NCBI GenBank assembly: GCA_017435485.1 | Contig: JAFSEY010000009.1 | Coordinates: forward strand, 1,715 to 65,714 | Reading direction: 5' to 3' | From: Bacilli bacterium | GTDB lineage: Bacteria; Bacillota_I; Bacilli_A; RF39; UBA660 | DNA: 64,000 nt | In this document: positions 1-64,000 of the stretch, one piece after another | How positions within the stretch are numbered: the stretch's first letter is position 1 | How the letters are laid out: the number at the start of each line of letters is the position of its first letter | The notes under the pieces: generated by a model | The model's database searches: none | Told to the model about the DNA's origin: nothing | What the model saw: the letters and a program-made list of their open reading frames with translations, nothing else | Position numbers and translations under genes: made by a program

Positions 1-450
1 AATAGCTCCATCGCTTGTATTTAAAACATACATTACTGAATCAGGTGAACTATGTGATACTGAAATCGGAAACACAGAATTTTTACCAAAATTAATTTTT
101 TTATGTGGTTTTATTTCAATAATGTTTTTCTCATTTACCCCATCTTCCATTAAAACATATTTCGTAAATTTAGTAGCATAAATTGGTAAATTAGGAATGT
201 TATCTAATAAATCTGAAACACTTCCCATATTTTCATAATGTCCATGAGTTAAAAATACTCCTTTTATTCTTTTTTGATTTTTCACTAAATAATCAAAATC
301 AGGTATTATATAATCAATTCCTAACATATTTCCACTAGCATATTTTAATCCACAGTCAAAAATAAACAAATCGTTATCAACATCAACTATGTAAGTATTC
401 TTACCATTTTCATCTAATCCACCCAAACTAAAAATTTTTATCTTACTCAT
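1..450 (-). CDS. rnj: Ribonuclease J (beta-CASP metallo-beta-lactamase), N-terminal part; the gene continues beyond the window start
   Basis: The minus-strand translation from the ATG at 448-450 reads MSKIKIFSLGGLDENGKNTYIV...GVFLTHGHYENMG, which is an RNase J N-terminus with an HxHxDH-like motif. It falls below the ORF-track length cut because it is partial. Confidence 0.8.
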   Translation of the reverse strand, partial: MSKIKIFSLGGLDENGKNTYIVDVDNDLFIFDCGLKYASGNMLGIDYIIPDFDYLVKNQKRIKGVFLTHGHYENMGSVSDLLDNIPNLPIYATKFTKYVLMEDGVNEKNIIEIKPHKKINFGKNSVFPISVSHSSPDSVMYVLNTSDGAI

Positions 451-554
451 TATAAATCCTCTTTTCTAAAAATAAAAAGTTTCTTTGTTAGACACATTAT
501 AACAAAGAAACTTAAAATTTGCAAATACTCGTATTCAAAATATTAGTTAAAGAG

Positions 555-3104
555 TTATTCTGTTCTTAAAGCAACTACCGGATCTTTTTTACTGGCTATT
601 TTGGCCGGAATAAATCCTGCTATAACTGTTAATAAAATACTGATAACAATTAAGATTACAGCCCCCGTTAATGGTAATACAGAAATGTTACTTATGTTAA
701 CAACTTTTTTTATAATTATATTAATAGGAATATTTAATAAAACTGTTACAATTATTCCAAATAATCCTGCAGCAAATCCTTCAATTAAAGTTTCCGCATT
801 AAATACTCTTGAAATATCTTTTTTACTAGCTCCCATTGCCCTTAAAATTCCTATTTCTTTGGTTCTTTCAATAACAGAAATATAGGTAATTATAGCAATC
901 ATTATTGATGATACCACCAAACTTATTGCAACAAAAGCGATCAAAACGCTACTTATAACATTAACAATAGTTGATACTGAACTCATCATTATTCCTACTA
1001 TATCTGTATAGGTTATTTTTTCATTTTCTTCTTTACCTTTATTATAATCTTCTATAATCTTTGTAATTTCTTCTTTCGAATCAAAATCCTTTGGATACAA
1101 TGATATTGAATCCGGATCTTCTAAATCAATAATTCCTAATTTAGATAAATTTTGTTCATAAGTAGCTTTAGCGTTGTCGGAATAATTTTTCATGTATTCA
1201 GCTAATTCTATTTCACTTAGACTTTGTAATTGTTGTAATTCTTGAGGTGTTAAATCATTAATATTAAATCCTTTATCTTGCCCAAATTCTTTTCCCGTAA
1301 AAATATTAATATTTTCTTTTTCTAGTTGTTCTTTTGCAATAGCTGTTTTATTAATTTCATTGATTAAATATTCTGTCAAATCACTACGATATCCGACCAT
1401 CCCCCCAAAACCACTAGCACTAACTGCTTCTTCATTTGGTTTGATAATACCAACTATTTTAATTTCTGGTGCATTTTTAATTATTTTTTTTATATAGTCT
1501 TCATCATTTGACATATCTAACCATAATCCATTTTTCTTTTGATAATAATCAGTATTAAGAACTAGTTTAAATGTTAATCCTAATAGATCATCAGTTTCAT
1601 AAGAAGTACTTTCAAATGTTACTTCTTTTCCTGACGTCATATTATTAAATTGCTCTTTTAAATAATCTTGGCTTAAAATCCCTAGACTATATAAAGCATA
1701 ATCTGCTATTTGATTGTTTTTATCAATTTGCAATACTAATTCGTTATATTTTTCTGGCCATTTTCCTGCTACTAAATCATATTGTTGCTCATTTAATTCT
1801 TGATTATCTAACATTTCATAAAAAACATCATAATTAGATAGATAGCCGCTATAAGCATTAGATATTCCTGCCGTACTCATACCTATAGAATCAAAAATAG
1901 TAGTTGGATTAACTTTTACTATCTCTTCATCTTCTTTATAAAGATTCATTGTAATATTATAGCCATATTTGATATTAGAAACATAATCTTCAATATTTGA
2001 TTTATCACTTTCTAAATATTCTTTAAATGCCTTAATATCATTTTTTTCGACTTCTTGGGACATTGAGCTAAACATATCACCCATGATGTTGACAGCGTGG
2101 ATTTTACCATCTTTTTCATCACCATTCTTATTTTCTTTAGTTAATGTTTCAATCATCGCACTCATATCAACTGTTTCTTTTTGTATAGTAAGTGGATAAG
2201 AACTTAATGTTTCTTCTTCTGTTTTAGTTATATAATTTTGAATACCATTTGATAAAGATAGAATTAAAGCAATGCCAATAATTCCAATTGAACCAGCAAA
2301 TGCTGTTAGAATAGTTCTGCCTTTTTTAGTCATTAAATTATTTAAACTAAGTGATAAAGCGGTCCTAAAGTTCATTGATGTTTTCTTAGATTTTTCTGTA
2401 GAATCATTTGTTTTTTCTTCTTTACCATCAAATGGATCAGTATCGTTAGTAACTTTTCCGTCTAATAAATTGATAATTCTTGTTGAATATTTTTGGGCCA
2501 ATTCAGGATTATGAGTTACCATGATTACTAATTTATCTTTGGCAATTTCTTTTAATAAATCTAAAACTTGAATACTTGTTTCGGAATCAAGGGCTCCCGT
2601 AGGTTCATCAGCAAGTAATATTTCTGGATCATTAACTAACGCTCTAGCAATTGCTATTCTTTGCATCTGTCCACCAGACATTTGATTTGGTTTTTTATTG
2701 ATTTGTTTTTCTAAACCTACTCTTTTTAAAACATCTATACTTCTTTTTCTTCTTTCTGTTTTACTAATACCTGATAAGGTTAAAGCTAGCTCAACATTTT
2801 GTAGTGCTGTTTGATGTGGTATTAAATTATAACTTTGAAAAACAAAACCTACGCGATGATTACGATAAGTATCCCAAGCACGATCATTATATTCCTTAGT
2901 AGATATACCATTAATCAACAAATCACCTGATGTGTATTTATCTAATCCGCCAATAATATTGAGCATAGTTGTTTTTCCGCTACCACTTTGTCCTAGAATA
3001 GAAACAAATTCATTTTTTCTAAACTTAACATTTACTTTATTTAATGCTTTTTGTTTTAATCCAGCTACTTCATATACTTTAGTTATATTTTTTAATTCTA
3101 GCAT
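555..3104 (-). CDS. Fused ABC transporter ATP-binding protein and FtsX-family permease (MacB-like)
   Basis: It has a Walker A motif (GQSGSGKTT), an ABC signature (LSGGQMQRIAIARAL) and a Walker B motif (ILLADEPTGALD). A C-terminal FtsX-like permease with a large extracytoplasmic loop and a C-terminal transmembrane bundle follows. Confidence 0.8.
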   Translation of the reverse strand: MLELKNITKVYEVAGLKQKALNKVNVKFRKNEFVSILGQSGSGKTTMLNIIGGLDKYTSGDLLINGISTKEYNDRAWDTYRNHRVGFVFQSYNLIPHQTALQNVELALTLSGISKTERRKRSIDVLKRVGLEKQINKKPNQMSGGQMQRIAIARALVNDPEILLADEPTGALDSETSIQVLDLLKEIAKDKLVIMVTHNPELAQKYSTRIINLLDGKVTNDTDPFDGKEEKTNDSTEKSKKTSMNFRTALSLSLNNLMTKKGRTILTAFAGSIGIIGIALILSLSNGIQNYITKTEEETLSSYPLTIQKETVDMSAMIETLTKENKNGDEKDGKIHAVNIMGDMFSSMSQEVEKNDIKAFKEYLESDKSNIEDYVSNIKYGYNITMNLYKEDEEIVKVNPTTIFDSIGMSTAGISNAYSGYLSNYDVFYEMLDNQELNEQQYDLVAGKWPEKYNELVLQIDKNNQIADYALYSLGILSQDYLKEQFNNMTSGKEVTFESTSYETDDLLGLTFKLVLNTDYYQKKNGLWLDMSNDEDYIKKIIKNAPEIKIVGIIKPNEEAVSASGFGGMVGYRSDLTEYLINEINKTAIAKEQLEKENINIFTGKEFGQDKGFNINDLTPQELQQLQSLSEIELAEYMKNYSDNAKATYEQNLSKLGIIDLEDPDSISLYPKDFDSKEEITKIIEDYNKGKEENEKITYTDIVGIMMSSVSTIVNVISSVLIAFVAISLVVSSIMIAIITYISVIERTKEIGILRAMGASKKDISRVFNAETLIEGFAAGLFGIIVTVLLNIPINIIIKKVVNISNISVLPLTGAVILIVISILLTVIAGFIPAKIASKKDPVVALRTE

Positions 3105-3252
3105 TTCTTAAGCTCCTTTTTCTTCTAATATTTCTTTTATATGTTTTGAAATTCTTAAATATTCGCTTATTTCATTATATGACAAAAATTTTATAATTAA
3201 ATTTATTTTTCTTTATTTATTCAAAATACATATCCATTATACTACATTCGTC

Positions 3253-3277
3253 TACTATCTAACACTATTAGATAGTA
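3253..3277. promoter_or_regulatory. Perfect 10-bp inverted repeat (tactatctaa-cacta-ttagatagta) in the promoter region of the ABC transporter gene; candidate operator
   Basis: The palindrome was read directly from the sequence and lies about 150 bp upstream of the ABC start codon at 3104. Confidence 0.3.
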
Positions 3278-3311
3278 CCATTTTATATAGAAAAAAGCAA
3301 TGTTTTACCCT

Positions 3312-3512
3312 TTAAATGTCAATATGTAAATTTATATCTTCTTCAGTTGCTTTTTTATCCTTCTTTGAAATTATAGTTTGAAGAATCTCATTCAGCACTT
3401 CTTTTGAATTTTTTGTATTAATATTCATTTCTGCTATTCCATAATGATTTCCATCTTTATCATATAAAAATATACTTCTGGTTTTTATTCTATTATATTT
3501 AAAAATTAACAT
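3312..3512 (-). CDS. Hypothetical small protein
   Basis: This is a 66-aa ORF overlapping the downstream gene start by 14 nt. No motif was recognised. Confidence 0.25.
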   Translation of the reverse strand: MLIFKYNRIKTRSIFLYDKDGNHYGIAEMNINTKNSKEVLNEILQTIISKKDKKATEEDINLHIDI

Positions 3513-4221
3513 TTTTAAATTTTAATAAAAAGTTTTTATCTGCTTCACTTACTCGATAACTATCCCGACATTTACTAATAGCTTTATTAATAATAAATTT
3601 ATTTAGATGATGATTTTCTAAATAATCATAAGTTTTTTGGCGATGTTTAATTGCACATTCACATAAAAGCCAGGCGGCTGCCATATTAACATAATATTCT
3701 TTTTCTTCATATAATGAATTAAGCAATTTAAATATTTCATCTAAATAATTATCTTTATCTAATAAAGAAAATAAAATTATAATACCAATTCTTCTTTGAA
3801 AACATAGTTTTCTTTTCAAATATGATTTAGCTAAATCTAAATATTTATCTTCACACTTTTTTATTTTAAATTTTAAAACATCACAACTTGCCCAATTATC
3901 AACAATTTTACTATAAGATTCTAAATATTTCATTTGCATATTATAATCTTTTATTTCGTTAATTATGTATGCATAGATTATGGTATTTTCATGATAAGTA
4001 AATTTGGTAATTTCTAAAAATGATAGATAATTACCCTTTAATATTTCTTTAGCTATTTTCTTTAAATCTTTAGAAGGAATTGCTAGAACAGGAAGATTAG
4101 TATTTACAATATTTCTTGTCCATTCAATCTTTTTCTCATCTTTATTTTTTAAAGATAAGAAATATTCTTGAAATAGATTAATATCTGTATTTTGCCAATT
4201 GTCTATTATTAGATTCATCAT
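3499..4221 (-). CDS. DNA alkylation repair protein, AlkD-like HEAT-repeat glycosylase family
   Basis: The N-terminal LPVLAIPSKDLKKIAKE resembles the LGIRTPVLRKIAKE region of the AlkD family, and size and composition are consistent with the family. Confidence 0.5.
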   Translation of the reverse strand: MMNLIIDNWQNTDINLFQEYFLSLKNKDEKKIEWTRNIVNTNLPVLAIPSKDLKKIAKEILKGNYLSFLEITKFTYHENTIIYAYIINEIKDYNMQMKYLESYSKIVDNWASCDVLKFKIKKCEDKYLDLAKSYLKRKLCFQRRIGIIILFSLLDKDNYLDEIFKLLNSLYEEKEYYVNMAAAWLLCECAIKHRQKTYDYLENHHLNKFIINKAISKCRDSYRVSEADKNFLLKFKNVNF

Positions 4222-4223
4222 TC

Positions 4224-5513
4224 TTACTCAATAACTTCATAAATTAAAGTTGGTTCATAAACTTTATCTTTAGAGTATTCCACTCCTTCTAAAAATACTT
4301 TTTCAGCTTCCTTTAAAAGTTCATCATCATTATAGTAAAAATATGCTAGCTCATCACCCTTTTTTACATAATCATTTATTTTTTTTAAAAGAATAATTCC
4401 AGCTTCATAATCTATTTTATCTTCTTTAGTTTGTCTTCCTGCTTTTAACATCATGCTTGATCTACCAATATTTTCAGCTACCAATTTAGTAATATAACCT
4501 TCCTTTGTTGCTTTGATGATTAAGACTTTAGACTTATTTTCTCTAAAAATACTATTATATTTTCCATTTTGAGATTCTATAAGTTCTTTAAATTTTTCTA
4601 GTGCCCTACCATTATCAAGCGTTTCATTGACTAGATATTCACATTCTTCTATCGATTTACCAAGTGCCATATTAAGAAGATTGCTTGCTAACATCACCGT
4701 TACTTTTTTTAAATCTTCTGGACCATTATTATTTAAAACTTGGACTACTTCTTGTACTTCTAACAAGTTTCCAACGTTTCGTCCTAATGGGATATCCATA
4801 TTAGTTAAAATTGCTCTAACTTTTTTATTAAAGTGTTTACCTATTTTTACCATTGTTTTAGCAAGCTTTCTGGCACTTTCAATGTCCTTCATAAAAGCTC
4901 CTGAACCAACTTTAACATCTAAAACTAAACAATCTGCTCCTGATGCTAGCTTTTTACTCATAATACTTGATGCAATCAAAGGAATGCTTTCAACCGTAGC
5001 TGTTACATCTCTTAAAGCATAAATTTTTTTGTCAGCTGGTGCTAGATTTCCAATTGAATAAGCTAACGCAATATTTTTTTCTTTTACTTGTTTAATAAAT
5101 TCTTCAATAGTTAACTTTATTTCATAACCTTCAATGGATTCTAATTTATCAGCTGTCCCACCGGTTATTCCTAATCCTCTTCCGCTCATCTTGGCTACCT
5201 TACATCCCAAGCTTGCCAAGATAGGTCCTAAAATCAAAGTTGTTTTATCGCCTATTCCACCAGTACTATGTTTATCGACAACTACACCTTCTACTCCAGA
5301 AAGATCTAAAACATCTCCTGAATTTAACATAACTTCAGTTAAATGATATGTTTCTTCATCAGTCATTCCATTTAATACTATAGCCATTAATAATGCTGAC
5401 ATTTGATAATCAGGAATTTCATCATTAGTAAAACTTTCTACTGCAAATTTTATTTCATCTTTTGTTAATTCTTCTTTATTTTTCTTTTTTTCAATAATAT
5501 CAACAAAGCGCAT
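4224..5513 (-). CDS. pdp: Pyrimidine-nucleoside (thymidine) phosphorylase
   Basis: The motifs DKHSTGGIGDKTTLILGPILAS and GRGLGITGGTADKLESI are typical of glycosyl transferase family 3 phosphorylases. Confidence 0.9.
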   Translation of the reverse strand: MRFVDIIEKKKNKEELTKDEIKFAVESFTNDEIPDYQMSALLMAIVLNGMTDEETYHLTEVMLNSGDVLDLSGVEGVVVDKHSTGGIGDKTTLILGPILASLGCKVAKMSGRGLGITGGTADKLESIEGYEIKLTIEEFIKQVKEKNIALAYSIGNLAPADKKIYALRDVTATVESIPLIASSIMSKKLASGADCLVLDVKVGSGAFMKDIESARKLAKTMVKIGKHFNKKVRAILTNMDIPLGRNVGNLLEVQEVVQVLNNNGPEDLKKVTVMLASNLLNMALGKSIEECEYLVNETLDNGRALEKFKELIESQNGKYNSIFRENKSKVLIIKATKEGYITKLVAENIGRSSMMLKAGRQTKEDKIDYEAGIILLKKINDYVKKGDELAYFYYNDDELLKEAEKVFLEGVEYSKDKVYEPTLIYEVIE

Positions 5514-5601
5514 TTATATCACTCCCTATTATATATTTATCTTAACACGAAGATACCTTAATGTAAATTAAGAGGATTTTACTTTACAAAAAAATCAACT
5601 A

Positions 5602-6684
5602 CTAGTCAGCAATTGATTCTTCATTAGATGTTAACCTCTTAACTTCTACTTTATTAATTGAGTCAAATCTTTTAGTGATTTTTTCACTAGTTGTGTTTAA
5701 TTCTTTGACACTTTTACTAACAGTATCAATATTTCGTGATAATTTATCCCAACGTTCACGGTATCGATCAAACTCAAAACTTAACTTGTTTAATTCTTCA
5801 TGAATTATTTTAGCATACTTATCTCTTTCCATATTTTTTAGGATCATACTTATTATTGATAGCGTACTCATTAAAGTTGTTGGACTGGTTATCCATATTT
5901 TTTTATTATAAGCTTCTTTTAATAAATCAGGATGATAAGCATTTACTTCAGCAAATATAGCTTCAGCTGGTAAAAATAAGATGGCTTCATTAGATGTTTC
6001 GCCAGGAATTATATACTTACTGCTTATAGCTTCAATATGTTTTTTAAAATCGGATTTAAACAATTTTTCAGCAATAGATCTTTCTTCTTTAGATAACGTT
6101 TTATCCGTCATTCTTTGGTAGTTTTCTAAAGGAAATTTTGAATCTATGGCAATTGTTCCTAATGGCGCCGGAGCATAAAGCATCGCATCAGCAATATAAC
6201 CATTAGATAGTTTTTGTTGTAATTTATATATTCCAGTTTCTGGGGTTCCAAAAACATTATTTAAAATATATGATAAGTTTACTTCACCAAATATACCTCT
6301 TGTTTTTTTATCGGTTAAAACGCTTTGTAAAGAGATAATTTCAGCACCTATTCCATCGATTTTCTTTTGAGCTTCATCAATTTTAGATAATCTTTCTAAA
6401 ACATTGGTAAATGTTTTGTTAGTTTTCTCAAAGTTTTGATCTAATCGTTCGTTAACTTTTTCATTAATTAAAATTAAGCGACGTTCTACTTTTTCGTTTA
6501 ATGATTCAAAATCTTTTCGTAGATCATTACTAAAATTTAATTTGAACTCGCCTATTTCTTTGGTAATGTTAGTTTCAAATCTACCTAATCTTTCCGTCAT
6601 TTCATTATTACCATTATTTTTAAGAAGTAATATGATTAATAAAATGACAATAAGGCCTAAAATTCCTAATATAATGTACTCCAT
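5602..6684 (-). CDS. rmuC: DNA recombination protein RmuC
   Basis: It has an N-terminal transmembrane segment, a long coiled coil, and the RmuC core motif LFLPAEAIFAEV...ITSPTTLMSTL. Confidence 0.7.
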   Translation of the reverse strand: MEYIILGILGLIVILLIILLLKNNGNNEMTERLGRFETNITKEIGEFKLNFSNDLRKDFESLNEKVERRLILINEKVNERLDQNFEKTNKTFTNVLERLSKIDEAQKKIDGIGAEIISLQSVLTDKKTRGIFGEVNLSYILNNVFGTPETGIYKLQQKLSNGYIADAMLYAPAPLGTIAIDSKFPLENYQRMTDKTLSKEERSIAEKLFKSDFKKHIEAISSKYIIPGETSNEAILFLPAEAIFAEVNAYHPDLLKEAYNKKIWITSPTTLMSTLSIISMILKNMERDKYAKIIHEELNKLSFEFDRYRERWDKLSRNIDTVSKSVKELNTTSEKITKRFDSINKVEVKRLTSNEESIAD

Positions 6685-6694
6685 AATTTCACCT

Positions 6695-7276
6695 CTAATT
6701 TTTAACTTTTTTACTAATTAATCTACTTAATATGTAAGCAATTATAATAATTATCAAAACTTTGATTAAAGAACTAGGATTGGTTAAAGATTCTAATAAT
6801 CCTGTACCAACAAATCCCCAAAAGTAAACAAAAAAAGCTTTACCTATAAATAATGCTGTTACATATTTTTTTAACTTCATTTTAGATAACCCCGCTGCTA
6901 TATTAATAGCAAATGCTGGAACAAATGGAACTGTTAGTAATAAAACTAAATGTTCAAATTTTAGTTTATCTATTACATTCATAATTTTATCAACTGCCGA
7001 TTTATTACGCAAGCGTTTTTCGAACCAAGTTTGAACGCCATCTCGAAAAATCATAAATGAAATAAAACATCCTAAAACTGTGCATAGCCATGATATTAAA
7101 AAACCAACAATATTACCAAAAGCTAAAAAATTTAAAGTGATAAAAACAAAGATGGGTAAAACCGGTAAAATTGATTCTACCACAATTAAAAGGCATCCTA
7201 ACAAAGGACCCCAAACACCTAAATTTTCAATAAAAATATTTATATAATCACTAATTGTATTAAATAATTCACTCAT
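6695..7276 (-). CDS. DedA/TVP38/TMEM64 family membrane protein
   Basis: It is a multi-transmembrane protein carrying the VPFVPAFAINIAAG...LFIGKA motif. Confidence 0.7.
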   Translation of the reverse strand: MSELFNTISDYINIFIENLGVWGPLLGCLLIVVESILPVLPIFVFITLNFLAFGNIVGFLISWLCTVLGCFISFMIFRDGVQTWFEKRLRNKSAVDKIMNVIDKLKFEHLVLLLTVPFVPAFAINIAAGLSKMKLKKYVTALFIGKAFFVYFWGFVGTGLLESLTNPSSLIKVLIIIIIAYILSRLISKKVKN

Positions 7277-7326
7277 TTTAAATCACATTATTATTATAAT
7301 ACAAAATAAAAATAATTTATACTATT

Positions 7327-7584
7327 TTAGTCACAATAGACTTGAGTTACATCATATCCGTAAAATTCTAAAATACTAACAGCTTTTTTACTTTTATGCC
7401 CTTTTTTACAAATAATAAAATACTTTTCGCCTTTTTTTAATAATGCTCGATGGTTCATTAATAATTTATCATAATAAACATTAGTGCTATGTGGATGATG
7501 TGATTCTTTATATGATAGCGGATCTTGAACATCAATTAACTTTCCCATACTTGGGTTATAATCTTTTACATGTATTCTTTTCAT
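7327..7584 (-). CDS. Single-domain rhodanese-like sulfurtransferase
   Basis: An active-site Cys loop (ICKKGHKSKKA) is followed by ILEFYGYDV. Confidence 0.65.
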   Translation of the reverse strand: MKRIHVKDYNPSMGKLIDVQDPLSYKESHHPHSTNVYYDKLLMNHRALLKKGEKYFIICKKGHKSKKAVSILEFYGYDVTQVYCD

Positions 7585-7704
7585 ATTTATCTCCCATATA
7601 TTTTATGGAATGAAAACATTTTAGCTTATTACAAATGTCTTTATTTTTTTAGAAATTTTTTTGTGTATCTCTTGCTTGTTTTTTTATTCAAGTATAGATT
7701 TACA

Positions 7705-8533
7705 ATGTTATACCATTTCATATTCTTTAGCTAATATTCTATCATCAGAACAATATTCCATAATATATTTATCATTTTTCTTAACAATTATTATCCCTAT
7801 TGTTTTATCATCTTCATTTGTTTTAATATTTTTGTCAATGTAATTCATATAAGTTTGGATCTGACCAATATGCTCTTTTTTCAGTTCAGTTATTTTTAAT
7901 TCTATTACTACATAACACCTGAATTTAATGTTATATAAAAGTAAATCTATATAATTATATTTATCTCCTAATTTAATTTTGTACTAATTTTCTATAAATG
8001 TAATCCATTACCCAATTCTTTCAAAAATGATGGAATATCTTCTAAAATTAATTTTTGTAATATCTTTTCGGATATACATTATCTATTAACTTATTTCTAG
8101 TTTCTTTTGGTAATCTTTCGTATTCGTTAGATTTTATTGCATCTTGTAATTGCCTTTTGGAAAGATTTCTAACTGATACTTGCTTGATATAGTAATTTAT
8201 TTTATTAACATCTTTGATTGGCAATAAAATTAAACAATGACTCCAACTTAATTGTTGCACCAGTGGTGCGACTTTTTCGCTGCTAAACATATTGTAAAAC
8301 TGTTTCATTCTAAATAATGTACTACGATTGTATTTTTTACCTACTTCAATCATTAATTTTTTAGAATATTCATTAATAATATTATCCCCATATGTTCCAC
8401 CAGCTTCATTAAGTAATTTACCTATTTCAAAATATGTAATAACTCTATGTCTTTCTTTTGAATAATCTTTTACTTTTGAATATATTTCATTATCAATTAA
8501 TTTATTTTTTATTTCATTATAATAATTCATCAT
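7705..8533 (-). pseudogene. Decayed YhcG-like (DUF1016 / PDDEXK nuclease) gene; the N-terminal domain is intact as a 161-aa ORF and the C-terminal nuclease domain is broken by stops and frameshifts
   Basis: ORF 8048..8533 ends with LSWSHCLILLPIKDVNKINYYIKQVSVRNLSKRQLQ, which is the N-terminal domain of YhcG. Downstream on the minus strand another frame encodes DLLLYNIKFRCYVVIELKITELKKEHIGQIQTYMNYIDKNIKTNEDDKTIGIIIVKK (PDDEXK D...ELK core), separated from the N-terminal part by stop codons. Confidence 0.45.
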
Positions 8534-8653
8534 CGACTTATCCCCCTCAAAAATTTATAGTAAGAAAAAGAAAAACTTGTTATTAAAAAGTTTTTCTTGT
8601 ACTACTAAGTTTTTTTACGCGCTACCCATAAGAGAATGTTAACTTCTTGTCTT

Positions 8654-9127
8654 CTATGTTTTTAATTTTAATTCTTCAAGTTTACGCATTATTTTATCTA
8701 TATCAGTATAAAATACATTTATGTTTTTTTCTTTAAGCTTTAATAACTTTTTAAAATCTCTAGTTATTTCATTTTTTAGTTTATCAATAACTTTTGCTGG
8801 TATTTCGTTAACTTTATGAACATGATCAATATATTCTTCTAAAGTTGGAAAAGCATTCTGCAATAATATAGCATGATCCACACCCATTATTTCTCTTATT
8901 AAGATTGTATTACAAAAGCCATATCTGGTTATTTTTTTATCAATTATTTTTTGATATTTATCAACTTTAGAACTAAGGGGAATAAACCATAATATCCCAT
9001 TATCCCTTATGGTAAAATAAGTTGGTCTTTGTTTACCTCTCTCATGATTTTGCATCAATGTTTTGTCATCAACAATATAAAAAAATTCATCTTTTATATG
9101 GTATAAATAGCCTGGTTGAATTTTCAT
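8654..9127 (-). CDS. ToxN/AbiQ-like endoribonuclease toxin candidate (type III toxin-antitoxin)
   Basis: The 157-aa protein has GILWFIPLSSKVDKY, which resembles the GHKYLAPLTSPKK core of ToxN/AbiQ. It sits immediately downstream of a tandem repeat array plus terminator on the same strand, which is the canonical toxIN architecture. Confidence 0.5.
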   Translation of the reverse strand: MKIQPGYLYHIKDEFFYIVDDKTLMQNHERGKQRPTYFTIRDNGILWFIPLSSKVDKYQKIIDKKITRYGFCNTILIREIMGVDHAILLQNAFPTLEEYIDHVHKVNEIPAKVIDKLKNEITRDFKKLLKLKEKNINVFYTDIDKIMRKLEELKLKT

Positions 9128-9149
9128 TTTGCCCCCTATAATTAATTTT

Positions 9150-9190
9150 ATAAATAAGAAAAAGAAAACTATTTATAAAGAGTTTTCTTA
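9150..9190 (-). terminator. Rho-independent terminator between the repeat array and the toxin ORF
   Basis: The stem 9164-9170/9181-9187 (gaaaact/agttttc) is followed on the minus strand by a U-rich tract. Confidence 0.5.
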
Positions 9191-9197
9191 TTTACTA

Positions 9198-9295
9198 CCG
9201 GGATAACTTATTACTCGCACCACCCGAGAGCGAGAAACATTGACAATCGGGATAACTTATTACTCGCACCACCCGAGAGCGAGAAACATTTCCTA
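9198..9295 (-). ncRNA. Tandem direct repeat of two 49-nt units; candidate ToxI-like antitoxin RNA
   Basis: Unit 1 at 9198-9240 and unit 2 at 9247-9289 are 43/43 identical (cgggataacttattactcgcaccacccgagagcgagaaacatt). The array is locally GC-rich, contains an internal ctcgc...gcgag stem, and lies upstream of the toxin ORF on the same strand. Confidence 0.45.
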
Positions 9296-9364
9296 TATTA
9301 GGATATGCAATCGCAGAATATTATTCCTCAATTACATTTATAAAATATCATATAATTTACATAA

Positions 9365-9399
9365 AGTAAAGAAAAAACAAATGATTTTATTCATTTGTT
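9365..9399 (-). terminator. Rho-independent terminator of the coupling-protein gene
   Basis: A 9-bp stem (aacaaatga/tcatttgtt) with a 6-nt loop lies directly after the stop codon and is followed by a U-run on the minus strand. Confidence 0.55.
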
Positions 9400-11679
9400 T
9401 TAGTCTTCGTCATCAAAGAAATCATCAAAAAATTCATCATCCGAAATAACATTTTCTTTTACAACTATACTGTCTTTGTCAACATTGATAATTGGTTTTT
9501 CAGTTTCAATTTTCTTTTCTTCTTTGATTTCTGATTTATTCAATTTTTCAGTTTTTATTTCAGGAGTTTCTTCTATCGAAGGAAGGACTATTTTGGGAAT
9601 TTCAGTTTTATCTTCTGTTTCTAAAGTTTTTTGTTCTTCTTTAGTCACATTTGCTTTTTCTTCTTTTTCCTTCTCTCTTCTTTCTTCCTCTTCTAATTCT
9701 TTAATCTTTTTATCGATATCTTTCATCATAGCATCGATATCCATATTAGATAAAGCATCACCAGTACCAGGCATGCCAAAAGGATTTGGTGTAGGACGAG
9801 GATTCATCCCTCCCATTGGATTCATACCTCCTCCAAAAGGTAATCCTGCATTTGGATTTGACATTGGTCCAAATGGACTTCCAAATCCTCCACCCATAGG
9901 TGGCATTCCAAAGTTAGGACTAAATCCTGGTTGATTTGGCATATTAGCATTTTTTTCTAACATTTGTTTTTTCTTTTCTTCAGTTACATAAGCTTTTAAA
10001 TCAAATAACTGAATTTCTTCTTTTTTTCTAGTTGGGAACTCAGCTATTGATGATTCGATTCCCCATTTCATTTTAAAGTTAGGTTCTAACTTAGTTTTAA
10101 ATGGATGAGTTCTTAATCTAATAATAATTACTTGTCCTAGTTTTAATTTTTGTAAATCCGATACTGTAATTAACGGAGTTGAAGCAGTTTTATCTTTTTC
10201 TTTAGATTTAACTTCTCCACACATTTCACTAATTTCTTTTAAAGCAGCTATTTCAGTACTAATTAAATAAACTAAATTACCGCAATTTCCTTTAATAACT
10301 TGCGCAACTTCTTGACCATAAACATCGTTTAATTGCGCAAAGTTTTGAATAATAAATGTAAAACGAATATCTCTGCTTCGAGCAGCAGATACCATTGAAT
10401 CAACGTCTTTTAAAGGTGGCATGTTGGCAAACTCATCTAAAATAAAGTTTGTTCTATATGGTAATTTACCACCATTTTCTTGAGCAACGTCAATTAATGT
10501 TTCATAACATTGTTTTATAAAAATAGTCATTAAACTATGATAAGTTTTCTTTTCATCATGGATAAGTAAAAATACTGCAGTTTTTTTCTTACCTATATCA
10601 GTCATCTCAAAATCACTATAAGCTAACATTTCACTTAATGATTCACGAGATGAGAATAATCTTATCTTTTGTCTAAATGTTGATAAGATACCACCTTTAG
10701 TATCTGTTGGTGCATTAATAGTATTACTAGCAAAAATATATGGACTTGAGGATTCCCCTTTTAATTGAAAATATTCTTTAATATAGTTACTAGTTGCATA
10801 TCTTTCTTCTCCAACTGTACTCATTAGATTGATACTATTTAAGTTTACTTCTCTTTCTTTAGCATCTTCAAATAGACCTAGTGCTAAACCTGAAAAGTAG
10901 TCAGCAGCACTCTTTTCCCAGAAGTCAGAATCACTTTTACTAGTTGGATCATATAAAATATTTAATGCGACGTCATCTAAAAGCTCAGTAGCTTTATCCT
11001 TATTACCTTTTATGTAGTATTCATATGGTAAGTGTAATGGATTCCAGGCATTACCATTTTGAGTATCACGGAAGTTTAGTAATATGATATTATAACCACG
11101 ATCTTTTAACATGTTTCCACATTCACGATATAACTCACCTTTAGGATCGGTAATAATCATACTTTCGCCCTTTTTAGCAAGTAAGTTTACCATCGGTTTA
11201 ACAATCATTTCTGATTTACCAGATCCAGTAGATCCAATAACTAAGTTATGATAATCACTATTATCTACCCATAATTCCTTAGAATTATTAATTAAAGGAA
11301 TACCGGCTGCATCAAGATTTTTAGCTGAAGGATTAACTTTAGTTGCTCCTTTACTTTTTTTAATTTCATCTTCTTTAGCCCATCTAGAATATCCATCTGA
11401 ACCTTTCTCTTTAATAGTTAAACCAATACCGCCACTTTTATCACGGCTAAAAATATATGATGATACACTTGTAAATATAATAATTAATGCTATAACAAAC
11501 ATTGCTATTGTCACTGGTAAATATGGCATTAGAAAAGCTCTAAAAGGAAGCAGACCATAAAAACGTCCTTCTGTTGTCAAAGAAGTAAAATTAAGTACTG
11601 CTATTGCACATAAATAAAGCAATAAAATGCAATAAAGTACAAACAACAAAAAATCTTTAGGTTCAACTTTAAATTTCAT
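9400..11679 (-). CDS. Type IV secretion coupling protein, VirD4/TraG/TraD family
   Basis: It has N-terminal transmembrane helices, a Walker A motif (LVIGSTGSGKSE), ITDPKGELY, and a Walker B-like FILDEFANMP. An unusual C-terminal tail contains a Pro/Gly/Met-rich repeat, a charged coiled coil, and an acidic DDEFFDDFFDDED end. Confidence 0.85.
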   Translation of the reverse strand: MKFKVEPKDFLLFVLYCILLLYLCAIAVLNFTSLTTEGRFYGLLPFRAFLMPYLPVTIAMFVIALIIIFTSVSSYIFSRDKSGGIGLTIKEKGSDGYSRWAKEDEIKKSKGATKVNPSAKNLDAAGIPLINNSKELWVDNSDYHNLVIGSTGSGKSEMIVKPMVNLLAKKGESMIITDPKGELYRECGNMLKDRGYNIILLNFRDTQNGNAWNPLHLPYEYYIKGNKDKATELLDDVALNILYDPTSKSDSDFWEKSAADYFSGLALGLFEDAKEREVNLNSINLMSTVGEERYATSNYIKEYFQLKGESSSPYIFASNTINAPTDTKGGILSTFRQKIRLFSSRESLSEMLAYSDFEMTDIGKKKTAVFLLIHDEKKTYHSLMTIFIKQCYETLIDVAQENGGKLPYRTNFILDEFANMPPLKDVDSMVSAARSRDIRFTFIIQNFAQLNDVYGQEVAQVIKGNCGNLVYLISTEIAALKEISEMCGEVKSKEKDKTASTPLITVSDLQKLKLGQVIIIRLRTHPFKTKLEPNFKMKWGIESSIAEFPTRKKEEIQLFDLKAYVTEEKKKQMLEKNANMPNQPGFSPNFGMPPMGGGFGSPFGPMSNPNAGLPFGGGMNPMGGMNPRPTPNPFGMPGTGDALSNMDIDAMMKDIDKKIKELEEEERREKEKEEKANVTKEEQKTLETEDKTEIPKIVLPSIEETPEIKTEKLNKSEIKEEKKIETEKPIINVDKDSIVVKENVISDDEFFDDFFDDED

Positions 11680-11738
11680 AAGCTCTGCTCCTTTTTTTAC
11701 TATGATTATTATACTATAAAAATTTTTTTTGGCAAATA

Positions 11739-12584
11739 TTATTTAAAAGTATCCTGTAATACTAAATTTGAATACATTCCATTTAGATTATATAGAGATA
11801 ATTGATAACCAGTATCACTAGGATAATAACAAGTAAACATTAAATATTTAGTTAAATCTAATTCAAAATATTCTGCTAAACTCACAGCGCAACTTACATC
11901 CGATGTGTTTTTATAAATTAAATTAGGTTGCTTTATATAGTTTATAAATGCTATAGAAAATTCTGGATAACTATATTCTTCTTCTAAACCATTAACTAAA
12001 CTAACCATATATAAACTTTCTCTTATCCCATCTTTATTATAATCCGATGTGTTTTTGTTTATCGATAAAATATTAATGTCATATGTAATACCTAAATTGT
12101 CAAGGTATTTACTAATAATAATCTTATCTTCTTCTGTAATTAATTCTTCATCTAGGCTAAATCTATTGAACTCTTTAGTTGTATTAACACCTAGAATCTT
12201 TTCTGTTATGTTTATTTTATTATTTGTATTATCATAAATATACCAACCATTATTAAATACCGCTGTGTAATTTCCTAATAGATTTGAATTATCATAAATA
12301 GAAAATTGTTTTTTTAATAATATGTCATCATTTGCACTATTCCAATTTGATATCGTTTTAGTAATAATAGCTCCATCTTCAATAAATAAAATTGCTTCTA
12401 TTTTTTCATTTTCTTCAGGTTCATTATTGATTGATGGTGGTGTTGGAATAGGATCTTTAGTTGGATTATTATCTTTATTGTTTATTGAATCCTTATCAAA
12501 TCCAAATATCACTAGCATAACAATGAAATATACCAAGACAATACTCCCAAAAATAATTATGGGTTTAATATTAACTTTATTCAT
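11739..12584 (-). CDS. Membrane-anchored hypothetical protein associated with the T4SS-like cluster
   Basis: It has one N-terminal transmembrane segment and a Pro-rich linker, with no recognisable catalytic motif. It lies between the hydrolase and the coupling protein. Confidence 0.35.
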   Translation of the reverse strand: MNKVNIKPIIIFGSIVLVYFIVMLVIFGFDKDSINNKDNNPTKDPIPTPPSINNEPEENEKIEAILFIEDGAIITKTISNWNSANDDILLKKQFSIYDNSNLLGNYTAVFNNGWYIYDNTNNKINITEKILGVNTTKEFNRFSLDEELITEEDKIIISKYLDNLGITYDINILSINKNTSDYNKDGIRESLYMVSLVNGLEEEYSYPEFSIAFINYIKQPNLIYKNTSDVSCAVSLAEYFELDLTKYLMFTCYYPSDTGYQLSLYNLNGMYSNLVLQDTFK

Positions 12585-12597
12585 TTATAACTCCTTT

Positions 12598-14574
12598 TTA
12601 TTGATTTATACATACTTTATCTATATATGGTAATGGCTTTTTATCACCGTAATCAGTATAAACATCTCCATTTTGAGCTCTTGATGGATTCCACATCATT
12701 AATTTGGTCCACCCATTCGCTTCAGTTGATGCTACATCCAAGACAACAAAATGAGTACCTTTTCCTGCTCCAGGATTTTTTACTTGCATAACAATAGCAC
12801 AATTAGGTGTTACAGCTGCTTTAATTGCAGCAATTTTCTCTGTTTTTGATCCAGACAAATAAATTCTTCCATTACCATCCGAAGTTACAGAACCACTTGG
12901 TACAATACTTTGTATTGCTGTAGTTCTAGTTGGTTCTCCTACTAATCCCCCGCCAGGATAAAAAGCATTTTGTTTTTTTAATGCTTTAGCAAAAGTACCG
13001 GGGTTAAATTCTTCAAGTGTTGTTTCAGCTCCTAAGGAAGCAAATGATATGGCAATCGATGTTACATAACATCCAATATCTTTCATAGTCGTCCCTGATG
13101 CAGTTCCCAAAGAAAAACTTCCCCATTCTTTAGCTCCCTGCTTCCAGTTGGCATAATCTCCTGCTGCAACAGTATAATTAAATGTTACTTCGCCTGAGGC
13201 TATTTGAACATTACCGGCTCCATAAGTTTCAATGATTATTTCAGTATAGTCGCTTCCATTTGTTCCTGATGTTATAATTTTTGTTTTTATATCATCTGTT
13301 AAACTAGTTGCATACGGTTTTGAGTTATTTGAAGCATCTTTTAAATATTTACCTACTACTGTTGCTGATATAGATTCTAAAGAGTCTATTTCTGTTTCAG
13401 ATAGTGCAATATCTTGCCATACTACAGCACCTTCTGTTTCCGCATTTACCTCTGGACTATAAATAATGGTTCCGTCTTCTTTTTCTAATTTATAAGCTGT
13501 TTTTTCATAATCCCAATATATTAAATTGTTACTAGTAGTATTTACAGTTACAGTTTTTGTGGAAGTATTTAATCCTAATGTACCATCATCAGTCATTGAT
13601 AATAAATTATTACGATTTATAATTAATGCGGCTTTAAAGGCTTCTGGATTAGAAGTTATTACATCTTTTCCAAGTTGTGCAACAGTTGCTCCCATTATAT
13701 ATTTTTCAAACGGCACTACTTCTAAGGTTTTAGTATTATCACTATTTAAAATCTCAACTTTTAAATTTTCAATTTCTACACCATTAATTGAATATTTAAC
13801 ACTAGCACCTGCTACACCGGATGTATTTCCCATGGATACGTCATCGCCCACTGCTCCAGCAAAAATACATAGCCCAAATATTAAAACAGCAAAAAATATT
13901 ATTCCTAATGTGACTGGCCAATTGGTAATTGCTAATGAAATTAATTTAGCTGCCCCTTTTAAAGCAACTTTGGTACCTTTGACTGCTGCTTGCCCTGCTT
14001 TTTTTGCACCTTTGGCAGTTGCTTTCCCAGCTTTTTTCGCAGTATTTTTAGCTACTGTTTTTGCTTTACCTTTTAATTGATTTTTAGCATATTCTAAAGG
14101 ATGCATTGTTTTAAAAGCCTTTGATTTAGCATTATTTATTTTATTTTGAAACTTAGCGTTTTTAGCATCAAAAACTCGCTTATTGTCTTTGGCTTTATCA
14201 ATAATATTTTTATTTTTTGTAATAGGATCTTCACGAAGCTTTTTTCCTGTATTAGGATCTCGCATCACTTTTCCCGTATCTTGATCTCGTTTAACTTTAC
14301 CTTTTTTTTCTTTAGTTCCTTTAGCTCTTTCAGCCTTAGCATCCTGTAAATTTTGATTTAATCTTTCTTTTTCAGCTTTATAATGATTGTTATTATATTT
14401 TCCATTTTCATCTCTAGCTGCATTGTATTCATCCTCACCAAATCTTTTTTTCTCTTGTTGCTGACCTTGTTCTTCATCCATAGATTCAGTTTGGTCTTCT
14501 AATTCATCATTTCCAAGTTCTTCCAATGAATCTATATCATCTAAAAAATCATCTTCATGCATCAATCTCACCAC
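12598..14574 (-). CDS. T4SS-associated cell-wall hydrolase candidate (papain-like Cys peptidase / CHAP-like C-terminal domain)
   Basis: The N-terminus is acidic and then Lys-rich (KKAGKATAKGAKKAG), followed by one transmembrane segment. The C-terminal domain has a candidate Cys (KDIGCYVTS) and His (GTHFVVLDV) pair. Position and architecture parallel CwlT, TcpG and Orf14. Confidence 0.45.
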   Translation of the reverse strand: MVRLMHEDDFLDDIDSLEELGNDELEDQTESMDEEQGQQQEKKRFGEDEYNAARDENGKYNNNHYKAEKERLNQNLQDAKAERAKGTKEKKGKVKRDQDTGKVMRDPNTGKKLREDPITKNKNIIDKAKDNKRVFDAKNAKFQNKINNAKSKAFKTMHPLEYAKNQLKGKAKTVAKNTAKKAGKATAKGAKKAGQAAVKGTKVALKGAAKLISLAITNWPVTLGIIFFAVLIFGLCIFAGAVGDDVSMGNTSGVAGASVKYSINGVEIENLKVEILNSDNTKTLEVVPFEKYIMGATVAQLGKDVITSNPEAFKAALIINRNNLLSMTDDGTLGLNTSTKTVTVNTTSNNLIYWDYEKTAYKLEKEDGTIIYSPEVNAETEGAVVWQDIALSETEIDSLESISATVVGKYLKDASNNSKPYATSLTDDIKTKIITSGTNGSDYTEIIIETYGAGNVQIASGEVTFNYTVAAGDYANWKQGAKEWGSFSLGTASGTTMKDIGCYVTSIAISFASLGAETTLEEFNPGTFAKALKKQNAFYPGGGLVGEPTRTTAIQSIVPSGSVTSDGNGRIYLSGSKTEKIAAIKAAVTPNCAIVMQVKNPGAGKGTHFVVLDVASTEANGWTKLMMWNPSRAQNGDVYTDYGDKKPLPYIDKVCINQ

Positions 14575-14603
14575 CTAAATATATTTAAGTTCAAAAAGAA
14601 GGA

Positions 14604-16388
14604 TTATAATCCTCCTCCTGAACCAAAGAAATCTAACTCTTCTTGTGTTGCAATAATTTGAACTCTCATTCTTCTATTACCACATACAAATAATCCATCA
14701 CCTTGATTATAATATTTTATACTTTCTTTTTCATTTTCGTTTAAATCAATTAATTGCGATAAATCTTCGACTGCTTGTTTTTTTAATCCCATAACTAAAT
14801 AATAAGCAGCATTATCAAATATAGCTTTACCATGAACAATTACTCTTGGATCTGCAAAATCTGTTGGTTGTTGAGTAATGATAATTGTACCAGTATTATA
14901 CTTTCTACTACGTCTTTGAATTTGGGCTAAGAATTCAGCTCCAAGTTCATTATTACCAGCAAGTAATACGTGAGCTTCATCAACCATCATTACAGTGTTA
15001 ATATTACTATCTAAACATAGGCTCCATGCATACTTTAAGATATTAAAGAATAAAGCATTTTTAATATTAGAATCACTATTCATTAACTCTTTGATATTAA
15101 ATACAATAAAATCACTGTCTAATTGAATTGTTGTATGTCCTGTAAAAAAATAACGTAATTCATTAACTAATGGACGGATTTTAAGTTCTAATCTTTCCAT
15201 TACATCTCTTTCATGAGTTGCATCAGTCATTGATAATAATTTACCTTTAATTGTTGCATACACATCATCAAATGTTGGATAATCAGCTGATGTTAATTTT
15301 GTAAAATCAGTGTTAACATCAATTTTATAACGTTTATATGTTTCTGTTACAACATCTGTAAACATTGCTAAAACATCATCTTCAATACTTGGAGAATAAT
15401 ATTTCATAAAAGCTTTTAATTGCTGTAAAGTTTTAGCTAAAACAGTATAACCTAGGCCTTGAGCAATTTCATCTTCATCAATATCTAAAACAACTTCTAG
15501 TGGATTTATCATACCTAGTTGTCCACCACTACCTAAATCGATAAAGTCTCCTCCAACAATATCACACATGTTTTGTAATTCACCTTCAGGATCAATACAA
15601 ACAACTTTATATCCATTTCTTAAGTGGCTTCTAACAAGTAACTTAGCAGCAGTTGATTTACCACTACCAGCAGAACCTAAAATAATAATGTTTGCGTTAT
15701 TACGATTATTTTCCTTTTTTATTTGATATAAGAATTGATTGAATAAAATTACTCCTCCGGAGAAATCAACACCTAGTAATGTAGAATTTCCTGGGTCTTT
15801 AATGCTATCAAAAACAAATGGATACATTGCCGATAATGTAACAGATGGAATTGGTGTTCCAATTCTATTTTCAATATCTTGGCTTGGGAAAATTGGAATA
15901 ATAGACTTTAATACTTTTTCTTGTTCAAACATTAAAGATATTCCACGCATTCCGTAACGATCTAAATGATTACGTACATGCATTTTCTTAAGTTCCAAAT
16001 CTTCTTTATTATCAGCAGTAATCATTAAATGCATTTGAAAATCGAATATACGAGCTTGAGTAGCTGCTAACATCGAAATAAATTGTTCTAATGATTCATA
16101 ATCTAAACGAATGCCTTCTTGAATTGTATTATCTTTTTCATTTTGATAACGCATCTTTAGTTCTGCTACTTCTTTATTAAGCATTTTTCTAATTGTGTCA
16201 AATGGCATTGGAATATGTTTAATAGCTAACTTGACACCACCGATAGCAGTAATATCTGCTAAGTATCCTACCGGAACAGCTTTTGGAAAAGCAATAACAG
16301 TCATAATCGTACAATATTTACCACCTAAAACAAATTCAGTTGGTTTAAACTCCATACCTTTTGGAGCAACTTCACTTTTTAATCCCAT
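14604..16388 (-). CDS. VirB4/TraE-family T4SS ATPase
   Basis: It has a Walker A motif (ILGSAGSGKST), VVCIDPEGE, and a Walker B motif (MMVDEAH). Its 594-aa length is consistent with VirB4-family proteins of Gram-positive conjugation systems (ConE, TcpF, Orf16). Confidence 0.85.
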   Translation of the reverse strand: MGLKSEVAPKGMEFKPTEFVLGGKYCTIMTVIAFPKAVPVGYLADITAIGGVKLAIKHIPMPFDTIRKMLNKEVAELKMRYQNEKDNTIQEGIRLDYESLEQFISMLAATQARIFDFQMHLMITADNKEDLELKKMHVRNHLDRYGMRGISLMFEQEKVLKSIIPIFPSQDIENRIGTPIPSVTLSAMYPFVFDSIKDPGNSTLLGVDFSGGVILFNQFLYQIKKENNRNNANIIILGSAGSGKSTAAKLLVRSHLRNGYKVVCIDPEGELQNMCDIVGGDFIDLGSGGQLGMINPLEVVLDIDEDEIAQGLGYTVLAKTLQQLKAFMKYYSPSIEDDVLAMFTDVVTETYKRYKIDVNTDFTKLTSADYPTFDDVYATIKGKLLSMTDATHERDVMERLELKIRPLVNELRYFFTGHTTIQLDSDFIVFNIKELMNSDSNIKNALFFNILKYAWSLCLDSNINTVMMVDEAHVLLAGNNELGAEFLAQIQRRSRKYNTGTIIITQQPTDFADPRVIVHGKAIFDNAAYYLVMGLKKQAVEDLSQLIDLNENEKESIKYYNQGDGLFVCGNRRMRVQIIATQEELDFFGSGGGL

Positions 16389-16390
16389 TA

Positions 16391-16945
16391 TTACATCACC
16401 GTCCCAAAACTAGTATTAGCACCATCGTTAAAGAAATTATCTAAAATTACTCTTAAATCGTTATTAGAAACTTGAACCGAATTTAATCCAGCATTGGCTA
16501 AATTCATAATTAAATTACGTAATTTCTTTTGAACTATTTCTAATCTCTTTTCTTTAAATAAAATAAAATATTCTGTATCAACAACGCCATATTCTTGACC
16601 AGCAAACATATTTCCTTTGTTAATATCTTGCATAATTAATTTACGAGCAATTGGATTAGGGTTGTTATTATATAATAATTGTAATTGAGACATATAAACA
16701 TGAATATCTACTGGACGATCTGCTACAATTAACCAAAATTCATAATCAATTGTGTTGTAAAAATTACGAAGGGCTGCTAACGCTGAATCTTGAGCTCCCT
16801 TTTCTAAAATAAAGATATTTTTAGGAGCAATTTTTACTCCACTTACATATTGTCCATCATCTAATTGGATCATACCATTTAAAATTTGTTTAATTGGTAA
16901 CCAATCCTCTGTATATTTTTCTCCACTATTTTGTGTCGTCGCCAT
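16391..16945 (-). CDS. T4SS-associated cytoplasmic protein of unknown function (probable start at the internal MATTQNSG)
   Basis: The track ORF 16391..17002 overlaps the upstream gene. The internal Met at 16945 gives only a 20-nt overlap, typical of translational coupling. Confidence 0.35.
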   Translation of the reverse strand: MATTQNSGEKYTEDWLPIKQILNGMIQLDDGQYVSGVKIAPKNIFILEKGAQDSALAALRNFYNTIDYEFWLIVADRPVDIHVYMSQLQLLYNNNPNPIARKLIMQDINKGNMFAGQEYGVVDTEYFILFKEKRLEIVQKKLRNLIMNLANAGLNSVQVSNNDLRVILDNFFNDGANTSFGTVM

Positions 16946-17252
16946 ACCACACACACCAACCTTTCCATTTATAGCTTTTTTGCTTAAAAATAAATGTAAC
17001 AATATTAATGATTAATTGTAATATATTATGATAATGAGGCACTGGCATTACTAAAAAAGCTGATACTAATGCCGGTGCTAAAATCATCATCAAAGTTTTA
17101 AATTCAGTTGAATTAATTACTAACAACATTATTACTGTGGTTAGTACTCCAAAACCAAATATAAACAAATCAACCATTGTAAAATAACCTAATATTAATC
17201 CAGAACGTTTAGCATTTGCTGGAATTAAATAAGTTTGTTCTTCTTGTTCCAT
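16926..17252 (-). CDS. Small two-transmembrane protein, VirB3/ConD/Orf17-like by position and topology
   Basis: It is 108 aa with two hydrophobic helices and lies immediately upstream of the VirB4 gene, as in ICEBs1 and Tn916. Confidence 0.4.
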   Translation of the reverse strand: MEQEEQTYLIPANAKRSGLILGYFTMVDLFIFGFGVLTTVIMLLVINSTEFKTLMMILAPALVSAFLVMPVPHYHNILQLIINIVTFIFKQKSYKWKGWCVWYGDDTK

Positions 17253-17270
17253 ATATTATCTCCCTTTTTA

Positions 17271-19523
17271 TTATTTTTTCTTTTCAGAATCTTGTCTTTC
17301 TCTTTCAAACTTAGTAATAGCTGCTTTTAATTCTGTTTTTCTTAAGTCTGATTCTGTTCCAAATGCTTTGAATTCATCACTATTAACTGTTATAGAAGCT
17401 TTTACTCCATCCAGGGTGAATCCAGCTGCTTGAACTGCAGGACTGGCAATATTCTTTTCAAGTAAATTCTTAAATTCAACGGCACTTTGTCTAATATCTC
17501 CCAAATCTCCTGCGAGACTTTTATTGACTTTGATAAAGCGATCCCATTCATCATCACTAACTAAGGCTTGATTTTGAATTGCATCTTGTAGCAATTTTTG
17601 ATCATTTGCAAATTGTTTTTGTAAGTAGGCGTATTCTTCACTACGTCCTCCAGCTTGAGCTGCCTCCATTTGAGTTTTTGTTGCTCTTAAATCGTTAACA
17701 TCTAGTGTTTTAATGTTACCACTAGTATTAATTTTTTCAATCAACCTATTTAAAGACTGAATTTCAGCATCTGAATCGGATCTACCGCTAGCTTTCATAG
17801 TTTCTACAATAGATTCTAATTCCTTACGTTGAGCAGTCATATCCACAACACATGTTATACCTAAACTTGAACTAGCTTTTGATAACTCTTTTGTAATTAA
17901 TCCTTCAGCTGCAGTACGAGTTCCTTTTTTTGCTGAACCCATTTTTTCTAAGTCTGCTAATTCAGCTTTTGCATCTTCAACACTATTAATTCCAAAATAG
18001 TCACCAACTCTTCTAACTGTATCTTTTGCATGCCCACTAATACTTCCCCAAACAGTTCCACCATGACTAGCCTTATATCCTTTTCTTTCAACAGCTTTTT
18101 CACCAGCTTTTGTTGCTCCCTTTCGGGCGTGTTCTCTCATTCCTTTTACATCATTAGTATCTTTCCCAAAAGATCTAACTCCACCAGACACAAAACCTGC
18201 CGCTCCTCTAAGCAAGCCTTCTCCAAGTCCAGCAGCAATACCACCAACTCGCATCCTTCTTTGCTCTCCTTTAGAATATAAAATTGGAGAATCAGAGTTT
18301 AATTTTTCTTTGACCTTATTTCTATAAGAATTATTAGTGAATCCCCCCACTGCATTTCTAATCCCTGAAGTTAGAGCACCGCCAACCATAGCTCCACCAA
18401 TGAATGCACCACCAGCTGCTAGCTTGTCTTTAATGCCCATACTCATATTTTTACTGTCAATACCAGTTATTTCACTTATTAATTGTGGTGCTTGTTTTGC
18501 AAACATTAAACATCCCATTATTAATAACGCTCTTAATATTCTTGTTGTAAAATATCCTGCTCCCTCATCTATAACCCCCTTATTAAATACAACACAAATA
18601 ACTCTTATTAGATAAACCATTAAGAATAATATTGCAATTCTTAATAAAGCTTCAAAAAAAGTTGTTAAAGTTACTTTTATCCATTTTTTTAACATATCTT
18701 TTTTCCCTGGTATTATATCAGCCATTGCAGGAAGTGGCGCTATAATTTCATAAAATGCTAATTTTACTAATCTTAAAGCTAAAGACAAGCAGTAACTAAT
18801 CATCATATAAATACAAAATCCACCAGCAACTAATGCAAATACCCAATTATAGACTATATATCCATCATTTCTTGTTTCCTCATTAATTATATCGGCATAT
18901 AATTTATAATGATTAAAATTCCCGTCAGCTACAACCATATCATGAATTTCTTGATACTTTCTTCCTCCATAATTAAAGTTGTCAATTTCCTCTTGAATAG
19001 TTTCATTATCTTTGTTTTCTTCTACTACATATGGATAGAAAAATGACTCAAATATAGTTATTGAAATATCAATCCCAGCTTGTTCGATAACCTCAGCAAC
19101 GGTTTGTTGATTTCCTGTTTGAGAAACTAAATATTCATTAGATGAATTTGAATCATTAGTTCCAAGAATGATTTTTCCTATTGTGTTTTTTTCTAATAAA
19201 GAATCTTGAACAACAAATGCAAATTCAAACGCTGTTGGAACAATCGCTATAACAACGATTGCTTTTATAACATCTAAAATTATTTTTCCAGCTCCACTTT
19301 TGTCTTTCGCATCGGGATTTACTATAGTTCTTAACATTGAATATGCTAAGAAAAATAACATTACTACGCCTATTACTGTGTACATTCTGCGGATAATAGG
19401 AGCCAATACATTATCTTCACTACTAAATATATTTAATTTTGCCAAATACAGAAAAATATTATATAACGCTGCTATACCGCTATAAATCCAGCTTACCACT
19501 TCAATCAAAAAATTATTTATCAT
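17271..19523 (-). CDS. VirB6/TrbL-like polytopic membrane protein with a long C-terminal soluble domain (ConG/TcpH/Orf15 analogue)
   Basis: It has six or more transmembrane helices in the N-terminal 370 aa, a Gly-rich segment (AAGGAFIGGAMVGGALTSG), and about 350 aa of hydrophilic, partly coiled sequence. Confidence 0.55.
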   Translation of the reverse strand: MINNFLIEVVSWIYSGIAALYNIFLYLAKLNIFSSEDNVLAPIIRRMYTVIGVVMLFFLAYSMLRTIVNPDAKDKSGAGKIILDVIKAIVVIAIVPTAFEFAFVVQDSLLEKNTIGKIILGTNDSNSSNEYLVSQTGNQQTVAEVIEQAGIDISITIFESFFYPYVVEENKDNETIQEEIDNFNYGGRKYQEIHDMVVADGNFNHYKLYADIINEETRNDGYIVYNWVFALVAGGFCIYMMISYCLSLALRLVKLAFYEIIAPLPAMADIIPGKKDMLKKWIKVTLTTFFEALLRIAILFLMVYLIRVICVVFNKGVIDEGAGYFTTRILRALLIMGCLMFAKQAPQLISEITGIDSKNMSMGIKDKLAAGGAFIGGAMVGGALTSGIRNAVGGFTNNSYRNKVKEKLNSDSPILYSKGEQRRMRVGGIAAGLGEGLLRGAAGFVSGGVRSFGKDTNDVKGMREHARKGATKAGEKAVERKGYKASHGGTVWGSISGHAKDTVRRVGDYFGINSVEDAKAELADLEKMGSAKKGTRTAAEGLITKELSKASSSLGITCVVDMTAQRKELESIVETMKASGRSDSDAEIQSLNRLIEKINTSGNIKTLDVNDLRATKTQMEAAQAGGRSEEYAYLQKQFANDQKLLQDAIQNQALVSDDEWDRFIKVNKSLAGDLGDIRQSAVEFKNLLEKNIASPAVQAAGFTLDGVKASITVNSDEFKAFGTESDLRKTELKAAITKFERERQDSEKKK

Positions 19524-19539
19524 ATTATATTACTCCTTT

Positions 19540-20862
19540 TTAGTTTAATCCGCAGGTGTTATAAGCACCTAACAACGATAATATAAAGTTTATTAGTACC
19601 GGAAGAAAGAATATTACAATTGCTGCAATTAATCTTTTTACTGCTGTTGTTGCCGATTTTTTCAATTGGTCTTTATCTTGATTAATTGTTGCTTTTATAA
19701 AATCCATTGTACTTAAGGCAAACACTAAAATAATTGCACCATACTTCATAATATTAAGTGTTAAGTCTAAATAATAAGCTGGTTCGCAATCAATTCCAGT
19801 TGGACATTCTCTATTTCCTAAAAAACCTTCACAGCCTTCTTCTCCGCCCCAATCTAATTTATGTTTCCCAACACTTTGAATACGCAAGTTAGCATACTCA
19901 CCTAGACCCTCAGTGAGTTCATCTAAATTTTCGGCAATATTACCACTGTATTCCTGTCTTAGTTCATCAGTTAACGAAGCATCGTTTTTTAAAACTTGCT
20001 CACACGATTCATAAGCCAAATCAAATTTTGTGTTAACTACTTCCGCAACTTTATTAAATGATTCCGTATTCAATAAAAAATCTGGAATATCTTCCACTTG
20101 CCAATCGCTACGAATAAAATATGATTGGATTAATTGTTTTTTTATTTGAGTTTCTATTTCTGTAATGTATTCAGTTACTATTCCATTTTCATCTTCCCTT
20201 TTATTTTTCAAATTATTACAAAATGGATTTTCTGCTAAACTTTTATCTGGATAAACTGAAAAAGTTACTGTAAGATACTTATCTAACATTGAGTTAATTA
20301 CTTTTTCTTGTTCTGACATAAAATCAAAGGTTCTTTTTACTTCAGGTTTAAGATACCAATAATATTGACCAAATCTGCTAGAATATCCTTCTTCAATTTT
20401 ATTATAATAAAACATTGGTGCTCCACTACCGTTTGGTATAGCGTTTTTTGTAAAAATATACTCTGGACATTGAAATTTTTCAAACATAACTTTCAAATCA
20501 TCATCGCCATAATACCCATCGCCAGTTTTTAAATTATTAGTAGTAAATCCTGCATCCTTACCTGCAATTCTTTTAATTCTTACGACACCATCTGATCCAA
20601 GATACTCATAAACTAATTCATACTTTTTTTTGTTAACAGAATAAAAAACAGTAGAAGTTATATTATATACAACAGTACTTGCGTATGTTTTTTGAGGATC
20701 AAATGGCTTATCCTCCAATGAAGAAGTAGGAATTCTTAATACGGTATTTTCCCATTGACACACTTTTGTCGCATCTCCATAAGAGGAAGAGAGCTCAGTT
20801 GCTTCAACAAAAATTGGGCAAAAAATTGTTAACAAAAATAATAATTTTAATTTTTTTTTCAT
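19540..20862 (-). CDS. Secreted protein (Sec signal peptide) whose C-terminal ~75 aa is a copy of the two-helix membrane module found in ORFs 20871..21248 and 49235..49666
   Basis: It has a signal peptide MKKKLKLLFLLTIFCPIFVEA and a Cys-containing ectodomain. The C-terminus ...YGAIILVFALSTMDFIKATINQDKDQLKKSATTAVKRLIAAIVIFFLPVLINF aligns to both small paralogs. Confidence 0.5.
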   Translation of the reverse strand: MKKKLKLLFLLTIFCPIFVEATELSSSYGDATKVCQWENTVLRIPTSSLEDKPFDPQKTYASTVVYNITSTVFYSVNKKKYELVYEYLGSDGVVRIKRIAGKDAGFTTNNLKTGDGYYGDDDLKVMFEKFQCPEYIFTKNAIPNGSGAPMFYYNKIEEGYSSRFGQYYWYLKPEVKRTFDFMSEQEKVINSMLDKYLTVTFSVYPDKSLAENPFCNNLKNKREDENGIVTEYITEIETQIKKQLIQSYFIRSDWQVEDIPDFLLNTESFNKVAEVVNTKFDLAYESCEQVLKNDASLTDELRQEYSGNIAENLDELTEGLGEYANLRIQSVGKHKLDWGGEEGCEGFLGNRECPTGIDCEPAYYLDLTLNIMKYGAIILVFALSTMDFIKATINQDKDQLKKSATTAVKRLIAAIVIFFLPVLINFILSLLGAYNTCGLN

Positions 20863-20870
20863 AAACGCAC

Positions 20871-21248
20871 CTACTCTGTAAATATTCCATCTTTATCATT
20901 TATTTTGCATGTAGATGGTTCTTTTAAACAATTCGTTAAGCAATCAAATTTTTTTGTTTTATCAGCACCATCTACTAATGACATCACCGCGGTTATTACA
21001 TAAGGAATAAAGAAAATCACCACTGCTGCTATTGCCTTTTTCACTAAAGAACTAATAGCTATTTTAATTGCTTTGTCGTCATTTGATAAGACTGCTTTTC
21101 CTAATTCAAAAGATCCAAGTCCTATTAAAAGAATTGGAATAACTATTTTTAAAAATATAAATATATATCCAAGTATTTGAAATGTTTTTAATAAACCACT
21201 TTGATCACAAATTGCAAAGTCAGCTAACGTAAAAATTTTTTCCATCAC
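20871..21248 (-). CDS. Small two-transmembrane protein, member of a three-paralog pilin-like family (first gene of the T4SS-like cluster)
   Basis: It is 125 aa with hydrophobic helix 1 (FQILGYIFIFLKIVIPILLIGLGSF), a conserved motif ELGKAVLSNDDKAIKIAISSLVKKAIAAVVIFFIPYV, and a Cys-containing tail. Confidence 0.5.
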   Translation of the reverse strand: MMEKIFTLADFAICDQSGLLKTFQILGYIFIFLKIVIPILLIGLGSFELGKAVLSNDDKAIKIAISSLVKKAIAAVVIFFIPYVITAVMSLVDGADKTKKFDCLTNCLKEPSTCKINDKDGIFTE

Positions 21249-21306
21249 AAACCTCCAAAAGATTTATATTCTTTGACATAATTATACAATAAAAAAATAG
21301 CTTATG

Positions 21307-21846
21307 CTATCTTTTTTTGTTGTTTAGATGAAAATATTCTTCTAAAGTTAAGTAATCTCCACTATTATAAAGTTCTTTTGCTAAATTTTTACCGACATAT
21401 CTAAAGTGCCATGGTTCATATTTATAACCAGTTATATTCTCTTTTCCTTTCGGATATCTTAATATAAAGCCATATTTATAAGTATTGTTATATAACCATT
21501 TATATTCTTTACGATATTTTTTTATTAATTTAGATTCCGTATTTATTAAATCTATTGCCAGTCCAGTTTGATGTTCGGAATGACCAGGCATAGCTAAGTA
21601 TTTTTTGACATTTTCGACATTATCAACTCGTAGATATTCTTTTAATAATTTTTGTTGATATTTATAAGATCTATAACCACTGACAATATTTAAATTAATT
21701 TTATCTTTTTGAGCTGCTTGCCACATTACATCATATTGTTTTAATAATTCTTTATTTAGTTTTCGTGGATTAAAAAATCTAGATAATCTATAATTTTTGT
21801 TAACTATTAGTATTTTTTCTTTATTAAATTTAACATACTTTTTCAC
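21307..21846 (-). CDS. VanY-like D-Ala-D-Ala carboxypeptidase (peptidase M15B)
   Basis: The zinc ligands and motifs SGYRSYKYQ, AMPGHSEHQTGLAIDL and EPWHFRYVG are present. Confidence 0.8.
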   Translation of the reverse strand: MKKYVKFNKEKILIVNKNYRLSRFFNPRKLNKELLKQYDVMWQAAQKDKINLNIVSGYRSYKYQQKLLKEYLRVDNVENVKKYLAMPGHSEHQTGLAIDLINTESKLIKKYRKEYKWLYNNTYKYGFILRYPKGKENITGYKYEPWHFRYVGKNLAKELYNSGDYLTLEEYFHLNNKKR

Positions 21847-21914
21847 TATATCACCAATGTAATTCTATGCTAATTTTTAATTTACTTTAAACATATAATT
21901 TGTTAAAATAAATT

Positions 21915-22478
21915 ATGAAAGGATATGATAATATGCCTAAGGCAAAAAAAAGCAAAACTATTCCTACTAAAAATTATTATTTAGTAATTTTTATTATTAT
22001 AGCAGCAATATTGTTAACCTTATATGTGTTTAAAATGTATGAAGTAAAGAAAGCTGAAAAATATCAAGAAAGTTATTTAATTACTAGTGAAGCTGTCAGT
22101 TTAGAAATTAATGATTTAAACGAAATTAATCAAGTATTTATGGAAGCTCCAGAAACTTATTTTGTTTATATTGGTTATACTAAAGATGAAGATGTTTATA
22201 ATTTAGAAAAAGAATTAAAACCTATTATTGAGGAATATGGTTTAAAGGATGTCTTTTATTATATCGATGCTACTAATTTAAAGGAAGAAGCTAATTATCT
22301 TGATAAATTAAATGATAGTTTAAATTTAAAAGAAGATAAATTAGATGAGATTCCTACTATTATATTTTTTAACAATGACACTTATAAAATTATTAAGCGT
22401 GATGATGATAATATGATTAAAGCTGCTGACTTAGGCAAATTATTAGATATAAATAATATAGAAAAGATAAGCCAATAA
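21915..22478 (+). CDS. Membrane-anchored hypothetical protein
   Basis: It has one N-terminal transmembrane segment and an acidic C-terminal domain, with no motif recognised. Confidence 0.35.
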   Translation: MKGYDNMPKAKKSKTIPTKNYYLVIFIIIAAILLTLYVFKMYEVKKAEKYQESYLITSEAVSLEINDLNEINQVFMEAPETYFVYIGYTKDEDVYNLEKELKPIIEEYGLKDVFYYIDATNLKEEANYLDKLNDSLNLKEDKLDEIPTIIFFNNDTYKIIKRDDDNMIKAADLGKLLDINNIEKISQ

Positions 22479-22503
22479 GGCTTATTTTTTAAAGGAGTTA
22501 AAT

Positions 22504-23016
22504 ATGATAAATATAGTTTTATTTGAACCAGAAATACCTACTAATACAGGAAATATTATGAGAAGTTGTATCGCTACTAAATCTACCCTGCATTTAATTA
22601 AACCTCTAGGTTTTTCTTTAGATGATAAATACGTTAAAAGAAGTGGTGTCAATTATATAGATAAATGTAATTATAAAGTTTATGAGAATATAGAAGATTT
22701 TTATAATCAAAATGAGGGAACAATGTATTATTTTACAAGATACGGTCATAAACCACATACATCTTTTGATTATAGTGATTCTAATGAAAATATCTATTTT
22801 ATTTTTGGTAAAGAAAGTACTGGAATACCACCTAAGTTATTAAAACCCCATTTAGATAAATGCATGCGCATCCCAATGAGTGCTGATGTAAGAAGTCTTA
22901 ATTTATCTAATTGTGTTGCAATTGTCTTATATGAAGCTTTAAGACAACAAAATTATAATGATTTATTATTTGATGAACCACATAAAAGTAAAACTTTTAT
23001 TGAAGATGAAAATTAA
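22504..23016 (+). CDS. trmL: tRNA (cytidine/uridine-2'-O)-methyltransferase TrmL (SpoU/TrmH family)
   Basis: The SPOUT motifs NIVLFEPEIPTNTGNIMRSC and IFGKESTGIP are present, and a GGAG RBS lies upstream. Confidence 0.8.
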   Translation: MINIVLFEPEIPTNTGNIMRSCIATKSTLHLIKPLGFSLDDKYVKRSGVNYIDKCNYKVYENIEDFYNQNEGTMYYFTRYGHKPHTSFDYSDSNENIYFIFGKESTGIPPKLLKPHLDKCMRIPMSADVRSLNLSNCVAIVLYEALRQQNYNDLLFDEPHKSKTFIEDEN

Positions 23017-23026
23017 AAATATAAAG

Positions 23027-23853
23027 TTAATTTGAAACTTTATATTTTTTATTTTCTTTCTCTATTTGTTTTAAACTTTTATCAGGTGTAGGTAAATCTT
23101 CTGGCATCGTTCCGCCAATATCAGCAATTGCTTTCCTAACTTTTTTACCAACATTATAATGAACTTGATTAGCATTATTTTCTCCTTGAATATTATCTTT
23201 CTTTAATTTTTGTTCTGTTTGCGAAATTCTAAATAAGTTTGCAATAAGTTCGTCACTTCCCATGTTGTCTAATATATCTTCTCTATAGTTAAGATTTTTT
23301 CTTTTAGCAATATCATTTGCTATTTCTCCATTATATAGTCCTTTGTAACCAGCGTTATGAAATTTATCAAAATTTTTAACTCCAGAATTTTTGGCTGCAA
23401 TGTTTAAGGAATGATTTCCTTTCCTAGTTAAATCCCTTTGATAAAATCTTTTTTCTTCTTCAGTCAAACTAGAATATTCTTTTTCAGTAATTATCCATTT
23501 TCCTAGTTTGGATAGCAAAATAAGTTTGCGCGAGCGCGATTACTTCTTTTCTTGAATCTCCATTTTGTGCAACGATATAACATGCGTAACGACTAAGTTT
23601 ATAATCTTCAACACTTCTTTTACCACCTTTTCCAAGGTTTATCATTTTGGCTACCTTGACAAAATGATCATTAATATTAACATTGCTGTTTTCACAAGCG
23701 ATCAAAGCTTTTTTAATAACATTTTCAAACTTACGCCATTCTTTATAAGCAAAAACTAATTGCAGCTCTCTTGCTTCCCAATATTCTTTTCCAAGTTCAT
23801 CAATATGTTTTATATTTTCAAATATATTATGATTAATTTATAAATTATTCATT
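23027..23853 (-). pseudogene. DinD-like (Bro-N domain, DNA-damage-inducible protein D family) gene disrupted by a premature stop and a frameshift
   Basis: The minus strand from 23853 reads ATG AAT AAT TTA TAA, with a stop at codon 5, then continues in-frame NIFENIKHIDELGKEYWEARELQ...IACENSNV (Bro-N-like) to 23484. The remainder (…IGGTMPEDLPTPDKSLKQ, a DinD C-terminus) is in the +1 frame at 23518..23027. The frame switch lies next to the GC-rich element ttgcgcgagcgcgat. Confidence 0.45.
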
Positions 23854-23954
23854 ACATATCACTCCTTCATTAGTTATATTGCCAATAACATATTAATTTC
23901 CTTTTTATTTCATAAAAAAAGTAAAATAGTTTATTTATTTTACTTTTAAAAAAT

Positions 23955-26585
23955 TTACACTCCGGTTTTTAAATGTTTCTTACGTAAGATAGTCTTACGA
24001 ATAAAGTCTACTGGTATAACAGTAAATGCAAGGATTAAGACAAAAGCAAATTCTGATGCATGAAGTCCATAAGTTCTAAATAAGTCTCCGCCATGATAAA
24101 TTAAATATATTTGAACACTAACGATAAATGCTATTACTACTATAAAAACTTTGTTTTTAGTAATGTTTCCTAAAATGTTTAATCTTTGACTTCTCGCATT
24201 AAAGGAATTAAAGATGCCAATAAAAATAAATAACGCAAAATAAGCAGTCATTAAGTATATATTATCAGGTCCTGTTCTTATAAATGTTTTAATTATTGGT
24301 AATTTTAGAAATAAAATACATAAAATTGCTGAATATAAACCTGTAAAGAATATTTCCCCATACATATAAGAATTCATGATTGGTTCATTTTTAGCTTTTG
24401 GTGGTTCTTTCATATATTCTTTTAAAGGTGGTTCAAAGGAAAATGCTAAACCAGCAAAGGTATCCATAATCATATTTAACCATAGCATTTGAATTATTGT
24501 TATAGGTGTATCTATCCCAATAAATGGTCCAACAATTGATAAAACTAAAGCACACATATTAACTGTTAATTGATAGATAATAAATTTACGTATACTTTTA
24601 AAGATAGTTCTTCCATAAAGGATAGCTTTACTTATGGATAAAATATTGTTATCCAAAATGATTATATCAGCAGCTTCTTTGGCGACCTCTGTTCCACTTC
24701 CCATAGCAAAACCAACATCAGCTTTTTTTAATGCCGGAGCATCATTTACGCCGTCTCCTGTCATTCCGACAATTAATTCCATATCTTCAAGTATCTTAAC
24801 CAATCTAGATTTATCGCTTGGTAAAGCTCTAGCAATAACTTTGATATGCATAATTACTTTTTTAATTTCATCATCAGATAAGTTATTTAAATCATTACTT
24901 GTTAAAACCAAATCATTAGCATCATCAATTAACCCTACTTCCATGGCAATATTTTTGGCAGTATCTAGGGCATCTCCTGTAATCATAATAGTATGAATTC
25001 CAGCACTTTTAATTAACGATATTCCTTCTTTGGCTTCTTTTCTCAATTCATCTTTTATACAAACAATTCCTAAAATTGTACAACCATTTAATTTATCACT
25101 TGTATCATTATAAGCAAGTAATATTACTCTATTTCCTTTTTTAGTTAAATCTTTAATTTTATTTTCAAGATTATCTTTTTTTAACAAAATACTTTTTTTG
25201 CCAAACTTATCAACATAGTATCTAGCTTGTGATAAGATAACTTCAGTAGCACCTTTGAAATAGGTAAAACCATTACCTTTGGTAATTGTAACAGCACTAT
25301 ACTTTTTAGAACTATCAAATAAAATTTTGTTAATAACTCCAAAATTATTTACTTTGGCATCTTTAACGTAATTAAGTAAAGCTTGGTCAGTCATATTCCC
25401 GCCGATAATCTTTTCTCCAGCCACTTTACTTTCATTATTATAATAAAGATTTTCTATTATTAATTCGTGATAAGGTTTAAATCTTTCTAAATCTTTGATT
25501 GAATTAAACAAAGTTAGATCAGGACTATATATAACAGATACTTCTAGCTCTCCTTTTGTTAAAGTACCAGTCTTGTCAGTAAGCAAAACATTTAAACTTC
25601 CAGCGGTTTCTATTCCAACTAATTTTCTAACTAAAACATTATCTTTTAACATTCTTTTCATATTACTTGATAATACTAAGGTTATCATCATTGGAAGTCC
25701 TTCTGGTACTGCAACTACAATGATTGTAACACTTAATGTTAACGCATATAATAAATAACTAGACATCATTTGAAAATTTGTTAGTGTTGATAAAATTAAA
25801 TCTTTATCAAAATTATTTTTAATAAAAATTACTGCAAAAAGATATGATAGAGTAACCAAACCAGCCCCAATATAACCTATTTTACTGATAACATTAGCTA
25901 GTCCTCTTAAACGTAATTTTAAAGGACTTGTTGGATTTTTCTCTTGTAATTCTTTGGCTAACTTACCGTAAATAGTTTTATCCCCTACACTTGTCACAAT
26001 CATTGTTGCCTCACCACTGTAAACTACAGCACCACGATATATTTTATTTGCTTCTGTTGGAGGATTTATCTTATTTAATACGCTAAATTTCTTTGCTTCT
26101 TTTTTTTCACCATTTAATGAACTTTCATCAACTGACAAATTCCCTTTAAATAAATAACCATCAGCTGGAACTTTATCACCACTTTGTAAACTAACATAAT
26201 CACCTACTACTATTTCTTCTATAGGTATTTCTTTTAACTTATTTTGACGCCATACTTTAGCTTTTATTTTAGAAGCTTCTTCTTGTAATTTTTCAAATGC
26301 CGCTTCACTACCATACTCTGAAACTGAAGAAATAAACGATGCTAAAAAAACAGCTATTAATATTCCAATTGTTTCATATATATCAAAATCTTTAAAAAGA
26401 AATAATACTTTTATGGCTAAAGCAATCAATAAGATTCTAATAATTGGATCAGCAAGTGATTCATATAATAGTTTCAAAAAACTATTTTTTTTAGTTTGAG
26501 TAATACTATTTGTACCATTTTCTTTACGACTTTTTAATACTTGTTCATTATTTAATCCGTTCATTATAGGCTTGTCCTCCCACAA
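23955..26585 (-). CDS. Ca2+-transporting P-type ATPase (type IIA)
   Basis: It has the phosphorylation motif DKTGTLT, TGDALDTAKNIA, and the hinge motif VGMTGDGVNDAPALKKADVGFAMG, with ten predicted transmembrane helices. Confidence 0.85.
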   Translation of the reverse strand: MWEDKPIMNGLNNEQVLKSRKENGTNSITQTKKNSFLKLLYESLADPIIRILLIALAIKVLFLFKDFDIYETIGILIAVFLASFISSVSEYGSEAAFEKLQEEASKIKAKVWRQNKLKEIPIEEIVVGDYVSLQSGDKVPADGYLFKGNLSVDESSLNGEKKEAKKFSVLNKINPPTEANKIYRGAVVYSGEATMIVTSVGDKTIYGKLAKELQEKNPTSPLKLRLRGLANVISKIGYIGAGLVTLSYLFAVIFIKNNFDKDLILSTLTNFQMMSSYLLYALTLSVTIIVVAVPEGLPMMITLVLSSNMKRMLKDNVLVRKLVGIETAGSLNVLLTDKTGTLTKGELEVSVIYSPDLTLFNSIKDLERFKPYHELIIENLYYNNESKVAGEKIIGGNMTDQALLNYVKDAKVNNFGVINKILFDSSKKYSAVTITKGNGFTYFKGATEVILSQARYYVDKFGKKSILLKKDNLENKIKDLTKKGNRVILLAYNDTSDKLNGCTILGIVCIKDELRKEAKEGISLIKSAGIHTIMITGDALDTAKNIAMEVGLIDDANDLVLTSNDLNNLSDDEIKKVIMHIKVIARALPSDKSRLVKILEDMELIVGMTGDGVNDAPALKKADVGFAMGSGTEVAKEAADIIILDNNILSISKAILYGRTIFKSIRKFIIYQLTVNMCALVLSIVGPFIGIDTPITIIQMLWLNMIMDTFAGLAFSFEPPLKEYMKEPPKAKNEPIMNSYMYGEIFFTGLYSAILCILFLKLPIIKTFIRTGPDNIYLMTAYFALFIFIGIFNSFNARSQRLNILGNITKNKVFIVVIAFIVSVQIYLIYHGGDLFRTYGLHASEFAFVLILAFTVIPVDFIRKTILRKKHLKTGV

Positions 26586-26639
26586 TAAATATATGAAGTT
26601 ACATTTGTTTAATGATATAAATTTTTACACAAAAAAAAT

Positions 26640-26676
26640 AGGGTATGAACTTAACTATAAGCAAACCCTATTTTTA
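26640..26676. terminator. Bidirectional terminator-like hairpin
   Basis: The stem aatagggt...accctatt has T-rich flanks and lies between the P-type ATPase gene and the following ORF. Confidence 0.4.
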
Positions 26677-26681
26677 TATAA

Positions 26682-27077
26682 TTATTTTCTCGAACTTTTC
26701 ATTTCTATACTAGGAACTTCATAATCTAAAGCAACTAAATGGCCTAACATACATCCTAAACCCGATATTAAAGCTTGACTATCCGCATAAACAGCATCAT
26801 TCGAATATACAGGACTAACTCCAGCCTCATTTTTAACGAATTGAACCACTCCACTTTGCTTAAACCTCTCAATTTTATCTTGATCCAAGTCTACTTCATC
26901 AAACCCAACTGATTGCCCAACATATAAATGATAATCTTTATTAATTGTATCTTTTTTTCCATTAGGGGTAATTGATTCTGCTGAAACAGTTACTATTGCT
27001 TTAATTGGTTCTGCAGCTTGTGTAGATAATAATCCTATCTCATCTTTATTTATATATTCAACAAATACTTTATTCAT
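26682..27077 (-). CDS. Hypothetical cytoplasmic protein
   Basis: This is a 131-aa ORF with an RBS and no motif recognised. Confidence 0.35.
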   Translation of the reverse strand: MNKVFVEYINKDEIGLLSTQAAEPIKAIVTVSAESITPNGKKDTINKDYHLYVGQSVGFDEVDLDQDKIERFKQSGVVQFVKNEAGVSPVYSNDAVYADSQALISGLGCMLGHLVALDYEVPSIEMKSSRK

Positions 27078-27188
27078 AAAATCTCCTTTTCATAATTATA
27101 TTTTAACATAAAATCTAACAAAAATCAAATTCACCACTATTTTATACCACTTTAATGGATTATTTATTATAAAACATTATCTAATTCA

Positions 27189-27710
27189 TTAGTAGTTTTT
27201 ATTACAAACCATATCATACGTTCTATTCATCGGATCAAAAAACCAAAAATTATCCAAAGGATTAAATGTTAAATAAGCACTAAATATAAAAATAGAAATA
27301 ATAGCCAGAACTGCTAATTTATTACTTGTTTTTGATTTTATATTAATTAAAGATGTAATAAATTCTCCAAATACAATTGATAAGAATAATAGTATTAAAG
27401 TAAAAACTAAATTTTCATTGTAATTTAAATAAATTGGTATATAAATAATCAAAAAGAATATAATGCAACTTAAACTAGAAATTAAACATTTAGTAGTTAT
27501 ATTTTCTTCTTTATATTTAAATATTTTTATAATTAAGTAGAAAATTATATAACAAGTAAATATCATTTTCATATGTTGGAAAATACTTTCGTTTACTGGA
27601 AAGAATAAAGCAGTAAAATTATTTGGAAAATATCCATAAAGAAAATGAGCTGGAAAATTTAAAAGATATATTGAAACGCTTCTAATTAAAACTTTAATAA
27701 TATTTTTCAT
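27189..27710 (-). CDS. Polytopic membrane protein of unknown function, downstream of the ABC transporter gene
   Basis: It is 173 aa with 4-5 transmembrane helices and is probably co-transcribed with 27722..29770. Confidence 0.4.
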   Translation of the reverse strand: MKNIIKVLIRSVSIYLLNFPAHFLYGYFPNNFTALFFPVNESIFQHMKMIFTCYIIFYLIIKIFKYKEENITTKCLISSLSCIIFFLIIYIPIYLNYNENLVFTLILLFLSIVFGEFITSLINIKSKTSNKLAVLAIISIFIFSAYLTFNPLDNFWFFDPMNRTYDMVCNKNY

Positions 27711-27721
27711 ATTAAATTTTA

Positions 27722-29770
27722 TTATTCTTTAGACAATGCTATGACTGGTTCTTTTTTTGAAGCAATAAATGCTGGGATCAAACTACTTATTAGAGTTAAC
27801 GTTATACTAGTAACTAATACTGAAGCGCAAATCTTTAAGTTAATTTGGGCAATATTACTTATTTCTAAGTATTGATATAGTAGTTTGTTTATGTAATCAA
27901 TAAGAAGATAACTGATTACTATAGCAACAATCCCGGAAGTTATACCAATTAAAAATCCCTCGGCCATAAATATTTTTCTAATGTCTTTTGATCTTGCTCC
28001 TAAACTTCTTAAGACACCGATTTCTTTTGTTCTTTCCAATACAGAAATATAAATTACTATGCTTATCATTAAAACAGATACAATTAGTGATATACATGAA
28101 AATAATATTAAAATAGTTGTTAAAATGTTAATAAGCTCTTTAGTTGTATCTGTAAGATCTTTTGCATAATCCGAGAAAACTATTTCTTTGTTTTCTGAAA
28201 GATAATTTATTATATTTTCTTTTCCTTTAAAATCTTTAGGATATAAGTAAATAATTTGAGGCATTATATTTTTATTGAGGGTTTTATCTAAACTATCCAA
28301 ATAAACAAAATTATCTTTATCATAATTAAATTGCATAGCTCCTATAACACTTTCATCTTTTATGATACCTATTCCAACTATTGTTAGTTTGGTATCTTTG
28401 TTCTTATTTTTTAAGGAAAGCTTTTGATTAATTATTTTTTGCGAATCAATCTTGTTTTTATTTAAAGCAAAAGCATCTACTAATCTACTTGATAGCTCTT
28501 TATTCTCATTTACTAATAGCAAAACCTCATTATCATCTTTAGGATAACAACCTGTCAATAAATTAAATTCGGAAGAAAAATAATCTTTGTTAATACTAAA
28601 CATGTTTATATTAATTGAAGTTAAAATTGTTTTGTTAATTTTCATTTCATAATTCATAGGATACTGATAGCCAACTGATAATATAAAATTATTATTGAGA
28701 TTAGCAATAAAATCTAGATACGATTTGGTAAATTTGTTTTCATGGTATTTATTAGCAATAGTTTCACTTACTATTAAATCTTTACTGGAATTTTTTAATT
28801 TGTTATTGTTAATAGTTTGGTTAATTACACCATTTTGAATAACTATAGGAAAATTTGCCATAGCTTGCTTTTCAAAATCTTTAATTTGTTTGTTAAAGCC
28901 ACTTGATATCGCTAAAATTATAACAATACCAATTAAACCAATTGATGCTGCCAAAGCAGTTAGAAAAAAACGAAATTTTTTAGATAGAAGATTTTTTAAA
29001 GAAAGTTTTATAGCAGTTATAAATGATAATTTAGTTTTTTTTAAGTTAATTTTTGTATTTATGTTATTCTTTTCTAGTTGTGGTTTATTAATGATTTTAC
29101 CATCATGCATTCTAATGATATGATTAGCATACTTTAAAGCTAATTTTTCATTATGAGTTATCATTATGACTAGCTTTTCTTTGGATATTTCTAAAAAAAG
29201 GTTCATTATCTCTAAACTTGTCTTAGAATCAAGAGCTCCGGTCGGTTCATCAGCCAGGATAATTGGTGGATCATTTACCAATGCTCTAGCGATAGCTACT
29301 CTTTGTTTTTCGCCGCCTGATAATTGATATGGATAGGCTTTTTTTCGGGATAATAATCCTACTTCATTTAAAACTTTTAATGATTTCTTAGTATAATTAA
29401 ATTTGTTGGATAATTTAAGTTTTAAGTTAATATTATCCATAACTGATAAATGATTTATTAAATGGTAATTTTGAAAAACAAACCCAATCATATTATTGCG
29501 ATAGCTATCCCACTCTTTTTCTTTAAAATTTTTAGTATTTTTATTCGCTAATATTATATTTCCACTACTCGGCTTAGTTAATCCCCCAATAATATTTAAC
29601 AAAGTTGTTTTACCACAGCCACTATGACCTAAAATTGCTATAAAGCCTTTTTTGGGAAATTTGATGTTTATGTTTTTTAAGGCTATTGTTTCTTTATAAT
29701 ATTTTGAAATGTTTTTTAGTTCAATCATGTTTTTTCCTTTTCTAATCATAAAAGAAAAAGAAGTATGCAC
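27722..29770 (-). CDS. Fused ABC ATP-binding protein and FtsX-family permease (paralog of 555..3104)
   Basis: It has a Walker A motif (GHSGCGKTT), a signature (LSGGEKQRVAIARAL) and a Walker B motif (ILADEPTGALD), with a C-terminal FtsX-like permease. Confidence 0.8.
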   Translation of the reverse strand: MHTSFSFMIRKGKNMIELKNISKYYKETIALKNINIKFPKKGFIAILGHSGCGKTTLLNIIGGLTKPSSGNIILANKNTKNFKEKEWDSYRNNMIGFVFQNYHLINHLSVMDNINLKLKLSNKFNYTKKSLKVLNEVGLLSRKKAYPYQLSGGEKQRVAIARALVNDPPIILADEPTGALDSKTSLEIMNLFLEISKEKLVIMITHNEKLALKYANHIIRMHDGKIINKPQLEKNNINTKINLKKTKLSFITAIKLSLKNLLSKKFRFFLTALAASIGLIGIVIILAISSGFNKQIKDFEKQAMANFPIVIQNGVINQTINNNKLKNSSKDLIVSETIANKYHENKFTKSYLDFIANLNNNFILSVGYQYPMNYEMKINKTILTSININMFSINKDYFSSEFNLLTGCYPKDDNEVLLLVNENKELSSRLVDAFALNKNKIDSQKIINQKLSLKNKNKDTKLTIVGIGIIKDESVIGAMQFNYDKDNFVYLDSLDKTLNKNIMPQIIYLYPKDFKGKENIINYLSENKEIVFSDYAKDLTDTTKELINILTTILILFSCISLIVSVLMISIVIYISVLERTKEIGVLRSLGARSKDIRKIFMAEGFLIGITSGIVAIVISYLLIDYINKLLYQYLEISNIAQINLKICASVLVTSITLTLISSLIPAFIASKKEPVIALSKE

Positions 29771-29776
29771 TTCTTA

Positions 29777-29971
29777 TTATCTATATGGAATATATCCACC
29801 ATATGAATTATAATAATATGGATATGGTGCATATCCTGGATTATAGTAAGGCGCTACATTATAAATTGGTCTTGGTCTAGTTAATCCAACTGCTGCTCCA
29901 CCTACTAAAGCACCTGTTAAAAACGGAAAAATTATACGATCTCCATCTTTATAATAAGTATTATAATACAT
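29777..29971 (-). CDS. Small glycine-zipper membrane peptide with a Tyr/Pro/Gly-rich tail
   Basis: It is 64 aa with a GALVGGAAVGL glycine zipper and the tail YNPGYAPYPYYYNSYGGYIPYR. Confidence 0.35.
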   Translation of the reverse strand: MYYNTYYKDGDRIIFPFLTGALVGGAAVGLTRPRPIYNVAPYYNPGYAPYPYYYNSYGGYIPYR

Positions 29972-30194
29972 ACAAAAATCCCCCTTTTTGTTGTATTTTA
30001 TGCATAGCTCTTTTCATATGACTAAGCAAATATACCATACTTATATTTAAAAATAAAATTGCTAAAATTAATGTTTTGTACGACATTTTTTCATTAAATT
30101 TATTTATTGTTATACAATTTTATAAAATTAATATTTTTGAAGATTTAATAAATTAATTTTAAGCATATTTAAAATTTTTATATTGCTTGTTAAA

Positions 30195-30500
30195 GAATTC
30201 ACTTTGTGTTATATTAAATATGTCAAGGAAACTTGAATATAATAAAAAAGGATATATCTAATTTTACAAGGTTAGGTACATTCCTAAATTTTGGTTTGTA
30301 CACTAAAACTCAAGCTTTGAGCGTTAGTGTACTTTTTTATTTAAATAGTATTATAAATACTAAGATAAATAGGAGGATAATTATAATAAATTGAGAAAAT
30401 TCTATTTTTTATCATAAAACATCACCTCCTTTACGTAAATGTAACGGAGTGCACCTAACGCATTAAATATATCCAAAGTCATTAAATATTTTATTAATTA
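30195..30500 (-). repeat. Inverted (reverse-complement) copy of the small-peptide locus found at 45075..45420
   Basis: The reverse complement of 30416-30470 matches 45110-45170. The peptide-ORF region and the hairpin are more than 95% identical, while the antisense-promoter segment is diverged. Confidence 0.8.
30338..30415 (-). pseudogene. Frameshifted copy of the 25-aa hydrophobic peptide gene
   Basis: It differs from the 45176 copy by atgacaaaaagag to atgataaaaaatag, a +1 insertion that gives the non-hydrophobic reading MIKNRIFSIYYNYPP... Confidence 0.4.
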
Positions 30501-30590
30501 TATAGGCAAACCACAAAAAAAAGAAGTTTAGATAATAGTTACGAAGTTAAAAATTTATTGGTGTTAACAAATTTATATCTTATCGAAAAA

Positions 30591-30633
30591 AAGAATTACT
30601 ATCTAAGCAAATATCGCTAAATAGTAATTCTTT
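30591..30633 (-). terminator. tyrS rho-independent terminator
   Basis: A 12-bp stem (aagaattactat/atagtaattctt) overlaps the stop codon and is followed by a U7 run on the minus strand. Confidence 0.55.
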
Positions 30634-31829
30634 TTTCCTTTTTTTATTATTATAACTTTCTCATCAATTGCCATACTTTTTGAGATAACTAAATCAACAT
30701 CAGTTACTTTTTTATTATTTATGCTTATTGCATTTCCTGTTACCATTTCTCTAGCTTCTCTTTTACTAGAACAGATTCCATTATTAACTAATACATCAAT
30801 AATATTTTCTTCATTAGTCAAAGTTACTTGTTTAACATCTTTAAAATTAGCAATAATGTCATTAGCACTTAAGTTAACAATGTCTTCTGTAAATAATGCT
30901 TCACTAATTTTTAAAGCCTTTTCATATTCTTCATGACCATGTAAGAATGTAATTACTTCTTCTGCTAGTTTTTTATGAGCACGACGTTTTTCTGGAGCTA
31001 CATTATGTTCTTTTTCAATTTCTTCAATCTCTTCTTTGCTTAAGAAAGTTAGTTTTTTTAGATAATCAATTACCATACTATCTTCAACATTTATGAAAAA
31101 TTGAAACATTTCATAACTAGAAGTTTTGTTAATATCTAACCAGATGGCATTACCTTCTGTTTTACCAAATTTCGTACCATCAGACTTTGTAATTAATGGC
31201 ATGGTAAATCCATAAGCTTCTTTACCAATTTTTTTTCTGATTAATTCAATACCAGCAGTAATGTTTCCCCATTGATCTTGACCAGCCACTTGCATAGTAC
31301 AATTACGCGTTTCATATAAATGTAAGAAATCTAATGCTTGCATGATCATATAAGAAAATTCAGTATAAGTAATTCCTAATTCTAATCTTCTTCTTACGAT
31401 ATCTTTATTTAACATATAAGAAACATTAAAATATTTACCGTAGTCTCTTAAAAAATCAATAAAATTGATATCTTTACACCAATCATAGTTGTTTACTACT
31501 TCAAATCCAAAAATCTTTTTGGCTTGATTAGTTAAGCATTCAACATTATGAGCAACTGCTTGTTTAGTAATCATGGCTCTTTCTGCAGTTGGCTTTGGAT
31601 CTCCAATTTGTCCAGTAGCTCCTCCTACTAACAATATTGGATTATGACCAGCTTTTTTTAATCTTGTTGCAATTAAGAAAGATGAGAAGTGTCCAATGTG
31701 CATTGAATCTCCAGTTGGATCTGTTCCAATGTAAAATGTCATTCCTCCGTTATTTAATTTTTCAATTAATGCCGGATCAGAAAAATCTTTTATTAACCCT
31801 CTCCATAATAATTCATCATATATTTTCAT
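30603..31829 (-). CDS. tyrS: Tyrosine--tRNA ligase
   Basis: A HIGH-type motif (DPTGDSMHIGH), a KMSKS-type motif (KFGKT) and a C-terminal S4 domain are present. Confidence 0.95.
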   Translation of the reverse strand: MKIYDELLWRGLIKDFSDPALIEKLNNGGMTFYIGTDPTGDSMHIGHFSSFLIATRLKKAGHNPILLVGGATGQIGDPKPTAERAMITKQAVAHNVECLTNQAKKIFGFEVVNNYDWCKDINFIDFLRDYGKYFNVSYMLNKDIVRRRLELGITYTEFSYMIMQALDFLHLYETRNCTMQVAGQDQWGNITAGIELIRKKIGKEAYGFTMPLITKSDGTKFGKTEGNAIWLDINKTSSYEMFQFFINVEDSMVIDYLKKLTFLSKEEIEEIEKEHNVAPEKRRAHKKLAEEVITFLHGHEEYEKALKISEALFTEDIVNLSANDIIANFKDVKQVTLTNEENIIDVLVNNGICSSKREAREMVTGNAISINNKKVTDVDLVISKSMAIDEKVIIIKKGKKNYYLAIFA

Positions 31830-31839
31830 AAATACCCTC

Positions 31840-32469
31840 CTATAATATATCTTTTAATTCATATATATTTTTTATTGTTTTTTCATTTGATTCTTCTTGT
31901 TTTGTTAACCAAATGGCATCCATCCCTAATTTTTTAGGGGTTTCATAATCCAATTTTTTATTATCACCAATCATTAAGCATTCTTCAAATTTAGTACCAT
32001 TAGCAGCCATAAAATAAGCTTCTTTATTCGGTTTGCTATGAAGATCAGCACCATATACTTCTTTAAAATATTTCGCTATTTCATATTTTTCCAATCTTTT
32101 ATATTGTGATTCATAAAAGAAATTAGTTAAAACTACAAGTTCATATTTACTAGCTAAATATTCCAAAGTTTTAATTAGTTTTTCATCTTTACTAACTGGT
32201 ACACAATCCCCAACCCATTCTTTAATTAATAAGAGCATTTCATCGGTAATAGTTATACCTGATAATTCACTAACTAATTTTTTAAAATTTTCATCATTAT
32301 AATTTTGGCTATTATTTTCATATTCATCGATACTATCAGCAATATGAACTAATTGTTGTAAATCTAAACTAATGTTGTGATTTTTAACTAGTTCAACAAA
32401 ATTCATGTAATACTCTTTTGTCCAAGGAATAAGAGTATCATCTAAATCAAATATTATTCTCTTTATCAT
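31840..32469 (-). CDS. HAD-superfamily hydrolase (subfamily IA)
   Basis: The N-terminal motif I (FDLDDTLI) and motif IV (GDN) are present. It is co-transcribed with tyrS across a 10-nt gap. Confidence 0.7.
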   Translation of the reverse strand: MIKRIIFDLDDTLIPWTKEYYMNFVELVKNHNISLDLQQLVHIADSIDEYENNSQNYNDENFKKLVSELSGITITDEMLLLIKEWVGDCVPVSKDEKLIKTLEYLASKYELVVLTNFFYESQYKRLEKYEIAKYFKEVYGADLHSKPNKEAYFMAANGTKFEECLMIGDNKKLDYETPKKLGMDAIWLTKQEESNEKTIKNIYELKDIL

Positions 32470-32652
32470 TGTGCCTCCTAAAATAAAAAATTCATAAACA
32501 AAGGACGAGCTTATACCCGCGGTACCACCTTTATTTATGAATTATCATACACTTTATGTTATAACGTTACAAACGTTTTGACTCCAGAGTCGTAAATTCC
32601 TTCATTGTCAAATGTAGCTTAATTATACTATTAAAACTTATTTAATTCAAGC
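32470..32652 (-). promoter_or_regulatory. T-box riboswitch leader for the HAD-tyrS operon
   Basis: The minus-strand RNA contains AAAGGUGGUACCGCGGG (plus-strand 32516-32532, cccgcggtaccaccttt), which is the conserved T-box sequence. A downstream terminator/antiterminator (CAUAAAUAAAGG...CCUUUGUUUAUG plus a U-run) and a candidate UAC specifier follow. Confidence 0.65.
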
Positions 32653-33060
32653 TTATTTTTCTTCTATTTTAGCGGCAGCTTCTTTTAATAATTTAGCGGC
32701 TTGTTTTTTTACAGACTTAGCAGCATCTTCAACTATTGGAGTTGCTTTTTCTTTTGCTAATTCAGCTAACTCTTCCGCTTTTTTACTAATTTCTTTTGCT
32801 TTTTTCTTAACAACTGCAACTACTTTTTCTTTATCTAAATCTGCTAACTCATTTTGAAGTTCTTTTACTTTTAACTCAATATTTTCTTTTACTTCTTCAA
32901 TATCGATATCTTTAGCTTTATTTAAAAGTTCATCTAATTTGGCTTTTAACTCTTTTCTAGTTTGTTCTCCTTTTTTAGGAGCAAAAAGCATTCCTAAGCC
33001 TACACCTAAACCAGCTCCTACTAAAAATTTTCCAATTCCACCTTTTTTACTCATCTTCAT
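32653..33060 (-). CDS. YtxH-like protein with an N-terminal transmembrane segment and coiled coil (real start MKMSKKGG at 33060, preceded by GGAGG)
   Basis: The track ORF extends upstream without an RBS, whereas the internal ATG at 33060 has a GGAGGAAT Shine-Dalgarno sequence. It has GAGLGVGLGMLFAPKKGEQTRKELK followed by a Lys/Glu-rich coiled coil. Confidence 0.55.
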   Translation of the reverse strand: MKMSKKGGIGKFLVGAGLGVGLGMLFAPKKGEQTRKELKAKLDELLNKAKDIDIEEVKENIELKVKELQNELADLDKEKVVAVVKKKAKEISKKAEELAELAKEKATPIVEDAAKSVKKQAAKLLKEAAAKIEEK

Positions 33061-33346
33061 ATTCCTCCTCGTTTTGATTTTTCTTTTTTTTGAATAATCT
33101 TTTGGCAAAAAAGTCGCTAATAAAACTGACAAATTTGTCAGATAAAGATGCAATTTTGTCTGTAGTAAAGTCAATAAGGGAAAAAAAACCATTAAAAGAT
33201 TCTACTTTTTCTGTTACATCATCAACTACTTTTTCTACCTTATCTATAGTATTAATCGCTTTTATACCAATTATTATACCAACTATTAAAATTACTATTA
33301 AAAGTATATAAATGATTATCGGTAAAAATGACAACCAAAATTCCAT
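33047..33346 (-). CDS. DUF948-like small membrane protein (YtxG-like)
   Basis: It is 99 aa with an N-terminal transmembrane segment and a coiled coil. Its pairing with a YtxH-like gene is typical of Firmicutes. Confidence 0.5.
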   Translation of the reverse strand: MEFWLSFLPIIIYILLIVILIVGIIIGIKAINTIDKVEKVVDDVTEKVESFNGFFSLIDFTTDKIASLSDKFVSFISDFFAKRLFKKKKNQNEEEYEDE

Positions 33347-34191
33347 TAATCATCAACCTCCTTTTTATCATCATACATAGAATCAATTAATTCAAATAAA
33401 TCTTGTTCTAAAGTATCATCATCACTAGGTTCTTTTATTTTATCATCTAGAATTAAATCATCTTCTTCGTCAATTTTGTCTAATTCATCTTCTATTTCCT
33501 TAATATTATTTTCTAATTCTAAGTCTTCATCTACTATAATAGTTTCTTCGGCACTATCTTCTAATAGCTCATCTAGAGTTTTCGCTTTTATTTCAGGTAT
33601 TTCTAATTCATAAGGCTTTTTTAATTCAATTTCTTCAGGTTCTTCAATTGTATCTTTAATATCATCTTCTAAAGACCCAAATGCTTTTTTTCTTACAACA
33701 TCAACATCTAGACGACTTTGTCTTTTTATAGCATCCTCTTTTACTTTTGGCATTATGTCATCTGGATGATAATCTTTATCTAAGATACCATAAACTGGAG
33801 ATATTATTGGAGATGGCTTAAACTTTCTCTTTTCATTATTTCTAATATCTCGCTCTCTTTCAAATAAACGATAATCATGTTTAACTGGTTCTACTTTTTT
33901 CTTTCTTTCTTCTGGATATTCCCTAACCACTTTTGGCTTTGGTTTTGGTAAAGTATTTTCGAATTCATCCTCGTCGAAAGCAGGAAAATTAAAAGTATTT
34001 TCTGATTTAAATAATTCTCTTTCACTTAAATCCTCATGAATCGTAATTGTTTTTTTAGCTTGTTCTAGTTTTTCTTCGGCCTCAATTACAGCTGTTGGAG
34101 TAGCTATTTTTTCTTCTTTTACTGGAGTTACTGGAACTTCTATCTCTTCTTCCTCAAAAAGAATATTTTTAATTTTACTAATAAAACCCAT
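33346..34191 (-). CDS. Highly acidic hypothetical protein
   Basis: It is 281 aa, rich in Glu/Asp/Lys, with no motif recognised. Confidence 0.35.
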   Translation of the reverse strand: MGFISKIKNILFEEEEIEVPVTPVKEEKIATPTAVIEAEEKLEQAKKTITIHEDLSERELFKSENTFNFPAFDEDEFENTLPKPKPKVVREYPEERKKKVEPVKHDYRLFERERDIRNNEKRKFKPSPIISPVYGILDKDYHPDDIMPKVKEDAIKRQSRLDVDVVRKKAFGSLEDDIKDTIEEPEEIELKKPYELEIPEIKAKTLDELLEDSAEETIIVDEDLELENNIKEIEDELDKIDEEDDLILDDKIKEPSDDDTLEQDLFELIDSMYDDKKEVDD

Positions 34192-34205
34192 AATAGTGCA
34201 CCTTC

Positions 34206-34853
34206 CTAGTTTATTAAGTCTGTATCAGGTATATAATTATCTTCTACATCATTATCCATCAAATCTTCATCATATTTTAAAACATTACCATCATTAGATA
34301 TTGTCGAAAATATATCGTATCCTTCTTCTTTAAAATTCATAACATCTTCATCCATTAAACTAGCTATGACATTTTCATTATACGCAATAGAAGATAAAAT
34401 TGTTATTGCATAACTTATACTTTCATTTATATCGTCTTTATCTACTATCACTTCTATTTTAGCATAATTATACATAATTTCAATTAAATATTTGTTGTTT
34501 TCATAATTATTTATTTCTAAATAGCCCTTTTTTCCTGTATTTTCATAAATTTGAGAATATTCTGCTTCATTATTTTTTTTATAATTAAATACCCCTTTAT
34601 TGTAATAACTAATCCTATCAACATATAAATACATATAATATTTATTATTAGTTATAATATCATTTACGTCATTATTATTTAATAATTTTAATCCCTTAGG
34701 TAAATAATAGTTATATCCTTTACGATATACATTAACATATTTGTAATTATGATTTAAAGTATTAGCAATAATATTATCATAATCTTGATCTTTTATATTA
34801 GTACAACCGGTCATAAAAAATAAAGCAATTAACAATATAACTATTTTTTTCAT
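34206..34853 (-). CDS. Lipoprotein of unknown function
   Basis: A lipobox (LFFMTGC) follows the signal peptide, and the protein is Asn/Tyr-rich. Confidence 0.45.
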   Translation of the reverse strand: MKKIVILLIALFFMTGCTNIKDQDYDNIIANTLNHNYKYVNVYRKGYNYYLPKGLKLLNNNDVNDIITNNKYYMYLYVDRISYYNKGVFNYKKNNEAEYSQIYENTGKKGYLEINNYENNKYLIEIMYNYAKIEVIVDKDDINESISYAITILSSIAYNENVIASLMDEDVMNFKEEGYDIFSTISNDGNVLKYDEDLMDNDVEDNYIPDTDLIN

Positions 34854-34912
34854 ACTGCCTCCTATGTTTATATCATTATAACAAAAATATCTTTAATATT
34901 TCAACTTCAAGA

Positions 34913-35539
34913 TTATTTCTTATAAGCATTTAAATAATTAATTTTAAAGCCTTTTTGACTAAATTTATCTTCATATTCTGTTTTTATATTTGGTATATCA
35001 CTATTATGCAAATCTAATGAAACATCTTTAAATATATATCCGTAATTAGATAAATAAACTAAACTATCAGCAAATAACGCTATATTATCAGTTTTTTGAA
35101 TAATATGTTTTTCGTTTTCAAATATTAAATCATAAACTTTTAAAAATTCTTCATGAGTAAGCCTTCTTTTATGATGACGTTTTTTTGGCCATGGATCAGA
35201 AAAATTTAAATAAATAGTATCTATTTCATGATCAAAAATATCGGCTAATTTCAAAGCATCAAAACTAATTAAATATAAATTTGGTAATCTATTGGGCATT
35301 TTAGCTATTGCTTTAGCAATAACACTATCAAATTTTTCTAAACCAATAAAATTAATCTGAGGATTATTTAAAGCCATTTCATAAATAAATTTTCCTTTTC
35401 CCATCCCAATTTCCAAATGAAGTGGATTATTATTACCAAATAATTCTTTAAACTTTCCTTTATATTGGCAAGGTTCTTTTAATAAAAAATCACAATTATT
35501 AACAATCTCATTTTTATTTTTAATATTTCTAATACGCAT
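34913..35539 (-). CDS. trmB: tRNA (guanine46-N7)-methyltransferase
   Basis: The SAM-binding motif LEIGMGKGKFI and the TrmB-specific FSDPWPKKRHHKRRL are present. Confidence 0.9.
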   Translation of the reverse strand: MRIRNIKNKNEIVNNCDFLLKEPCQYKGKFKELFGNNNPLHLEIGMGKGKFIYEMALNNPQINFIGLEKFDSVIAKAIAKMPNRLPNLYLISFDALKLADIFDHEIDTIYLNFSDPWPKKRHHKRRLTHEEFLKVYDLIFENEKHIIQKTDNIALFADSLVYLSNYGYIFKDVSLDLHNSDIPNIKTEYEDKFSQKGFKINYLNAYKK

Positions 35540-35594
35540 TTATATCACTACTTTCTTTTTATTTACATATAATAGGAAGTAAGGAGGAATACCC

Positions 35595-35921
35595 ATGAAA
35601 AAAGATCGAAATACATTTTTTCAAGAAGCTCAAATGAGTTCTGCTAGTTATTTTCCCAATCCTAATATGAATATGAACATGATGAGTGCCAATAGTCCAA
35701 CGGTAGCAAGTCAAGCTAGTCAAAGCTTTTATTCAGGACCAGGAGCATATCCTAATAATATGATGCCTAGCGGAACTTATGCTGTTAATGATTTAGAAAG
35801 TCGCTTAGCTAAAATGGAACGGCAAATTAATCGTTTAGAAACCAGAGTTAGTAAATTAGAAAATCAACCAACCTATCAAGTAGATGACTATGATAATCAA
35901 ACCAATATGTATATGGTATAA
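35595..35921 (+). CDS. Hypothetical protein with an Asn/Met-rich N-terminus and a C-terminal coiled coil
   Basis: This is a 108-aa ORF with a GGAGG RBS. It is one of the few plus-strand genes. Confidence 0.35.
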   Translation: MKKDRNTFFQEAQMSSASYFPNPNMNMNMMSANSPTVASQASQSFYSGPGAYPNNMMPSGTYAVNDLESRLAKMERQINRLETRVSKLENQPTYQVDDYDNQTNMYMV

Positions 35922-35942
35922 CTTACTTAAAAAGTAAGTTTT
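35919..35942. terminator. Bidirectional terminator hairpin (aacttactt-aaaa-agtaagtt)
   Basis: This perfect 9-bp palindrome lies between convergent genes. Confidence 0.45.
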
Positions 35943-35943
35943 T

Positions 35944-36114
35944 TTATGAATAAACAATCATTGCACTAAAACAATATAATTGCTCTTCTCCACAAGTACT
36001 TATAGCAACATTGTATTTTATATCAATAATGTCAGCCTCAATGGTACTTAAAAAAGCATTAATAGCATTCTCTAAATCTTTTTCATGACTCTCATCAAAT
36101 ATTTTAACTTTCAT
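35944..36114 (-). CDS. Sporulation protein Cse60 (YteV)-like, 56 aa (not in the ORF track)
   Basis: The minus-strand translation is MKVKIFDESHEKDLENAINAFLSTIEADIIDIKYNVAISTCGEEQLYCFSAMIVYS. It matches the Cse60 pattern (VKIFDEEHE.DLE...F...IIDI.Y......GEQ.Y.FSA.I.Y). Confidence 0.5.
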   Translation of the reverse strand: MKVKIFDESHEKDLENAINAFLSTIEADIIDIKYNVAISTCGEEQLYCFSAMIVYS

Positions 36115-36214
36115 CTTATCACCTTTATAATATTAACACTTTAAAAGGTCGTAATTTGACAAATTAATGATACTATTATATAATAAATCGCACTAAAAAA
36201 AAAGAGGGGTTATT

Positions 36215-37034
36215 ATGTCAATACCATTAAATTATGTAAAAAAGAACGCTCATAGATATAAACGAACAAATAATAGTATTTTATATAAAAAAGATGATCA
36301 ACTTTATAAAGTTTTTAAGAAAATTGATTTTAAAGATGTGACATCTAAGCAAATTGAATATAATAATATGCTTAGAAATGAAGTCAGTTCTACAATTGTC
36401 TTACCTACTGATATAATTAGAGAAACTGATGATTATTATGACTATAGCGTTTTAGGTTATGAACAACCATATATTCTATCTTATACTTTTCAAGCTTGCT
36501 TAAAGAAAAATATTCCATTAGATAAAAGAAAACTTATTGTTAATAGTTTATTTAAAAGCTTAGAAGAAATAAATAAATAAATACTTAGTAGTTGGCGATA
36601 TTAATCTAGAAAACCTACTTTTCCCAAAAGAAAAAACTGATAATAATGGGTATATGATCGATTTAGATTTTGCTAAAAGATTAAATAGTAACATCTTAAT
36701 GCGCAGTAATTATAATATACGTGGAAAGCATAGTCTTATTGCTAATTATGACACAAATACTGATATAATTAAAATGTTTATATCTACTCTATCTTTTCTT
36801 TATAAATATAATTTTGAAGAACTTGTGTCAGAACCTCAATTTCCTACATTAGATATTATTTTAGATATGTTACAAAAGTTAGAAAATAATGGTATTTTAA
36901 TGAGTTATTGTAAATATTTAAAAGATTATTATGATAAAGGTTTGTTAATTGACCAATATTTAGAAATTCCATCAAACTATAATATAGAAAAAGAAATTAA
37001 TCACGGTATTAGTAGATTAAGAAATTTTAAATAA
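36215..37034 (+). pseudogene. Protein-kinase-like (PKL) fold gene, paralog of 37050..37823, split into two ORFs by a frameshift at an (AAAT)4 tract; phase-variation candidate
   Basis: ORF1 ends ...IVNSLFKSLEEINK and the downstream +1 frame continues YLVVGDINLENLLFPKEK...MIDLDFA, matching the paralog LQEAHQFLIVGDVAARNCMIPKD...YLIDFDFA. Removing one AAAT unit restores a single ORF. Confidence 0.5.
36567..36582 (+). repeat. (AAAT)4 tetranucleotide repeat at the frameshift site
   Basis: The sequence gaa gaa AAATAAATAAATAAAT ac was read directly from the window. Confidence 0.9.
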
Positions 37035-37049
37035 AAATGGAGCATAACC

Positions 37050-37823
37050 ATGAAACTAGAAGGTCATCAAGCTAATTTTTATACGAGCACTTTTTCAGCT
37101 GATTTATATCGCAAACAAGAATATATTTATAAAATCATTAAAAAAACATTTATTGGTTCAAATCATGTTTTAAAACAGATTAAATATAATTATGCAATAT
37201 CTAAAGAAACTAGTGAAAGCCTAGTTTTACCAAATAAACTTTTAGCAGATAATATTTATAGAATGAATTTTATTGAAGGATACAATATTGATACTTGCTT
37301 TAAAAATAAAAGTATTTCTTTAGAGAAAAGGATTGCAATAGTAAACAGTTTATTTAGAACTTTACAAGAAGCTCATCAATTTTTAATAGTCGGAGATGTT
37401 GCTGCAAGAAATTGTATGATTCCTAAAGATATTCATGACAAAAATATTTATTTGATTGATTTTGATTTTGCAGCACCAATAAAAGCTAGTTATGAAGCGA
37501 TATCATCATATGATATTGTTTCTGAAAGAGGAATAATTATTTCAAGTAATTGTAATAGCGATATTGTCAAACTATTTATTGTTAGTCTAAATCTTTTATA
37601 TCAATATGATTTTGAAAAGAAATTTATAAGGCATCCAAAGTTAAAACTGGTTAGAGAATTTTTAAGAGAAAATGTTCAAAATAATGGATATCTTTTAGAA
37701 TATTTTAACTATATAAGTGATGGGATTGAAAATAATCATCCATTTGAATATTTACACCTTCCTGATTCTAGGGCATTTAGAAATGAAATTGAAAAAGGAA
37801 TGAAAAAAATTCGTAATTTATAA
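37050..37823 (+). CDS. Protein-kinase-like fold protein (APH/CotS/Kdo-kinase-like catalytic loop), intact paralog
   Basis: It has a catalytic-loop-like LIVGDVAARNCMI and a DFG-like YLIDFDFA. It is 257 aa and lies directly downstream of the disrupted paralog. Confidence 0.5.
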   Translation: MKLEGHQANFYTSTFSADLYRKQEYIYKIIKKTFIGSNHVLKQIKYNYAISKETSESLVLPNKLLADNIYRMNFIEGYNIDTCFKNKSISLEKRIAIVNSLFRTLQEAHQFLIVGDVAARNCMIPKDIHDKNIYLIDFDFAAPIKASYEAISSYDIVSERGIIISSNCNSDIVKLFIVSLNLLYQYDFEKKFIRHPKLKLVREFLRENVQNNGYLLEYFNYISDGIENNHPFEYLHLPDSRAFRNEIEKGMKKIRNL

Positions 37824-37839
37824 AAATATCTAAATTTAA

Positions 37840-38448
37840 TTAGATATTTTTTAATGATGCTAAAATAAGTTCTGATGATGTTTGAATGAAACTGTTGATA
37901 TTATCTATATTAAAAACAAAGGTTTTGGGTCTATTAATATTTTCATTTATAAGCTTAATTTGTTCTAAAAGTAATGAAATCTTCTCTAAAGGTATTTCAC
38001 TAATTATATTAGATACCTCAATATTATTTAGTTCATTTAAATCTAAATTATATTGGGCTACTAACTTTTCGTTTAAGTTAGTATAATCATTATAAATATA
38101 TAACCTAGCCATTTCACCATTTAGTTTTACAATAGTACCATCTAATTTTTTTATTTTATCATTATTAACAATTTCAGTTATAAAATACTTAAACCATAAA
38201 TAATCGGTATAAAGATGGATATAATATCCTAATACAAAATCATCATCTAAATAATTCTTATATTTAGCTAAGAATTTATTTAAATCTACTTTATTATTAT
38301 CATCTAAAAAATGTGAATACTTTTTTGTTTCACCTACTAATTTAGAAAGATCAGGTGCTATGCTGCCTAACAACAATTTTGATTCATCTTTTTTTAAATT
38401 TTTATTCATTTCTTTGGCCACGGCCATGTGAATTATGGATGATGCCAT
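37840..38448 (-). CDS. Hypothetical protein
   Basis: This is a 202-aa ORF. The N-terminal SIIHMAVAKEM...GSIAPD could be a metal-binding site, but no family is assigned. Confidence 0.3.
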   Translation of the reverse strand: MASSIIHMAVAKEMNKNLKKDESKLLLGSIAPDLSKLVGETKKYSHFLDDNNKVDLNKFLAKYKNYLDDDFVLGYYIHLYTDYLWFKYFITEIVNNDKIKKLDGTIVKLNGEMARLYIYNDYTNLNEKLVAQYNLDLNELNNIEVSNIISEIPLEKISLLLEQIKLINENINRPKTFVFNIDNINSFIQTSSELILASLKNI

Positions 38449-38511
38449 CTTATTACCTTCTTTTTATTTTAGTATACCATTAAAGAAAAAAAATAACACC
38501 TTTATGAGATG

Positions 38512-40947
38512 TTATTTTACAACTATATTAACAATTTTATTTTTGACTACAATAACTTTAATAATTTGTAATCCCTCTGTGTGTTTTTTAACATTTTCTT
38601 CTGCTAAAGCTTTTTCTTTAACACTATCTTCAGCTTCATCTAATTCAATGTTGATGCTTCCTCTTAATTTACCATTAACTTGTACTCCAATAGTAATTTC
38701 TTTATCAATTGTTTTAGCTTCATCATATTCTGGCCAAGTACTTTCACAAATTGGTTTAAACCCTAATTGTTCATTTAATTCTTCAGTAACATGTGGAGCA
38801 ATTGGATTTAATAATGTTAATAATAATTCATAATCTTTTTTAGAAATACTTTGAGCATCTTCATATGCATTAGTTAAAATCATTAAAGCGGACACAGCTG
38901 TATTGTAAGCCATGGTTTGTAAATCATTAGTGACTTTCTTGATTGTTTTATGTTGAATTGATTCTAAAGTACTCGTAAATTCATCGCTATCATTCAATTT
39001 GCTTTGTAATCTAACTACCTTATCTAAGAAACGTTTACATCCTTTTAATGAATCGGTACTCCAAGGAGCATCCGATGTATAATCACCCATGAACATTTCA
39101 TAAATTCTTAGGGTATCTGCTCCATACTCGTTAACGATATCATCTGGATTAATAACATTTCCTTTCGATTTACTCATTTTTTCATTATTTGAACCTAAAA
39201 CCATTCCGTGAGAAACTCTAGTCCAAATCATTTCTTTATTAGGAACTAATCCAACGTTGTATAAAAATTGAACCCAGAAACGGGCATATAACAAGTGTCT
39301 TGCTGTATGTTCCATTCCACCATTATACCAATCTACTCTATTCCAATATTTCATGGCATCCATAGAAGCAAATTCTTTATCATTACATGCATCCATAAAT
39401 CTTAAGAAATACCAGGAAGATCCAGCCCAGTTTGGCATTGTATCGGTTTCTCTTTTAGCTGCGCCATGACATTTTGGGCAAGTAGTATTTACCCAATCAG
39501 TTATTTTGGCAAGTGGACTTTCGCCATTATCAGTTGGTTCATATTCTGCAACATCAGGTAATAGTAATGGTAAATCTTTTTCATCCATTGGAACCCATCC
39601 ACATTTTTCACAATGAATCATTGGAATTGGTTCTCCCCAGAATCTTTGTCTTGAGAATATCCAATCACGCATTTTATAATTATTAACTTCTCTAGCAATA
39701 CCTAAATCCACTAGTTTTTTAGTTATAGCAGGTTTAGCTTCTTCAACTGTTAGTCCATCAAACTCAGCTGAATTCATTAACTTACAACCTTTTCCTAAAT
39801 AATCATGTTTTTCAAAGGCTTTTTCTTCTACTGATGCTCCGTCAATTACTTGTATCATTTCTAAGTTATGTTCAGTTGCATATTCAAAGTCTCTTTGGTC
39901 ATGAGTTGGAACAGCCATAACTGCTCCAGTCCCGTAATCTCCTAAAACAAAGTCTCCTAAGAAAATTGGTACTTCTTTACCATTAATAGGATTAATTGCT
40001 TTGATTCCTTTAATTTCAACACCAGTTTTTCCTTTATTTAATTCAGTACGGTCCATATTAGATTTTTTAGCAGTTTCTTTAATATAGTTTTCTACTTCTT
40101 CTTTATTTTCTACACGAGGCATTAATTCTTTAATTAATTTACCATCTGGAGCAATTACAAAGAATGTAATTCCATAAACAGTTTCGATACAAGTTGTAAA
40201 GACAGAAAATTTTCCGCCTCCAACAATATCAACATCTAATTCAACACCAGTTGATTTTCCAATCCAATTTATTTGACCAAGCTTTACTCTTTCGGCAAAG
40301 TTAGTATCGTCTAAGCCAGTTAATAAATCCTCGGCATATTCACTCATTTTTAACATCCATTGAGATTTTTCCTTTTGAACTACACTGTCTCCACAACGTT
40401 CACAAACTCCACCTGCGGCATCTTCGTTAGATAAAACACTTTTACAAGTAGGACACCAGTTAACAGGAATAGTAGCTTTGTAAGCCATATTATGTTTATA
40501 AAATTGTAAGAATTGCCATTGTGTCCATTTATAATACTCTGGATCTGTTGTGGAAAATTCTCTACTCCAATCAAAAGAGAATCCTAATGATTTCATTTGC
40601 CCTTTAAACGTTTTAATATTTTCTTTAACAGCATCTTTAGGATGAATATGATTTTTAATAGCATACTGTTCAGCAGGAGCTCCAAAAGCATCCCATCCCA
40701 TAGGATATAAAACATTATATCCTTGCATTCTTTTCATTCTAGCTAAAGCATCCTGTGCTGTATAACTTCTTACATGTCCAACATGTAGTCCTGATCCTGA
40801 TGGATAAGGAAATTCTACTAATATGTAATATGGTTTTTTATCTCCATTAGTTTTAGCTTCAAATACTTTCGTATTATCCCAAAAATCTTGCCATTTCTTT
40901 TCAATATTTTTAAAATCCATTTTAATTACCTCTTTTCCTTTCAACAT
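38512..40947 (-). CDS. leuS: Leucine--tRNA ligase
   Basis: It has a HIGH motif (PYPSGSGLHVGH), a KMSKS motif, and a CP1 editing domain, and is 811 aa. Confidence 0.95.
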   Translation of the reverse strand: MLKGKEVIKMDFKNIEKKWQDFWDNTKVFEAKTNGDKKPYYILVEFPYPSGSGLHVGHVRSYTAQDALARMKRMQGYNVLYPMGWDAFGAPAEQYAIKNHIHPKDAVKENIKTFKGQMKSLGFSFDWSREFSTTDPEYYKWTQWQFLQFYKHNMAYKATIPVNWCPTCKSVLSNEDAAGGVCERCGDSVVQKEKSQWMLKMSEYAEDLLTGLDDTNFAERVKLGQINWIGKSTGVELDVDIVGGGKFSVFTTCIETVYGITFFVIAPDGKLIKELMPRVENKEEVENYIKETAKKSNMDRTELNKGKTGVEIKGIKAINPINGKEVPIFLGDFVLGDYGTGAVMAVPTHDQRDFEYATEHNLEMIQVIDGASVEEKAFEKHDYLGKGCKLMNSAEFDGLTVEEAKPAITKKLVDLGIAREVNNYKMRDWIFSRQRFWGEPIPMIHCEKCGWVPMDEKDLPLLLPDVAEYEPTDNGESPLAKITDWVNTTCPKCHGAAKRETDTMPNWAGSSWYFLRFMDACNDKEFASMDAMKYWNRVDWYNGGMEHTARHLLYARFWVQFLYNVGLVPNKEMIWTRVSHGMVLGSNNEKMSKSKGNVINPDDIVNEYGADTLRIYEMFMGDYTSDAPWSTDSLKGCKRFLDKVVRLQSKLNDSDEFTSTLESIQHKTIKKVTNDLQTMAYNTAVSALMILTNAYEDAQSISKKDYELLLTLLNPIAPHVTEELNEQLGFKPICESTWPEYDEAKTIDKEITIGVQVNGKLRGSINIELDEAEDSVKEKALAEENVKKHTEGLQIIKVIVVKNKIVNIVVK

Positions 40948-41371
40948 TTAATAAGTGTCTTCCATATATTTCATAAATAGCATAAATAAGAGCAGTTAGC
41001 AAAGCAAATCCTATTAGTAATTTAAAAATTGTTCCTAAGGGAATTAGTTCTATAATAAAAGTTACAAATGTAATAATAAAACTATTTAATAAAGGAAGCA
41101 TTATTTTTAAACTATTATAATTTAAGGAATTTCGATCCAATTTAAATTTATAAACTAAATATTCAACTTCTCCTATTTTGCTTGGTTCTTTTTTCTTGCT
41201 CTTTTTATTATTTTTTTTCTTTTTACCTAATATTTCATCAACAGCTGGTTTAGTAAGAAAAAAGTAATGAAGAACAAAAATAACTAAGTAAATTACTAAA
41301 AACGATAAAATATAGTAAGCAACATTATTCATATAAAATCCTCTTTCTAAATAAAAAAACATTCCTCCCAA
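40922..41371 (-). CDS. Small membrane protein co-transcribed with leuS
   Basis: It is 149 aa with three hydrophobic helices and a Lys-rich loop, and overlaps the leuS start by 26 nt. Confidence 0.4.
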   Translation of the reverse strand: MGGMFFYLERGFYMNNVAYYILSFLVIYLVIFVLHYFFLTKPAVDEILGKKKKNNKKSKKKEPSKIGEVEYLVYKFKLDRNSLNYNSLKIMLPLLNSFIITFVTFIIELIPLGTIFKLLIGFALLTALIYAIYEIYGRHLLNVERKRGN

Positions 41372-41573
41372 AGGACGAATGTTATCGTGGTACCACCTTA
41401 TTTTTTTCTCGTTAATCTATAAAGGAATTACCCTAACACATCCAAAAGTAAGTTCATCAATTTCTTTTCTTAGTTTTCACCAACCACTAAGTCTCTACAA
41501 AAAGAAGTTTTGATTACTACTCTTTTATCCGCTGCTTAAAACTATTATACATAATTGTCTTTTTAAAAGCAAA
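41372..41573 (-). promoter_or_regulatory. T-box riboswitch leader (Leu) for the membrane-protein-leuS operon
   Basis: The minus-strand RNA contains AAGGUGGUACCACGAUAACAUUCGUCCUUUGGGAGGAAUGUUUUUUU, a T-box sequence with an overlapping terminator hairpin. An upstream candidate specifier loop ...GAACUUAC contains a CUU codon. Confidence 0.6.
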
Positions 41574-43973
41574 TTAAATTTCTGAAATATATTCTAATAA
41601 TTTTAAAAACATTCTAATAAATCTTTTTTCAAGACCAATGTTTGCAAGTTTTCTAATGGCAATACGTTTTTTTCTAATCTCATCTTTACTAAAGAATATA
41701 ATAGCAATTTGCTCTTTTAATTTAGTATCTATTTTTAAATCACTTATGATGAAGTTTACATCTTCATTTATTATTCTAACAGCTTCTATCTCAATACTTT
41801 TTCCTCGACAATTTATATTTAAAGTTTCAGTCGTATCAACATCTTTTACTTCTATTATAAAATCATTGTCTTCTTCATATGCTGAAAAATCTAATTTATT
41901 TTTTAAATTCTTAGAAAAGACATCAACATATTCTGCTTCCTTAGAATTCCTAAAACGGATCTTATAATCGCGATGATGGGGAATTATTCCATTTTTTCCT
42001 TCAATTGGTCGAATAACAACTGTAAAATTATTAGGTTGATATTTATAATTTATTTCAGTAATAGTGTAAAAACCTTCTTTATATAAATTACTTATACCAT
42101 CATCTTCATAAAGTTTATAAGTACTATTTTGCCCTGGAAATATATGTATTTCCATTGCTCTAGGATTATTAGTAATATTTAGATTTTCTTCTAAAATAGC
42201 TAAAGGAATGATAGCTCCTGATTTAGCAAATACTGGATAATCTTCGTCTTTAAAAAATGTTACATATCTTTTATTTCCGATAAATTTTTTTCCGGATTTA
42301 AAATCATACCAAGTTCCTTTTGGTAAATAAATTCTTTCAACTGATCTATTCATTGTTAAATCTTTTGGTTTGGTAATTGGAGCAATCAATAAATTTTTAC
42401 CTAAATAGTATTCATTTTTATATAAAGGTTCATCTATTATTTCTGGATAGTTATAATATAGTGGTTGTATTAATGGTTGATATTCTTTATGATAGCGATA
42501 GCTTTCTGTATACAAATATGGTATTAAACGATGACGAAGGTTACAATAATCTCTTACAATATTATAAGTGTTATTATCCCATAGCCAAGGTTCTCTTTTA
42601 TAATATAGCCCTCTTCTTGCACTAAATCGAAAGATCGGACTAAAGGTTGCTAATTGAACATGTCTTGTATATAACTCACTATCTTCAATCCCATTTTTAA
42701 ATCCGCCAACATCATGGCTCCACCAAGAAGCTCCTATATTAGCTGAATTGGAGTTAAAGAAAGGTATGAAATTTAAAGTTTGCCAATTAACTATTGTTTC
42801 TCCAGAATAGCTAATCGGATAACGATGTGATGCTATTAAAGCATTTCTAGACAACATCATTCCTCTTTTTTCTTTATCATTTTCCATTTCTTTATAATGA
42901 TAATAATTTAAAGCTCTTAAGTTTAAAATGTCTTTTTTATAATCAAGCCAAAAGAAATCAATACCGAGTTTTTTCAATGGATTTATTAAATATTTAAAAT
43001 ACGAATCCATAAATTTGGGGTCTAAAGCATTAAATGGTATTATTTTGTTATCATTCAATCCCAAAGAAATGGCGAAATTATTATAATTTGTTTCATGTGG
43101 ATAAACCCCCTCTTCAGGATCTATATTAATCCCTACTCTAATTCCCCTTTGATGCATGTAACTAACAAATTCCGATGGGTTTGGAAATAATCCAGTATCA
43201 AATGTATATCCTGTTTTAAATTTTGAATAATCTTCAGTATTTTTTAAATGCCAAAATTCACTTAACAACAAAGTAGACATAGGTATTTTATATCTGTTAA
43301 AGGCTTTTATTAATGTTTTTATATTTTCAAATGAATATATTTTATCCCTATTCCACCATATTCCAAGCGCATATCTTGGTATTAATGGACTAGTTCCGGT
43401 AAGCGTAAAATAATCCTTTAAACACATCCCAAAATCTTTATTATATATAAACAAATAAGTATCAACTCGTCTGTTTTGCGCTTTAAATAAAGTTTTATCT
43501 TGCATTATTAAAAATGATTCAGAATCATCAAAAGAAGCAAACCCATCGATTGAAAAAAGTCCATTTATCAATTTTGTATTGCTTGGTGAATCCGCATTTA
43601 TTTCAGAAGCTGTTGATTTGAAATTTTTTGCTTCGGGATGATTAAAGAACCACACTTTGTCAGTATTTTTTAGGACTACTTTTAAATTAGTATCTGGAGC
43701 ATATTTTGGCCCTAAATAAGGTTTTTCTTTTTGATATAAAAGTGCAAAATATTTCCCTTCAATTTCTAAATATTTTTGGTCTTCTTCGTATTTTAAATTA
43801 ACATCAGGAAAATCTCTGTTAATAGCAAATTCTGTTGGTAAATCTAAAAATTCTCCTCCTATGTTATATTCAAAACGAATTAAGCGTTCAGTTAAAATAG
43901 TAATTCGATAATATTTTCCTTGAAAAACATTTTGGGTTGTATTCTTATTTTTACTTTCAGCCATTTTACTCAC
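41574..43973 (-). CDS. Glycoside hydrolase family 31 (alpha-glucosidase/alpha-xylosidase-like)
   Basis: The GH31 catalytic region (GIDFFWLDYKKD with the nucleophile Asp, and WWSHDVGGF with the acid/base region) is present, and the protein is 799 aa. Confidence 0.8.
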   Translation of the reverse strand: MSKMAESKNKNTTQNVFQGKYYRITILTERLIRFEYNIGGEFLDLPTEFAINRDFPDVNLKYEEDQKYLEIEGKYFALLYQKEKPYLGPKYAPDTNLKVVLKNTDKVWFFNHPEAKNFKSTASEINADSPSNTKLINGLFSIDGFASFDDSESFLIMQDKTLFKAQNRRVDTYLFIYNKDFGMCLKDYFTLTGTSPLIPRYALGIWWNRDKIYSFENIKTLIKAFNRYKIPMSTLLLSEFWHLKNTEDYSKFKTGYTFDTGLFPNPSEFVSYMHQRGIRVGINIDPEEGVYPHETNYNNFAISLGLNDNKIIPFNALDPKFMDSYFKYLINPLKKLGIDFFWLDYKKDILNLRALNYYHYKEMENDKEKRGMMLSRNALIASHRYPISYSGETIVNWQTLNFIPFFNSNSANIGASWWSHDVGGFKNGIEDSELYTRHVQLATFSPIFRFSARRGLYYKREPWLWDNNTYNIVRDYCNLRHRLIPYLYTESYRYHKEYQPLIQPLYYNYPEIIDEPLYKNEYYLGKNLLIAPITKPKDLTMNRSVERIYLPKGTWYDFKSGKKFIGNKRYVTFFKDEDYPVFAKSGAIIPLAILEENLNITNNPRAMEIHIFPGQNSTYKLYEDDGISNLYKEGFYTITEINYKYQPNNFTVVIRPIEGKNGIIPHHRDYKIRFRNSKEAEYVDVFSKNLKNKLDFSAYEEDNDFIIEVKDVDTTETLNINCRGKSIEIEAVRIINEDVNFIISDLKIDTKLKEQIAIIFFSKDEIRKKRIAIRKLANIGLEKRFIRMFLKLLEYISEI

Positions 43974-44072
43974 CCTCTTTTAGTATTCATAATTATGTTA
44001 TCATAAAAGTCTTTTTATTACAATTGCTAGATTTTTAAAAAATATACGTTATAATAATTACCGGGTGATATT

Positions 44073-44993
44073 ATGTTTAAATATTCTTTAGATAATAAAA
44101 GATATCATACATTAAATTATTTTTTGAAAAACAAGTTTAATTCAAAAGTTTTTAAAGTAAGCTTGAATGCCGGATTTTCCTGTCCTAATAAAAAAAATGG
44201 TAATGGTTGCATATTTTGTAGTGAGGGTTCAGGAGATTTTGGTGGCGATAAAGAAAAGGATTTAGTAACTCAGTTTAATGAAGTAAAAGACAAAATTAGT
44301 AAGAAATGGCCGAATAGTAAATATATTGCCTATTTTCAAGCTAATTCTAATACTTATGCGCCATTAGAAGAATTAAAAGAAAAATACGAAACAGTAATTA
44401 ATCTTCCAAATGTAGTTGGCCTTGCAATAGCAACGAGAAGTGATTGTTTGGAAGATGATATTTTAGATTATTTAGCAGAACTTAATAGAAAAACTTTTTT
44501 AATGATTGAATTAGGATTACAATCTATGCATGATAAAACTCTAAAGTTAATTAATCGTGGTCATGATTTAAAAAACTTTGAAGAAGCTGTCAAAAAGTTG
44601 CAAGAAAGAAATATTTTTATCACTGTTCATATTATTAATGGCCTACCAGGTGAAAATCAACAAGATATGATTGAAACCGTAAAATATTTAAATAGTCTAG
44701 ATATAAATTCCTTAAAAATTCATATGCTTAGTGTTTTAAAGGATACTTCATTAGAAAGATATTATGAACAAAAAAAATTCCCTATATTATCCAAGGAAGA
44801 ATATATTGACATTGTTTGTGAGCAATTACAATATTTAAATGAAAATATTATAATTGGAAGAATTACAGGAGATCCTGATCCGTTAAAATTAATAGTTCCA
44901 AATTGGCTCATTAAAAAGTTTTGTGTTTTAAATGATATTGATAAAAAAATGAAAGAATTAAATATTTATCAAGGTGATAAAGTTAATAAATAG
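44073..44993 (+). CDS. Radical SAM protein, TIGR01212 (YhcC/YtqA-like) family
   Basis: A CxxxCxxC-type cluster (CPNKKNGNGCIFCSEG) and a family-typical C-terminal domain are present. Confidence 0.75.
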   Translation: MFKYSLDNKRYHTLNYFLKNKFNSKVFKVSLNAGFSCPNKKNGNGCIFCSEGSGDFGGDKEKDLVTQFNEVKDKISKKWPNSKYIAYFQANSNTYAPLEELKEKYETVINLPNVVGLAIATRSDCLEDDILDYLAELNRKTFLMIELGLQSMHDKTLKLINRGHDLKNFEEAVKKLQERNIFITVHIINGLPGENQQDMIETVKYLNSLDINSLKIHMLSVLKDTSLERYYEQKKFPILSKEEYIDIVCEQLQYLNENIIIGRITGDPDPLKLIVPNWLIKKFCVLNDIDKKMKELNIYQGDKVNK

Positions 44994-45074
44994 AATTTAT
45001 TTGATTACAAAATAAACCTGTACTAATTTAAAATAGTTTATTTTTGATTTATATTAATGACAAAAATAGAAATG

Positions 45075-45112
45075 TGATAATTTGCTCTAAAAAATTACTT
45101 ATTATATAATGA
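45075..45112 (+). promoter_or_regulatory. Sigma-A-like promoter of small-peptide gene copy 1 (TTGCTC-17 nt-TATAAT)
   Basis: It was read from the sequence. A near-identical promoter (TTGCTC-17-TATAAT) lies at about 45514-45551 for copy 2. Confidence 0.4.
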
Positions 45113-45175
45113 CTTTGGATATATTTAATGCGTTAGGTGCACTCCGTTACATTTACGTAAAGGAGGTGAGGTTTT

Positions 45176-45253
45176 ATGACAAAAAGAGAATTTTCTCAAT
45201 TTATTATAATTATCCTCCTATTTATCTTAGTATTTATAATACTATTTAAATAA
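45176..45253 (+). CDS. 25-aa hydrophobic peptide MTKREFSQFIIIILLFILVFIILFK; type I toxin-like
   Basis: An AAAGGAGGTGA RBS lies 8 nt upstream, and a 5' UTR segment CACUCC can pair with the SD. It has a single transmembrane helix with a charged N-terminus. Confidence 0.45.
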   Translation: MTKREFSQFIIIILLFILVFIILFK

Positions 45254-45256
45254 AAA

Positions 45257-45293
45257 AGTACACTAACGCTCAAAGCTTGAGTTTTAGTGTACT
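45257..45293. terminator. Strong bidirectional hairpin (agtacactaa...ttagtgtact, 10-bp stem plus an inner ctcaa/ttgag stem) directly after the peptide ORF
   Basis: It was read from the sequence. An identical hairpin occurs in the inverted copy at about 30303-30340. Confidence 0.5.
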
Positions 45294-45335
45294 AACCAAA
45301 ATTTAGGAATGTACCTAACCTTGCAAAATTAGATA

Positions 45336-45415
45336 TATCCTTTTTTATTATATTCAAGTTGCCTTGACATATTTAATATAACATAAATGCAATAATTTGA
45401 CAATTAGTAAATCAT
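45336..45415 (-). promoter_or_regulatory. Conserved 80-bp segment carrying a convergent minus-strand promoter (TTGTCA-17 nt-TATATT) aimed at the peptide ORF; candidate antisense-RNA promoter
   Basis: The same segment is repeated at 45775-45856, and a diverged copy occurs at about 30195-30270 (reverse complement). Confidence 0.4.
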
Positions 45416-45617
45416 TATAAATTTGTTATATACTTTTGATTAAAATATTAATATTATAATTATAAACATCCATTTTTAGTCCACATTCATGACAAATATA
45501 AAAATGTGGTAATTTGCTCCTAAAAATAACTTAGTATATAATTTTTTCGGATACATTTGAAAAGTCGGGTGTTTTCCCTTTCAAAAATCTTTAGATTAAA
45601 GAAAGGTGGTGATAATT

Positions 45618-45695
45618 ATGACTAAAAGAGAATTCTCTCAATTTATTATAATTATACTATTGTTCTTTATAGTAATAACTTTATTATATAGATAA
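45618..45695 (+). CDS. 25-aa hydrophobic peptide MTKREFSQFIIIILLFFIVITLLYR; second tandem copy
   Basis: It has a GAAAGGTGGTGA RBS. A 5' UTR CCCTTTC can pair with the SD. A hairpin follows at 45706-45736. Confidence 0.45.
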   Translation: MTKREFSQFIIIILLFFIVITLLYR

Positions 45696-45906
45696 TAAAA
45701 ACATCTGATTTCAACTAAAGTTGATTTCAGATGACTATCCAGAAGGGATTACATCTGGTTCTAGCAATCAAATGTATCCTTTTTTTTATTATATTCAAGT
45801 TGCCTTGACATATTTAATATAACATAAATGCAATAATTTGACAATTAGTAAATCATAATATTTTATAAAAAAAGAAATTAATCTAAGTTGATAATTTCTT
45901 AAATTA

Positions 45907-46455
45907 CTATCTATTAACTGTTAATAAGTTAATTACAAAAAGCAAGAATAAACATACATTATAATTTACAATATATTTACCAAATTCCCCAAATGCTACT
46001 AACATATCAGCTGCACATACTATCCAAGCTTCCCTGCTTTTAGGCATTGATTCTTTAATAGATGCATTTTCCTTTAAATTAATTAATGGACAAATTTTTC
46101 TAGCAACTAGATGATGAAACATATGAGTTCTGATAATACTTTCTTCTTCTTCATCGATATTGTAATAATATTTAGCATTTAATACACTTGTTTTAGGATG
46201 TTCTAAATATGAATTTTCCGGTTTTTCTGTACGTTCTCCATAAAAGAAATCATGTAATAATGCTGGTCTTACAATATGTTTGTAATCAAAGTTAAAGAAT
46301 TTAGCTAATTTATAACTTAAATAAGAAACTCTTCTACAATGATCGTATTTATTTGTATTACCGTGATGACGGTCTTTTTTTAATAATTTAAAATTTTCAT
46401 CATTTAATATGTCTTTGGCTAACTGAAGAAATTCTTCATCTTGACTATTTGTCAT
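45907..46455 (-). CDS. HD-domain phosphohydrolase
   Basis: The motifs H...HD (ALLHDFFYGER) are present with upstream His residues, and the protein is 182 aa. Confidence 0.6.
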   Translation of the reverse strand: MTNSQDEEFLQLAKDILNDENFKLLKKDRHHGNTNKYDHCRRVSYLSYKLAKFFNFDYKHIVRPALLHDFFYGERTEKPENSYLEHPKTSVLNAKYYYNIDEEEESIIRTHMFHHLVARKICPLINLKENASIKESMPKSREAWIVCAADMLVAFGEFGKYIVNYNVCLFLLFVINLLTVNR

Positions 46456-46532
46456 ATTTCCTTTTCACCTCGAACTATCAAATTATAGCATATATTATAT
46501 AAAAATGCAAATTTCCATCCTAAATTGGCACT

Positions 46533-47744
46533 CTAAGAAAAATTAAACATTAGCCAATTTGGCTTAAATATCATTAAAATTCCAATTAAAAGCATGATTA
46601 TCGCACCGATTAAGTGTGAGTATTTAGTATATTTTGTTGTTAATCCAGTCACTTTAAAACTAATCATTGCTATAGTAAATATTATTAAATCATCTAACAA
46701 AAAGAACAAAATATAGACAATTAAGTATAATAAAGCTTTTATTCCTGTAATATTATTGATTGCTAAAATATTACTAAATACTACAGGAAGTCCTGCTGAA
46801 CAAGCTAGTTCAACAATATTTACTGATATAGCTAAACCAATTACACCGATAATTGATAGAAAAATACTCTTTTCGCTCGTAAATTTCTTTATTTTAGCAA
46901 ATGTCCTTTTTCTTTGACTTTCATCAACAATCTGACATCCAGCATCTTTTTTTCGTTCATTATAGTAATTTCTAAAGTTAAATAAACTTGCTAAAACAGC
47001 TAAAATACCGATTATTACTTGAACTATTTTTACGTTAGTAAAGTTTACGATAATAGTTAACCATGACATCATAAAAGCTAAATAAATCAAAGCTGAAGTT
47101 AGTAAGAAAGTAACTCCAAGTATCCACATTTTTTTACGATCTTTCATATTGATTAACATGCTGATTAAAAATATCAACACCCACATTGCGCAAGGATTAA
47201 AGCCATCAACTAAACCAATAACTACACTTGCAAGCAAAATACTTACCTTTTTAGGATTAATCTCACCTAATAATGGTATTTTTATATTAGATTCATCAAT
47301 TGTTATCTTTTCTTTTTCATAATATTCATCGATATTATCTTTAGTAATCTTTTTATTTAAGATTTTATCAACAAAATCAATATAAGTCCCCTCTTGGTAT
47401 GCTTCAACTATCTTTTTTATCTCAGAAGAGGTATCATCGCTATATCCTACTATAGTTTTACTTCCAATTACGGTAAATGGAACATAAGGACTTGATTCAT
47501 CAAAAACACCTTTAACTAAATCTAGTTTCTCGGCATTAACTTTATTGTAGTTTACTTCAAAATAATGAATTTCAATATTTTTCTTTTCTTTATATTCATT
47601 TAAAAATTCTTTTTCACTTTGACAATGCGGACAGTCTTTCGAATAGAATAAATAAATGTCGATAACTTTTTGTTCATCTGAAGAAACTAATATAGGAAAT
47701 AATATGAATAAGAATAAACTAAATATATATATAACTTTTTTCAT
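46533..47744 (-). CDS. Thiol-disulfide oxidoreductase fusion: signal peptide plus extracytoplasmic thioredoxin-fold domain (CPHC) plus a CcdA/DsbD-family transmembrane domain
   Basis: The N-terminus has SKDCPHCQ, and the C-terminal domain has six transmembrane helices with GFNPCAMWVL, a CcdA-like motif. Confidence 0.6.
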   Translation of the reverse strand: MKKVIYIFSLFLFILFPILVSSDEQKVIDIYLFYSKDCPHCQSEKEFLNEYKEKKNIEIHYFEVNYNKVNAEKLDLVKGVFDESSPYVPFTVIGSKTIVGYSDDTSSEIKKIVEAYQEGTYIDFVDKILNKKITKDNIDEYYEKEKITIDESNIKIPLLGEINPKKVSILLASVVIGLVDGFNPCAMWVLIFLISMLINMKDRKKMWILGVTFLLTSALIYLAFMMSWLTIIVNFTNVKIVQVIIGILAVLASLFNFRNYYNERKKDAGCQIVDESQRKRTFAKIKKFTSEKSIFLSIIGVIGLAISVNIVELACSAGLPVVFSNILAINNITGIKALLYLIVYILFFLLDDLIIFTIAMISFKVTGLTTKYTKYSHLIGAIIMLLIGILMIFKPNWLMFNFS

Positions 47745-47752
47745 AAACCCTC

Positions 47753-48007
47753 CTAATTTTCAATGATATTTTTAATTTCTTCTAAAGTTTTTTCGCCATC
47801 TAAACGGGCAATTAAGTTATCATTTTGATAGAATAAAATTACTGGTAAAATATCATTTACCTCATATTGTTTAACAATGTCTTCATCCATATCGTAATCA
47901 TATTCAATTATTTCAATATTTGGATAATTCTTTTTTAAAATATCCCAATATTTATGCATTTTTAGACAAGCAGAACACCACATTGCCCCTATTTTAATTA
48001 TTTTCAT
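47753..48007 (-). CDS. Small thioredoxin/glutaredoxin-like protein (CxxC)
   Basis: It is 84 aa with WCSAC, and overlaps the upstream gene by 14 nt. Confidence 0.55.
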   Translation of the reverse strand: MKIIKIGAMWCSACLKMHKYWDILKKNYPNIEIIEYDYDMDEDIVKQYEVNDILPVILFYQNDNLIARLDGEKTLEEIKNIIEN

Positions 48008-49127
48008 GAGCCACCTCTAATAATTTAGTTACTTCAGATTTAAATATATTAATAAACTCATTAAGTTCTTCTTTAGTAGTATTATAAGACAAACTAATTC
48101 TGATACTGCTTTTAGCTCTTTTTTCATCATTTGTTAAGGATAAAACGGACTTAGATAAAGAATTTGTACTTGAACATGCAGTTTGTGTAGAAATATATAT
48201 TTCATGTTTTTCTAAAGCATGAAGCAAGCTTTCTGGCTTTAATCCAATAACACTTAAATTAAGGATATGAGCTATGCATTTTTCATTACTATTTATTTTA
48301 ATATTTTCATTGAAAACTAATTCTTTTTGTAAATATTCATTTAATTTTTTTATTTGTTCATAACTTTCCAATTTTTCATATGCTAGGCGTAGTGCTTTAG
48401 CCATTGAAGCGATTAAAGCAACTGTTGGAGTTCCACTACGATATTTTGTGGTACTCTTTCCACCATGAATTAAAGGAATTATTTCAATACCTTCTTTTTT
48501 TATTAATCCTCCAATCCCTTTAATACCATAAAATTTATGAGCTGAAAAGCTAGCCAAATCAACATTAGTTAGATTAACTTCTATTTTTCCAACTATTTGT
48601 GTAATATCTGAGTGGAAAACAGCATTAGAATTTTCTTTAATTAATTTACCTATTTTATTAATTGGCTGAATAATACCTATTTCACTATTTACAGCACCAA
48701 CGCTAACCAAAATTGTATCTTTTCTTAATAATGACTTTAAATGTTCTAAATCAATAATGCCATTACTATCACTATCTACAAAGTCAACTTCGTATCCTAA
48801 TGTCTGAAGATAACCAATTGGACCATAAATTGATGAATGTTCAAAATTGGTTGTGATGATATGTTTACGATTAGGATGTTTTAAACAAATCCCCTTTATT
48901 GCCGTATTATTTGATTCACTTGATCCACTTGTATAAATAAGTTCATTTTCTTTAATATTTAATATGTTAGTAATTTGTTTAGTGGCTGCGTCAATTAAAT
49001 CTTTGCTTTTACTTCCTAAATCATGTAGCGAGTTTGGATTTCCTATAAATTCATTTGAAACTTTTAAAAATGTATCTAATACATCTTTATGCACTGGAGT
49101 TGTTGCTGAATAATCCAAATATATCAT
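47994..49127 (-). CDS. Cysteine desulfurase (class V aminotransferase, NifS/IscS-like)
   Basis: A PLP lysine (SFSAHKFYG), a His near the N-terminus (HSSIYGP), and an active-site Cys region (ISTQTACSS) are present. Confidence 0.8.
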   Translation of the reverse strand: MIYLDYSATTPVHKDVLDTFLKVSNEFIGNPNSLHDLGSKSKDLIDAATKQITNILNIKENELIYTSGSSESNNTAIKGICLKHPNRKHIITTNFEHSSIYGPIGYLQTLGYEVDFVDSDSNGIIDLEHLKSLLRKDTILVSVGAVNSEIGIIQPINKIGKLIKENSNAVFHSDITQIVGKIEVNLTNVDLASFSAHKFYGIKGIGGLIKKEGIEIIPLIHGGKSTTKYRSGTPTVALIASMAKALRLAYEKLESYEQIKKLNEYLQKELVFNENIKINSNEKCIAHILNLSVIGLKPESLLHALEKHEIYISTQTACSSTNSLSKSVLSLTNDEKRAKSSIRISLSYNTTKEELNEFINIFKSEVTKLLEVAHENN

Positions 49128-49234
49128 AATATCGCCTTCTTTTAATAAAATGTAATATTATTATACTATAAAATAGATTCTTTGTTAATAAATTTGACCA
49201 CAAAAAAACCCAATTAAGGGTATTTGTATAAAAA

Positions 49235-49666
49235 TTAATTTTCTCCAGTTTTTTCTTCAGTTTTTTCTTCAGTTTTTTCGCTATATGTTGCATCTTTAGC
49301 AGATTCTACAGCGGTTTTACAAGCTCCATCTTTTTTATTAGGATTAGTAATACAAGCTTGACATATTTTATAATCTTTTTCAACATCATCAAATCCTATT
49401 ACAATTCCAAAAATAAAACTTACTAAGAATGGTAGGAAAAATATTACTACTCCAGCAATAGCTCTTTTCACTAAAGAACTTGTAGCACTTTTAATTGCTT
49501 TATCATCATTAGCAACTACTGCCTTTCCTAAATCCATCATACCAAAAATAATTAATAATAGTGGAATTGCTATTTTAAATACATATAAAACATATCCAAC
49601 AAATTGCCAAATTGGTGAAGTTCTTGTACAAAACTGAGTAACTTCTGCAAGAATATTAAACATCAA
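49235..49666 (-). CDS. Small two-transmembrane protein, paralog of 20871..21248, with a C-terminal (EKTE)n repeat; last gene of the Tad-like locus
   Basis: DLGKAVVANDDKAIKSATSSLVKRAIAGVVIFFLPFLV aligns to both the 125-aa protein and the C-terminus of the 440-aa protein. The 3' end contains three 12-nt tandem repeats (cagttttttctt). Confidence 0.5.
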   Translation of the reverse strand: MMFNILAEVTQFCTRTSPIWQFVGYVLYVFKIAIPLLLIIFGMMDLGKAVVANDDKAIKSATSSLVKRAIAGVVIFFLPFLVSFIFGIVIGFDDVEKDYKICQACITNPNKKDGACKTAVESAKDATYSEKTEEKTEEKTGEN

Positions 49667-49723
49667 AATCTCTCCTTCTCTGCATATAATTTTAACTAAA
49701 TTATCTTATTTTGTCAATATATA

Positions 49724-50719
49724 TCACTTAAACAAGCCAAATAAACCACTTTTTCCCCCATTAGGATTCTTTAATTTGGCAAATCCTAGTGCTATTCCAA
49801 ATTCATCCATAACTTTATGATGATCTTTTTTATCATCGATATATGGTATGTTAAAGAAAACTTTACTATTACTTTCGTATTCAAAGTCACTAACATCCTT
49901 ATTACTTAAAATACTTCTATTTAAAACAATCTTTTTATCTTTTAATTTATCAAATATTTTTGGATCTTCTCTAATAAGCCTATTTAATTTTATGATTCCT
50001 GGTTCAATTAAATACACAACATCAGTACAACCAGTTTCGCTGCCATTATCTCCCAAGTCAACCAAAATAGCTTCTAGATCTTGATGCATTGCTACAAATG
50101 CAGCAAATTCCAGTGAGCTAATACTTTTTAAGGATTCATCCGAAAAGAAAGCAAAATCATTCTTATCAAGTTCAACAGCTACTACTTTATAAAATTGTTC
50201 TAAGTGTTTTTTTAACATATACACAAGTGTTGTTGATCCAGCATGAGAAGTAACATTTTTGAATCCAATTACTCTCGTCTTCATTGGACCAAAAACACCA
50301 CCTATACCATTCATATCTGGAACTTGAGATGCTACACCTTCCATATTATGATAACTTGCCACATCTTTATAAGTATTTGGATTATCAATTAAAAATTTAA
50401 TGGCATCTAGATTTCTAGTGAAATTATAGATTCCCATTGAAACTAGCTGTGATAAATACATTGGTGCATTAGCTTCTTCAGAATCATCTAATAAAATAAT
50501 AACTTTATTCATATCAAAACTAACAGATAACTCTTGAATAACCGCTATTTGTTTATAATCTTTTATTGCTGTAATATCTAAAATCATTTTATTATAAAAA
50601 AAATTATTAAATTGATTTGCTAATTCTCCTGGTGTAAATTCTCCATTAATACTTTTTATTACATCAATATCCAATGTTGATAACATGGCTTGGTATTTAT
50701 TTGAAACTATTACATTCAT
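49724..50719 (-). CDS. TadZ/CpaE-like protein (ParA/MinD-fold with a degenerate P-loop) candidate
   Basis: It is 331 aa. The degenerate segment GFKNVTSHAGSTTLVYML stands in the position of the MinD P-loop (Walker A). The N-terminal domain is receiver-like. It lies within the Tad-like locus. Confidence 0.35.
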   Translation of the reverse strand: MNVIVSNKYQAMLSTLDIDVIKSINGEFTPGELANQFNNFFYNKMILDITAIKDYKQIAVIQELSVSFDMNKVIILLDDSEEANAPMYLSQLVSMGIYNFTRNLDAIKFLIDNPNTYKDVASYHNMEGVASQVPDMNGIGGVFGPMKTRVIGFKNVTSHAGSTTLVYMLKKHLEQFYKVVAVELDKNDFAFFSDESLKSISSLEFAAFVAMHQDLEAILVDLGDNGSETGCTDVVYLIEPGIIKLNRLIREDPKIFDKLKDKKIVLNRSILSNKDVSDFEYESNSKVFFNIPYIDDKKDHHKVMDEFGIALGFAKLKNPNGGKSGLFGLFK

Positions 50720-50731
50720 TATTATCCCTCT

Positions 50732-51217
50732 TTAATCAAAAAAATCCTCTCTATCAATCATATCAGTAGTTTTACCTTTAACTCTAAAAGTAGCTATATT
50801 TCCAATAATTGGAAGATTAAACCGATAAAATAAGGTTACTTCATAATTAACTCTTGTTAAAGTATCTTTGAAACCTTCTTTTCGTTCTTGTTCTATACAA
50901 AATAGATATCTATCACCCTCATTAGCTACATTCGGATTTGCAGCAAGATTATCTACAGCTAACATAGGATTTTCTACAGGATTTTCATCATCAAAACATG
51001 TTCCTGTGGTTGTATAATTAGAATTTCTTAAAAAATTATTTATTAACGTAGATGAAGTATCATTATATCCCCGATATTTTTCTAAAATAGAAATAACTTC
51101 ATTTTTCATTGAAAAAACTTTTGAGTAAGATATAGTTAAGGTTAAGAAAGCTACAAATAATAATATGAATCCAATCATTAATTGCAACGTCCACGTTGAT
51201 CCATAAACATCTTTCAT
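50732..51217 (-). CDS. TadE/TadF-like pseudopilin
   Basis: It is 161 aa with the short leader MKDVYG followed by a single N-terminal transmembrane helix. Confidence 0.45.
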   Translation of the reverse strand: MKDVYGSTWTLQLMIGFILLFVAFLTLTISYSKVFSMKNEVISILEKYRGYNDTSSTLINNFLRNSNYTTTGTCFDDENPVENPMLAVDNLAANPNVANEGDRYLFCIEQERKEGFKDTLTRVNYEVTLFYRFNLPIIGNIATFRVKGKTTDMIDREDFFD

Positions 51218-51227
51218 ATCTTACCTC

Positions 51228-51701
51228 CTATATCATCGGTTTAGTATCACCTTTTATACTCAAATTAAATATAGTTCTAACTAATGGTATTTCTAGATGG
51301 TAAAATGTTATAACTTGGTAATAATACCTTGGTGCTCCTAGAGCACTAGCTGTTTCCACTCTTCTTACACAAAAAGCTGAATTTGTATCTGATAAATTAC
51401 CTTGTTCATCAAATCCTGTCCATCCAGGTCCATATTCTTCTTCAAATCTAGTACAATCACCATTGATTCTATATCCTACTTCGGCTAGTTCAGCGGTAAC
51501 TTCATCGATAAAGTTTATATCATCCGCTAAATCTGCAACACTGCTCATTCCAGACCCATTTCGTTCTAATATTCTTATTAAACTATTTTTGACATTAAAC
51601 GCTTTAGTCTGATTTATTGATAAACACATATATCCAGCAAATAAAATAACAAAAAAGATTACTATCATGAATAACCAATTACCACCTATGGCTTCTTTCA
51701 T
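51228..51701 (-). CDS. TadE/TadF-like pseudopilin (paralog)
   Basis: It is 157 aa with the leader MKEAIGG followed by a transmembrane helix. It shares the ...TFYHLEIPL / ...TLFYRFNLPI C-terminal motif with the neighbouring gene. Confidence 0.45.
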   Translation of the reverse strand: MKEAIGGNWLFMIVIFFVILFAGYMCLSINQTKAFNVKNSLIRILERNGSGMSSVADLADDINFIDEVTAELAEVGYRINGDCTRFEEEYGPGWTGFDEQGNLSDTNSAFCVRRVETASALGAPRYYYQVITFYHLEIPLVRTIFNLSIKGDTKPMI

Positions 51702-51712
51702 TTGCGTATCAC

Positions 51713-51940
51713 CTAACCTTTATTTACACAATCAAAATGTTCAGATGGATTGCTTTCCATATAGCAATCACATATATCATCAGTAATATCACAAGTACAA
51801 ATTGCATCACTACAATTTGCTGAATTATGTAATCCAGATTTTATTACTGGCCATATTACCATAGAAAAAAGAGCCACTAGACCAGCTACGGCTAAAACTA
51901 TTATAACAGTCAAATTAAGTTCACTAATGGCTTGTTTCAT
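51713..51940 (-). CDS. Flp/type IV pilin-like small protein with a Cys-rich C-terminus
   Basis: It is 75 aa. The prepilin-like N-terminus MKQAIS-ELNLTVIIVLAVAGLVALF is followed by eight Cys residues in the last 40 aa. Confidence 0.45.
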   Translation of the reverse strand: MKQAISELNLTVIIVLAVAGLVALFSMVIWPVIKSGLHNSANCSDAICTCDITDDICDCYMESNPSEHFDCVNKG

Positions 51941-51949
51941 TTGTTAATC

Positions 51950-52225
51950 CTATTCCTCAGTACAATTACGTTGATAAGTTTTTCCTTGATATTCAACTGT
52001 ACAAGTAAAATCTATACATTGAACATCAGCTTCAGCATCATTAGCTCCACCTATTATTTGGTCAGAAGTATAGTTACCACTTGAATTAACATTACTACAC
52101 GCAGAGCTTAAAATTAAATTAGCTTGAATATTAGGCCATACAAACATAGTAAATAATAAACCTACTGCAGCTATTGCTACAACAGTAATAACAGTCATGT
52201 TTAATTCTCCAGTTGCTTCTTTCAT
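51950..52225 (-). CDS. Flp/type IV pilin-like small protein with a Cys-rich C-terminus (paralog)
   Basis: It is 91 aa with the N-terminus MKEATG-ELNMTVITVVAIAAVGLLF and six Cys residues. Confidence 0.45.
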   Translation of the reverse strand: MKEATGELNMTVITVVAIAAVGLLFTMFVWPNIQANLILSSACSNVNSSGNYTSDQIIGGANDAEADVQCIDFTCTVEYQGKTYQRNCTEE

Positions 52226-52305
52226 TTATAAATCATCTCCTATTTTTATTTATATTTTTATTATACATATTTTTTCTGTTAATATCAATATTTTTAAAAT
52301 TACTT

Positions 52306-53094
52306 TTACATATTCATCATTTGTAAAACTGCTAACACAAGTAAAATCATAACCCCTACTCCAGTAGTTACTAACATTTGCATTGTTTTACTTTCCATTT
52401 TTTCTAATCGTTCTTTATATCTAGTCTCTCTGGCTTTTTGTTGAAGATTGGAAATGGTTTTAGAGAAAGTCATCAATTGTTCTTGTTTTCTTTCTTGTCT
52501 ACCTAAACTCAAACGATATAACAAACGCATCATACGCATTGAGTCTCTAACTGGATAGTTTCTAGCAAAATCCATATAAGGGTCAATTGTATCGTTACCA
52601 GCATTAATTTCATTAATCATTTGTTGAAGTCCATCTTTAAATATTGATGGAGCATCATTCATTGATTTACCTATTGCTACAGGTACTGTATAGTGTTGAA
52701 TTAATATCTCTAAACTTTTTAAATAATATGGTAACATTGAGTCGATTTTATGCAAATGTGCTTTATGATAATTTTTGATAGATAAATAATCCCATTTAAA
52801 AATTGCAAATGCTCCAATTAAAGCTATAATAACAGAAATTGCTGTTATATTTTTTAACATAAATAACATGATCAAGATAAAGATTAAAAAAGCATTTTTA
52901 ATTCTTTTAGAAAATAATATATCAGGACTTACTCCATCTCCATATTTTGCTCTAACAAAGAAATCCCAATCGTCTTCTTTTAATCTTCTAAATAACATTT
53001 CATTGTCAGCGAATAGTTTATTTAAATCAAGTCTTCCCGTATAACTCATTATAAAGAAAACTATTACTGCTATTATTATTATTTCTATTTGCAT
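52306..53094 (-). CDS. TadC-like (T2SS F-domain) inner-membrane platform protein
   Basis: It is 262 aa with two N-terminal and one or two C-terminal transmembrane helices and a central cytoplasmic domain. It is positioned after the tadB-like gene. Confidence 0.5.
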   Translation of the reverse strand: MQIEIIIIAVIVFFIMSYTGRLDLNKLFADNEMLFRRLKEDDWDFFVRAKYGDGVSPDILFSKRIKNAFLIFILIMLFMLKNITAISVIIALIGAFAIFKWDYLSIKNYHKAHLHKIDSMLPYYLKSLEILIQHYTVPVAIGKSMNDAPSIFKDGLQQMINEINAGNDTIDPYMDFARNYPVRDSMRMMRLLYRLSLGRQERKQEQLMTFSKTISNLQQKARETRYKERLEKMESKTMQMLVTTGVGVMILLVLAVLQMMNM

Positions 53095-53987
53095 TATTCA
53101 ACCCCCACATCTTCATTATAATATTTAACACCTTTTATTAAGAATATAGCGTTAATTATTATAATTGCATGAAGTATTAATTTTACGTACCAATCTTTTA
53201 ATAAGTCAACGTAGTTTTCACTTCCTAATAAAAATTGCATAACTAAAACTAGTAAAAATAACACAAAACCAAATGTTAAAAATTTACGATAAAAGGTTTT
53301 ACGATCCATCTGATCACGATAAACCCCTTCTACTAATGTATCGATGTCCATTGCCATATTTTCTAAAGATTCTCCTGAATCTCTCGCACCTTCTTTGGTA
53401 ATTTGCAAAAATAATTGATGCATATTTTTTACCATATAAAATGGATATTTATTATTAAAATATTCAATTGATTCATCGATAGTACCATTTTTATAAGACA
53501 TATCAATCATGATTTTTAAGTCTTTTAGAACTGGATCTTCAATTATCCCAGAGTCTCTAACACCTTCCAGTGATTTAACAAAACTTTGTGTTGTATTAAA
53601 TTCCATTATTACGTTAGTAGTATAAACCTGAATTTGCTCAAATATATATTCACTATATAATCGTTGACTTCTTAAATATGCTAAATAAGGAATAAAAGCA
53701 ATAGCTACTCCAGCATAGACCAAAGCCCATATAATACTATAGAAGTAAAAATATGCAATTCCTCCAGCTAATCCCCCAAATAAAACTACTTGTAATAAAT
53801 ATTGTTTTTTAGTATATTGAAATCCTAATTCTTTGGTTTTTTGATTAACTTCTTTAAAAGTATATGGAGCATATTTTTCATATACACCAACAGCTTTTTG
53901 AGCAGCCTCTTTGTATGCTTGTTGTCCATTACCAGTTCGATAAAGTATAACAAAAATAGCGATTGCTAGTAATAAAATAAGCTCCAT
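53094..53987 (-). CDS. TadB-like (T2SS F-domain) inner-membrane platform protein
   Basis: It is 297 aa and lies immediately downstream of the CpaF/TadA ATPase gene. Its transmembrane pattern resembles that of the GspF family. Confidence 0.5.
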   Translation of the reverse strand: MELILLLAIAIFVILYRTGNGQQAYKEAAQKAVGVYEKYAPYTFKEVNQKTKELGFQYTKKQYLLQVVLFGGLAGGIAYFYFYSIIWALVYAGVAIAFIPYLAYLRSQRLYSEYIFEQIQVYTTNVIMEFNTTQSFVKSLEGVRDSGIIEDPVLKDLKIMIDMSYKNGTIDESIEYFNNKYPFYMVKNMHQLFLQITKEGARDSGESLENMAMDIDTLVEGVYRDQMDRKTFYRKFLTFGFVLFLLVLVMQFLLGSENYVDLLKDWYVKLILHAIIIINAIFLIKGVKYYNEDVGVE

Positions 53988-54002
53988 TTATATACCTTCT
54001 TT

Positions 54003-55109
54003 CTATAATGACTCTATTGCTAAATTATCTTGCTCAATTTGTGATTCACTTGTTGTAATATGAAGAGGATTTTCTTCTAAAATAACTCCTTGTGCTCCCA
54101 TATATCTTCTCAAATATTCAGTTGGATTATTAAAAGAGATTGTTCCATCTAAACCTTTTTTAAACAATATATTTGAGCCGGCTTCATTGTTATCATCAAC
54201 AAAAAATTCACAAACTTCAACAATCTCACGTTGAAATCTTCCTAATTCTTTACTTAAATATCCTTTCACATGCACACCAATTTGAACATATCGATGAATT
54301 GATTTTAAAAATTGATCAATATCTTGATTACTTTCTAATAAACTGTACATACGCATTGGAATATTTTTAGCACTATCCGAGTGGATAGTTGATATAATAT
54401 TATGTCCTGATGAAATTGAGTTTCTTACGGCCATTACGGCTTCCCCACTACGAACTTCTGATAATAAAATCCAACGAGGGTTTTGACGCATACAAGTAAC
54501 TAATACATCAGAATATGATGCAATATTATTTGTTTTCATTGCGACAATATCACGCATAGGAAATATTTTATCTAAGTGAAGTTCTAATGTATCTTCAATT
54601 GTTATTATTTTTTCATTTTCTTTTGTGTTACTAGCTAGATATTTTACTAATTCTGTTTTACCAGAACCAGTTTCTCCACTAACAATAATGTTACAATGTC
54701 CTAAAACACATTGTATCAAGAAATTATGTAATTCCTCAGTGACATATTTTTCATCTAATAATTTTTCTTTATTCAATCTAATTTTGGCAGGAGTTTTACG
54801 AATAACCAAGGCTGTTCCATTCGTTGCAATCGAATCATGAACGAAATTCATACGAAGTTCAGCACTTTCAGCATCTAAAAAAGGATGCGCCATATTAAAC
54901 GTTTTACCCATAACATTAGCACATTGAAACGCTAATTTATCAATTAGGGGATCATTTATTTCTGGTCTTTCAACTTTATAAACACCTTTGTCTAAAGACT
55001 TTAACCAAATTTGCCCCCCATTGGTATATGAAACGTCTGTTATATTGTCATCCTCTAAAAACTCTTTTAATGGACCAAAATCGATTTGAGAAAAAATTGC
55101 ATCTCTCAT
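54003..55109 (-). CDS. CpaF/TadA-family secretion ATPase (VirB11-like)
   Basis: It has a Walker A motif (VSGETGSGKTEL), an Asp box (IITIEDTLELHL), a Walker B motif (RWILLSEVRSGEA) and a His box (ISTIHSDSA). Confidence 0.8.
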   Translation of the reverse strand: MRDAIFSQIDFGPLKEFLEDDNITDVSYTNGGQIWLKSLDKGVYKVERPEINDPLIDKLAFQCANVMGKTFNMAHPFLDAESAELRMNFVHDSIATNGTALVIRKTPAKIRLNKEKLLDEKYVTEELHNFLIQCVLGHCNIIVSGETGSGKTELVKYLASNTKENEKIITIEDTLELHLDKIFPMRDIVAMKTNNIASYSDVLVTCMRQNPRWILLSEVRSGEAVMAVRNSISSGHNIISTIHSDSAKNIPMRMYSLLESNQDIDQFLKSIHRYVQIGVHVKGYLSKELGRFQREIVEVCEFFVDDNNEAGSNILFKKGLDGTISFNNPTEYLRRYMGAQGVILEENPLHITTSESQIEQDNLAIESL

Positions 55110-55124
55110 GGTCTTACCTCTTTT

Positions 55125-55922
55125 TTAATTTCCTACTGCTGCAGATCCTGCTTCAATCATATTTTTTAAATATAAATTTACGATATTTTCTTTTTTATCC
55201 GTAACTTCTGAATATGGAATTTCTTTTGGAACTGGAATAAGTTTAAAATCATATGCACTTACTAAAGTTGCTTTTGTTAATAATTCAAAATTTTCTTTAG
55301 ATACAACAGTAATAATATATTTTGGTGATGTACCTTCTTCACCTGCAGTAGTACTCCATTTAGTATCTACTACATCAATAACTTCTAAATTTTCCATAAA
55401 TGGTGCAAAGATTACTTTTCCAGCTTCGTCTTTTCCCTGTAGATACAAATCAATTGCATTACCTGGTGCAATCGAATTACCATGTGTTGTATCTAAGTTA
55501 ACATCTAGCATAAATAATTTATAATCTTTTTTTAAATTCTTATATAATTTTTGATCAGCTTTTTCTGATTTAGCAATTAAATCATCTTTGCATAGAAGTG
55601 ATCCTTCTGTTAAGCTATGATCAAAGTTTACAAAGAAGAATTCGTTATTTCCATCTTTTATTTGACTTATATTCGTAACCAAATTTTTATAAGTTTCTGT
55701 TAATTTTTTATTAATAGTAACTTTCCCTAACATATCTTCAGTTAATTGAGTATTGCTTTCAACGTTTTGTTTAACATAGTACACTTGAACTGTTGCAACA
55801 CTTTGATTTACACGATAATTATATCCAACATATAATACTATGATTCCAGCTAAAACTCCTAAGATAGTCACGGTGTTTTTATTGGCTATAAATCCTTTTA
55901 AATTATTTAATAAATTCCCCAT
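55125..55922 (-). CDS. CpaB/RcpC-like pilus assembly protein (SAF domain)
   Basis: It has an N-terminal transmembrane segment (TVTILGVLAGIIVLYV) followed by a SAF-like region, VATVQVYYVKQNVESNTQLTEDMLGKV. Confidence 0.55.
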   Translation of the reverse strand: MGNLLNNLKGFIANKNTVTILGVLAGIIVLYVGYNYRVNQSVATVQVYYVKQNVESNTQLTEDMLGKVTINKKLTETYKNLVTNISQIKDGNNEFFFVNFDHSLTEGSLLCKDDLIAKSEKADQKLYKNLKKDYKLFMLDVNLDTTHGNSIAPGNAIDLYLQGKDEAGKVIFAPFMENLEVIDVVDTKWSTTAGEEGTSPKYIITVVSKENFELLTKATLVSAYDFKLIPVPKEIPYSEVTDKKENIVNLYLKNMIEAGSAAVGN

Positions 55923-55934
55923 AATTATTCCTTT

Positions 55935-56351
55935 CTAACTTTCTTCAAATTCTCCATGATTTAAAACAGCATCAATTTTTTCAACAATATCAAAACTTTC
56001 AGCATCTCCCATTACATTAAAGGAATTTGATTGACTTGAAACTTTTACACTAACTTTAGGAGGAGCTTCATATATATCATAAAATTCAATAGTATAAGTA
56101 CTACTTAATGATACAGAATCAGCAAATCTTCTTATGAAAGATTCTATAAACTTCTCTTTGTTAATTCTTATTTCTTTCCAATCACGATAATAAGTATAAT
56201 CAATAGCATCTAACATAGAAGCTTGAGCTATTTCCTTTACTAGGTAATAATCTTGACTTTTTGTTGTTGTAATATTGTTTACTATCATCATAACAACAAC
56301 AATAAATATACCTAATAAAACTAACCAATAACCCCAGTAGGTATCTTTCAT
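55935..56351 (-). CDS. TadE-like pseudopilin (third copy)
   Basis: It is 138 aa with the leader MKDTYWGYW followed by a transmembrane helix. Confidence 0.4.
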   Translation of the reverse strand: MKDTYWGYWLVLLGIFIVVVMMIVNNITTTKSQDYYLVKEIAQASMLDAIDYTYYRDWKEIRINKEKFIESFIRRFADSVSLSSTYTIEFYDIYEAPPKVSVKVSSQSNSFNVMGDAESFDIVEKIDAVLNHGEFEES

Positions 56352-56366
56352 TTTTATACACTCCTT

Positions 56367-59348
56367 TTATCTAAATGCTGGACCTTCTCCAGATTTTTTA
56401 CCTTTCGAAGTCGTCTTGCGTTCTTCTGGAGATTTTGCATCTAATCTATTATCAACTTGGTCGCTATCTAATTGTTCTTCTAATTCATCAAGATAAGTAC
56501 TTGTACAAGTTACGTAATCTTCTCCATTATTAACACAATTTAATGTGCTATTTAAATATCCACCATTATTTTGAACTTCATTAGAGCTATTATAATTACG
56601 GATTATATTGATATCTCTAGGAGATAAAGTAATTCTATATTCTAAATGGTCATCAGTGTAAGCTTCTTCGCCTAAACCTTCAATTTCCGCTAAAGCAGCA
56701 GATCCTTTTTCTGTTCGCCAGTTTGCAGCTAATCCACTTTTATTTGGAGTTCCTACTGCTACAACTGCATTAGCATCATTATTTTTTTCTTCTTGCTCTG
56801 TTTGTTTATTATTTATATTATAAGCAATTGCATTATTATGCATATCATTTAGGTATTTAATATTAGCTGCTAAGAATGGATTTTTTAAAGATATAGGTTC
56901 AAAATCTACTGCTAATCCATTTTGGATATCAAATATACATCCTACTTTACGACATTCCCAAATACATTCGTCATCACATTCAGGGTCACCACCACAAATT
57001 CCTTCCGGGTCACATCCCCAAGGGCAATCATCACAACCATTAACTTTATAAGGACATTCTAAATCTATTGTATCAACGCCCAATTCAAATGCAACAGCTT
57101 CTAATCTACCCGCTTGACAATTACCGCCACTTAAATAATGTCCATAATTAGAAATAATAAATTGATAAGCATATTCACCTTGGGTTGTCTCATAACTTAC
57201 CGGCCATCCTTCAGTATAAGTAGCCCCTGGAATAGCTTCGCATTGATCCTTTGTTAAGGTGTATGAAGACTCTCCAGTATTATAATTATTACAAATTCCA
57301 ACTGAATTTAACTTGTAAGTATTTGTAATAGTAGCTGATCCGCTAGTATAATTTGCATCAGTAAACTGATCAGTTTCTTTACCAATTCCTAAGTCAATTG
57401 TGGCATTCGTTTTAGCTTTAGTTGTATCATCATATTTTCCGGTTGTAGATTTATAAGAATTTGTTGTATCTAGAGTATCTACTTTTACCTCTTCTAACAC
57501 TAATTCTTTTTCAGTTAAGTTTAGCCATTCGCCATCAGTATAAGTGAAATATACATTTGGGTGACAAGTTCCTCCTACACCTACTGCTGTTTTAAATTTT
57601 TCATTTTCTAAACTCCATCCATTACAGTCATCAAATAAAGCAACTTGTTCATTTGCATATGAAATATAGTTATTTTTTGCTGTTTCAATAGTTCCAGCAT
57701 CAGCTTTTTCAGTCATAGGACTACATGAAGTAACTTCTAACCATCCAGAGGTTTGAGGAATGTTCATAACTATTTCCACCTCTAAGTTGCTTCCTTTTCT
57801 TCTTGCTGTATAAGTTTTACTTGTAGTTTTTTCGTATATAATTTCTTCGCCAGTTTCTTCGTCTACTTCTGTTTTACATTCAGTTGTTGTTTCGGCTAAA
57901 ATATCGGCATAATCTTGAGCTCCAACTTTTCCAGCTTTTCCGTTTATAATGTTTTCCATTAATTTATCAATGTAATTTTCACCATAACAATAAATTGTAG
58001 TTTTATCTTTAGCTTCACTTGGATCAAAAGTAAAATAAGAACCCGATGTTATTAAAAATTCATTTCCGTTTTTATCTTGAGCACTTAATGGACCTGGTGA
58101 TAAAAACTCATAATCTTCTGTACAATAAATATTACAATATTCATTGGTTAATACTGATTCACCTAAAACCAATTCTGTTGATTCTAAAGGAGCCCCAGTT
58201 ATGTCTTCTTCCCCTATAATACAAGCATCTATCGATTCAATTGTCGAATTATATTCATCGCCTTCTGTAACAGCCACTACAACTTCACCAAAACTATTAC
58301 ATAAAGCATCACCGACACCAGGTATACCTCCAGAAGTATTGTCTATATAGCCAGGAATTTCCGTACAATCATCTTCTGGATCAGTTGGATCACCACAGCT
58401 AGCTTGTTGATTAGTGGCAATAGGTAACTTAGTTTGACCAGAACCATCACTTTCTTGATTACATCCTATATAATTTTGAACATCATAACCTAAATCTGGA
58501 CATGAATAACTAACTACTTCTGAACATTGTCCAGCTTCAGCATTATAAATTAAATCAGCACTAAATTTATTATTACCCCCACTACAATCCACTTTATATT
58601 CATTTGTTAACACCCCAGAATTAAAGGATGAGTTTTCTAAAGTCAATGGCCCAGAAACACTTATTTCTGATCCTTCTGGTACATTTGAACAAGATATCGT
58701 TACTTTTCCTTTTGATGATTTTGCAGAACAACTAGGAGCATTATATCCAACGGCTCCTCCTTCTGCAGAATTTGATGTTTTTAAAGCTTCTGATGCTAAA
58801 TTTATAGCATCACTTGTTACTTTATTATCTTCTCCTTCAGTATATAAACTAAAGTCATTAGCACAGTTTGTACCACCATAACTTTTTGCATCATTTAATT
58901 TACTATCAATTTGAGTACCTGCTTTATCCGCTGCTAATTTAGCCGCCCTTACATAACCACACTTTGTGTTAATTACAGATTCACTAGAACTATTTTTTTG
59001 GAAATTATTGGTTCCTGTTGCGGTTGCATAAATTCTCATTGCTAAACCCTTAGTATCTTCATCAGCATCACTACTCATAATTGTAGCATATCCTGCCCCA
59101 TGTGCTCCATCTACTGTTGATTCATTACAAGTAGCATTATTAGTTGCTGTAACTCGACCAGGGTCAATACAATATGCAGAATATCCACCCTCCATAGTTA
59201 TTTTTGTAGAACTTCCAGCATGAAAATTATGGTCACCTTTAAAATAGTTTGGTGTCTCAGTATACCCAGTTACTTTTCTTCCAGCATCTACCACAGTTAT
59301 AGATGCAAAACATAGTAAAATTAATAAACTTAATAATTTCTTTTTCAT
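56367..59348 (-). CDS. Large secreted Cys-rich protein (993 aa), candidate pilus-associated adhesin
   Basis: A Sec signal peptide (MKKKLLSLLILLCFASITVVDA) is present, the protein contains more than 40 Cys residues, and no LPXTG motif is found. It lies in the Tad-like operon. Confidence 0.45.
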   Translation of the reverse strand: MKKKLLSLLILLCFASITVVDAGRKVTGYTETPNYFKGDHNFHAGSSTKITMEGGYSAYCIDPGRVTATNNATCNESTVDGAHGAGYATIMSSDADEDTKGLAMRIYATATGTNNFQKNSSSESVINTKCGYVRAAKLAADKAGTQIDSKLNDAKSYGGTNCANDFSLYTEGEDNKVTSDAINLASEALKTSNSAEGGAVGYNAPSCSAKSSKGKVTISCSNVPEGSEISVSGPLTLENSSFNSGVLTNEYKVDCSGGNNKFSADLIYNAEAGQCSEVVSYSCPDLGYDVQNYIGCNQESDGSGQTKLPIATNQQASCGDPTDPEDDCTEIPGYIDNTSGGIPGVGDALCNSFGEVVVAVTEGDEYNSTIESIDACIIGEEDITGAPLESTELVLGESVLTNEYCNIYCTEDYEFLSPGPLSAQDKNGNEFLITSGSYFTFDPSEAKDKTTIYCYGENYIDKLMENIINGKAGKVGAQDYADILAETTTECKTEVDEETGEEIIYEKTTSKTYTARRKGSNLEVEIVMNIPQTSGWLEVTSCSPMTEKADAGTIETAKNNYISYANEQVALFDDCNGWSLENEKFKTAVGVGGTCHPNVYFTYTDGEWLNLTEKELVLEEVKVDTLDTTNSYKSTTGKYDDTTKAKTNATIDLGIGKETDQFTDANYTSGSATITNTYKLNSVGICNNYNTGESSYTLTKDQCEAIPGATYTEGWPVSYETTQGEYAYQFIISNYGHYLSGGNCQAGRLEAVAFELGVDTIDLECPYKVNGCDDCPWGCDPEGICGGDPECDDECIWECRKVGCIFDIQNGLAVDFEPISLKNPFLAANIKYLNDMHNNAIAYNINNKQTEQEEKNNDANAVVAVGTPNKSGLAANWRTEKGSAALAEIEGLGEEAYTDDHLEYRITLSPRDINIIRNYNSSNEVQNNGGYLNSTLNCVNNGEDYVTCTSTYLDELEEQLDSDQVDNRLDAKSPEERKTTSKGKKSGEGPAFR

Positions 59349-60103
59349 AAAACACTTTCTCTCTTTCGTCTTATATTTACCACTACAATGGCAACCCCTG
59401 CAATAACGATAATAGAGCTTCCGGCAATAAATGCAACTTTATGTTCTTTAATAAAATCCCCTATAATTTCGTACCACTTTTTATTCTCTTCTTTTTCCTT
59501 TTCTTCTTTTTTACCTACTTCTAAATACTCATTTATTTTTTCGAATTGTTCACTATATTTCATTTTAACGGTAATATATTTTTGACAAGGCAGATAATCA
59601 GTTATTCCTTCACATATTATTTTATCATGAAACTCATTATACATAGGAGTGATCAAATAGTTAGTAAAATACTTTTCATTCCGACAATCAGTTTCATCTG
59701 ATGAATAAACCTCATAAGTGAAATTAACTACATCATCTAAATTATACCAATTTAAAGTATACATTCCATCGGTGGTATCTTTATATCTAATGAACTTAAC
59801 TTCTTCGTTGTAATCATTCATTACTTTAACATAAATATCTTTAGTTATATTAGTAAATATTATTTTAAAGTAATCTCGATATAATACAACTTCTCCAACA
59901 GTTTCATTAGTAGGAGCATATAAAGACGGATCTACTTTTTCGCTTGCTTCTTCATAGACTGCCTTTACACTACTAGCAACCTTACCAAGCTCCACTTGTT
60001 GTTCATAAGAACAAGCAGATGCAGCATTTGCAACATTTAAATTTATTAACGCAAGTATTCCAGCTAGCATTACAACCACTTTTTTCTTCATAGTATACAC
60101 CAA
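59345..60103 (-). CDS. Type I membrane protein (signal peptide plus C-terminal transmembrane anchor); first gene of the Tad-like operon
   Basis: It has a signal peptide ...NLNVANAAS, an ectodomain containing Cys residues, a C-terminal transmembrane segment (VAFIAGSSIIVIAGVAIVVV) and the tail RRKRESVL. Its stop overlaps the next gene's start by 4 nt. Confidence 0.4.
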   Translation of the reverse strand: MVYTMKKKVVVMLAGILALINLNVANAASACSYEQQVELGKVASSVKAVYEEASEKVDPSLYAPTNETVGEVVLYRDYFKIIFTNITKDIYVKVMNDYNEEVKFIRYKDTTDGMYTLNWYNLDDVVNFTYEVYSSDETDCRNEKYFTNYLITPMYNEFHDKIICEGITDYLPCQKYITVKMKYSEQFEKINEYLEVGKKEEKEKEENKKWYEIIGDFIKEHKVAFIAGSSIIVIAGVAIVVVNIRRKRESVL

Positions 60104-60230
60104 CCTCTACATGTGATTTTACCATAAAACCAATAATATAGCAATTAAAACTTTATAAGCCTCTTAAAGCATTTTTTTATTTAAAATACTTAAAAATATG
60201 ATATATTATTATATGGTAAGGTGATGCAAA

Positions 60231-60902
60231 ATGATTAATATTAAAGATAAGTTAAAAACTACTATAAGGTGTTTAAGTGTTTTATTTTTATACTTTAGTT
60301 TATCATATATTTTAAGTTATATGTTTTATGAAGCTTTTGCTTCTACTAATAATGTAATTAGAACAATTAGTTTAATATTAAGTAATTTATTTATTTTATT
60401 AATTATAACTCTTTTCTTTCTTCCCAAATTAGTGAATGACGCAAATAAATTATCTAAAGATAATTTAAAAATAGCCTATAAGAATTGGTTGTTAGGTATA
60501 ATTATTATGTATTTAAGTAATTTTATTATTTTATTAATTAATAAAGACTTAGCCGCTAATGAAGCAACCAATAGAGCTATTTTACAACAAGCTCCTATTT
60601 ATGCAATTATTGTTATGGTTATTATTGCTCCAATTACAGAAGAATTAATTTTTAGATTATCATTAAGAAATATTTTTAACAATCGAACTTTATATTGTTT
60701 ATTTTCAGGATTAATTTTTGGAATACTACATTTAACTAGTATAAAAGAAATATTATTTTTAATTCCTTATGGTTCTTTAGGATTTTTCTTTGCTAAGACA
60801 TTATATGATACAGATAATATATACGCCCCAATGATAACTCATATTACTCATAATGCTATAATTATTTTTATGCTTATTTTAGGAAGCATCGTAGGTATTT
60901 AG
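60231..60902 (+). CDS. CPBP-family intramembrane metalloprotease (CAAX protease/Abi)
   Basis: Motif 1 (EELIFR), motif 2 (FGILH) and motif 3 (HITHN) are present. Confidence 0.75.
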   Translation: MINIKDKLKTTIRCLSVLFLYFSLSYILSYMFYEAFASTNNVIRTISLILSNLFILLIITLFFLPKLVNDANKLSKDNLKIAYKNWLLGIIIMYLSNFIILLINKDLAANEATNRAILQQAPIYAIIVMVIIAPITEELIFRLSLRNIFNNRTLYCLFSGLIFGILHLTSIKEILFLIPYGSLGFFFAKTLYDTDNIYAPMITHITHNAIIIFMLILGSIVGI

Positions 60903-60903
60903 T

Positions 60904-61677
60904 ATGAAGAATAAAGTAAAATTTGCAATATTTATTATACTTAGTCTTTGTTTAATAATATTAGGAGGTTTTCTTGAAACTAAAAGATTTATAGTAAAAG
61001 AATATAATATAATCGATAGTTCATTACCCAGTAATTTTAATGGTTTAAAAATTATTCATTTTGGAGATATTTTATATGGTTCATCTACAAATAAAAATTA
61101 TTTAGAAAAAATCGTTAAAGAAATAAATATTTTAAAACCAGATATCGTTATTTATACAGGAGATTTATATGCTAAGGATATTAAACTTACTAAAAATAAC
61201 GAAAAAGAAATAAAAGACATTTTAAACAAATTAGAAGTTCGTTTATATAAGTATGCTATTAAAGGTGATAATGACCACGATAATTATGCTATGCTTATGA
61301 AAGATGCTGGTTTTATTATATTAGATAATATAAAAGAAAAGCTTTATTATAAAGGTAATACCCCAATCGTTATTAGTAATACTATTAATGATGAAGATTT
61401 ATTTACTATTCAATTAATTCATAAGCCAGATGATGTAGACAATTTAGACACTTCTAATATTAATGTTATTTTAGCAGGTCATAGTTTAAATGGTCAAATA
61501 CGACTTCCTTTTTATGGTGGAATCATAAAAAAAGAAGGTGGTAAAAAATATATTGATGATAAGTATATTGTAAACGATATACCTTTATACATCACTAACG
61601 GATTAGGTATTAATAATTACAAAATCCGTTTATTTAATACACCTTCTATTAATATATATCGGTTAACTAATTATTAG
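60904..61677 (+). CDS. Membrane-anchored metallophosphoesterase (calcineurin-like, YkuE-like)
   Basis: The motifs GDILYG, YTGDLY, GDNDHD and AGHSLNGQ are present. Confidence 0.7.
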   Translation: MKNKVKFAIFIILSLCLIILGGFLETKRFIVKEYNIIDSSLPSNFNGLKIIHFGDILYGSSTNKNYLEKIVKEINILKPDIVIYTGDLYAKDIKLTKNNEKEIKDILNKLEVRLYKYAIKGDNDHDNYAMLMKDAGFIILDNIKEKLYYKGNTPIVISNTINDEDLFTIQLIHKPDDVDNLDTSNINVILAGHSLNGQIRLPFYGGIIKKEGGKKYIDDKYIVNDIPLYITNGLGINNYKIRLFNTPSINIYRLTNY

Positions 61678-62401
61678 GGTTATAAGTTCTTTTTAATTTT
61701 TGAATTTGTGGATCTATCACAAATTCATTTTTTGTATAACGAATAATATCTTTTATTATAGGTAAAGTAATCTTTTCGTTTTTTCTTTTACCTAGAACAT
61801 CTTTTATGGCCTCTGGAATATTTAAATCGGGAATTTCTTCAGCATTAACAACCGAAAAATCTATTCCATATAGTATACTAAAAATCATTTCACAAAAATT
61901 ATATTCTAATATAGGAGAGTCAAATTCATTATGCATAACAATATCTACTAGAAAATGGGGCTTTGTCAATTTAAATTTACGTGTATTTTCTATTAATATA
62001 TCTTGTAATGTCCAATTAGTATAAGCCATTCCCTTATTATTTAATTTTTCGTATAAATCTACTAAGAAATAAGCAAGGATTTTTCTCTTTTCTAAATCAT
62101 CATATGTTTTATTAAGAGCAGTCATTCCATCTATACCATAATGTATATTTGTAATATAACCAGCACACTTTCCTTTAAAAACAATAAGGCTTTTTATTGG
62201 TACTATTAAATTACAAGCTTCTTCTGATAAATCTTTCCAAAATAATGCATCAGATAATTTAGCGCAATTATCAAATACAACATAATAGTGACCATATCCC
62301 CTATATATTTTTAGTCCATCATTTTCTTCAGCTAAAAATTTTTGGTCTAAGTCTATTTTTTTTAAAGAAACTAAATTCATAAAAAGTACCTCTTTCATCA
62401 A
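61667..62401 (-). CDS. Hypothetical protein
   Basis: This is a 244-aa ORF with no motif recognised. Confidence 0.3.
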   Translation of the reverse strand: MMKEVLFMNLVSLKKIDLDQKFLAEENDGLKIYRGYGHYYVVFDNCAKLSDALFWKDLSEEACNLIVPIKSLIVFKGKCAGYITNIHYGIDGMTALNKTYDDLEKRKILAYFLVDLYEKLNNKGMAYTNWTLQDILIENTRKFKLTKPHFLVDIVMHNEFDSPILEYNFCEMIFSILYGIDFSVVNAEEIPDLNIPEAIKDVLGKRKNEKITLPIIKDIIRYTKNEFVIDPQIQKLKRTYNPNN

Positions 62402-62570
62402 TTACCATTTGGTAATAATCTATTTTTCTCGCGTAATTCTAATTATACATAAGTTTATGATTTTTGCAAACTAAAAATTTTTAGAATTTTTAAATATTTT
62501 AATAGAATATTGATTATAAAGATAATATTTATCCCCAAGTAAACTAAGTAAAAAAAAGGACTTAAGTCCT

Positions 62571-63014
62571 TTAGCATACACAATCTACAAAAGTATCGGA
62601 TAAACACTTAATAGCACATATACAATTACAATTCATAGTAAAGAATGAGTTTGTTGAAACGTATGGATTTAAACTTGTTTGATCTGGATTTTCTTGAAGT
62701 ACTCTAAATGTTGCACAACATCCTTCTATTTTTTCTACTCTGAATACTGTAGAACATGTATCTGATACGGTGCCAACCTCACATGTTGTTGTCGTATCTT
62801 TTGAAACTGGCATACTCCAAGGAGCACCATTCCCGCAACAAGTATAAAGCATTACTGGTCTTGTATTACAAATCAAACAGTTTGGTCCTCCCCCTAAAAC
62901 TGGACGATCACAACTATCTAAGCAATTATCTGGGCAAGCATTCTCTTGTAAAACTAAAATAACTTTTAAGATTTCCATAATGCAGTTGCTTTGATTGTTT
63001 TCATTATTGCACAT
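62571..63014 (-). CDS. CotY/CotZ-family Cys-rich spore coat protein
   Basis: TVFRVEKIEGCCATFRVLQ and CNCICAIKCLSD resemble the CotZ segments TVFFRVERVHGSCATLSLL and CFCAINCLN. The protein is 147 aa with 22 Cys residues. Confidence 0.6.
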   Translation of the reverse strand: MCNNENNQSNCIMEILKVILVLQENACPDNCLDSCDRPVLGGGPNCLICNTRPVMLYTCCGNGAPWSMPVSKDTTTTCEVGTVSDTCSTVFRVEKIEGCCATFRVLQENPDQTSLNPYVSTNSFFTMNCNCICAIKCLSDTFVDCVC

Positions 63015-63131
63015 ATCTTTTCACCCTTTCATGTATTCTCATTAATAATTTATGATTTTAATTAAAAATAGTGATATAAAATAAGGTTTTATTTTTAACT
63101 ATTTTAGTGTATAATTGTTTTAGGTGATAAG

Positions 63132-63449
63132 ATGTCAATGATAATTCAATATATTATAATTATTTTTATTATGGTTATTATAGCTGCCGTTATAGTAAAA
63201 ACTTCTAAAAAGGATTTTAATATTCAAGCAAATAAATTAATTACTTATTTAGGAGGCAAAGATAATATTATTAATGCTCAATGTAATATGTCAAGATTTA
63301 AAGTAATATTAAAAGATGTTAGCATTGTTGATAAAGATGCTATTTTAAAATTAGGAGCTACAGGCGTTGTAGAAATAGATAATCAACTAAAAATAATTTT
63401 AGGAAAAAATGCAAGACAACTAAAACAATATATTGATGAATTATTATAA
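63132..63449 (+). CDS. Membrane-anchored PTS EIIB (glucose family) domain protein
   Basis: LGGKDNIINAQCNMSRFKVILKD...GATGVVEIDNQLKIILG matches the EIIB_Glc domain (GGkeNI...CaTRLRl...). An N-terminal transmembrane segment is present. Confidence 0.6.
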   Translation: MSMIIQYIIIIFIMVIIAAVIVKTSKKDFNIQANKLITYLGGKDNIINAQCNMSRFKVILKDVSIVDKDAILKLGATGVVEIDNQLKIILGKNARQLKQYIDELL

Positions 63450-63464
63450 GAAGAAAATATCTTC

Positions 63465-63770
63465 TTATTTTTTTTTAATATCTAATATTTCACTTAGTCT
63501 AATTGATTCTCCGGTCATAGTTAAAATACTATTACTAGTTTTACCAATAATAACTTCTTCTTTTTCTCCATCTTTTGTTGTTATTAATACATTACTTCTA
63601 AATATATGATCTGATGAATTAAAAATATTATTAATTTTTTTTATAATTTCATTTAAACTAAAACTTCTATTCAATTCTATATTATTACCATTTCCATAGA
63701 ATATTTCTTGTGTGTTATTTAATTTCTTATTAAAAGCATTAGCAAATACTTTTGGTAACTTTTTTTCCAA
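63465..63770 (-). CDS. Hypothetical protein
   Basis: This is a 101-aa ORF. Confidence 0.3.
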   Translation of the reverse strand: MEKKLPKVFANAFNKKLNNTQEIFYGNGNNIELNRSFSLNEIIKKINNIFNSSDHIFRSNVLITTKDGEKEEVIIGKTSNSILTMTGESIRLSEILDIKKK

Positions 63771-63829
63771 TTATACCACCTCACAATATTTTATGATAAT
63801 CGTTGTGTTTTGAGACATAATATAAATAT

Positions 63830-64000
63830 ATGAAAAAAAGAATAACAGAAAATAATTTATTTATTTACATACCCGTTCTTATTATTTTATTAATAAGTAT
63901 TTTTGTTTTGGGAAAACATTCATTAGATAGTCATATGCTAAAACAAATTTTATGGATAATAATTGGATTAGTTATATTTTTTATTATAAAGAGATTTAAA
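63830..64000 (+). CDS. N-terminal fragment of a polytopic membrane protein, possibly of the FtsW/RodA/SpoVE family
   Basis: MKKRITENNLFIYIPVLIILLISIFVLGKHSLDS...QILWIIIGLVIFFII shows the N-terminal pattern of the SEDS family. The gene continues past the window end. Confidence 0.3.
   Translation, partial: MKKRITENNLFIYIPVLIILLISIFVLGKHSLDSHMLKQILWIIIGLVIFFIIKRFK

Follow-up and report, generated by a model that had tools for sequence, protein, structure and literature searches.

What are the three copies of a short repeat, each of ∼310–330 bp, that occur in the window (the whole 64,000-nucleotide stretch of DNA analyzed here), and do they encode a toxin together with its antidote? The search with an nhmmer profile returned exactly three of them, namely copy A (45094-45404, plus strand), copy B (45532-45845, plus strand), and copy C (30185-30486, minus strand), in agreement with the original prediction of two tandem modules and an inverted one. 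Copy C is 14.6 kb away from the tandem pair and 95% identical to A; the arms of the A/C inverted repeat comprise 223 nt at 95% and 83 nt at 96% identity, with a 1-nt indel between the two segments, and the arms are spaced by 14.6–14.8 kb. The block inside the repeats has the expected tyrS, trmB (PF02390), leuS, and GH31 enzyme genes, along with a HAD hydrolase, YtxH, and a radical SAM gene; leuS carries a T-box leader. The arms might allow the large chromosomal inversion that was originally proposed. As for A and B, a 79-nt stretch is common to both at 99% identity (45341-45419 and 45782-45860), and their ORF regions are 77% identical.

Regarding copy A, its putative sense promoter (45082-45110, plus strand) has the −35 element TTGCTC at 45082-45087, a 17-nt spacer, and the −10 element TATAAT at 45105-45110, and the predicted transcription start is the G at 45117. 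The same TTGCTC-17-TATAAT motif, which had been foreseen, occurs in copy B at 45514-45542 (plus strand); both sites were read directly from the sequence and were omitted by the promoter scanner because the −35 agrees at only 3/6 positions. The predicted toxin mRNA of copy A (45117-45348, plus strand, ∼232 nt) folds, and it has, in this order, a 5′ leader hairpin, an anti-Shine-Dalgarno (anti-SD) tract, the SD, the ORF, the hairpins HP1 and HP2, and a U-tract. The anti-SD is CACUCC (45140-45145) and the SD is AAGGAGGUGA (45160-45169); the ORF (45176-45253, plus strand) encodes the 25-aa peptide MTKREFSQFIIIILLFILVFIILFK, and a CCUCC at codons 13–15 offers the SD an alternative pairing partner. 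In the predicted fold, the 5′ end GGAUAUAUUUAAU pairs with AUUAGAUAUAUCC, located directly before the U-tract.

A strong hairpin after the ORF had been anticipated and is present; instead of a single bidirectional one, however, there are two hairpins, with one terminator per strand. HP1 (45257-45293) is followed on the minus strand by UUUUUUAUUU and, as its T-run is on this strand, it would terminate the antisense RNA; it also folds in the 3′ UTR of the mRNA. HP2 (45306-45340) has its T-run (45341-45346) on the plus strand, 3′ of the hairpin, and is the predicted intrinsic terminator of the mRNA (45306-45346 overall); both of its arms double as the 3′ partner of the leader in a long-distance helix. 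With two separate terminators, the two RNAs are predicted to overlap by ∼100 nt (∼99 nt between the antisense RNA and the mRNA 3′ end in copy A).

The convergent promoter of the original prediction was located in copy A (45375-45403, minus strand, read from 45403 to 45375) and in copy B (45816-45844, minus strand, read from 45844 to 45816) as TTGTCA-17-(TG)TATATT, matching at 10/12 positions and with the TG extension. From it, copy A would produce an antisense RNA of ∼119 nt (45250-45368, minus strand; fold z-score −4.0). In this RNA, the 5′ hairpin GUCAAGGCAACUUGA is joined by an A-rich linker to a leader-like hairpin, and the HP1 terminator follows; its contact with the ORF is limited to the stop codon and the base directly before it, the last of the preceding sense codon.

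Copy B has the same parts. Its mRNA (45549-45789, plus strand, ∼241 nt) is predicted to start at the G at 45549, with the anti-SD CCCUUUC at 45576-45582, the SD AGAAAGGUGGUGA at 45600-45612, an ORF for the 25-aa peptide MTKREFSQFIIIILLFFIVITLLYR at 45618-45695 (plus strand; both ORFs are those originally proposed), HP1 at 45701-45733, and HP2 at 45745-45779 before the U-tract; its minimum-free-energy fold includes the 5′-3′ helix GGAUACAUUUGA/UCAAAUGUAUCC. The predicted antisense RNA (45692-45809, minus strand, ∼118 nt) ends at the HP1 terminator with UUUUUAUUAU.

Copy C retains a homologue of the toxin mRNA (30244-30474, minus strand; HP1 at 30297-30333, HP2 at 30250-30284, T-run at 30244-30249), but its hydrophobic frame is destroyed by the +1 insertion noticed at the outset: ATGATAAAAAATAG replaces the expected ATGACAAAAAGAG, and the shift directly after the ATG (ORF region 30337-30415) leaves a nonhydrophobic ORF of 24 aa. 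Its sense promoter is also weaker (TTGCCT-17-TTTAAT, 30481-30509). The antisense gene (30187-30340, plus strand) appears intact, with the promoter TTGTTA-17-(TG)TATATT at 30187-30215, a start near 30222, and an RNA predicted to extend to ∼30340; copy C could thus encode an orphan antitoxin with a match to copy A as well. The ortholog of copy C in a goat MAG (locus L052) is intact, and its peptide is identical to that of copy A.

Outside the window, a degenerate peptide pattern, which matches twice in the window with 0.00 matches expected by chance, detected the module at 73 loci in species-representative MAGs of uncultured gut Bacilli, nearly all of them “uncultured Bacilli” from rabbit, sheep, or goat gut, and the profile gave 118 matches, 84 near full length, these counts lacking phylogenetic independence. 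The modules often form tandem arrays, up to 4–5 in series, and sister subfamilies keep the architecture while encoding other short hydrophobic peptides of 25–30 aa. In these relatives, the modules strikingly often follow a tRNA gene at a distance of ∼45 nt on its downstream side. Plasmids and phages host many type I systems; for this module, no match was found in plasmids, phages, or viral contigs.

The ORF is under purifying selection, with changes that are mostly synonymous. Among 49 distinct sequences, diversity at codon positions 1, 2, and 3 was 0.159, 0.052, and 0.312, and the main clade had 61 synonymous versus 15 nonsynonymous codon differences, with a random expectation of 27% synonymous; the main peptide is identical in most of ∼60 species. 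A coding signature that spans dozens of species speaks against the dispersed repeat devoid of conserved coding potential that the original prediction had named as its own counter-case. Both putative convergent promoters are conserved as well: the antisense one, TTGnnA-17-TG-TAT(T/G/A)(A/T)T, is in 84/84 modules (17-nt spacer in 82/84, TG in 80/84), and the sense −10 is TATAAT in 66/84, with the extended TG in 65/84.

The most distinctive feature, overlooked at first reading, is a conserved 5′-3′ helix that is predicted to compete with the mRNA terminator: the full-length mRNA can form either local hairpins, terminator included, or the long-distance helix, which begins at the predicted +1 and stops at the U-tract. 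This helix was in the minimum-free-energy fold of 10/10 representatives and was predicted independently by RNAalifold on 59 nonredundant mRNAs; 97.3% of its cells are paired (29–44% in slid controls), double changes occur in 22/30 pairs, and the 182 compensatory cells compare with 44.5 in shuffles, 0/500 of which attain 182. The local fold is likewise supported, with 95.3% pairing and 117 compensatory cells; across the family, HP1 has double changes in 6/8 pairs, and for the structure of the antisense RNA pairing amounts to 94.2%, and 121 cells are compensatory versus 29.5 in shuffles. Of the cells of the long-distance helix, 1021 are Watson-Crick, 82 are G·U, and 7 are A·C; G·U exceeds A·C also in the leader hairpin (107 versus 2) and in the antisense hairpin (54 versus 5), while the same region read as sense HP2 has 39 G·U versus 21 A·C. 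As each strand favors G·U over A·C in its own orientation, both RNAs appear to be under strand-specific structural selection.

The SD-sequestering leader was also confirmed at the level of prediction: the mean unpaired probability of the SD window was 0.15–0.18 in the modules versus 0.45 in 32 ordinary genes of the window. This value hardly differs between the closed fold (0.18), the local fold (0.15), and the antisense-masked state (0.15), and therefore the fold switch alone fails to explain how translation is turned on. For the antisense RNA, pairing in trans with the leader at the mRNA 5′ end was marginal at best, from 0 to 3.5 standard deviations over shuffles.

Decay of the copies is one-sided, as a toxin-antidote pair would lead one to expect: in 19 decayed copies, the side of the antisense promoter remains while the toxin promoter or leader is missing, and none shows the reverse, an asymmetry that may be inflated because the 3′ part, more conserved across subfamilies, is easier for the profile to detect. 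Copy C, with its frameshifted ORF, weak −10, and intact antisense promoter, follows the same pattern.

Taken together, these data point to each module as a gene pair that resembles type I toxin-antitoxin systems and belongs to a family not described before, a reading to which we assign a probability of about 0.77. A sigma-A-type promoter would drive an mRNA of ∼230–240 nt for the 25-aa peptide, which has a short basic N-terminus, one run of ∼16–17 hydrophobic residues, and K or R at the C-terminus, and which presumably inserts into the membrane and would do harm once produced. The mRNA would be translationally silent, with a very strong SD (AAAGGUGGUGA or AAGGAGGUGA) paired with the anti-SD of the leader and often also with an ORF-internal CUCC or CCUCC. 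It would switch between two conserved, mutually exclusive folds: a local one, in which the leader hairpin, HP1, and the terminator hairpin HP2 arise during transcription, and a long-distance one, in which both HP2 arms are paired with the initial ∼28 nt of the leader and the mRNA is closed over its entire length, between its first nucleotides and the base that precedes the U-tract. In this closed state, both ends are probably shielded from exonucleases, and part of the antisense target is hidden. The conserved convergent promoter would yield the ∼120-nt antisense RNA ending at HP1, fully complementary to ∼100 nt of the mRNA 3′ UTR (HP1 and HP2) and with the stop codon as its point of contact with the ORF. 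In sequence, the body of this RNA is a paralogue of the mRNA leader, and therefore it would compete with the leader for the 3′ partner. Its most likely action is the formation of a long duplex followed by RNase III-type decay, as in TxpA/RatA, BsrE/SR5, and YonT/SR6, and it may also hold the mRNA in the SD-sequestered fold. We infer from sequence comparison that both strands are transcribed, with ends placed by prediction, and that the peptide is toxic; which RNase would take part in the decay and what would activate translation are conjectured on the same grounds.

The peptide might instead be a useful, nontoxic small membrane protein, such as a regulator or a complex subunit, under tight control by mRNA structure and a cis-antisense RNA. 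Near-invariance of the main peptide across dozens of species is unusual for a type I toxin and could also fit a housekeeping protein of this kind; many such proteins have 25–30 aa, the locus is chromosomal without plasmid or phage matches, and the module is better conserved than its surroundings, with module and adjacent tRNA genes at ∼80–92% identity between species and neighboring genes at ≤75% or unalignable. Nevertheless, we judge this explanation unlikely: copies are multiple, tandem, and in variable contexts with no constant partner gene, the peptides of the subfamilies are quite different under the same RNA architecture, pseudogenized copies are frequent with decay strictly one-sided (19 to 0), the SD is predicted to be triply locked, and the layout corresponds point by point to known type I systems (PMC8594479, PMC7472228).

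Even less probable is that the module is a miniature element of a mobile or repetitive kind, either MITE-like or a cassette that serves tRNA operons as terminator or insulator, with an incidental ORF and terminal inverted repeats that account for the 5′-3′ complementarity. The size of ∼330 bp, the copy number, the frequent position at contig ends, the termini that covary by subfamily, the different contexts of the arrays among 94%-identical relatives, and the at least 25 copies or arrays that abut tRNA 3′ ends at a fixed 38–53 nt would suit such an element. Yet the ORF has a clear coding signature, and tolerance of G·U (82 cells) and not of A·C (7) argues for strand-specific selection at the RNA level rather than for DNA repeat identity; moreover, the helix runs from the predicted +1 to the U-tract, and the conserved promoters are located beyond the complementary termini. 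Inspection of a few flanking ORFs revealed no transposase, and no direct repeat of a tRNA fragment was seen in the aligned upstream flanks. Mobility would, in any case, add to a toxin-antitoxin function and not replace it. It is just as improbable that the ∼120-nt minus-strand small RNA is the main product, perhaps cotranscribed with tRNA genes upstream of it or linked to them in function and with other targets in trans, and that the peptide mRNA is its secondary sponge or regulator: the antisense promoter and the 5′ part of its RNA are the most conserved segment in all subfamilies, this segment persists alone beside tRNA genes and is the only one in the window where A and B reach 99% identity, and the antisense hairpin has its own wobble bias, but the RNA body covaries with the mRNA of its own module rather than with a target elsewhere, and the peptide is under strong purifying selection.

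Returning to the toxin-antitoxin reading, every comparative test performed supports this part of the original prediction, and the layout is that of Gram-positive type I systems, but the module is not a member of the Fst or TxpA families. No Pfam, NCBIfam, PADLOC, or Rfam family matches the module, and therefore it is regarded as a new family, whose peptides have neither PXXXG nor a charged C-terminal tail.

Among known systems, hok/sok and ldr/rdl of enterobacteria share the 5′-3′ long-distance closure of the full-length mRNA in competition with metastable local hairpins, and a stable, translationally inert mRNA (here predicted); their chromosomal copies are also frequently inactivated (PMC5416894). 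They differ in that Sok binds the 5′ leader (mok region), inside the mRNA, whereas the module antisense RNA covers the 3′ UTR; furthermore, the module has no overlapping leader ORF, its host is from a Gram-positive lineage, and the peptides are unrelated (Hok has ∼50 aa). The aapA1/IsoA1 and aapA3/IsoA3 pairs of Helicobacter pylori resemble it in the ∼30-aa peptide, in the SD masked by SD-sequestering sequences of the folded mRNA, and in the multiple chromosomal copies, some of which are mutated and inactive (PMC5416894, PMC6733600). The complementarity of IsoA lies instead in the 5′ UTR and at the translation start rather than in the 3′ UTR, the sequences are not similar, and for aapA1 it is 3′-end processing that was shown to activate translation.

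TxpA/RatA, BsrG/SR4, BsrE/SR5, and YonT/SR6 of Bacillus subtilis are Gram-positive systems with a 3′-side antisense RNA that forms a long perfect duplex with the 3′ end of the mRNA (PMC8594479); for TxpA and YonT, RNase III-dependent decay is documented in work cited in PMC5416894, and in BsrG the SD is partly sequestered. Their antisense RNAs overlap the ORF too, whereas that of the module ends at the stop codon, and their prophage-borne toxins, of 30–59 aa, are unrelated. To our knowledge, no 5′-3′ closing helix has been described for these families. SprA1/SprA1as of Staphylococcus aureus has a 3′-side antisense RNA without ORF overlap and a 30-aa membrane peptide (PMC8594479); however, SprA1as acts in trans on the ribosome-binding site through a nonoverlapping 5′ domain, a kind of pairing that in the module was at best marginal, and PepA1 belongs to the Fst family, unlike the module peptides.

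As for Fst/RNA II (par of pAD1 and chromosomal par-like loci, Fst/Ldr superfamily; PMC7472228), the likeness includes convergent promoters, RNAs whose overlap is confined to the 3′ ends and leaves the ORF free, SD sequestration by an intramolecular stem-loop, an intramolecular helix (5′-UH) in which the very 5′ terminus of the toxin mRNA is sequestered, a small peptide with a single membrane-spanning segment, and multicopy chromosomal loci. In contrast to Fst, the charge of the module peptide is N-terminal, the one shared bidirectional terminator is replaced by two separate ones, and, in place of collinear DRa/DRb-type repeats over the translation start, the repeated segments are in opposite order; finally, the 5′ end of the module mRNA pairs with the terminator hairpin itself.

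The nucleotide profile derived from relatives found just three copies of the module in the whole 64 kb, and these, like the results of the repeat search, coincide with the three elements that the original prediction had described: copies A and B, in tandem on the plus strand, and the inverted copy C. The inverted repeats are real, as the pair at 30187-30488 and 45103-45403 is 95-96% identical, interrupted by a 1-nt indel. As for the direct pair A/B, a block of 79 nt is 99% identical and the ORF only 77%; A and B represent different subfamilies, with different leaders and different hairpins 3' of the ORF (HP1 and HP2), yet the antisense promoter and the 5' segment of the antisense RNA are 99% identical between them (45341-45419 and 45782-45860). 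The 25-aa ORFs of A and B encode the peptides originally listed, and the loss of the hydrophobic frame in copy C was confirmed, as directly after the ATG one base is changed and a further one inserted. Regarding transcription signals, the convergent promoter TTGTCA-17-TG-TATATT is the top promoter-like site of the region when both strands are scanned, and it is retained, slightly weaker, in copy C; the proposed sense promoters TTGCTC-17-TATAAT are also present; their -10 is perfect, their -35 poor. The GC content of the window is 27.4%, and its sequence comes from an assembled ruminant gut metagenome (ENA XIEF21-1 scaffolds); its nearest genome is the goat-caecum MAG "Bacilli bacterium RGIG1752", with 94% identity over 8 kb around copy C.

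Relatives of the module were sought in the species-representative genome collection with a degenerate DNA pattern for MTKREFSQF(I/M), which matched 73 loci, nearly all of them in "uncultured Bacilli" MAGs from the gut of rabbits ("Lapin"), sheep or goats; two are named Erysipelotrichaceae. Most of these loci encode the identical 25-aa peptide MTKREFSQFIIILLLFLVVIILLLK from 47-49 distinct DNA sequences, with changes clustered at third positions (diversity at codon positions 1/2/3 of 0.159/0.052/0.312) and, in the main clade, 61 synonymous versus 15 non-synonymous codon differences, for a random expectation of 27% synonymous. Because of this third-position variation and synonymous excess, the ORF is considered a real gene; its coding potential is conserved across relatives, and the alternative foreseen in the original prediction, a repeat family with no conserved ORF, does not apply. 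The nucleotide profile recovered 118 copies on these loci, of which 84 are near full length; copies often form tandem arrays of 2-5, and sister subfamilies keep every RNA feature and encode different peptides of 27-30 aa, for instance MKKKDLLISFLILIIILLVASIMILCIKK and MSKKDFLIFFLIIIILLLIVLLFVILK. Module and adjoining tRNA genes are ~80-92% identical between species, and the flanking genes ≤75% identical or unalignable. The peptides have escaped annotation: exact look-up of 10 variants in a collection of 15 billion proteins returned none, the string MTKREFSQF had no match in the literature, scans of eight variants against Pfam, NCBIfam and PADLOC gave nothing meaningful, and the peptides had zero matches in Pfam and NCBIfam even at E ≤ 10. 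The module matched no plasmids, phages or viral contigs.

The single bidirectional hairpin initially proposed was correct only in part: a strong hairpin does follow the ORF, but there are two such structures, each with a T-run on one strand only. In copy A, the T-run of HP1 (45257-45293) is on the minus strand and that of HP2 (45306-45340) on the plus strand; since the T-runs lie on opposite strands, HP2 is assigned as the terminator of the mRNA and HP1 as that of the antisense RNA. The predicted mRNAs are 224-250 nt long, with ORFs of 25-30 aa that have a single hydrophobic stretch, and they overlap the antisense RNA for ~100 nt, a region that touches the ORF only at its stop codon (overlap edge at 45250 versus ORF end at 45253 in copy A; 45692 versus 45695 in copy B).

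The promoters of both strands are conserved among the 84 near full-length modules. The antisense promoter is kept in 84/84, with the TTG and A of the -35 retained, a 17-nt spacer in 82/84 and the extended -10 TG in 80/84; the sense -10 is TATAAT in 66/84. Folding of ten full-length mRNAs, chosen so that all subfamilies were represented, paired the first ~28 nt with the ~35 nt that precede the U-tract, enclosing the ORF, in 10/10 cases, and RNAalifold predicted the same long-distance helix independently from 59 non-redundant mRNAs. In that alignment, 97.3% of the cells of the helix are paired, 22/30 pairs have changes on both sides, and compensatory cells number 182 against 44.5 ± 5.6 in shuffles; when the partner was slid, only 29-44% of the cells paired. 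The helix extends from the predicted +1 up to the U-tract, which cross-validates the predicted transcript ends. The competing local fold, made of the leader hairpin, HP1 and HP2, is also maintained, with 95.3% pairing and 117 compensatory cells. As both folds covary, two leader segments and both HP2 arms, four segments in all, are kept mutually complementary, and this is the signature of a conformational switch.

The type of mismatch tolerated in these helices distinguishes RNA from DNA as the object of selection. The long-distance helix has 82 G·U cells versus 7 A·C, and the leader hairpin 107 versus 2; the HP2 region has 54 G·U versus 5 A·C when read as antisense, and 39 versus 21 when read on the sense strand. 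Complementarity is thus apparently selected at the RNA level, strand by strand, and the same bias is an independent argument for a folded transcript of the minus strand. It also disposes of the explanation by which the 5'-3' complementarity would be a remnant of a MITE or of another element with terminal inverted repeats: an inverted repeat maintained in DNA would give no such asymmetry, and a transposon-end origin was rejected for this reason. The alignment of the antisense RNA itself supports three elements, a hairpin at the 5' end, a leader-like hairpin and the terminator, with 94.2% of the cells paired and 121 compensatory cells versus 29.5 in shuffles.

The Shine-Dalgarno sequence (SD) is very strong, AAAGGUGGUGA or AAGGAGGUGA, and its predicted mean unpaired probability is 0.15-0.18 in all the modelled states versus 0.45 when computed for 32 ordinary genes in the window. 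Its partners include the anti-SD of the leader, as first proposed, and often also a CUCC or CCUCC within the ORF. One candidate role for the switch, that of exposing the SD more in the closed fold than when the antisense RNA is bound, was discarded because there was no meaningful difference in predicted access; since access is the same in the closed and 3'-UTR-masked states, no claim is made that the switch controls it. In hok, tisB and aapA1, the step that activates translation is a processing event (PMC5416894). An interaction in trans of the antisense RNA with the 5' leader and SD, similar to that of Fst or SprA1, did not stand out clearly from shuffles with RNAduplex, its energies being only 0-3.5 SD (standard deviations) better and its duplexes diffuse.

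Toxicity of the peptide is suggested indirectly by the way in which copies decay. Among the decayed copies that do not lie at the end of a locus, 19 keep the antisense-promoter side and have no toxin promoter or leader, and the reverse was found in 0 cases, a count to be read knowing that the 3' part of the module is more readily detected by the profile. Copy C follows the pattern, having a frameshifted ORF, a weak -10 and an intact antisense gene; its ortholog in the goat MAG is intact. Such one-sided decay is what a poison-antidote pair would predict. Orphan fragments of ~70-120 bp contain only the 3' arm of HP2, the 5' part of the antisense RNA and its promoter (L057 3892-3994, L062 57-158, L062 1538-1658, L059 4164-4243, L021 7402-7469, L073 275-377, L034 767-867 and L067 6224-6306, all loci of relatives); several directly adjoin tRNA genes, and they may represent residual antitoxin stubs or, alternatively, an independent element of tRNA flanks.

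Proximity to tRNA genes extends to the modules themselves. Among related MAGs, the distance between the end of a module or array and the 3' end of a tRNA gene is 38-53 nt in at least 25 cases (loci L005, L006, L009, L011, L015, L017, L019, L021, L023, L027, L033, L040, L044, L049, L053, L054, L057-L059, L061, L062, L064, L070, L074 and L077). The arrangement is always convergent, so that tRNA and antisense RNA share a strand, with the tRNA coming first, and it involves at least nine tRNA identities (Leu-tag, Leu-caa, Thr-ggt, Thr-cgt, Arg-tct, Arg-cct, Arg-acg, Ala-tgc and Met). The gap holds a trailer hairpin (AAACTCGGA..TTCGAGT) and then a covarying hairpin with the antisense -35 in its loop; in module-free tRNA trailers the first of these hairpins is present too, with TTTT immediately after it. 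The copies in the window are not tRNA-adjacent.

Taken together, these data allow a joint reading, to which we assign a probability of about 0.2 and which is thus offered as a tentative proposal: the antitoxin would be a leader mimic that toggles the mRNA switch, and the cassette would colonize tRNA 3' ends in gut Bacilli with reduced genomes. The body of the antitoxin, paralogous to the mRNA leader, would compete with it for the same 3' partner and so would toggle a two-state mRNA between the closed helix and the terminator hairpins, an action going beyond the masking of the ribosome site; the tRNA-linked spread would occur at a fixed offset of ~45 nt, with the antitoxin side facing the tRNA. 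If true, this arrangement would couple the supply of antitoxin to read-through from the tRNA operon or, alternatively, would reflect a new, integrase-free and tRNA-targeted form of spreading.

Regarding the inversion proposed for the block between copies C and A, copy A is 95.4% identical to copy C, 92.5% to the goat ortholog of copy C and 86% to the goat A-type copy, which points to gene conversion between the inverted copies or to their recent duplication. Short-read contigs retrieved by exact-protein look-ups of the flanking genes had the reference order or broke inside copy C or A, and one of them, of 14,622 bp and from a single sample, is exactly the inter-repeat segment; metagenome scans gave no match to the inverted junction, nor to the reference junction scanned as a control. 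Contigs from short reads very often end in a module or within ~300 nt of one, both in the same species (L002-L004, L078, L083, L084) and in others (L016, L036, L050, L051, L056, L068), and MAG assemblies of this lineage are fragmented because of these repeats. In L002 (1-1816), tyrS is identical and the HAD gene near-identical (208 versus 209 aa), and the upstream neighbourhood differs from that in the window, with a melibiase/GH31-like gene of 567 aa, which indicates a strain-level rearrangement near the block. The goat MAG (L047 6284-7485) has the same A-type to B-type order plus a third, B-type copy; its flanking genes are unrelated, one being GroEL-like, therefore either the array moved or the genome was rearranged there. 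Module repeats may drive rearrangements, for example that of the 14.6-kb segment between the inverted copies.

Elsewhere in the window, the only Rfam match at gathering level in the 64 kb is a T-box leader (41368-41540, minus strand; 95.9 bits for a gathering score of 93) upstream of leuS (38512-40947, minus strand); at this level Rfam lists no tRNA genes. Two tandem 49-nt copies, 94% identical and each with a GC-rich hairpin CTCGC-ACCACCCGAGA-GCGAG, occupy 9190-9287, in the 272-nt gap between a 157-aa ORF (8654-9127, minus strand) and the gene of a TraG/VirD4-type type IV coupling protein (9400-11679, minus strand); they have no Rfam match and could correspond to an oriT or to some other part of an integrated conjugative element.

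As for its significance, the module would add a type I family in uncultured, low-GC (27%) gut Bacilli, a lineage for which none was found described in the literature consulted, and it exposes an annotation gap, the 10 peptide variants looked up being missing from the protein collection. The 59 non-redundant sequences span several subfamilies under four simultaneous constraints (the peptide, two mRNA folds and the antisense RNA) and constitute a natural dataset on RNA switching, with which the metastable/closed toxin-mRNA model becomes testable outside proteobacteria.

Type I systems are defined by a hydrophobic peptide of 20-60 aa and an mRNA of 150-400 nt (PMC8594479), and the module, with peptides of 25-30 aa, mRNAs of 224-250 nt and a clear coding signature, falls within these ranges. 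At the sequence level it also has the antisense component: a promoter in 84/84 modules, its own terminator, perfect complementarity over ~100 nt and structural selection that is strand-specific. That the peptide is toxic and that the antisense RNA blocks its synthesis is indirectly suggested by the one-sided decay and the SD sequestration. In layout the module follows the Gram-positive type I systems that have their antisense RNA on the 3' side (PMC8594479), and it is nearest to Fst/RNA II and SprA1, in which the antisense RNA likewise does not overlap the ORF. Like RNA I of Fst (PMC7472228), the mRNA combines an SD-sequestering stem-loop with a helix that hides the 5' end, here the covarying long-distance helix, in which pairing begins at nucleotides 1-2; this likeness is one of analogy, with no evidence of homology. 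Unlike Fst, the peptides have no PXXXG, Pro, Gly or charged C-tail, their charges being N-terminal; there are two one-strand terminators instead of a single shared bidirectional one; and DRa/DRb are absent, the repeated segments of the module being inverted in order relative to the leader. Differently from TxpA/RatA and BsrG/E/H, the overlap ends at the stop codon, and there is no profile match to their toxins; Rfam antitoxin models (Fst RNA II, RatA, SR4-type and others) gave only noise at E ≤ 10 over the module region.

With hok/sok, the module shares a 5'-3' fold-back that competes with metastable local hairpins, both folds covarying in the module, a likeness used as a working analogy only; unlike hok/sok, its antisense RNA covers the 3' UTR, its transcript has no leader ORF, and its peptides have no Pfam match to Hok. 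The module is filed as a new family because it matches no curated protein or RNA, does not have the Fst hallmarks and differs from hok and aapA in the antisense target. The type I layout of the original interpretation stands; membership in the Fst or TxpA families themselves is not upheld by profile matches or hallmarks. Within that layout, the choice between a closed 5'-3' fold and local hairpins resembles that of the hok and aapA mRNAs, whose antisense RNAs target the 5' region.

Follow-up and report, generated by a model that had tools for sequence, protein, structure and literature searches.

Thirteen co-directional ORFs, g01 to g13, form an operon on the minus strand between positions 60103 and 49235 of the window (the whole 64,000-nucleotide stretch of DNA that was analysed), and by sequence comparison its closest relatives are the overlooked 'VirB11' modules of the conjugative plasmids pLS20, pXO2 and those of Listeria, with which it is collinear (such modules were found in five plasmids). 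The operon probably encodes a divergent Tad-kind type IV filament of a monoderm, of a 'DUF5411 type', which would give the contact that serves T4SS-mediated transfer. The original prediction of a monoderm Tad-type filament machine with no peptidase in its locus stands as a general call; the locus is not a canonical Tad/Flp one, and the collinearity with the plasmid modules and the T4SS coupling, which are the strongest context, had been missed.

All 13 contiguous genes predicted beforehand were recovered as ORFs at the expected positions and lengths (Table 1), and the ATG of each is preceded by a Shine-Dalgarno-like sequence. The g01–g13 order is kept, contig ends allowed for, in essentially all of 80 related loci fetched from uncultured gut Bacilli, a recurrence far beyond chance, and at least 539 matching stretches occur in a one-genome-per-species collection; the operon is real and spread through a large clade of uncultured low-GC gut Bacilli. 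Identity across the loci follows a gradient, from 66–81% for the motor and platform to 27–38% for the surface parts. No operon component besides the ATPase (g05) and the DUF5411 protein (g03) passed a curated family threshold.

Table 1. Features of the operon and of the T4SS cluster, with positions in the window.
Feature	Position	Strand	Length (aa)	Description	Basis
g01	59345..60103	-	252 (from TTG)	Secreted protein with C-terminal membrane anchor; first gene of the operon	
g02	56367..59348	-	993	Secreted Cys-rich protein, 36 Cys	Signal peptide
g03	55935..56351	-	138	DUF5411 protein, N-terminal TM helix; candidate minor pilin-like protein	Pfam DUF5411 2.9e-56
g04	55125..55922	-	265	CpaB/RcpC-like, N-terminal TM helix	Profile matches
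g05	54003..55109	-	368	Secretion ATPase of the CpaF/VirB11 clade, motor	Pfam T2SSE 4.7e-29
g06	53094..53987	-	297	TadB-like platform subunit, polytopic, 5 predicted TM helices	Profile comparison
g07	52306..53094	-	262	TadC-like second platform subunit, polytopic, 4 predicted TM helices	Profile comparison
g08	51950..52225	-	91	Putative pilin A; start MKEATGELNMTVI, TM helix, 4-Cys head	
g09	51713..51940	-	75	Putative pilin B; start MKQAISELNLTVI, 6-Cys head	
g10	51228..51701	-	157	Candidate minor pilin; MKEAIGG and TM helix	
g11	50732..51217	-	161	Candidate minor pilin; MKDVYGS and TM helix; g10 paralogue	
g12	49724..50719	-	331	Cytoplasmic two-domain protein	AF2 model and Foldseek
g13	49235..49666	-	143	VirB2/TrbC-like, T4SS_pilin type, two TM helices; last gene of the operon	
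T4SS cluster	9400..21248	-		Gram-positive-type T4SS, probable partner system	Pfam
g13 paralogue	20871-21248			Heads the T4SS cluster	
T4SS cluster (a)				440-aa secreted protein, VirB6-like 750-aa protein, TcpE/VirB3-like protein, 203-aa protein	
T4SS cluster (b)				VirB4-like ATPase, 658-aa and 281-aa proteins	
VirD4	9400-11679			Coupling protein of the T4SS cluster	

The CpaF/TadA call for g05 is borne out by its T2SSE match and by comparison with solved structures, among which CpaF scored best (1e-19), followed by VirB11 (7e-15) and then FlaI, with PilT, PilB and GspE far behind; hence the ATPase does not group with ComGA or PilB, the grouping named in advance as speaking against a Tad assignment. 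Its identity is 75–97% across the 80 loci, its top NCBIfam score is to VirB11 (115 bits, under that model's cut-off), and its best plasmid relatives are Firmicute 'CpaF/VirB11 family' proteins of Priestia, pLS20, pXO2 and Listeria plasmids. The proposed CpaB (SAF domain) protein was detected, weakly, in g04 (Pfam RcpC 1.2e-4 and SAF 5e-3; TIGR03177 pilus_cpaB 6e-8, under cut-off), which aligns at 99.5% (hhalign) with a Priestia 'SAF domain-containing protein'. The TadB and TadC assignments find profile links to a Priestia plasmid-locus protein annotated as T2SS F family and to its neighbour, and no direct Pfam or NCBIfam support. g06 (median identity 70% across loci, no Pfam or PDB sequence match, poor AF2 model) aligns with the annotated protein (hhalign 93.4%, E 2.5e-7), which itself matches Pfam T2SSF (3.4e-5), and g07, with no direct Pfam T2SSF match, aligns with the 279-aa protein adjoining the T2SSF gene (96.6%) and with the pLS20 gene-39 family (95.1%, E 3e-8). 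pLS20 p38 reaches the annotated Priestia protein at 49% (hhalign); g06 compared directly with p38 gave a non-significant 2%, and paralogy of g06 and g07 was undetectable by profile comparison.

The protein described as TadZ-like with a degenerate P-loop, g12, has a P-loop (TSHAGSTT) in which both lysines are missing. Its AF2 model (pLDDT 77, pTM 0.72) joins an N-terminal alpha/beta domain to an NTPase fold of the ParA/MinD/HypB class, and Foldseek matched the model to HypB, UreG, ParA and MinD. Direct family support was not obtained: g12 has no Pfam, NCBIfam or PDB sequence match, and its family comprises 562 clusters with a Pfam domain in none of those scanned. By position and fold only, g12 may fill a TadZ/CpaE-like organiser role. 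The T2SSF, TadZ and minor-pilin roles are putative, drawn from single-bridge profile–profile links, a fold model or N-terminal architecture.

The two short proteins, g08 and g09, are homologous over the N-terminal 47 residues of g09 (hhalign 99.8%). The start MKEATGELN does not vary among the 30 members of the 91-aa family and hardly varies among the 52 of the 75-aa family, and the sequences continue as ELN(M/L)TVI, as originally read. Over about 80 species, both families combine this invariant N-terminus with variable heads and even Cys numbers, most often 4 in the 91-aa family (26 of 30) and 6 in the 75-aa family (47 of 52), the latter family ending in C-x-[FY]-[KR]-G; the 6 and 8 Cys previously counted in the two pilins have to be corrected to 4 and 6. 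Neither protein matches Flp_Fap in Pfam, and both are without the Flp G/xxxxEY motif and without any Glu at +5. A promoter-like site at 52288-52260, just upstream of g08, has weak evidence. The three proteins formerly grouped as TadE-like fall apart: g03 is a DUF5411 protein with a conserved N-terminus (MK-x-x-[YF]-W-G-Y-W) that aligns with the pLS20 gene-36 family (hhalign 95.7%, E 9e-9), and g10 and g11 are mutual paralogues (hhalign 100%, E 2e-42) without a TadE match. g10 has no Pfam match and weak local similarity (24%) to the pLS20 gene-40/DUF4320 family, with which g11 aligns at 49% over 40 columns (hhalign).

Five proteins of three unrelated families have in common a short charged leader ending in G/S; the length of six residues proposed for all five fails for the 138-aa g03, which begins MKDTYWG, with Trp 6 and Gly 7. 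MK[ED]xx(x)[GS], the start common to these proteins, has the appearance of a short class III signal peptide; the peptidase that would cleave it would have its gene at another genomic site. As pilins, g08 and g09 depend on this putative processing and are therefore putative themselves. As predicted, the locus has no prepilin peptidase: motif search and phmmer found no A24-type enzyme in the 64 kb of the window, nor within flanks of up to 10 kb per side around the 80 related loci. This absence is not unusual: models of Tad systems class TadV as a 'loner', and peptidases are common to several systems (PMC6668835). For a Tad system, a peptidase encoded at another site is normal.

The surface proteins agree with their first description. 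g01 has a signal-like N-terminus and a TM helix at 223–241, and homologues in 64 of the 80 loci with a median identity of 32%; it probably starts at the ATG at 60091, giving 248 aa, the length called in L081. g02 has a signal peptide and 36 Cys, and its position is held in every locus by one large Cys-rich ORF (930–1500 aa, 21–61 Cys). g02 itself matches nothing in Pfam or NCBIfam. It has an invariant Cys, Cys60, in a Y-x-A-Y-C-x-D-P stretch similar to the Tie thioester-domain motif; a TED_2 match (4.7e-4) was obtained for one orthologue out of 37, and in the plasmid modules the same slot is held by thioester or isopeptide adhesins. g02 is a candidate adhesin or pilus-associated surface protein.

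The last gene, g13, had been taken for a pilin-like paralog and proved unrelated to the pilins (hhalign probability about 1%), with two TM helices and sub-threshold Pfam matches to T4SS_pilin (4.9e-4) and T4SS_CagC (0.034). Its positional counterpart in pLS20, gene 45, matches T4SS_pilin above threshold, and the counterparts in pXO2, Virgibacillus and Peribacillus plasmids are annotated TrbC/VirB2. g13 is present in 47 loci and often duplicated. T4SS genes lie directly downstream of it on the same strand in nine of 29 evaluable loci and are non-adjacent in the other 20; in the window the T4SS cluster is 28 kb distant. Housekeeping genes border this cluster, and the genes scanned there included neither a relaxase nor an integrase. 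There is apparent genetic coupling between the operon and a chromosomal T4SS of the Gram-positive type. In pLS20, gene 37 was assigned as VirB11 and genes 36–47 as unknown T4SS-associated proteins (PMC8557374), and pLS20 systems are stated to lack a pilus (PMC8557374, PMC11730352); a filament has been seen in no relative. For gut Clostridia, computational prediction has yielded similar operons with DUF5411, CpaF and PilC-like genes (PMC9523054). A canonical Tad/Flp locus is ruled out by the lack of any Flp_Fap, TadE or T2SSF Pfam match in the whole operon, and the operon differs from such a locus in having no Flp G/xxxxEY motif, one DUF5411 gene and a VirB2-like terminal gene.

An ordinary free-standing Tad/Flp adhesion pilus, by which a gut commensal would attach to mucus, host cells or particles with no functional tie to the T4SS, both the VirB2-like last gene and the nearby T4SS being incidental, could explain the Tad-like core set (ATPase, split platform, CpaB, NTPase-fold organiser, short pilins), the T4SS lying apart in the window and most evaluable loci, and surface parts whose fast evolution would suit an adhesin exposed to pressure from host or phage; Tad-like pili have been reported for uncultured gut Clostridia (PMC11680825). 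This explanation is nevertheless unlikely, as it has to do without Flp, TadE and T2SSF family matches and leaves aside that a VirB2-like gene is kept as the last operon gene in 47 loci, that the nearest relatives of the ATPase, the DUF5411 protein and the second platform protein lie inside conjugation operons, and that in roughly one evaluable species in three the T4SS genes come immediately after the operon in the same orientation.

It is decidedly improbable that no filament is made and that the ATPase, polytopic and small single-TM proteins serve a Gram-positive T4SS channel as accessory subunits in the inner membrane, the pilin-like N-termini being ordinary membrane anchors. Classical VirB11 ATPases come without a T2SSF-like platform or CpaB, both profile-linked here, an invariant pilin N-terminus with a divergent remainder is the pattern usually seen where helices polymerise into a core, not in a plain anchor, and the same charged leader recurs in unrelated families; these points outweigh the VirB11 top score below cut-off, the failure to find a peptidase or canonical pilin motif, and the published view of pLS20, in which gene 37 is a VirB11 and no pilus components were recognised among genes 36–47 (PMC8557374). 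Conservation across an order with reduced genomes (RF39, PMC12306168), the T4SS cluster with no relaxase or integrase found beside it, and DNA uptake attributed to Tad pili in other bacteria (by a title cited within PMC11680825) would fit a ComG-like DNA-uptake (competence) pilus supplying DNA or nucleotides to an auxotrophic gut bacterium of reduced genome, possibly in concert with the relaxase-less T4SS, for which Helicobacter ComB offers a parallel. We regard this as highly improbable: g05 places ComGA, PilB and GspE well under CpaF and VirB11, the platform is split, the G-F-T-L-x-E pilin motif is absent, as are ComEA and ComEC from the locus, and the large Cys-rich secreted protein and adhesin-bearing plasmid homologues indicate adhesion.

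In the T4SS-serving filament that we favour, a hexameric ATPase, g05, would, from homology, power a membrane platform of g06 and g07, and g04 (CpaB-like) and g12 (NTPase fold, no P-loop lysines) would help to organise the machine. It would pull the pilins g08 and g09, each an invariant hydrophobic N-terminal helix with a small, presumably disulfide-bonded head of 4 or 6 Cys, out of the membrane and polymerise them, while g03, g10 and g11, with pilin-like N-termini, probably prime or cap the fibre and the secreted Cys-rich g02 with the membrane-anchored g01 is its likely adhesive cargo or partner. The VirB2-like last gene, the T4SS coupling and the collinearity with plasmid modules make cell-to-cell (or cell-to-surface) contact serving T4SS-mediated transfer the most likely role of such a fibre, and it is this apparent coupling to a T4SS that would make the locus interesting.

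The operon (genes g01 to g13 in transcription order) is best read as a divergent type IV filament machine of the Tad kind from a monoderm, for which we use the term DUF5411 type. The original prediction of a Tad/Flp-like pilus locus is supported in part: its description was largely borne out, down to the exact lengths of the 13 head-to-tail open reading frames on the minus strand, whereas several of its statements on the small proteins need correction. A Shine-Dalgarno-like sequence is found 6-10 nt upstream of the ATG in each of the 13 genes, hence the short N-termini beginning with MK are real translation starts, and an exact match was found for g12, on gut-metagenome scaffolds with identical gene calls, but none for g05. 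In a scan with one genome per species, at least 539 stretches encode a close relative of the ATPase (g05), and the best 80 of these all derive from metagenome-assembled genomes of uncultured gut 'Bacilli bacterium', 'Tenericutes' or Candidatus Onthocola from goat, rabbit, chicken, human and other hosts. We take the related records (CAG:609, UMGS 'Tenericutes' and Candidatus Onthocola) to belong to the GTDB order RF39. Among these best 80 relatives, the gene order from g01 to g13 is preserved in every locus whose contig is long enough, so that the locus is real and far from a chance arrangement. The core of the operon is strongly constrained, with median identities across the related loci of 81% for the ATPase, 66-70% for the putative platform proteins and 59% for g12, whereas the surface parts evolve fast (27% for g02; 32% for g01, the CpaB-like g04 and g10). 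As to vertical inheritance or transfer, the identity correlation is weak and uninformative (rho 0.33), and no relatives were found in viral contigs. Promoter and terminator scans performed no better than shuffles in the AT-rich DNA of the window (GC ~27%). Two sigma-70-like sites, one of them near-consensus, lie upstream of g08 and g13 (see the table) and may be internal promoters, such matches not being enriched over shuffles.

Only g03 and g05 lie above curated family thresholds. g05 matches Pfam T2SSE (4.7e-29), and among solved structures CpaF ranks first (1e-19), followed by VirB11 (7e-15) and then FlaI and archaeal GspE2, with PilT, PilB and GspE far lower. In NCBIfam, the VirB11, conjugal TadA and TrbB models outscore FlaI and ComGA (81 bits for ComGA, cut-off 300), all of them far under their cut-offs. 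The two rankings place g05 in the CpaF/VirB11 clade as a secretion ATPase of the TadA/CpaF type; the clustering with ComGA or PilB that had been named as evidence against a Tad system is thus not observed. When 72,556 plasmids were searched with g05 by tblastn, Firmicute 'CpaF/VirB11 family' proteins from Priestia, Peribacillus, pLS20-family, pXO2 and Listeria plasmids were by far the best matches (29-35% identity, 128-191 bits), and g05 is an ATPase of this Firmicute plasmid clade. Two unclassified T2SS/T4P/T4SS-family ATPases from Vibrio and Klebsiella plasmids reached 105-114 bits, and proteobacterial CpaF, VirB11 and TrbB on plasmids 59-103 bits.

The polytopic proteins g06 and g07 have five and four predicted transmembrane helices, respectively, with a soluble domain of ~130 residues between helices. 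Neither matches T2SSF or any other Pfam family, or a PDB sequence, a g06-family profile search of PDB sequences was also empty, and the AF2 model of g06 is poor (pLDDT 54). In profile comparisons with a locus on a Priestia koreensis plasmid (L085), g06 matches a T2SSF-annotated protein (hhalign probability 93.4%, E 2.5e-7), which itself falls just under the Pfam T2SSF cut-off (3.4e-5), and g07 matches the 279-aa product of the neighbouring gene (96.6%). These profile links are the best available evidence and suggest a TadB/TadC-like platform; paralogy of g06 and g07 was not demonstrable by profile comparison. g04 can be assigned to RcpC/CpaB by a weak match (TIGR03177, 6e-8, 32 bits with a cut-off of 71; Pfam RcpC, 1.2e-4; SAF, 5e-3), and aligns with the SAF-domain protein of the Priestia locus at 99.5% hhalign probability. 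No sequence relative of g12 was found outside its own family, which comprises 562 clusters in an all-library profile search, lacks a Pfam match and retrieves nothing from PDB sequences. Ten longer members present in multiple stretches, drawn from the best 150 of the 562 clusters, also lack a Pfam domain and hence provide no bridge to TadZ/CpaE. The AF2 model of g12 (pLDDT 77) has an N-terminal alpha/beta domain and an NTPase domain of the ParA/MinD/HypB/UreG class, and the P-loop TSHAGSTT is invariant, with both lysines missing.

Five proteins from three families have pilin-like N-termini. The first 47 residues of g08 and g09 are homologous (hhalign 99.8%), g10 and g11 are paralogues over their full length (100%), and g03, which matches Pfam DUF5411 (2.9e-56), has only the N-terminal 30 residues in common with g08-g11. 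The start MKEATGELN is present in 30/30 members of the g08 family and nearly invariant in the g09 family, with Glu directly after the putative cleavage Gly (MKEATG-ELNMTV) and no Glu-Tyr at +5/+6, and the N-termini of g10, g11 and g03 read MK/R-E-x-x-G/S or MK-x-x-Y-W-G. In all five proteins, a hydrophobic helix is thus preceded by a short charged leader with a final Gly or Ser, and this leader appears to be a class III-like signal without the EY of Flp pilins or the Glu5 of type IV pilins. Flp_Fap and TadE do not match the small proteins even at E<=10, and g08 and g09 are not Flp_Fap pilins with the G/xxxxEY motif. Of the three proposed TadE-like pseudopilins, g03 is a DUF5411 protein, and g10 and g11 match no Pfam family at E<=10, only their N-terminal architecture being pilin-like. 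g13, which had been listed as a pilin-like paralogue, is unrelated to the pilins (hhalign ~1%). The Cys counts of 6 and 8 given for the small pilins are actually 4 in the g08 family (26/30) and 6 in the g09 family (47/52). The C-terminal heads of both families diverge to 30-50% identity; their Cys residues are even-numbered and conserved in position, a pattern to be expected if extracellular heads carry disulfides. Members of the g09 family end in C-x-[FY]-[KR]-G.

As predicted, the locus lacks a prepilin peptidase gene. Searches for a G-x-G-D-type A24 motif and, by phmmer, for relatives of a candidate A24-like protein found nothing in the 64-kb window or in flanks of up to 10 kb on each side of the 80 related loci. 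Since the TadV gene may lie apart from a Tad locus and one peptidase can serve several systems (PMC6668835), a locus without a peptidase is not remarkable in itself. Maturation of the pilins may depend on an agent other than an A24 peptidase from the locus. The DUF5411-type locus of the Priestia plasmid is headed by a gene for a 172-aa polytopic 'hypothetical protein' with Asp18 and a G-D74-T-K motif, the sole Pfam match of which, Peptidase_A24 (E 0.94), spans the whole model. We regard this protein as a candidate for a divergent prepilin peptidase of this type of system; near the window locus, no such gene was detected. Divergent from g01, the window encodes a CAAX/CPBP intramembrane protease and a membrane-anchored metallophosphoesterase; the latter neighbours the operon in 41/52 evaluable loci, and Listeria pLM1686 likewise has a CAAX protease close to its module. 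The CAAX/CPBP protease was rejected as a general pilin peptidase, since it adjoins the operon in only 19/52 loci.

The 993-aa Cys-rich secreted protein g02 occupies the adhesin slot of the operon. In its family, Cys60 is invariant within Y-x-A-Y-C-x-D-P (alignment A3), a context like that of VYCIDP in the thioester domain of pLS20 Tie. Membership of this domain is unproven, with a TED_2 match in 1/37 orthologues, an hhalign probability of only 5% and a Gln partner that is not conserved. The g02 family further has a Cys cluster with C-x-x-C type spacing at residues 765-804, and a Gly-Pro pair at its very C-terminal end is invariant (consensus ...VIGGPSWK); these conserved motifs and the g09 C-terminus could be signals for sorting or attachment. 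The genes immediately downstream of the operon encode a NifS-like cysteine desulfurase, a thioredoxin and a 403-aa protein, in which a secreted CPHC thioredoxin-like domain is fused to a polytopic membrane domain. They may form an extracytoplasmic thiol-disulfide system relevant to the even-Cys secreted proteins of the operon, and are syntenic only in the two closest loci (L001 and L002). Likewise common only to the two closest loci is a 147-aa protein with 19 Cys and a match to the Pfam spore-coat family CotZ (2.2e-14), which is unexpected if the host belongs to a non-sporulating lineage with a reduced genome.

The last gene of the operon, g13, has the two transmembrane helices of the VirB2 topology and matches T4SS_pilin below threshold (4.9e-4) and CagC at 0.034. 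A paralogue of g13 heads a Gram-positive-type T4SS cluster, which is found 28 kb from the operon on the same strand, with housekeeping genes on either side. Among the scanned ORFs by the cluster, neither a relaxase nor an integrase was detected; several of these ORFs have no Pfam match, so that a novel relaxase is possible. In 9/29 related loci with enough downstream sequence, T4SS genes directly follow g13 on the same strand, and their VirB4 is 72-78% identical to that of the window in 8/9 and 61% identical in L060, where only the gene start is present. Such conservation among related species makes the T4SS look like a conserved chromosomal system and not a recent mobile element. Many loci also have additional g13-like paralogues downstream of the operon, and long N-terminal domains are fused to some of these. 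Arrays of two to four of these VirB2-like paralogues were seen, in which some members carry N-terminal extensions of 100-350 residues.

Features of the window, of related loci and of plasmid modules
Feature	Sequence	Position	Strand	Content
Operon g01-g13	window	60103 to 49235	-	13 head-to-tail ORFs
g02	window	56367-59348	-	Cys-rich secreted protein
Promoter-like site, g08	window	52260-52288	-	TTGATA-17-TATAAT, in 80-bp gap just upstream of g08
Promoter-like site, g13	window	49689-49717		TTGACA-17-TAAAAT, upstream of g13
Genes divergent from g01	window	60231-61677	+	CAAX/CPBP protease; metallophosphoesterase
Genes downstream of operon	window	46533-49127	-	NifS-like desulfurase; thioredoxin; 403-aa protein
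CotZ-like gene	window	62571-63014	-	147-aa protein
T4SS cluster	window	9400-21248	-	VirD4 (2e-52); VirB4-like ATPase; TcpE/VirB3-like; VirB6-like (750 aa); several orphans
g13 paralogue heading T4SS cluster	window	20871-21248	-	
Arrays of g13-like paralogues, examples	related loci	L064:14149-17342; L052:15483-18312; L074:15151-17445		
Candidate peptidase gene	Priestia koreensis plasmid	L085:1461-1979		172-aa polytopic protein
Locus, genes 1-5	Priestia koreensis plasmid			172-aa polytopic protein with A24-like Asp motifs; SLH protein; 993-aa Ig-like protein; DUF5411; SAF
Locus, genes 6-10	Priestia koreensis plasmid			ParA-like; CpaF/VirB11; T2SS-F-family; 279-aa protein; DUF4320
Module, first part	plasmids			thioester/isopeptide adhesin; ~125-aa DUF5411-like protein; CpaF/VirB11 ATPase; two polytopic proteins
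Module, last part	plasmids			DUF4320-like ~120-aa protein with N-terminal TM helix; ~48-aa TM protein; TrbC/VirB2-family protein

The module is found on pLS20, pXO2, Listeria pLM1686, Virgibacillus and Peribacillus plasmids (seen in L084, L089 and L090, which are pLS20, pXO2 and pLM1686, and in L086, L087 and L088); the pXO2 adhesin is not in the incomplete gene table of that plasmid. VirD4 and VirB6-like genes follow the module in pLS20 and in the Virgibacillus plasmid, where the sequence extends that far. At the profile level, g03 matches the pLS20 gene-36 family (hhalign 95.7%) and g07 the gene-39 family (95.1%), the gene-36 product itself matches DUF5411 (1.4e-5), and the gene-45 product matches T4SS_pilin above threshold (1.3e-7). 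The gene-38 family aligns with the Priestia T2SSF-annotated protein at 49% and with g06 directly at 2%, which is not significant. The window operon has the gene order of the module formed by pLS20 genes 34-45, the ATPase of which (~29-35% identical) is among the highest-scoring plasmid matches: a DUF5411 gene lies upstream and two genes for polytopic proteins downstream of the ATPase, with CpaB inserted between DUF5411 and the ATPase, and the terminal TrbC/VirB2-like gene is followed by T4SS genes in the nine loci with adjacency. In contrast to the window operon, the plasmid modules lack CpaB and a g12-type protein (the Priestia locus has SAF and ParA-like genes), their adhesins are thioester or isopeptide proteins, and their small proteins have neither the MKEATGELN start nor Cys-rich heads. 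Moreover, they reside in relaxase-bearing plasmids, whereas the window locus is chromosomal, with no relaxase seen. In the pLS20 literature, gene 37 is described as VirB11, its neighbours are listed as unknown and pilus components are stated to be absent (PMC8557374; PMC11730352), and in the literature searched no connection of pLS20 to T2SSF was found and DUF4320 was not mentioned at all. The conserved plasmid module looks like a hidden Tad-type pilus module.

With the Tad/Flp systems of Aggregatibacter and Caulobacter, the operon shares a single short CpaF-type ATPase, a CpaB-like protein, very short pilins (precursors of 75-91 aa) accompanied by several proteins with pilin-like N-termini, and a peptidase gene possibly situated outside the locus (PMC6668835). 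A two-gene platform and a protein predicted to have a ParA/MinD-class fold, with an atypical P-loop, would be further likenesses. However, it differs from them in having no Pfam match to Flp_Fap, TadE or T2SSF, Glu right after the putative cleavage Gly in place of G/xxxxEY, and ATPase scores far under all NCBIfam cut-offs, as well as in its disulfide-rich pilin heads, DUF5411 protein, VirB2-like terminal gene and giant Cys-rich secreted protein; the lack of a secretin and of TadD is expected for a monoderm. Miller et al. (2022; PMC9523054) predicted operons with DUF5411, CpaF and PilC-like genes in Roseburia, Ruminococcus and Eubacterium, and for TANB77, an uncultured order from the gut, a Tad-like pilus has been reported (PMC11680825); hence the kind of system is already known, and new here are this variant and its T4SS link. 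Like the window operon, these systems of gut Firmicutes combine CpaF, a PilC/T2SSF-like protein, DUF5411 and a large surface protein with genes that are mostly unannotatable and recognisable only by structure or context. Yet their hosts are Clostridia, neither a T4SS link nor a VirB2-like gene has been reported for them, and the likeness is one of shared domain content only.

The genetic coupling to the T4SS, the VirB2-like last gene and the collinear plasmid modules suggest that the fibre serves cell-cell contact, and we infer that this contact would be for transfer by the T4SS. A more far-reaching reading, which we put forward tentatively, is that the operon and the T4SS cluster are one composite machine, in which a Tad-type retractile or adhesive pilus joins cells for a Gram-positive-type T4SS; this machine would be chromosomal, clade-wide and apparently relaxase-less in this clade, and the same hidden pilus module would be present in pLS20, pXO2 and the Listeria plasmids. 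A free-standing adhesion pilus seems rather unlikely. A T4SS accessory module that forms no filament is improbable. For a pilus devoted to DNA uptake, we see a very small chance. With ComG of Bacilli the operon shares a type IV filament machine in a monoderm and short leader peptides ending in Gly, but neither ComGA, nor a two-domain ComGB, nor ComGC-type pilins were found: g05 ranks ComGA under VirB11 and TadA, and PilB and GspE under CpaF; the putative platform is split over two genes, whereas ComGB is a single two-domain protein; and the G-F-T-L-x-E of ComG pilins is absent from the window pilins. Conversely, ComG lacks CpaB, a DUF5411 protein and a VirB2-like gene, all three of which are present in the window operon.

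If the operon and the T4SS cluster do form one composite machine, it would be the monoderm counterpart of a conjugative pilus, genome-reduced cells would possibly exchange DNA or macromolecules by a relaxase-less system, and a pilus module would be hidden in plasmids whose conjugation systems are at present described as pilus-less (pLS20, pXO2 and those of Listeria). Mating-pair formation in Gram-positive bacteria is an acknowledged open question, which a Tad-type module in these plasmids would make testable in tractable Bacillus. The disulfide-rich mini-pilins with their invariant MKEATGELN start add to the designs known for type IV pilins. Among the surface machineries of a large clade of uncultured, low-GC gut Bacilli, the operon ranks with the most conserved; as the identity of its ATPase is ~80% over hundreds of species, the operon is likely central to the attachment of these bacteria to partners or hosts.
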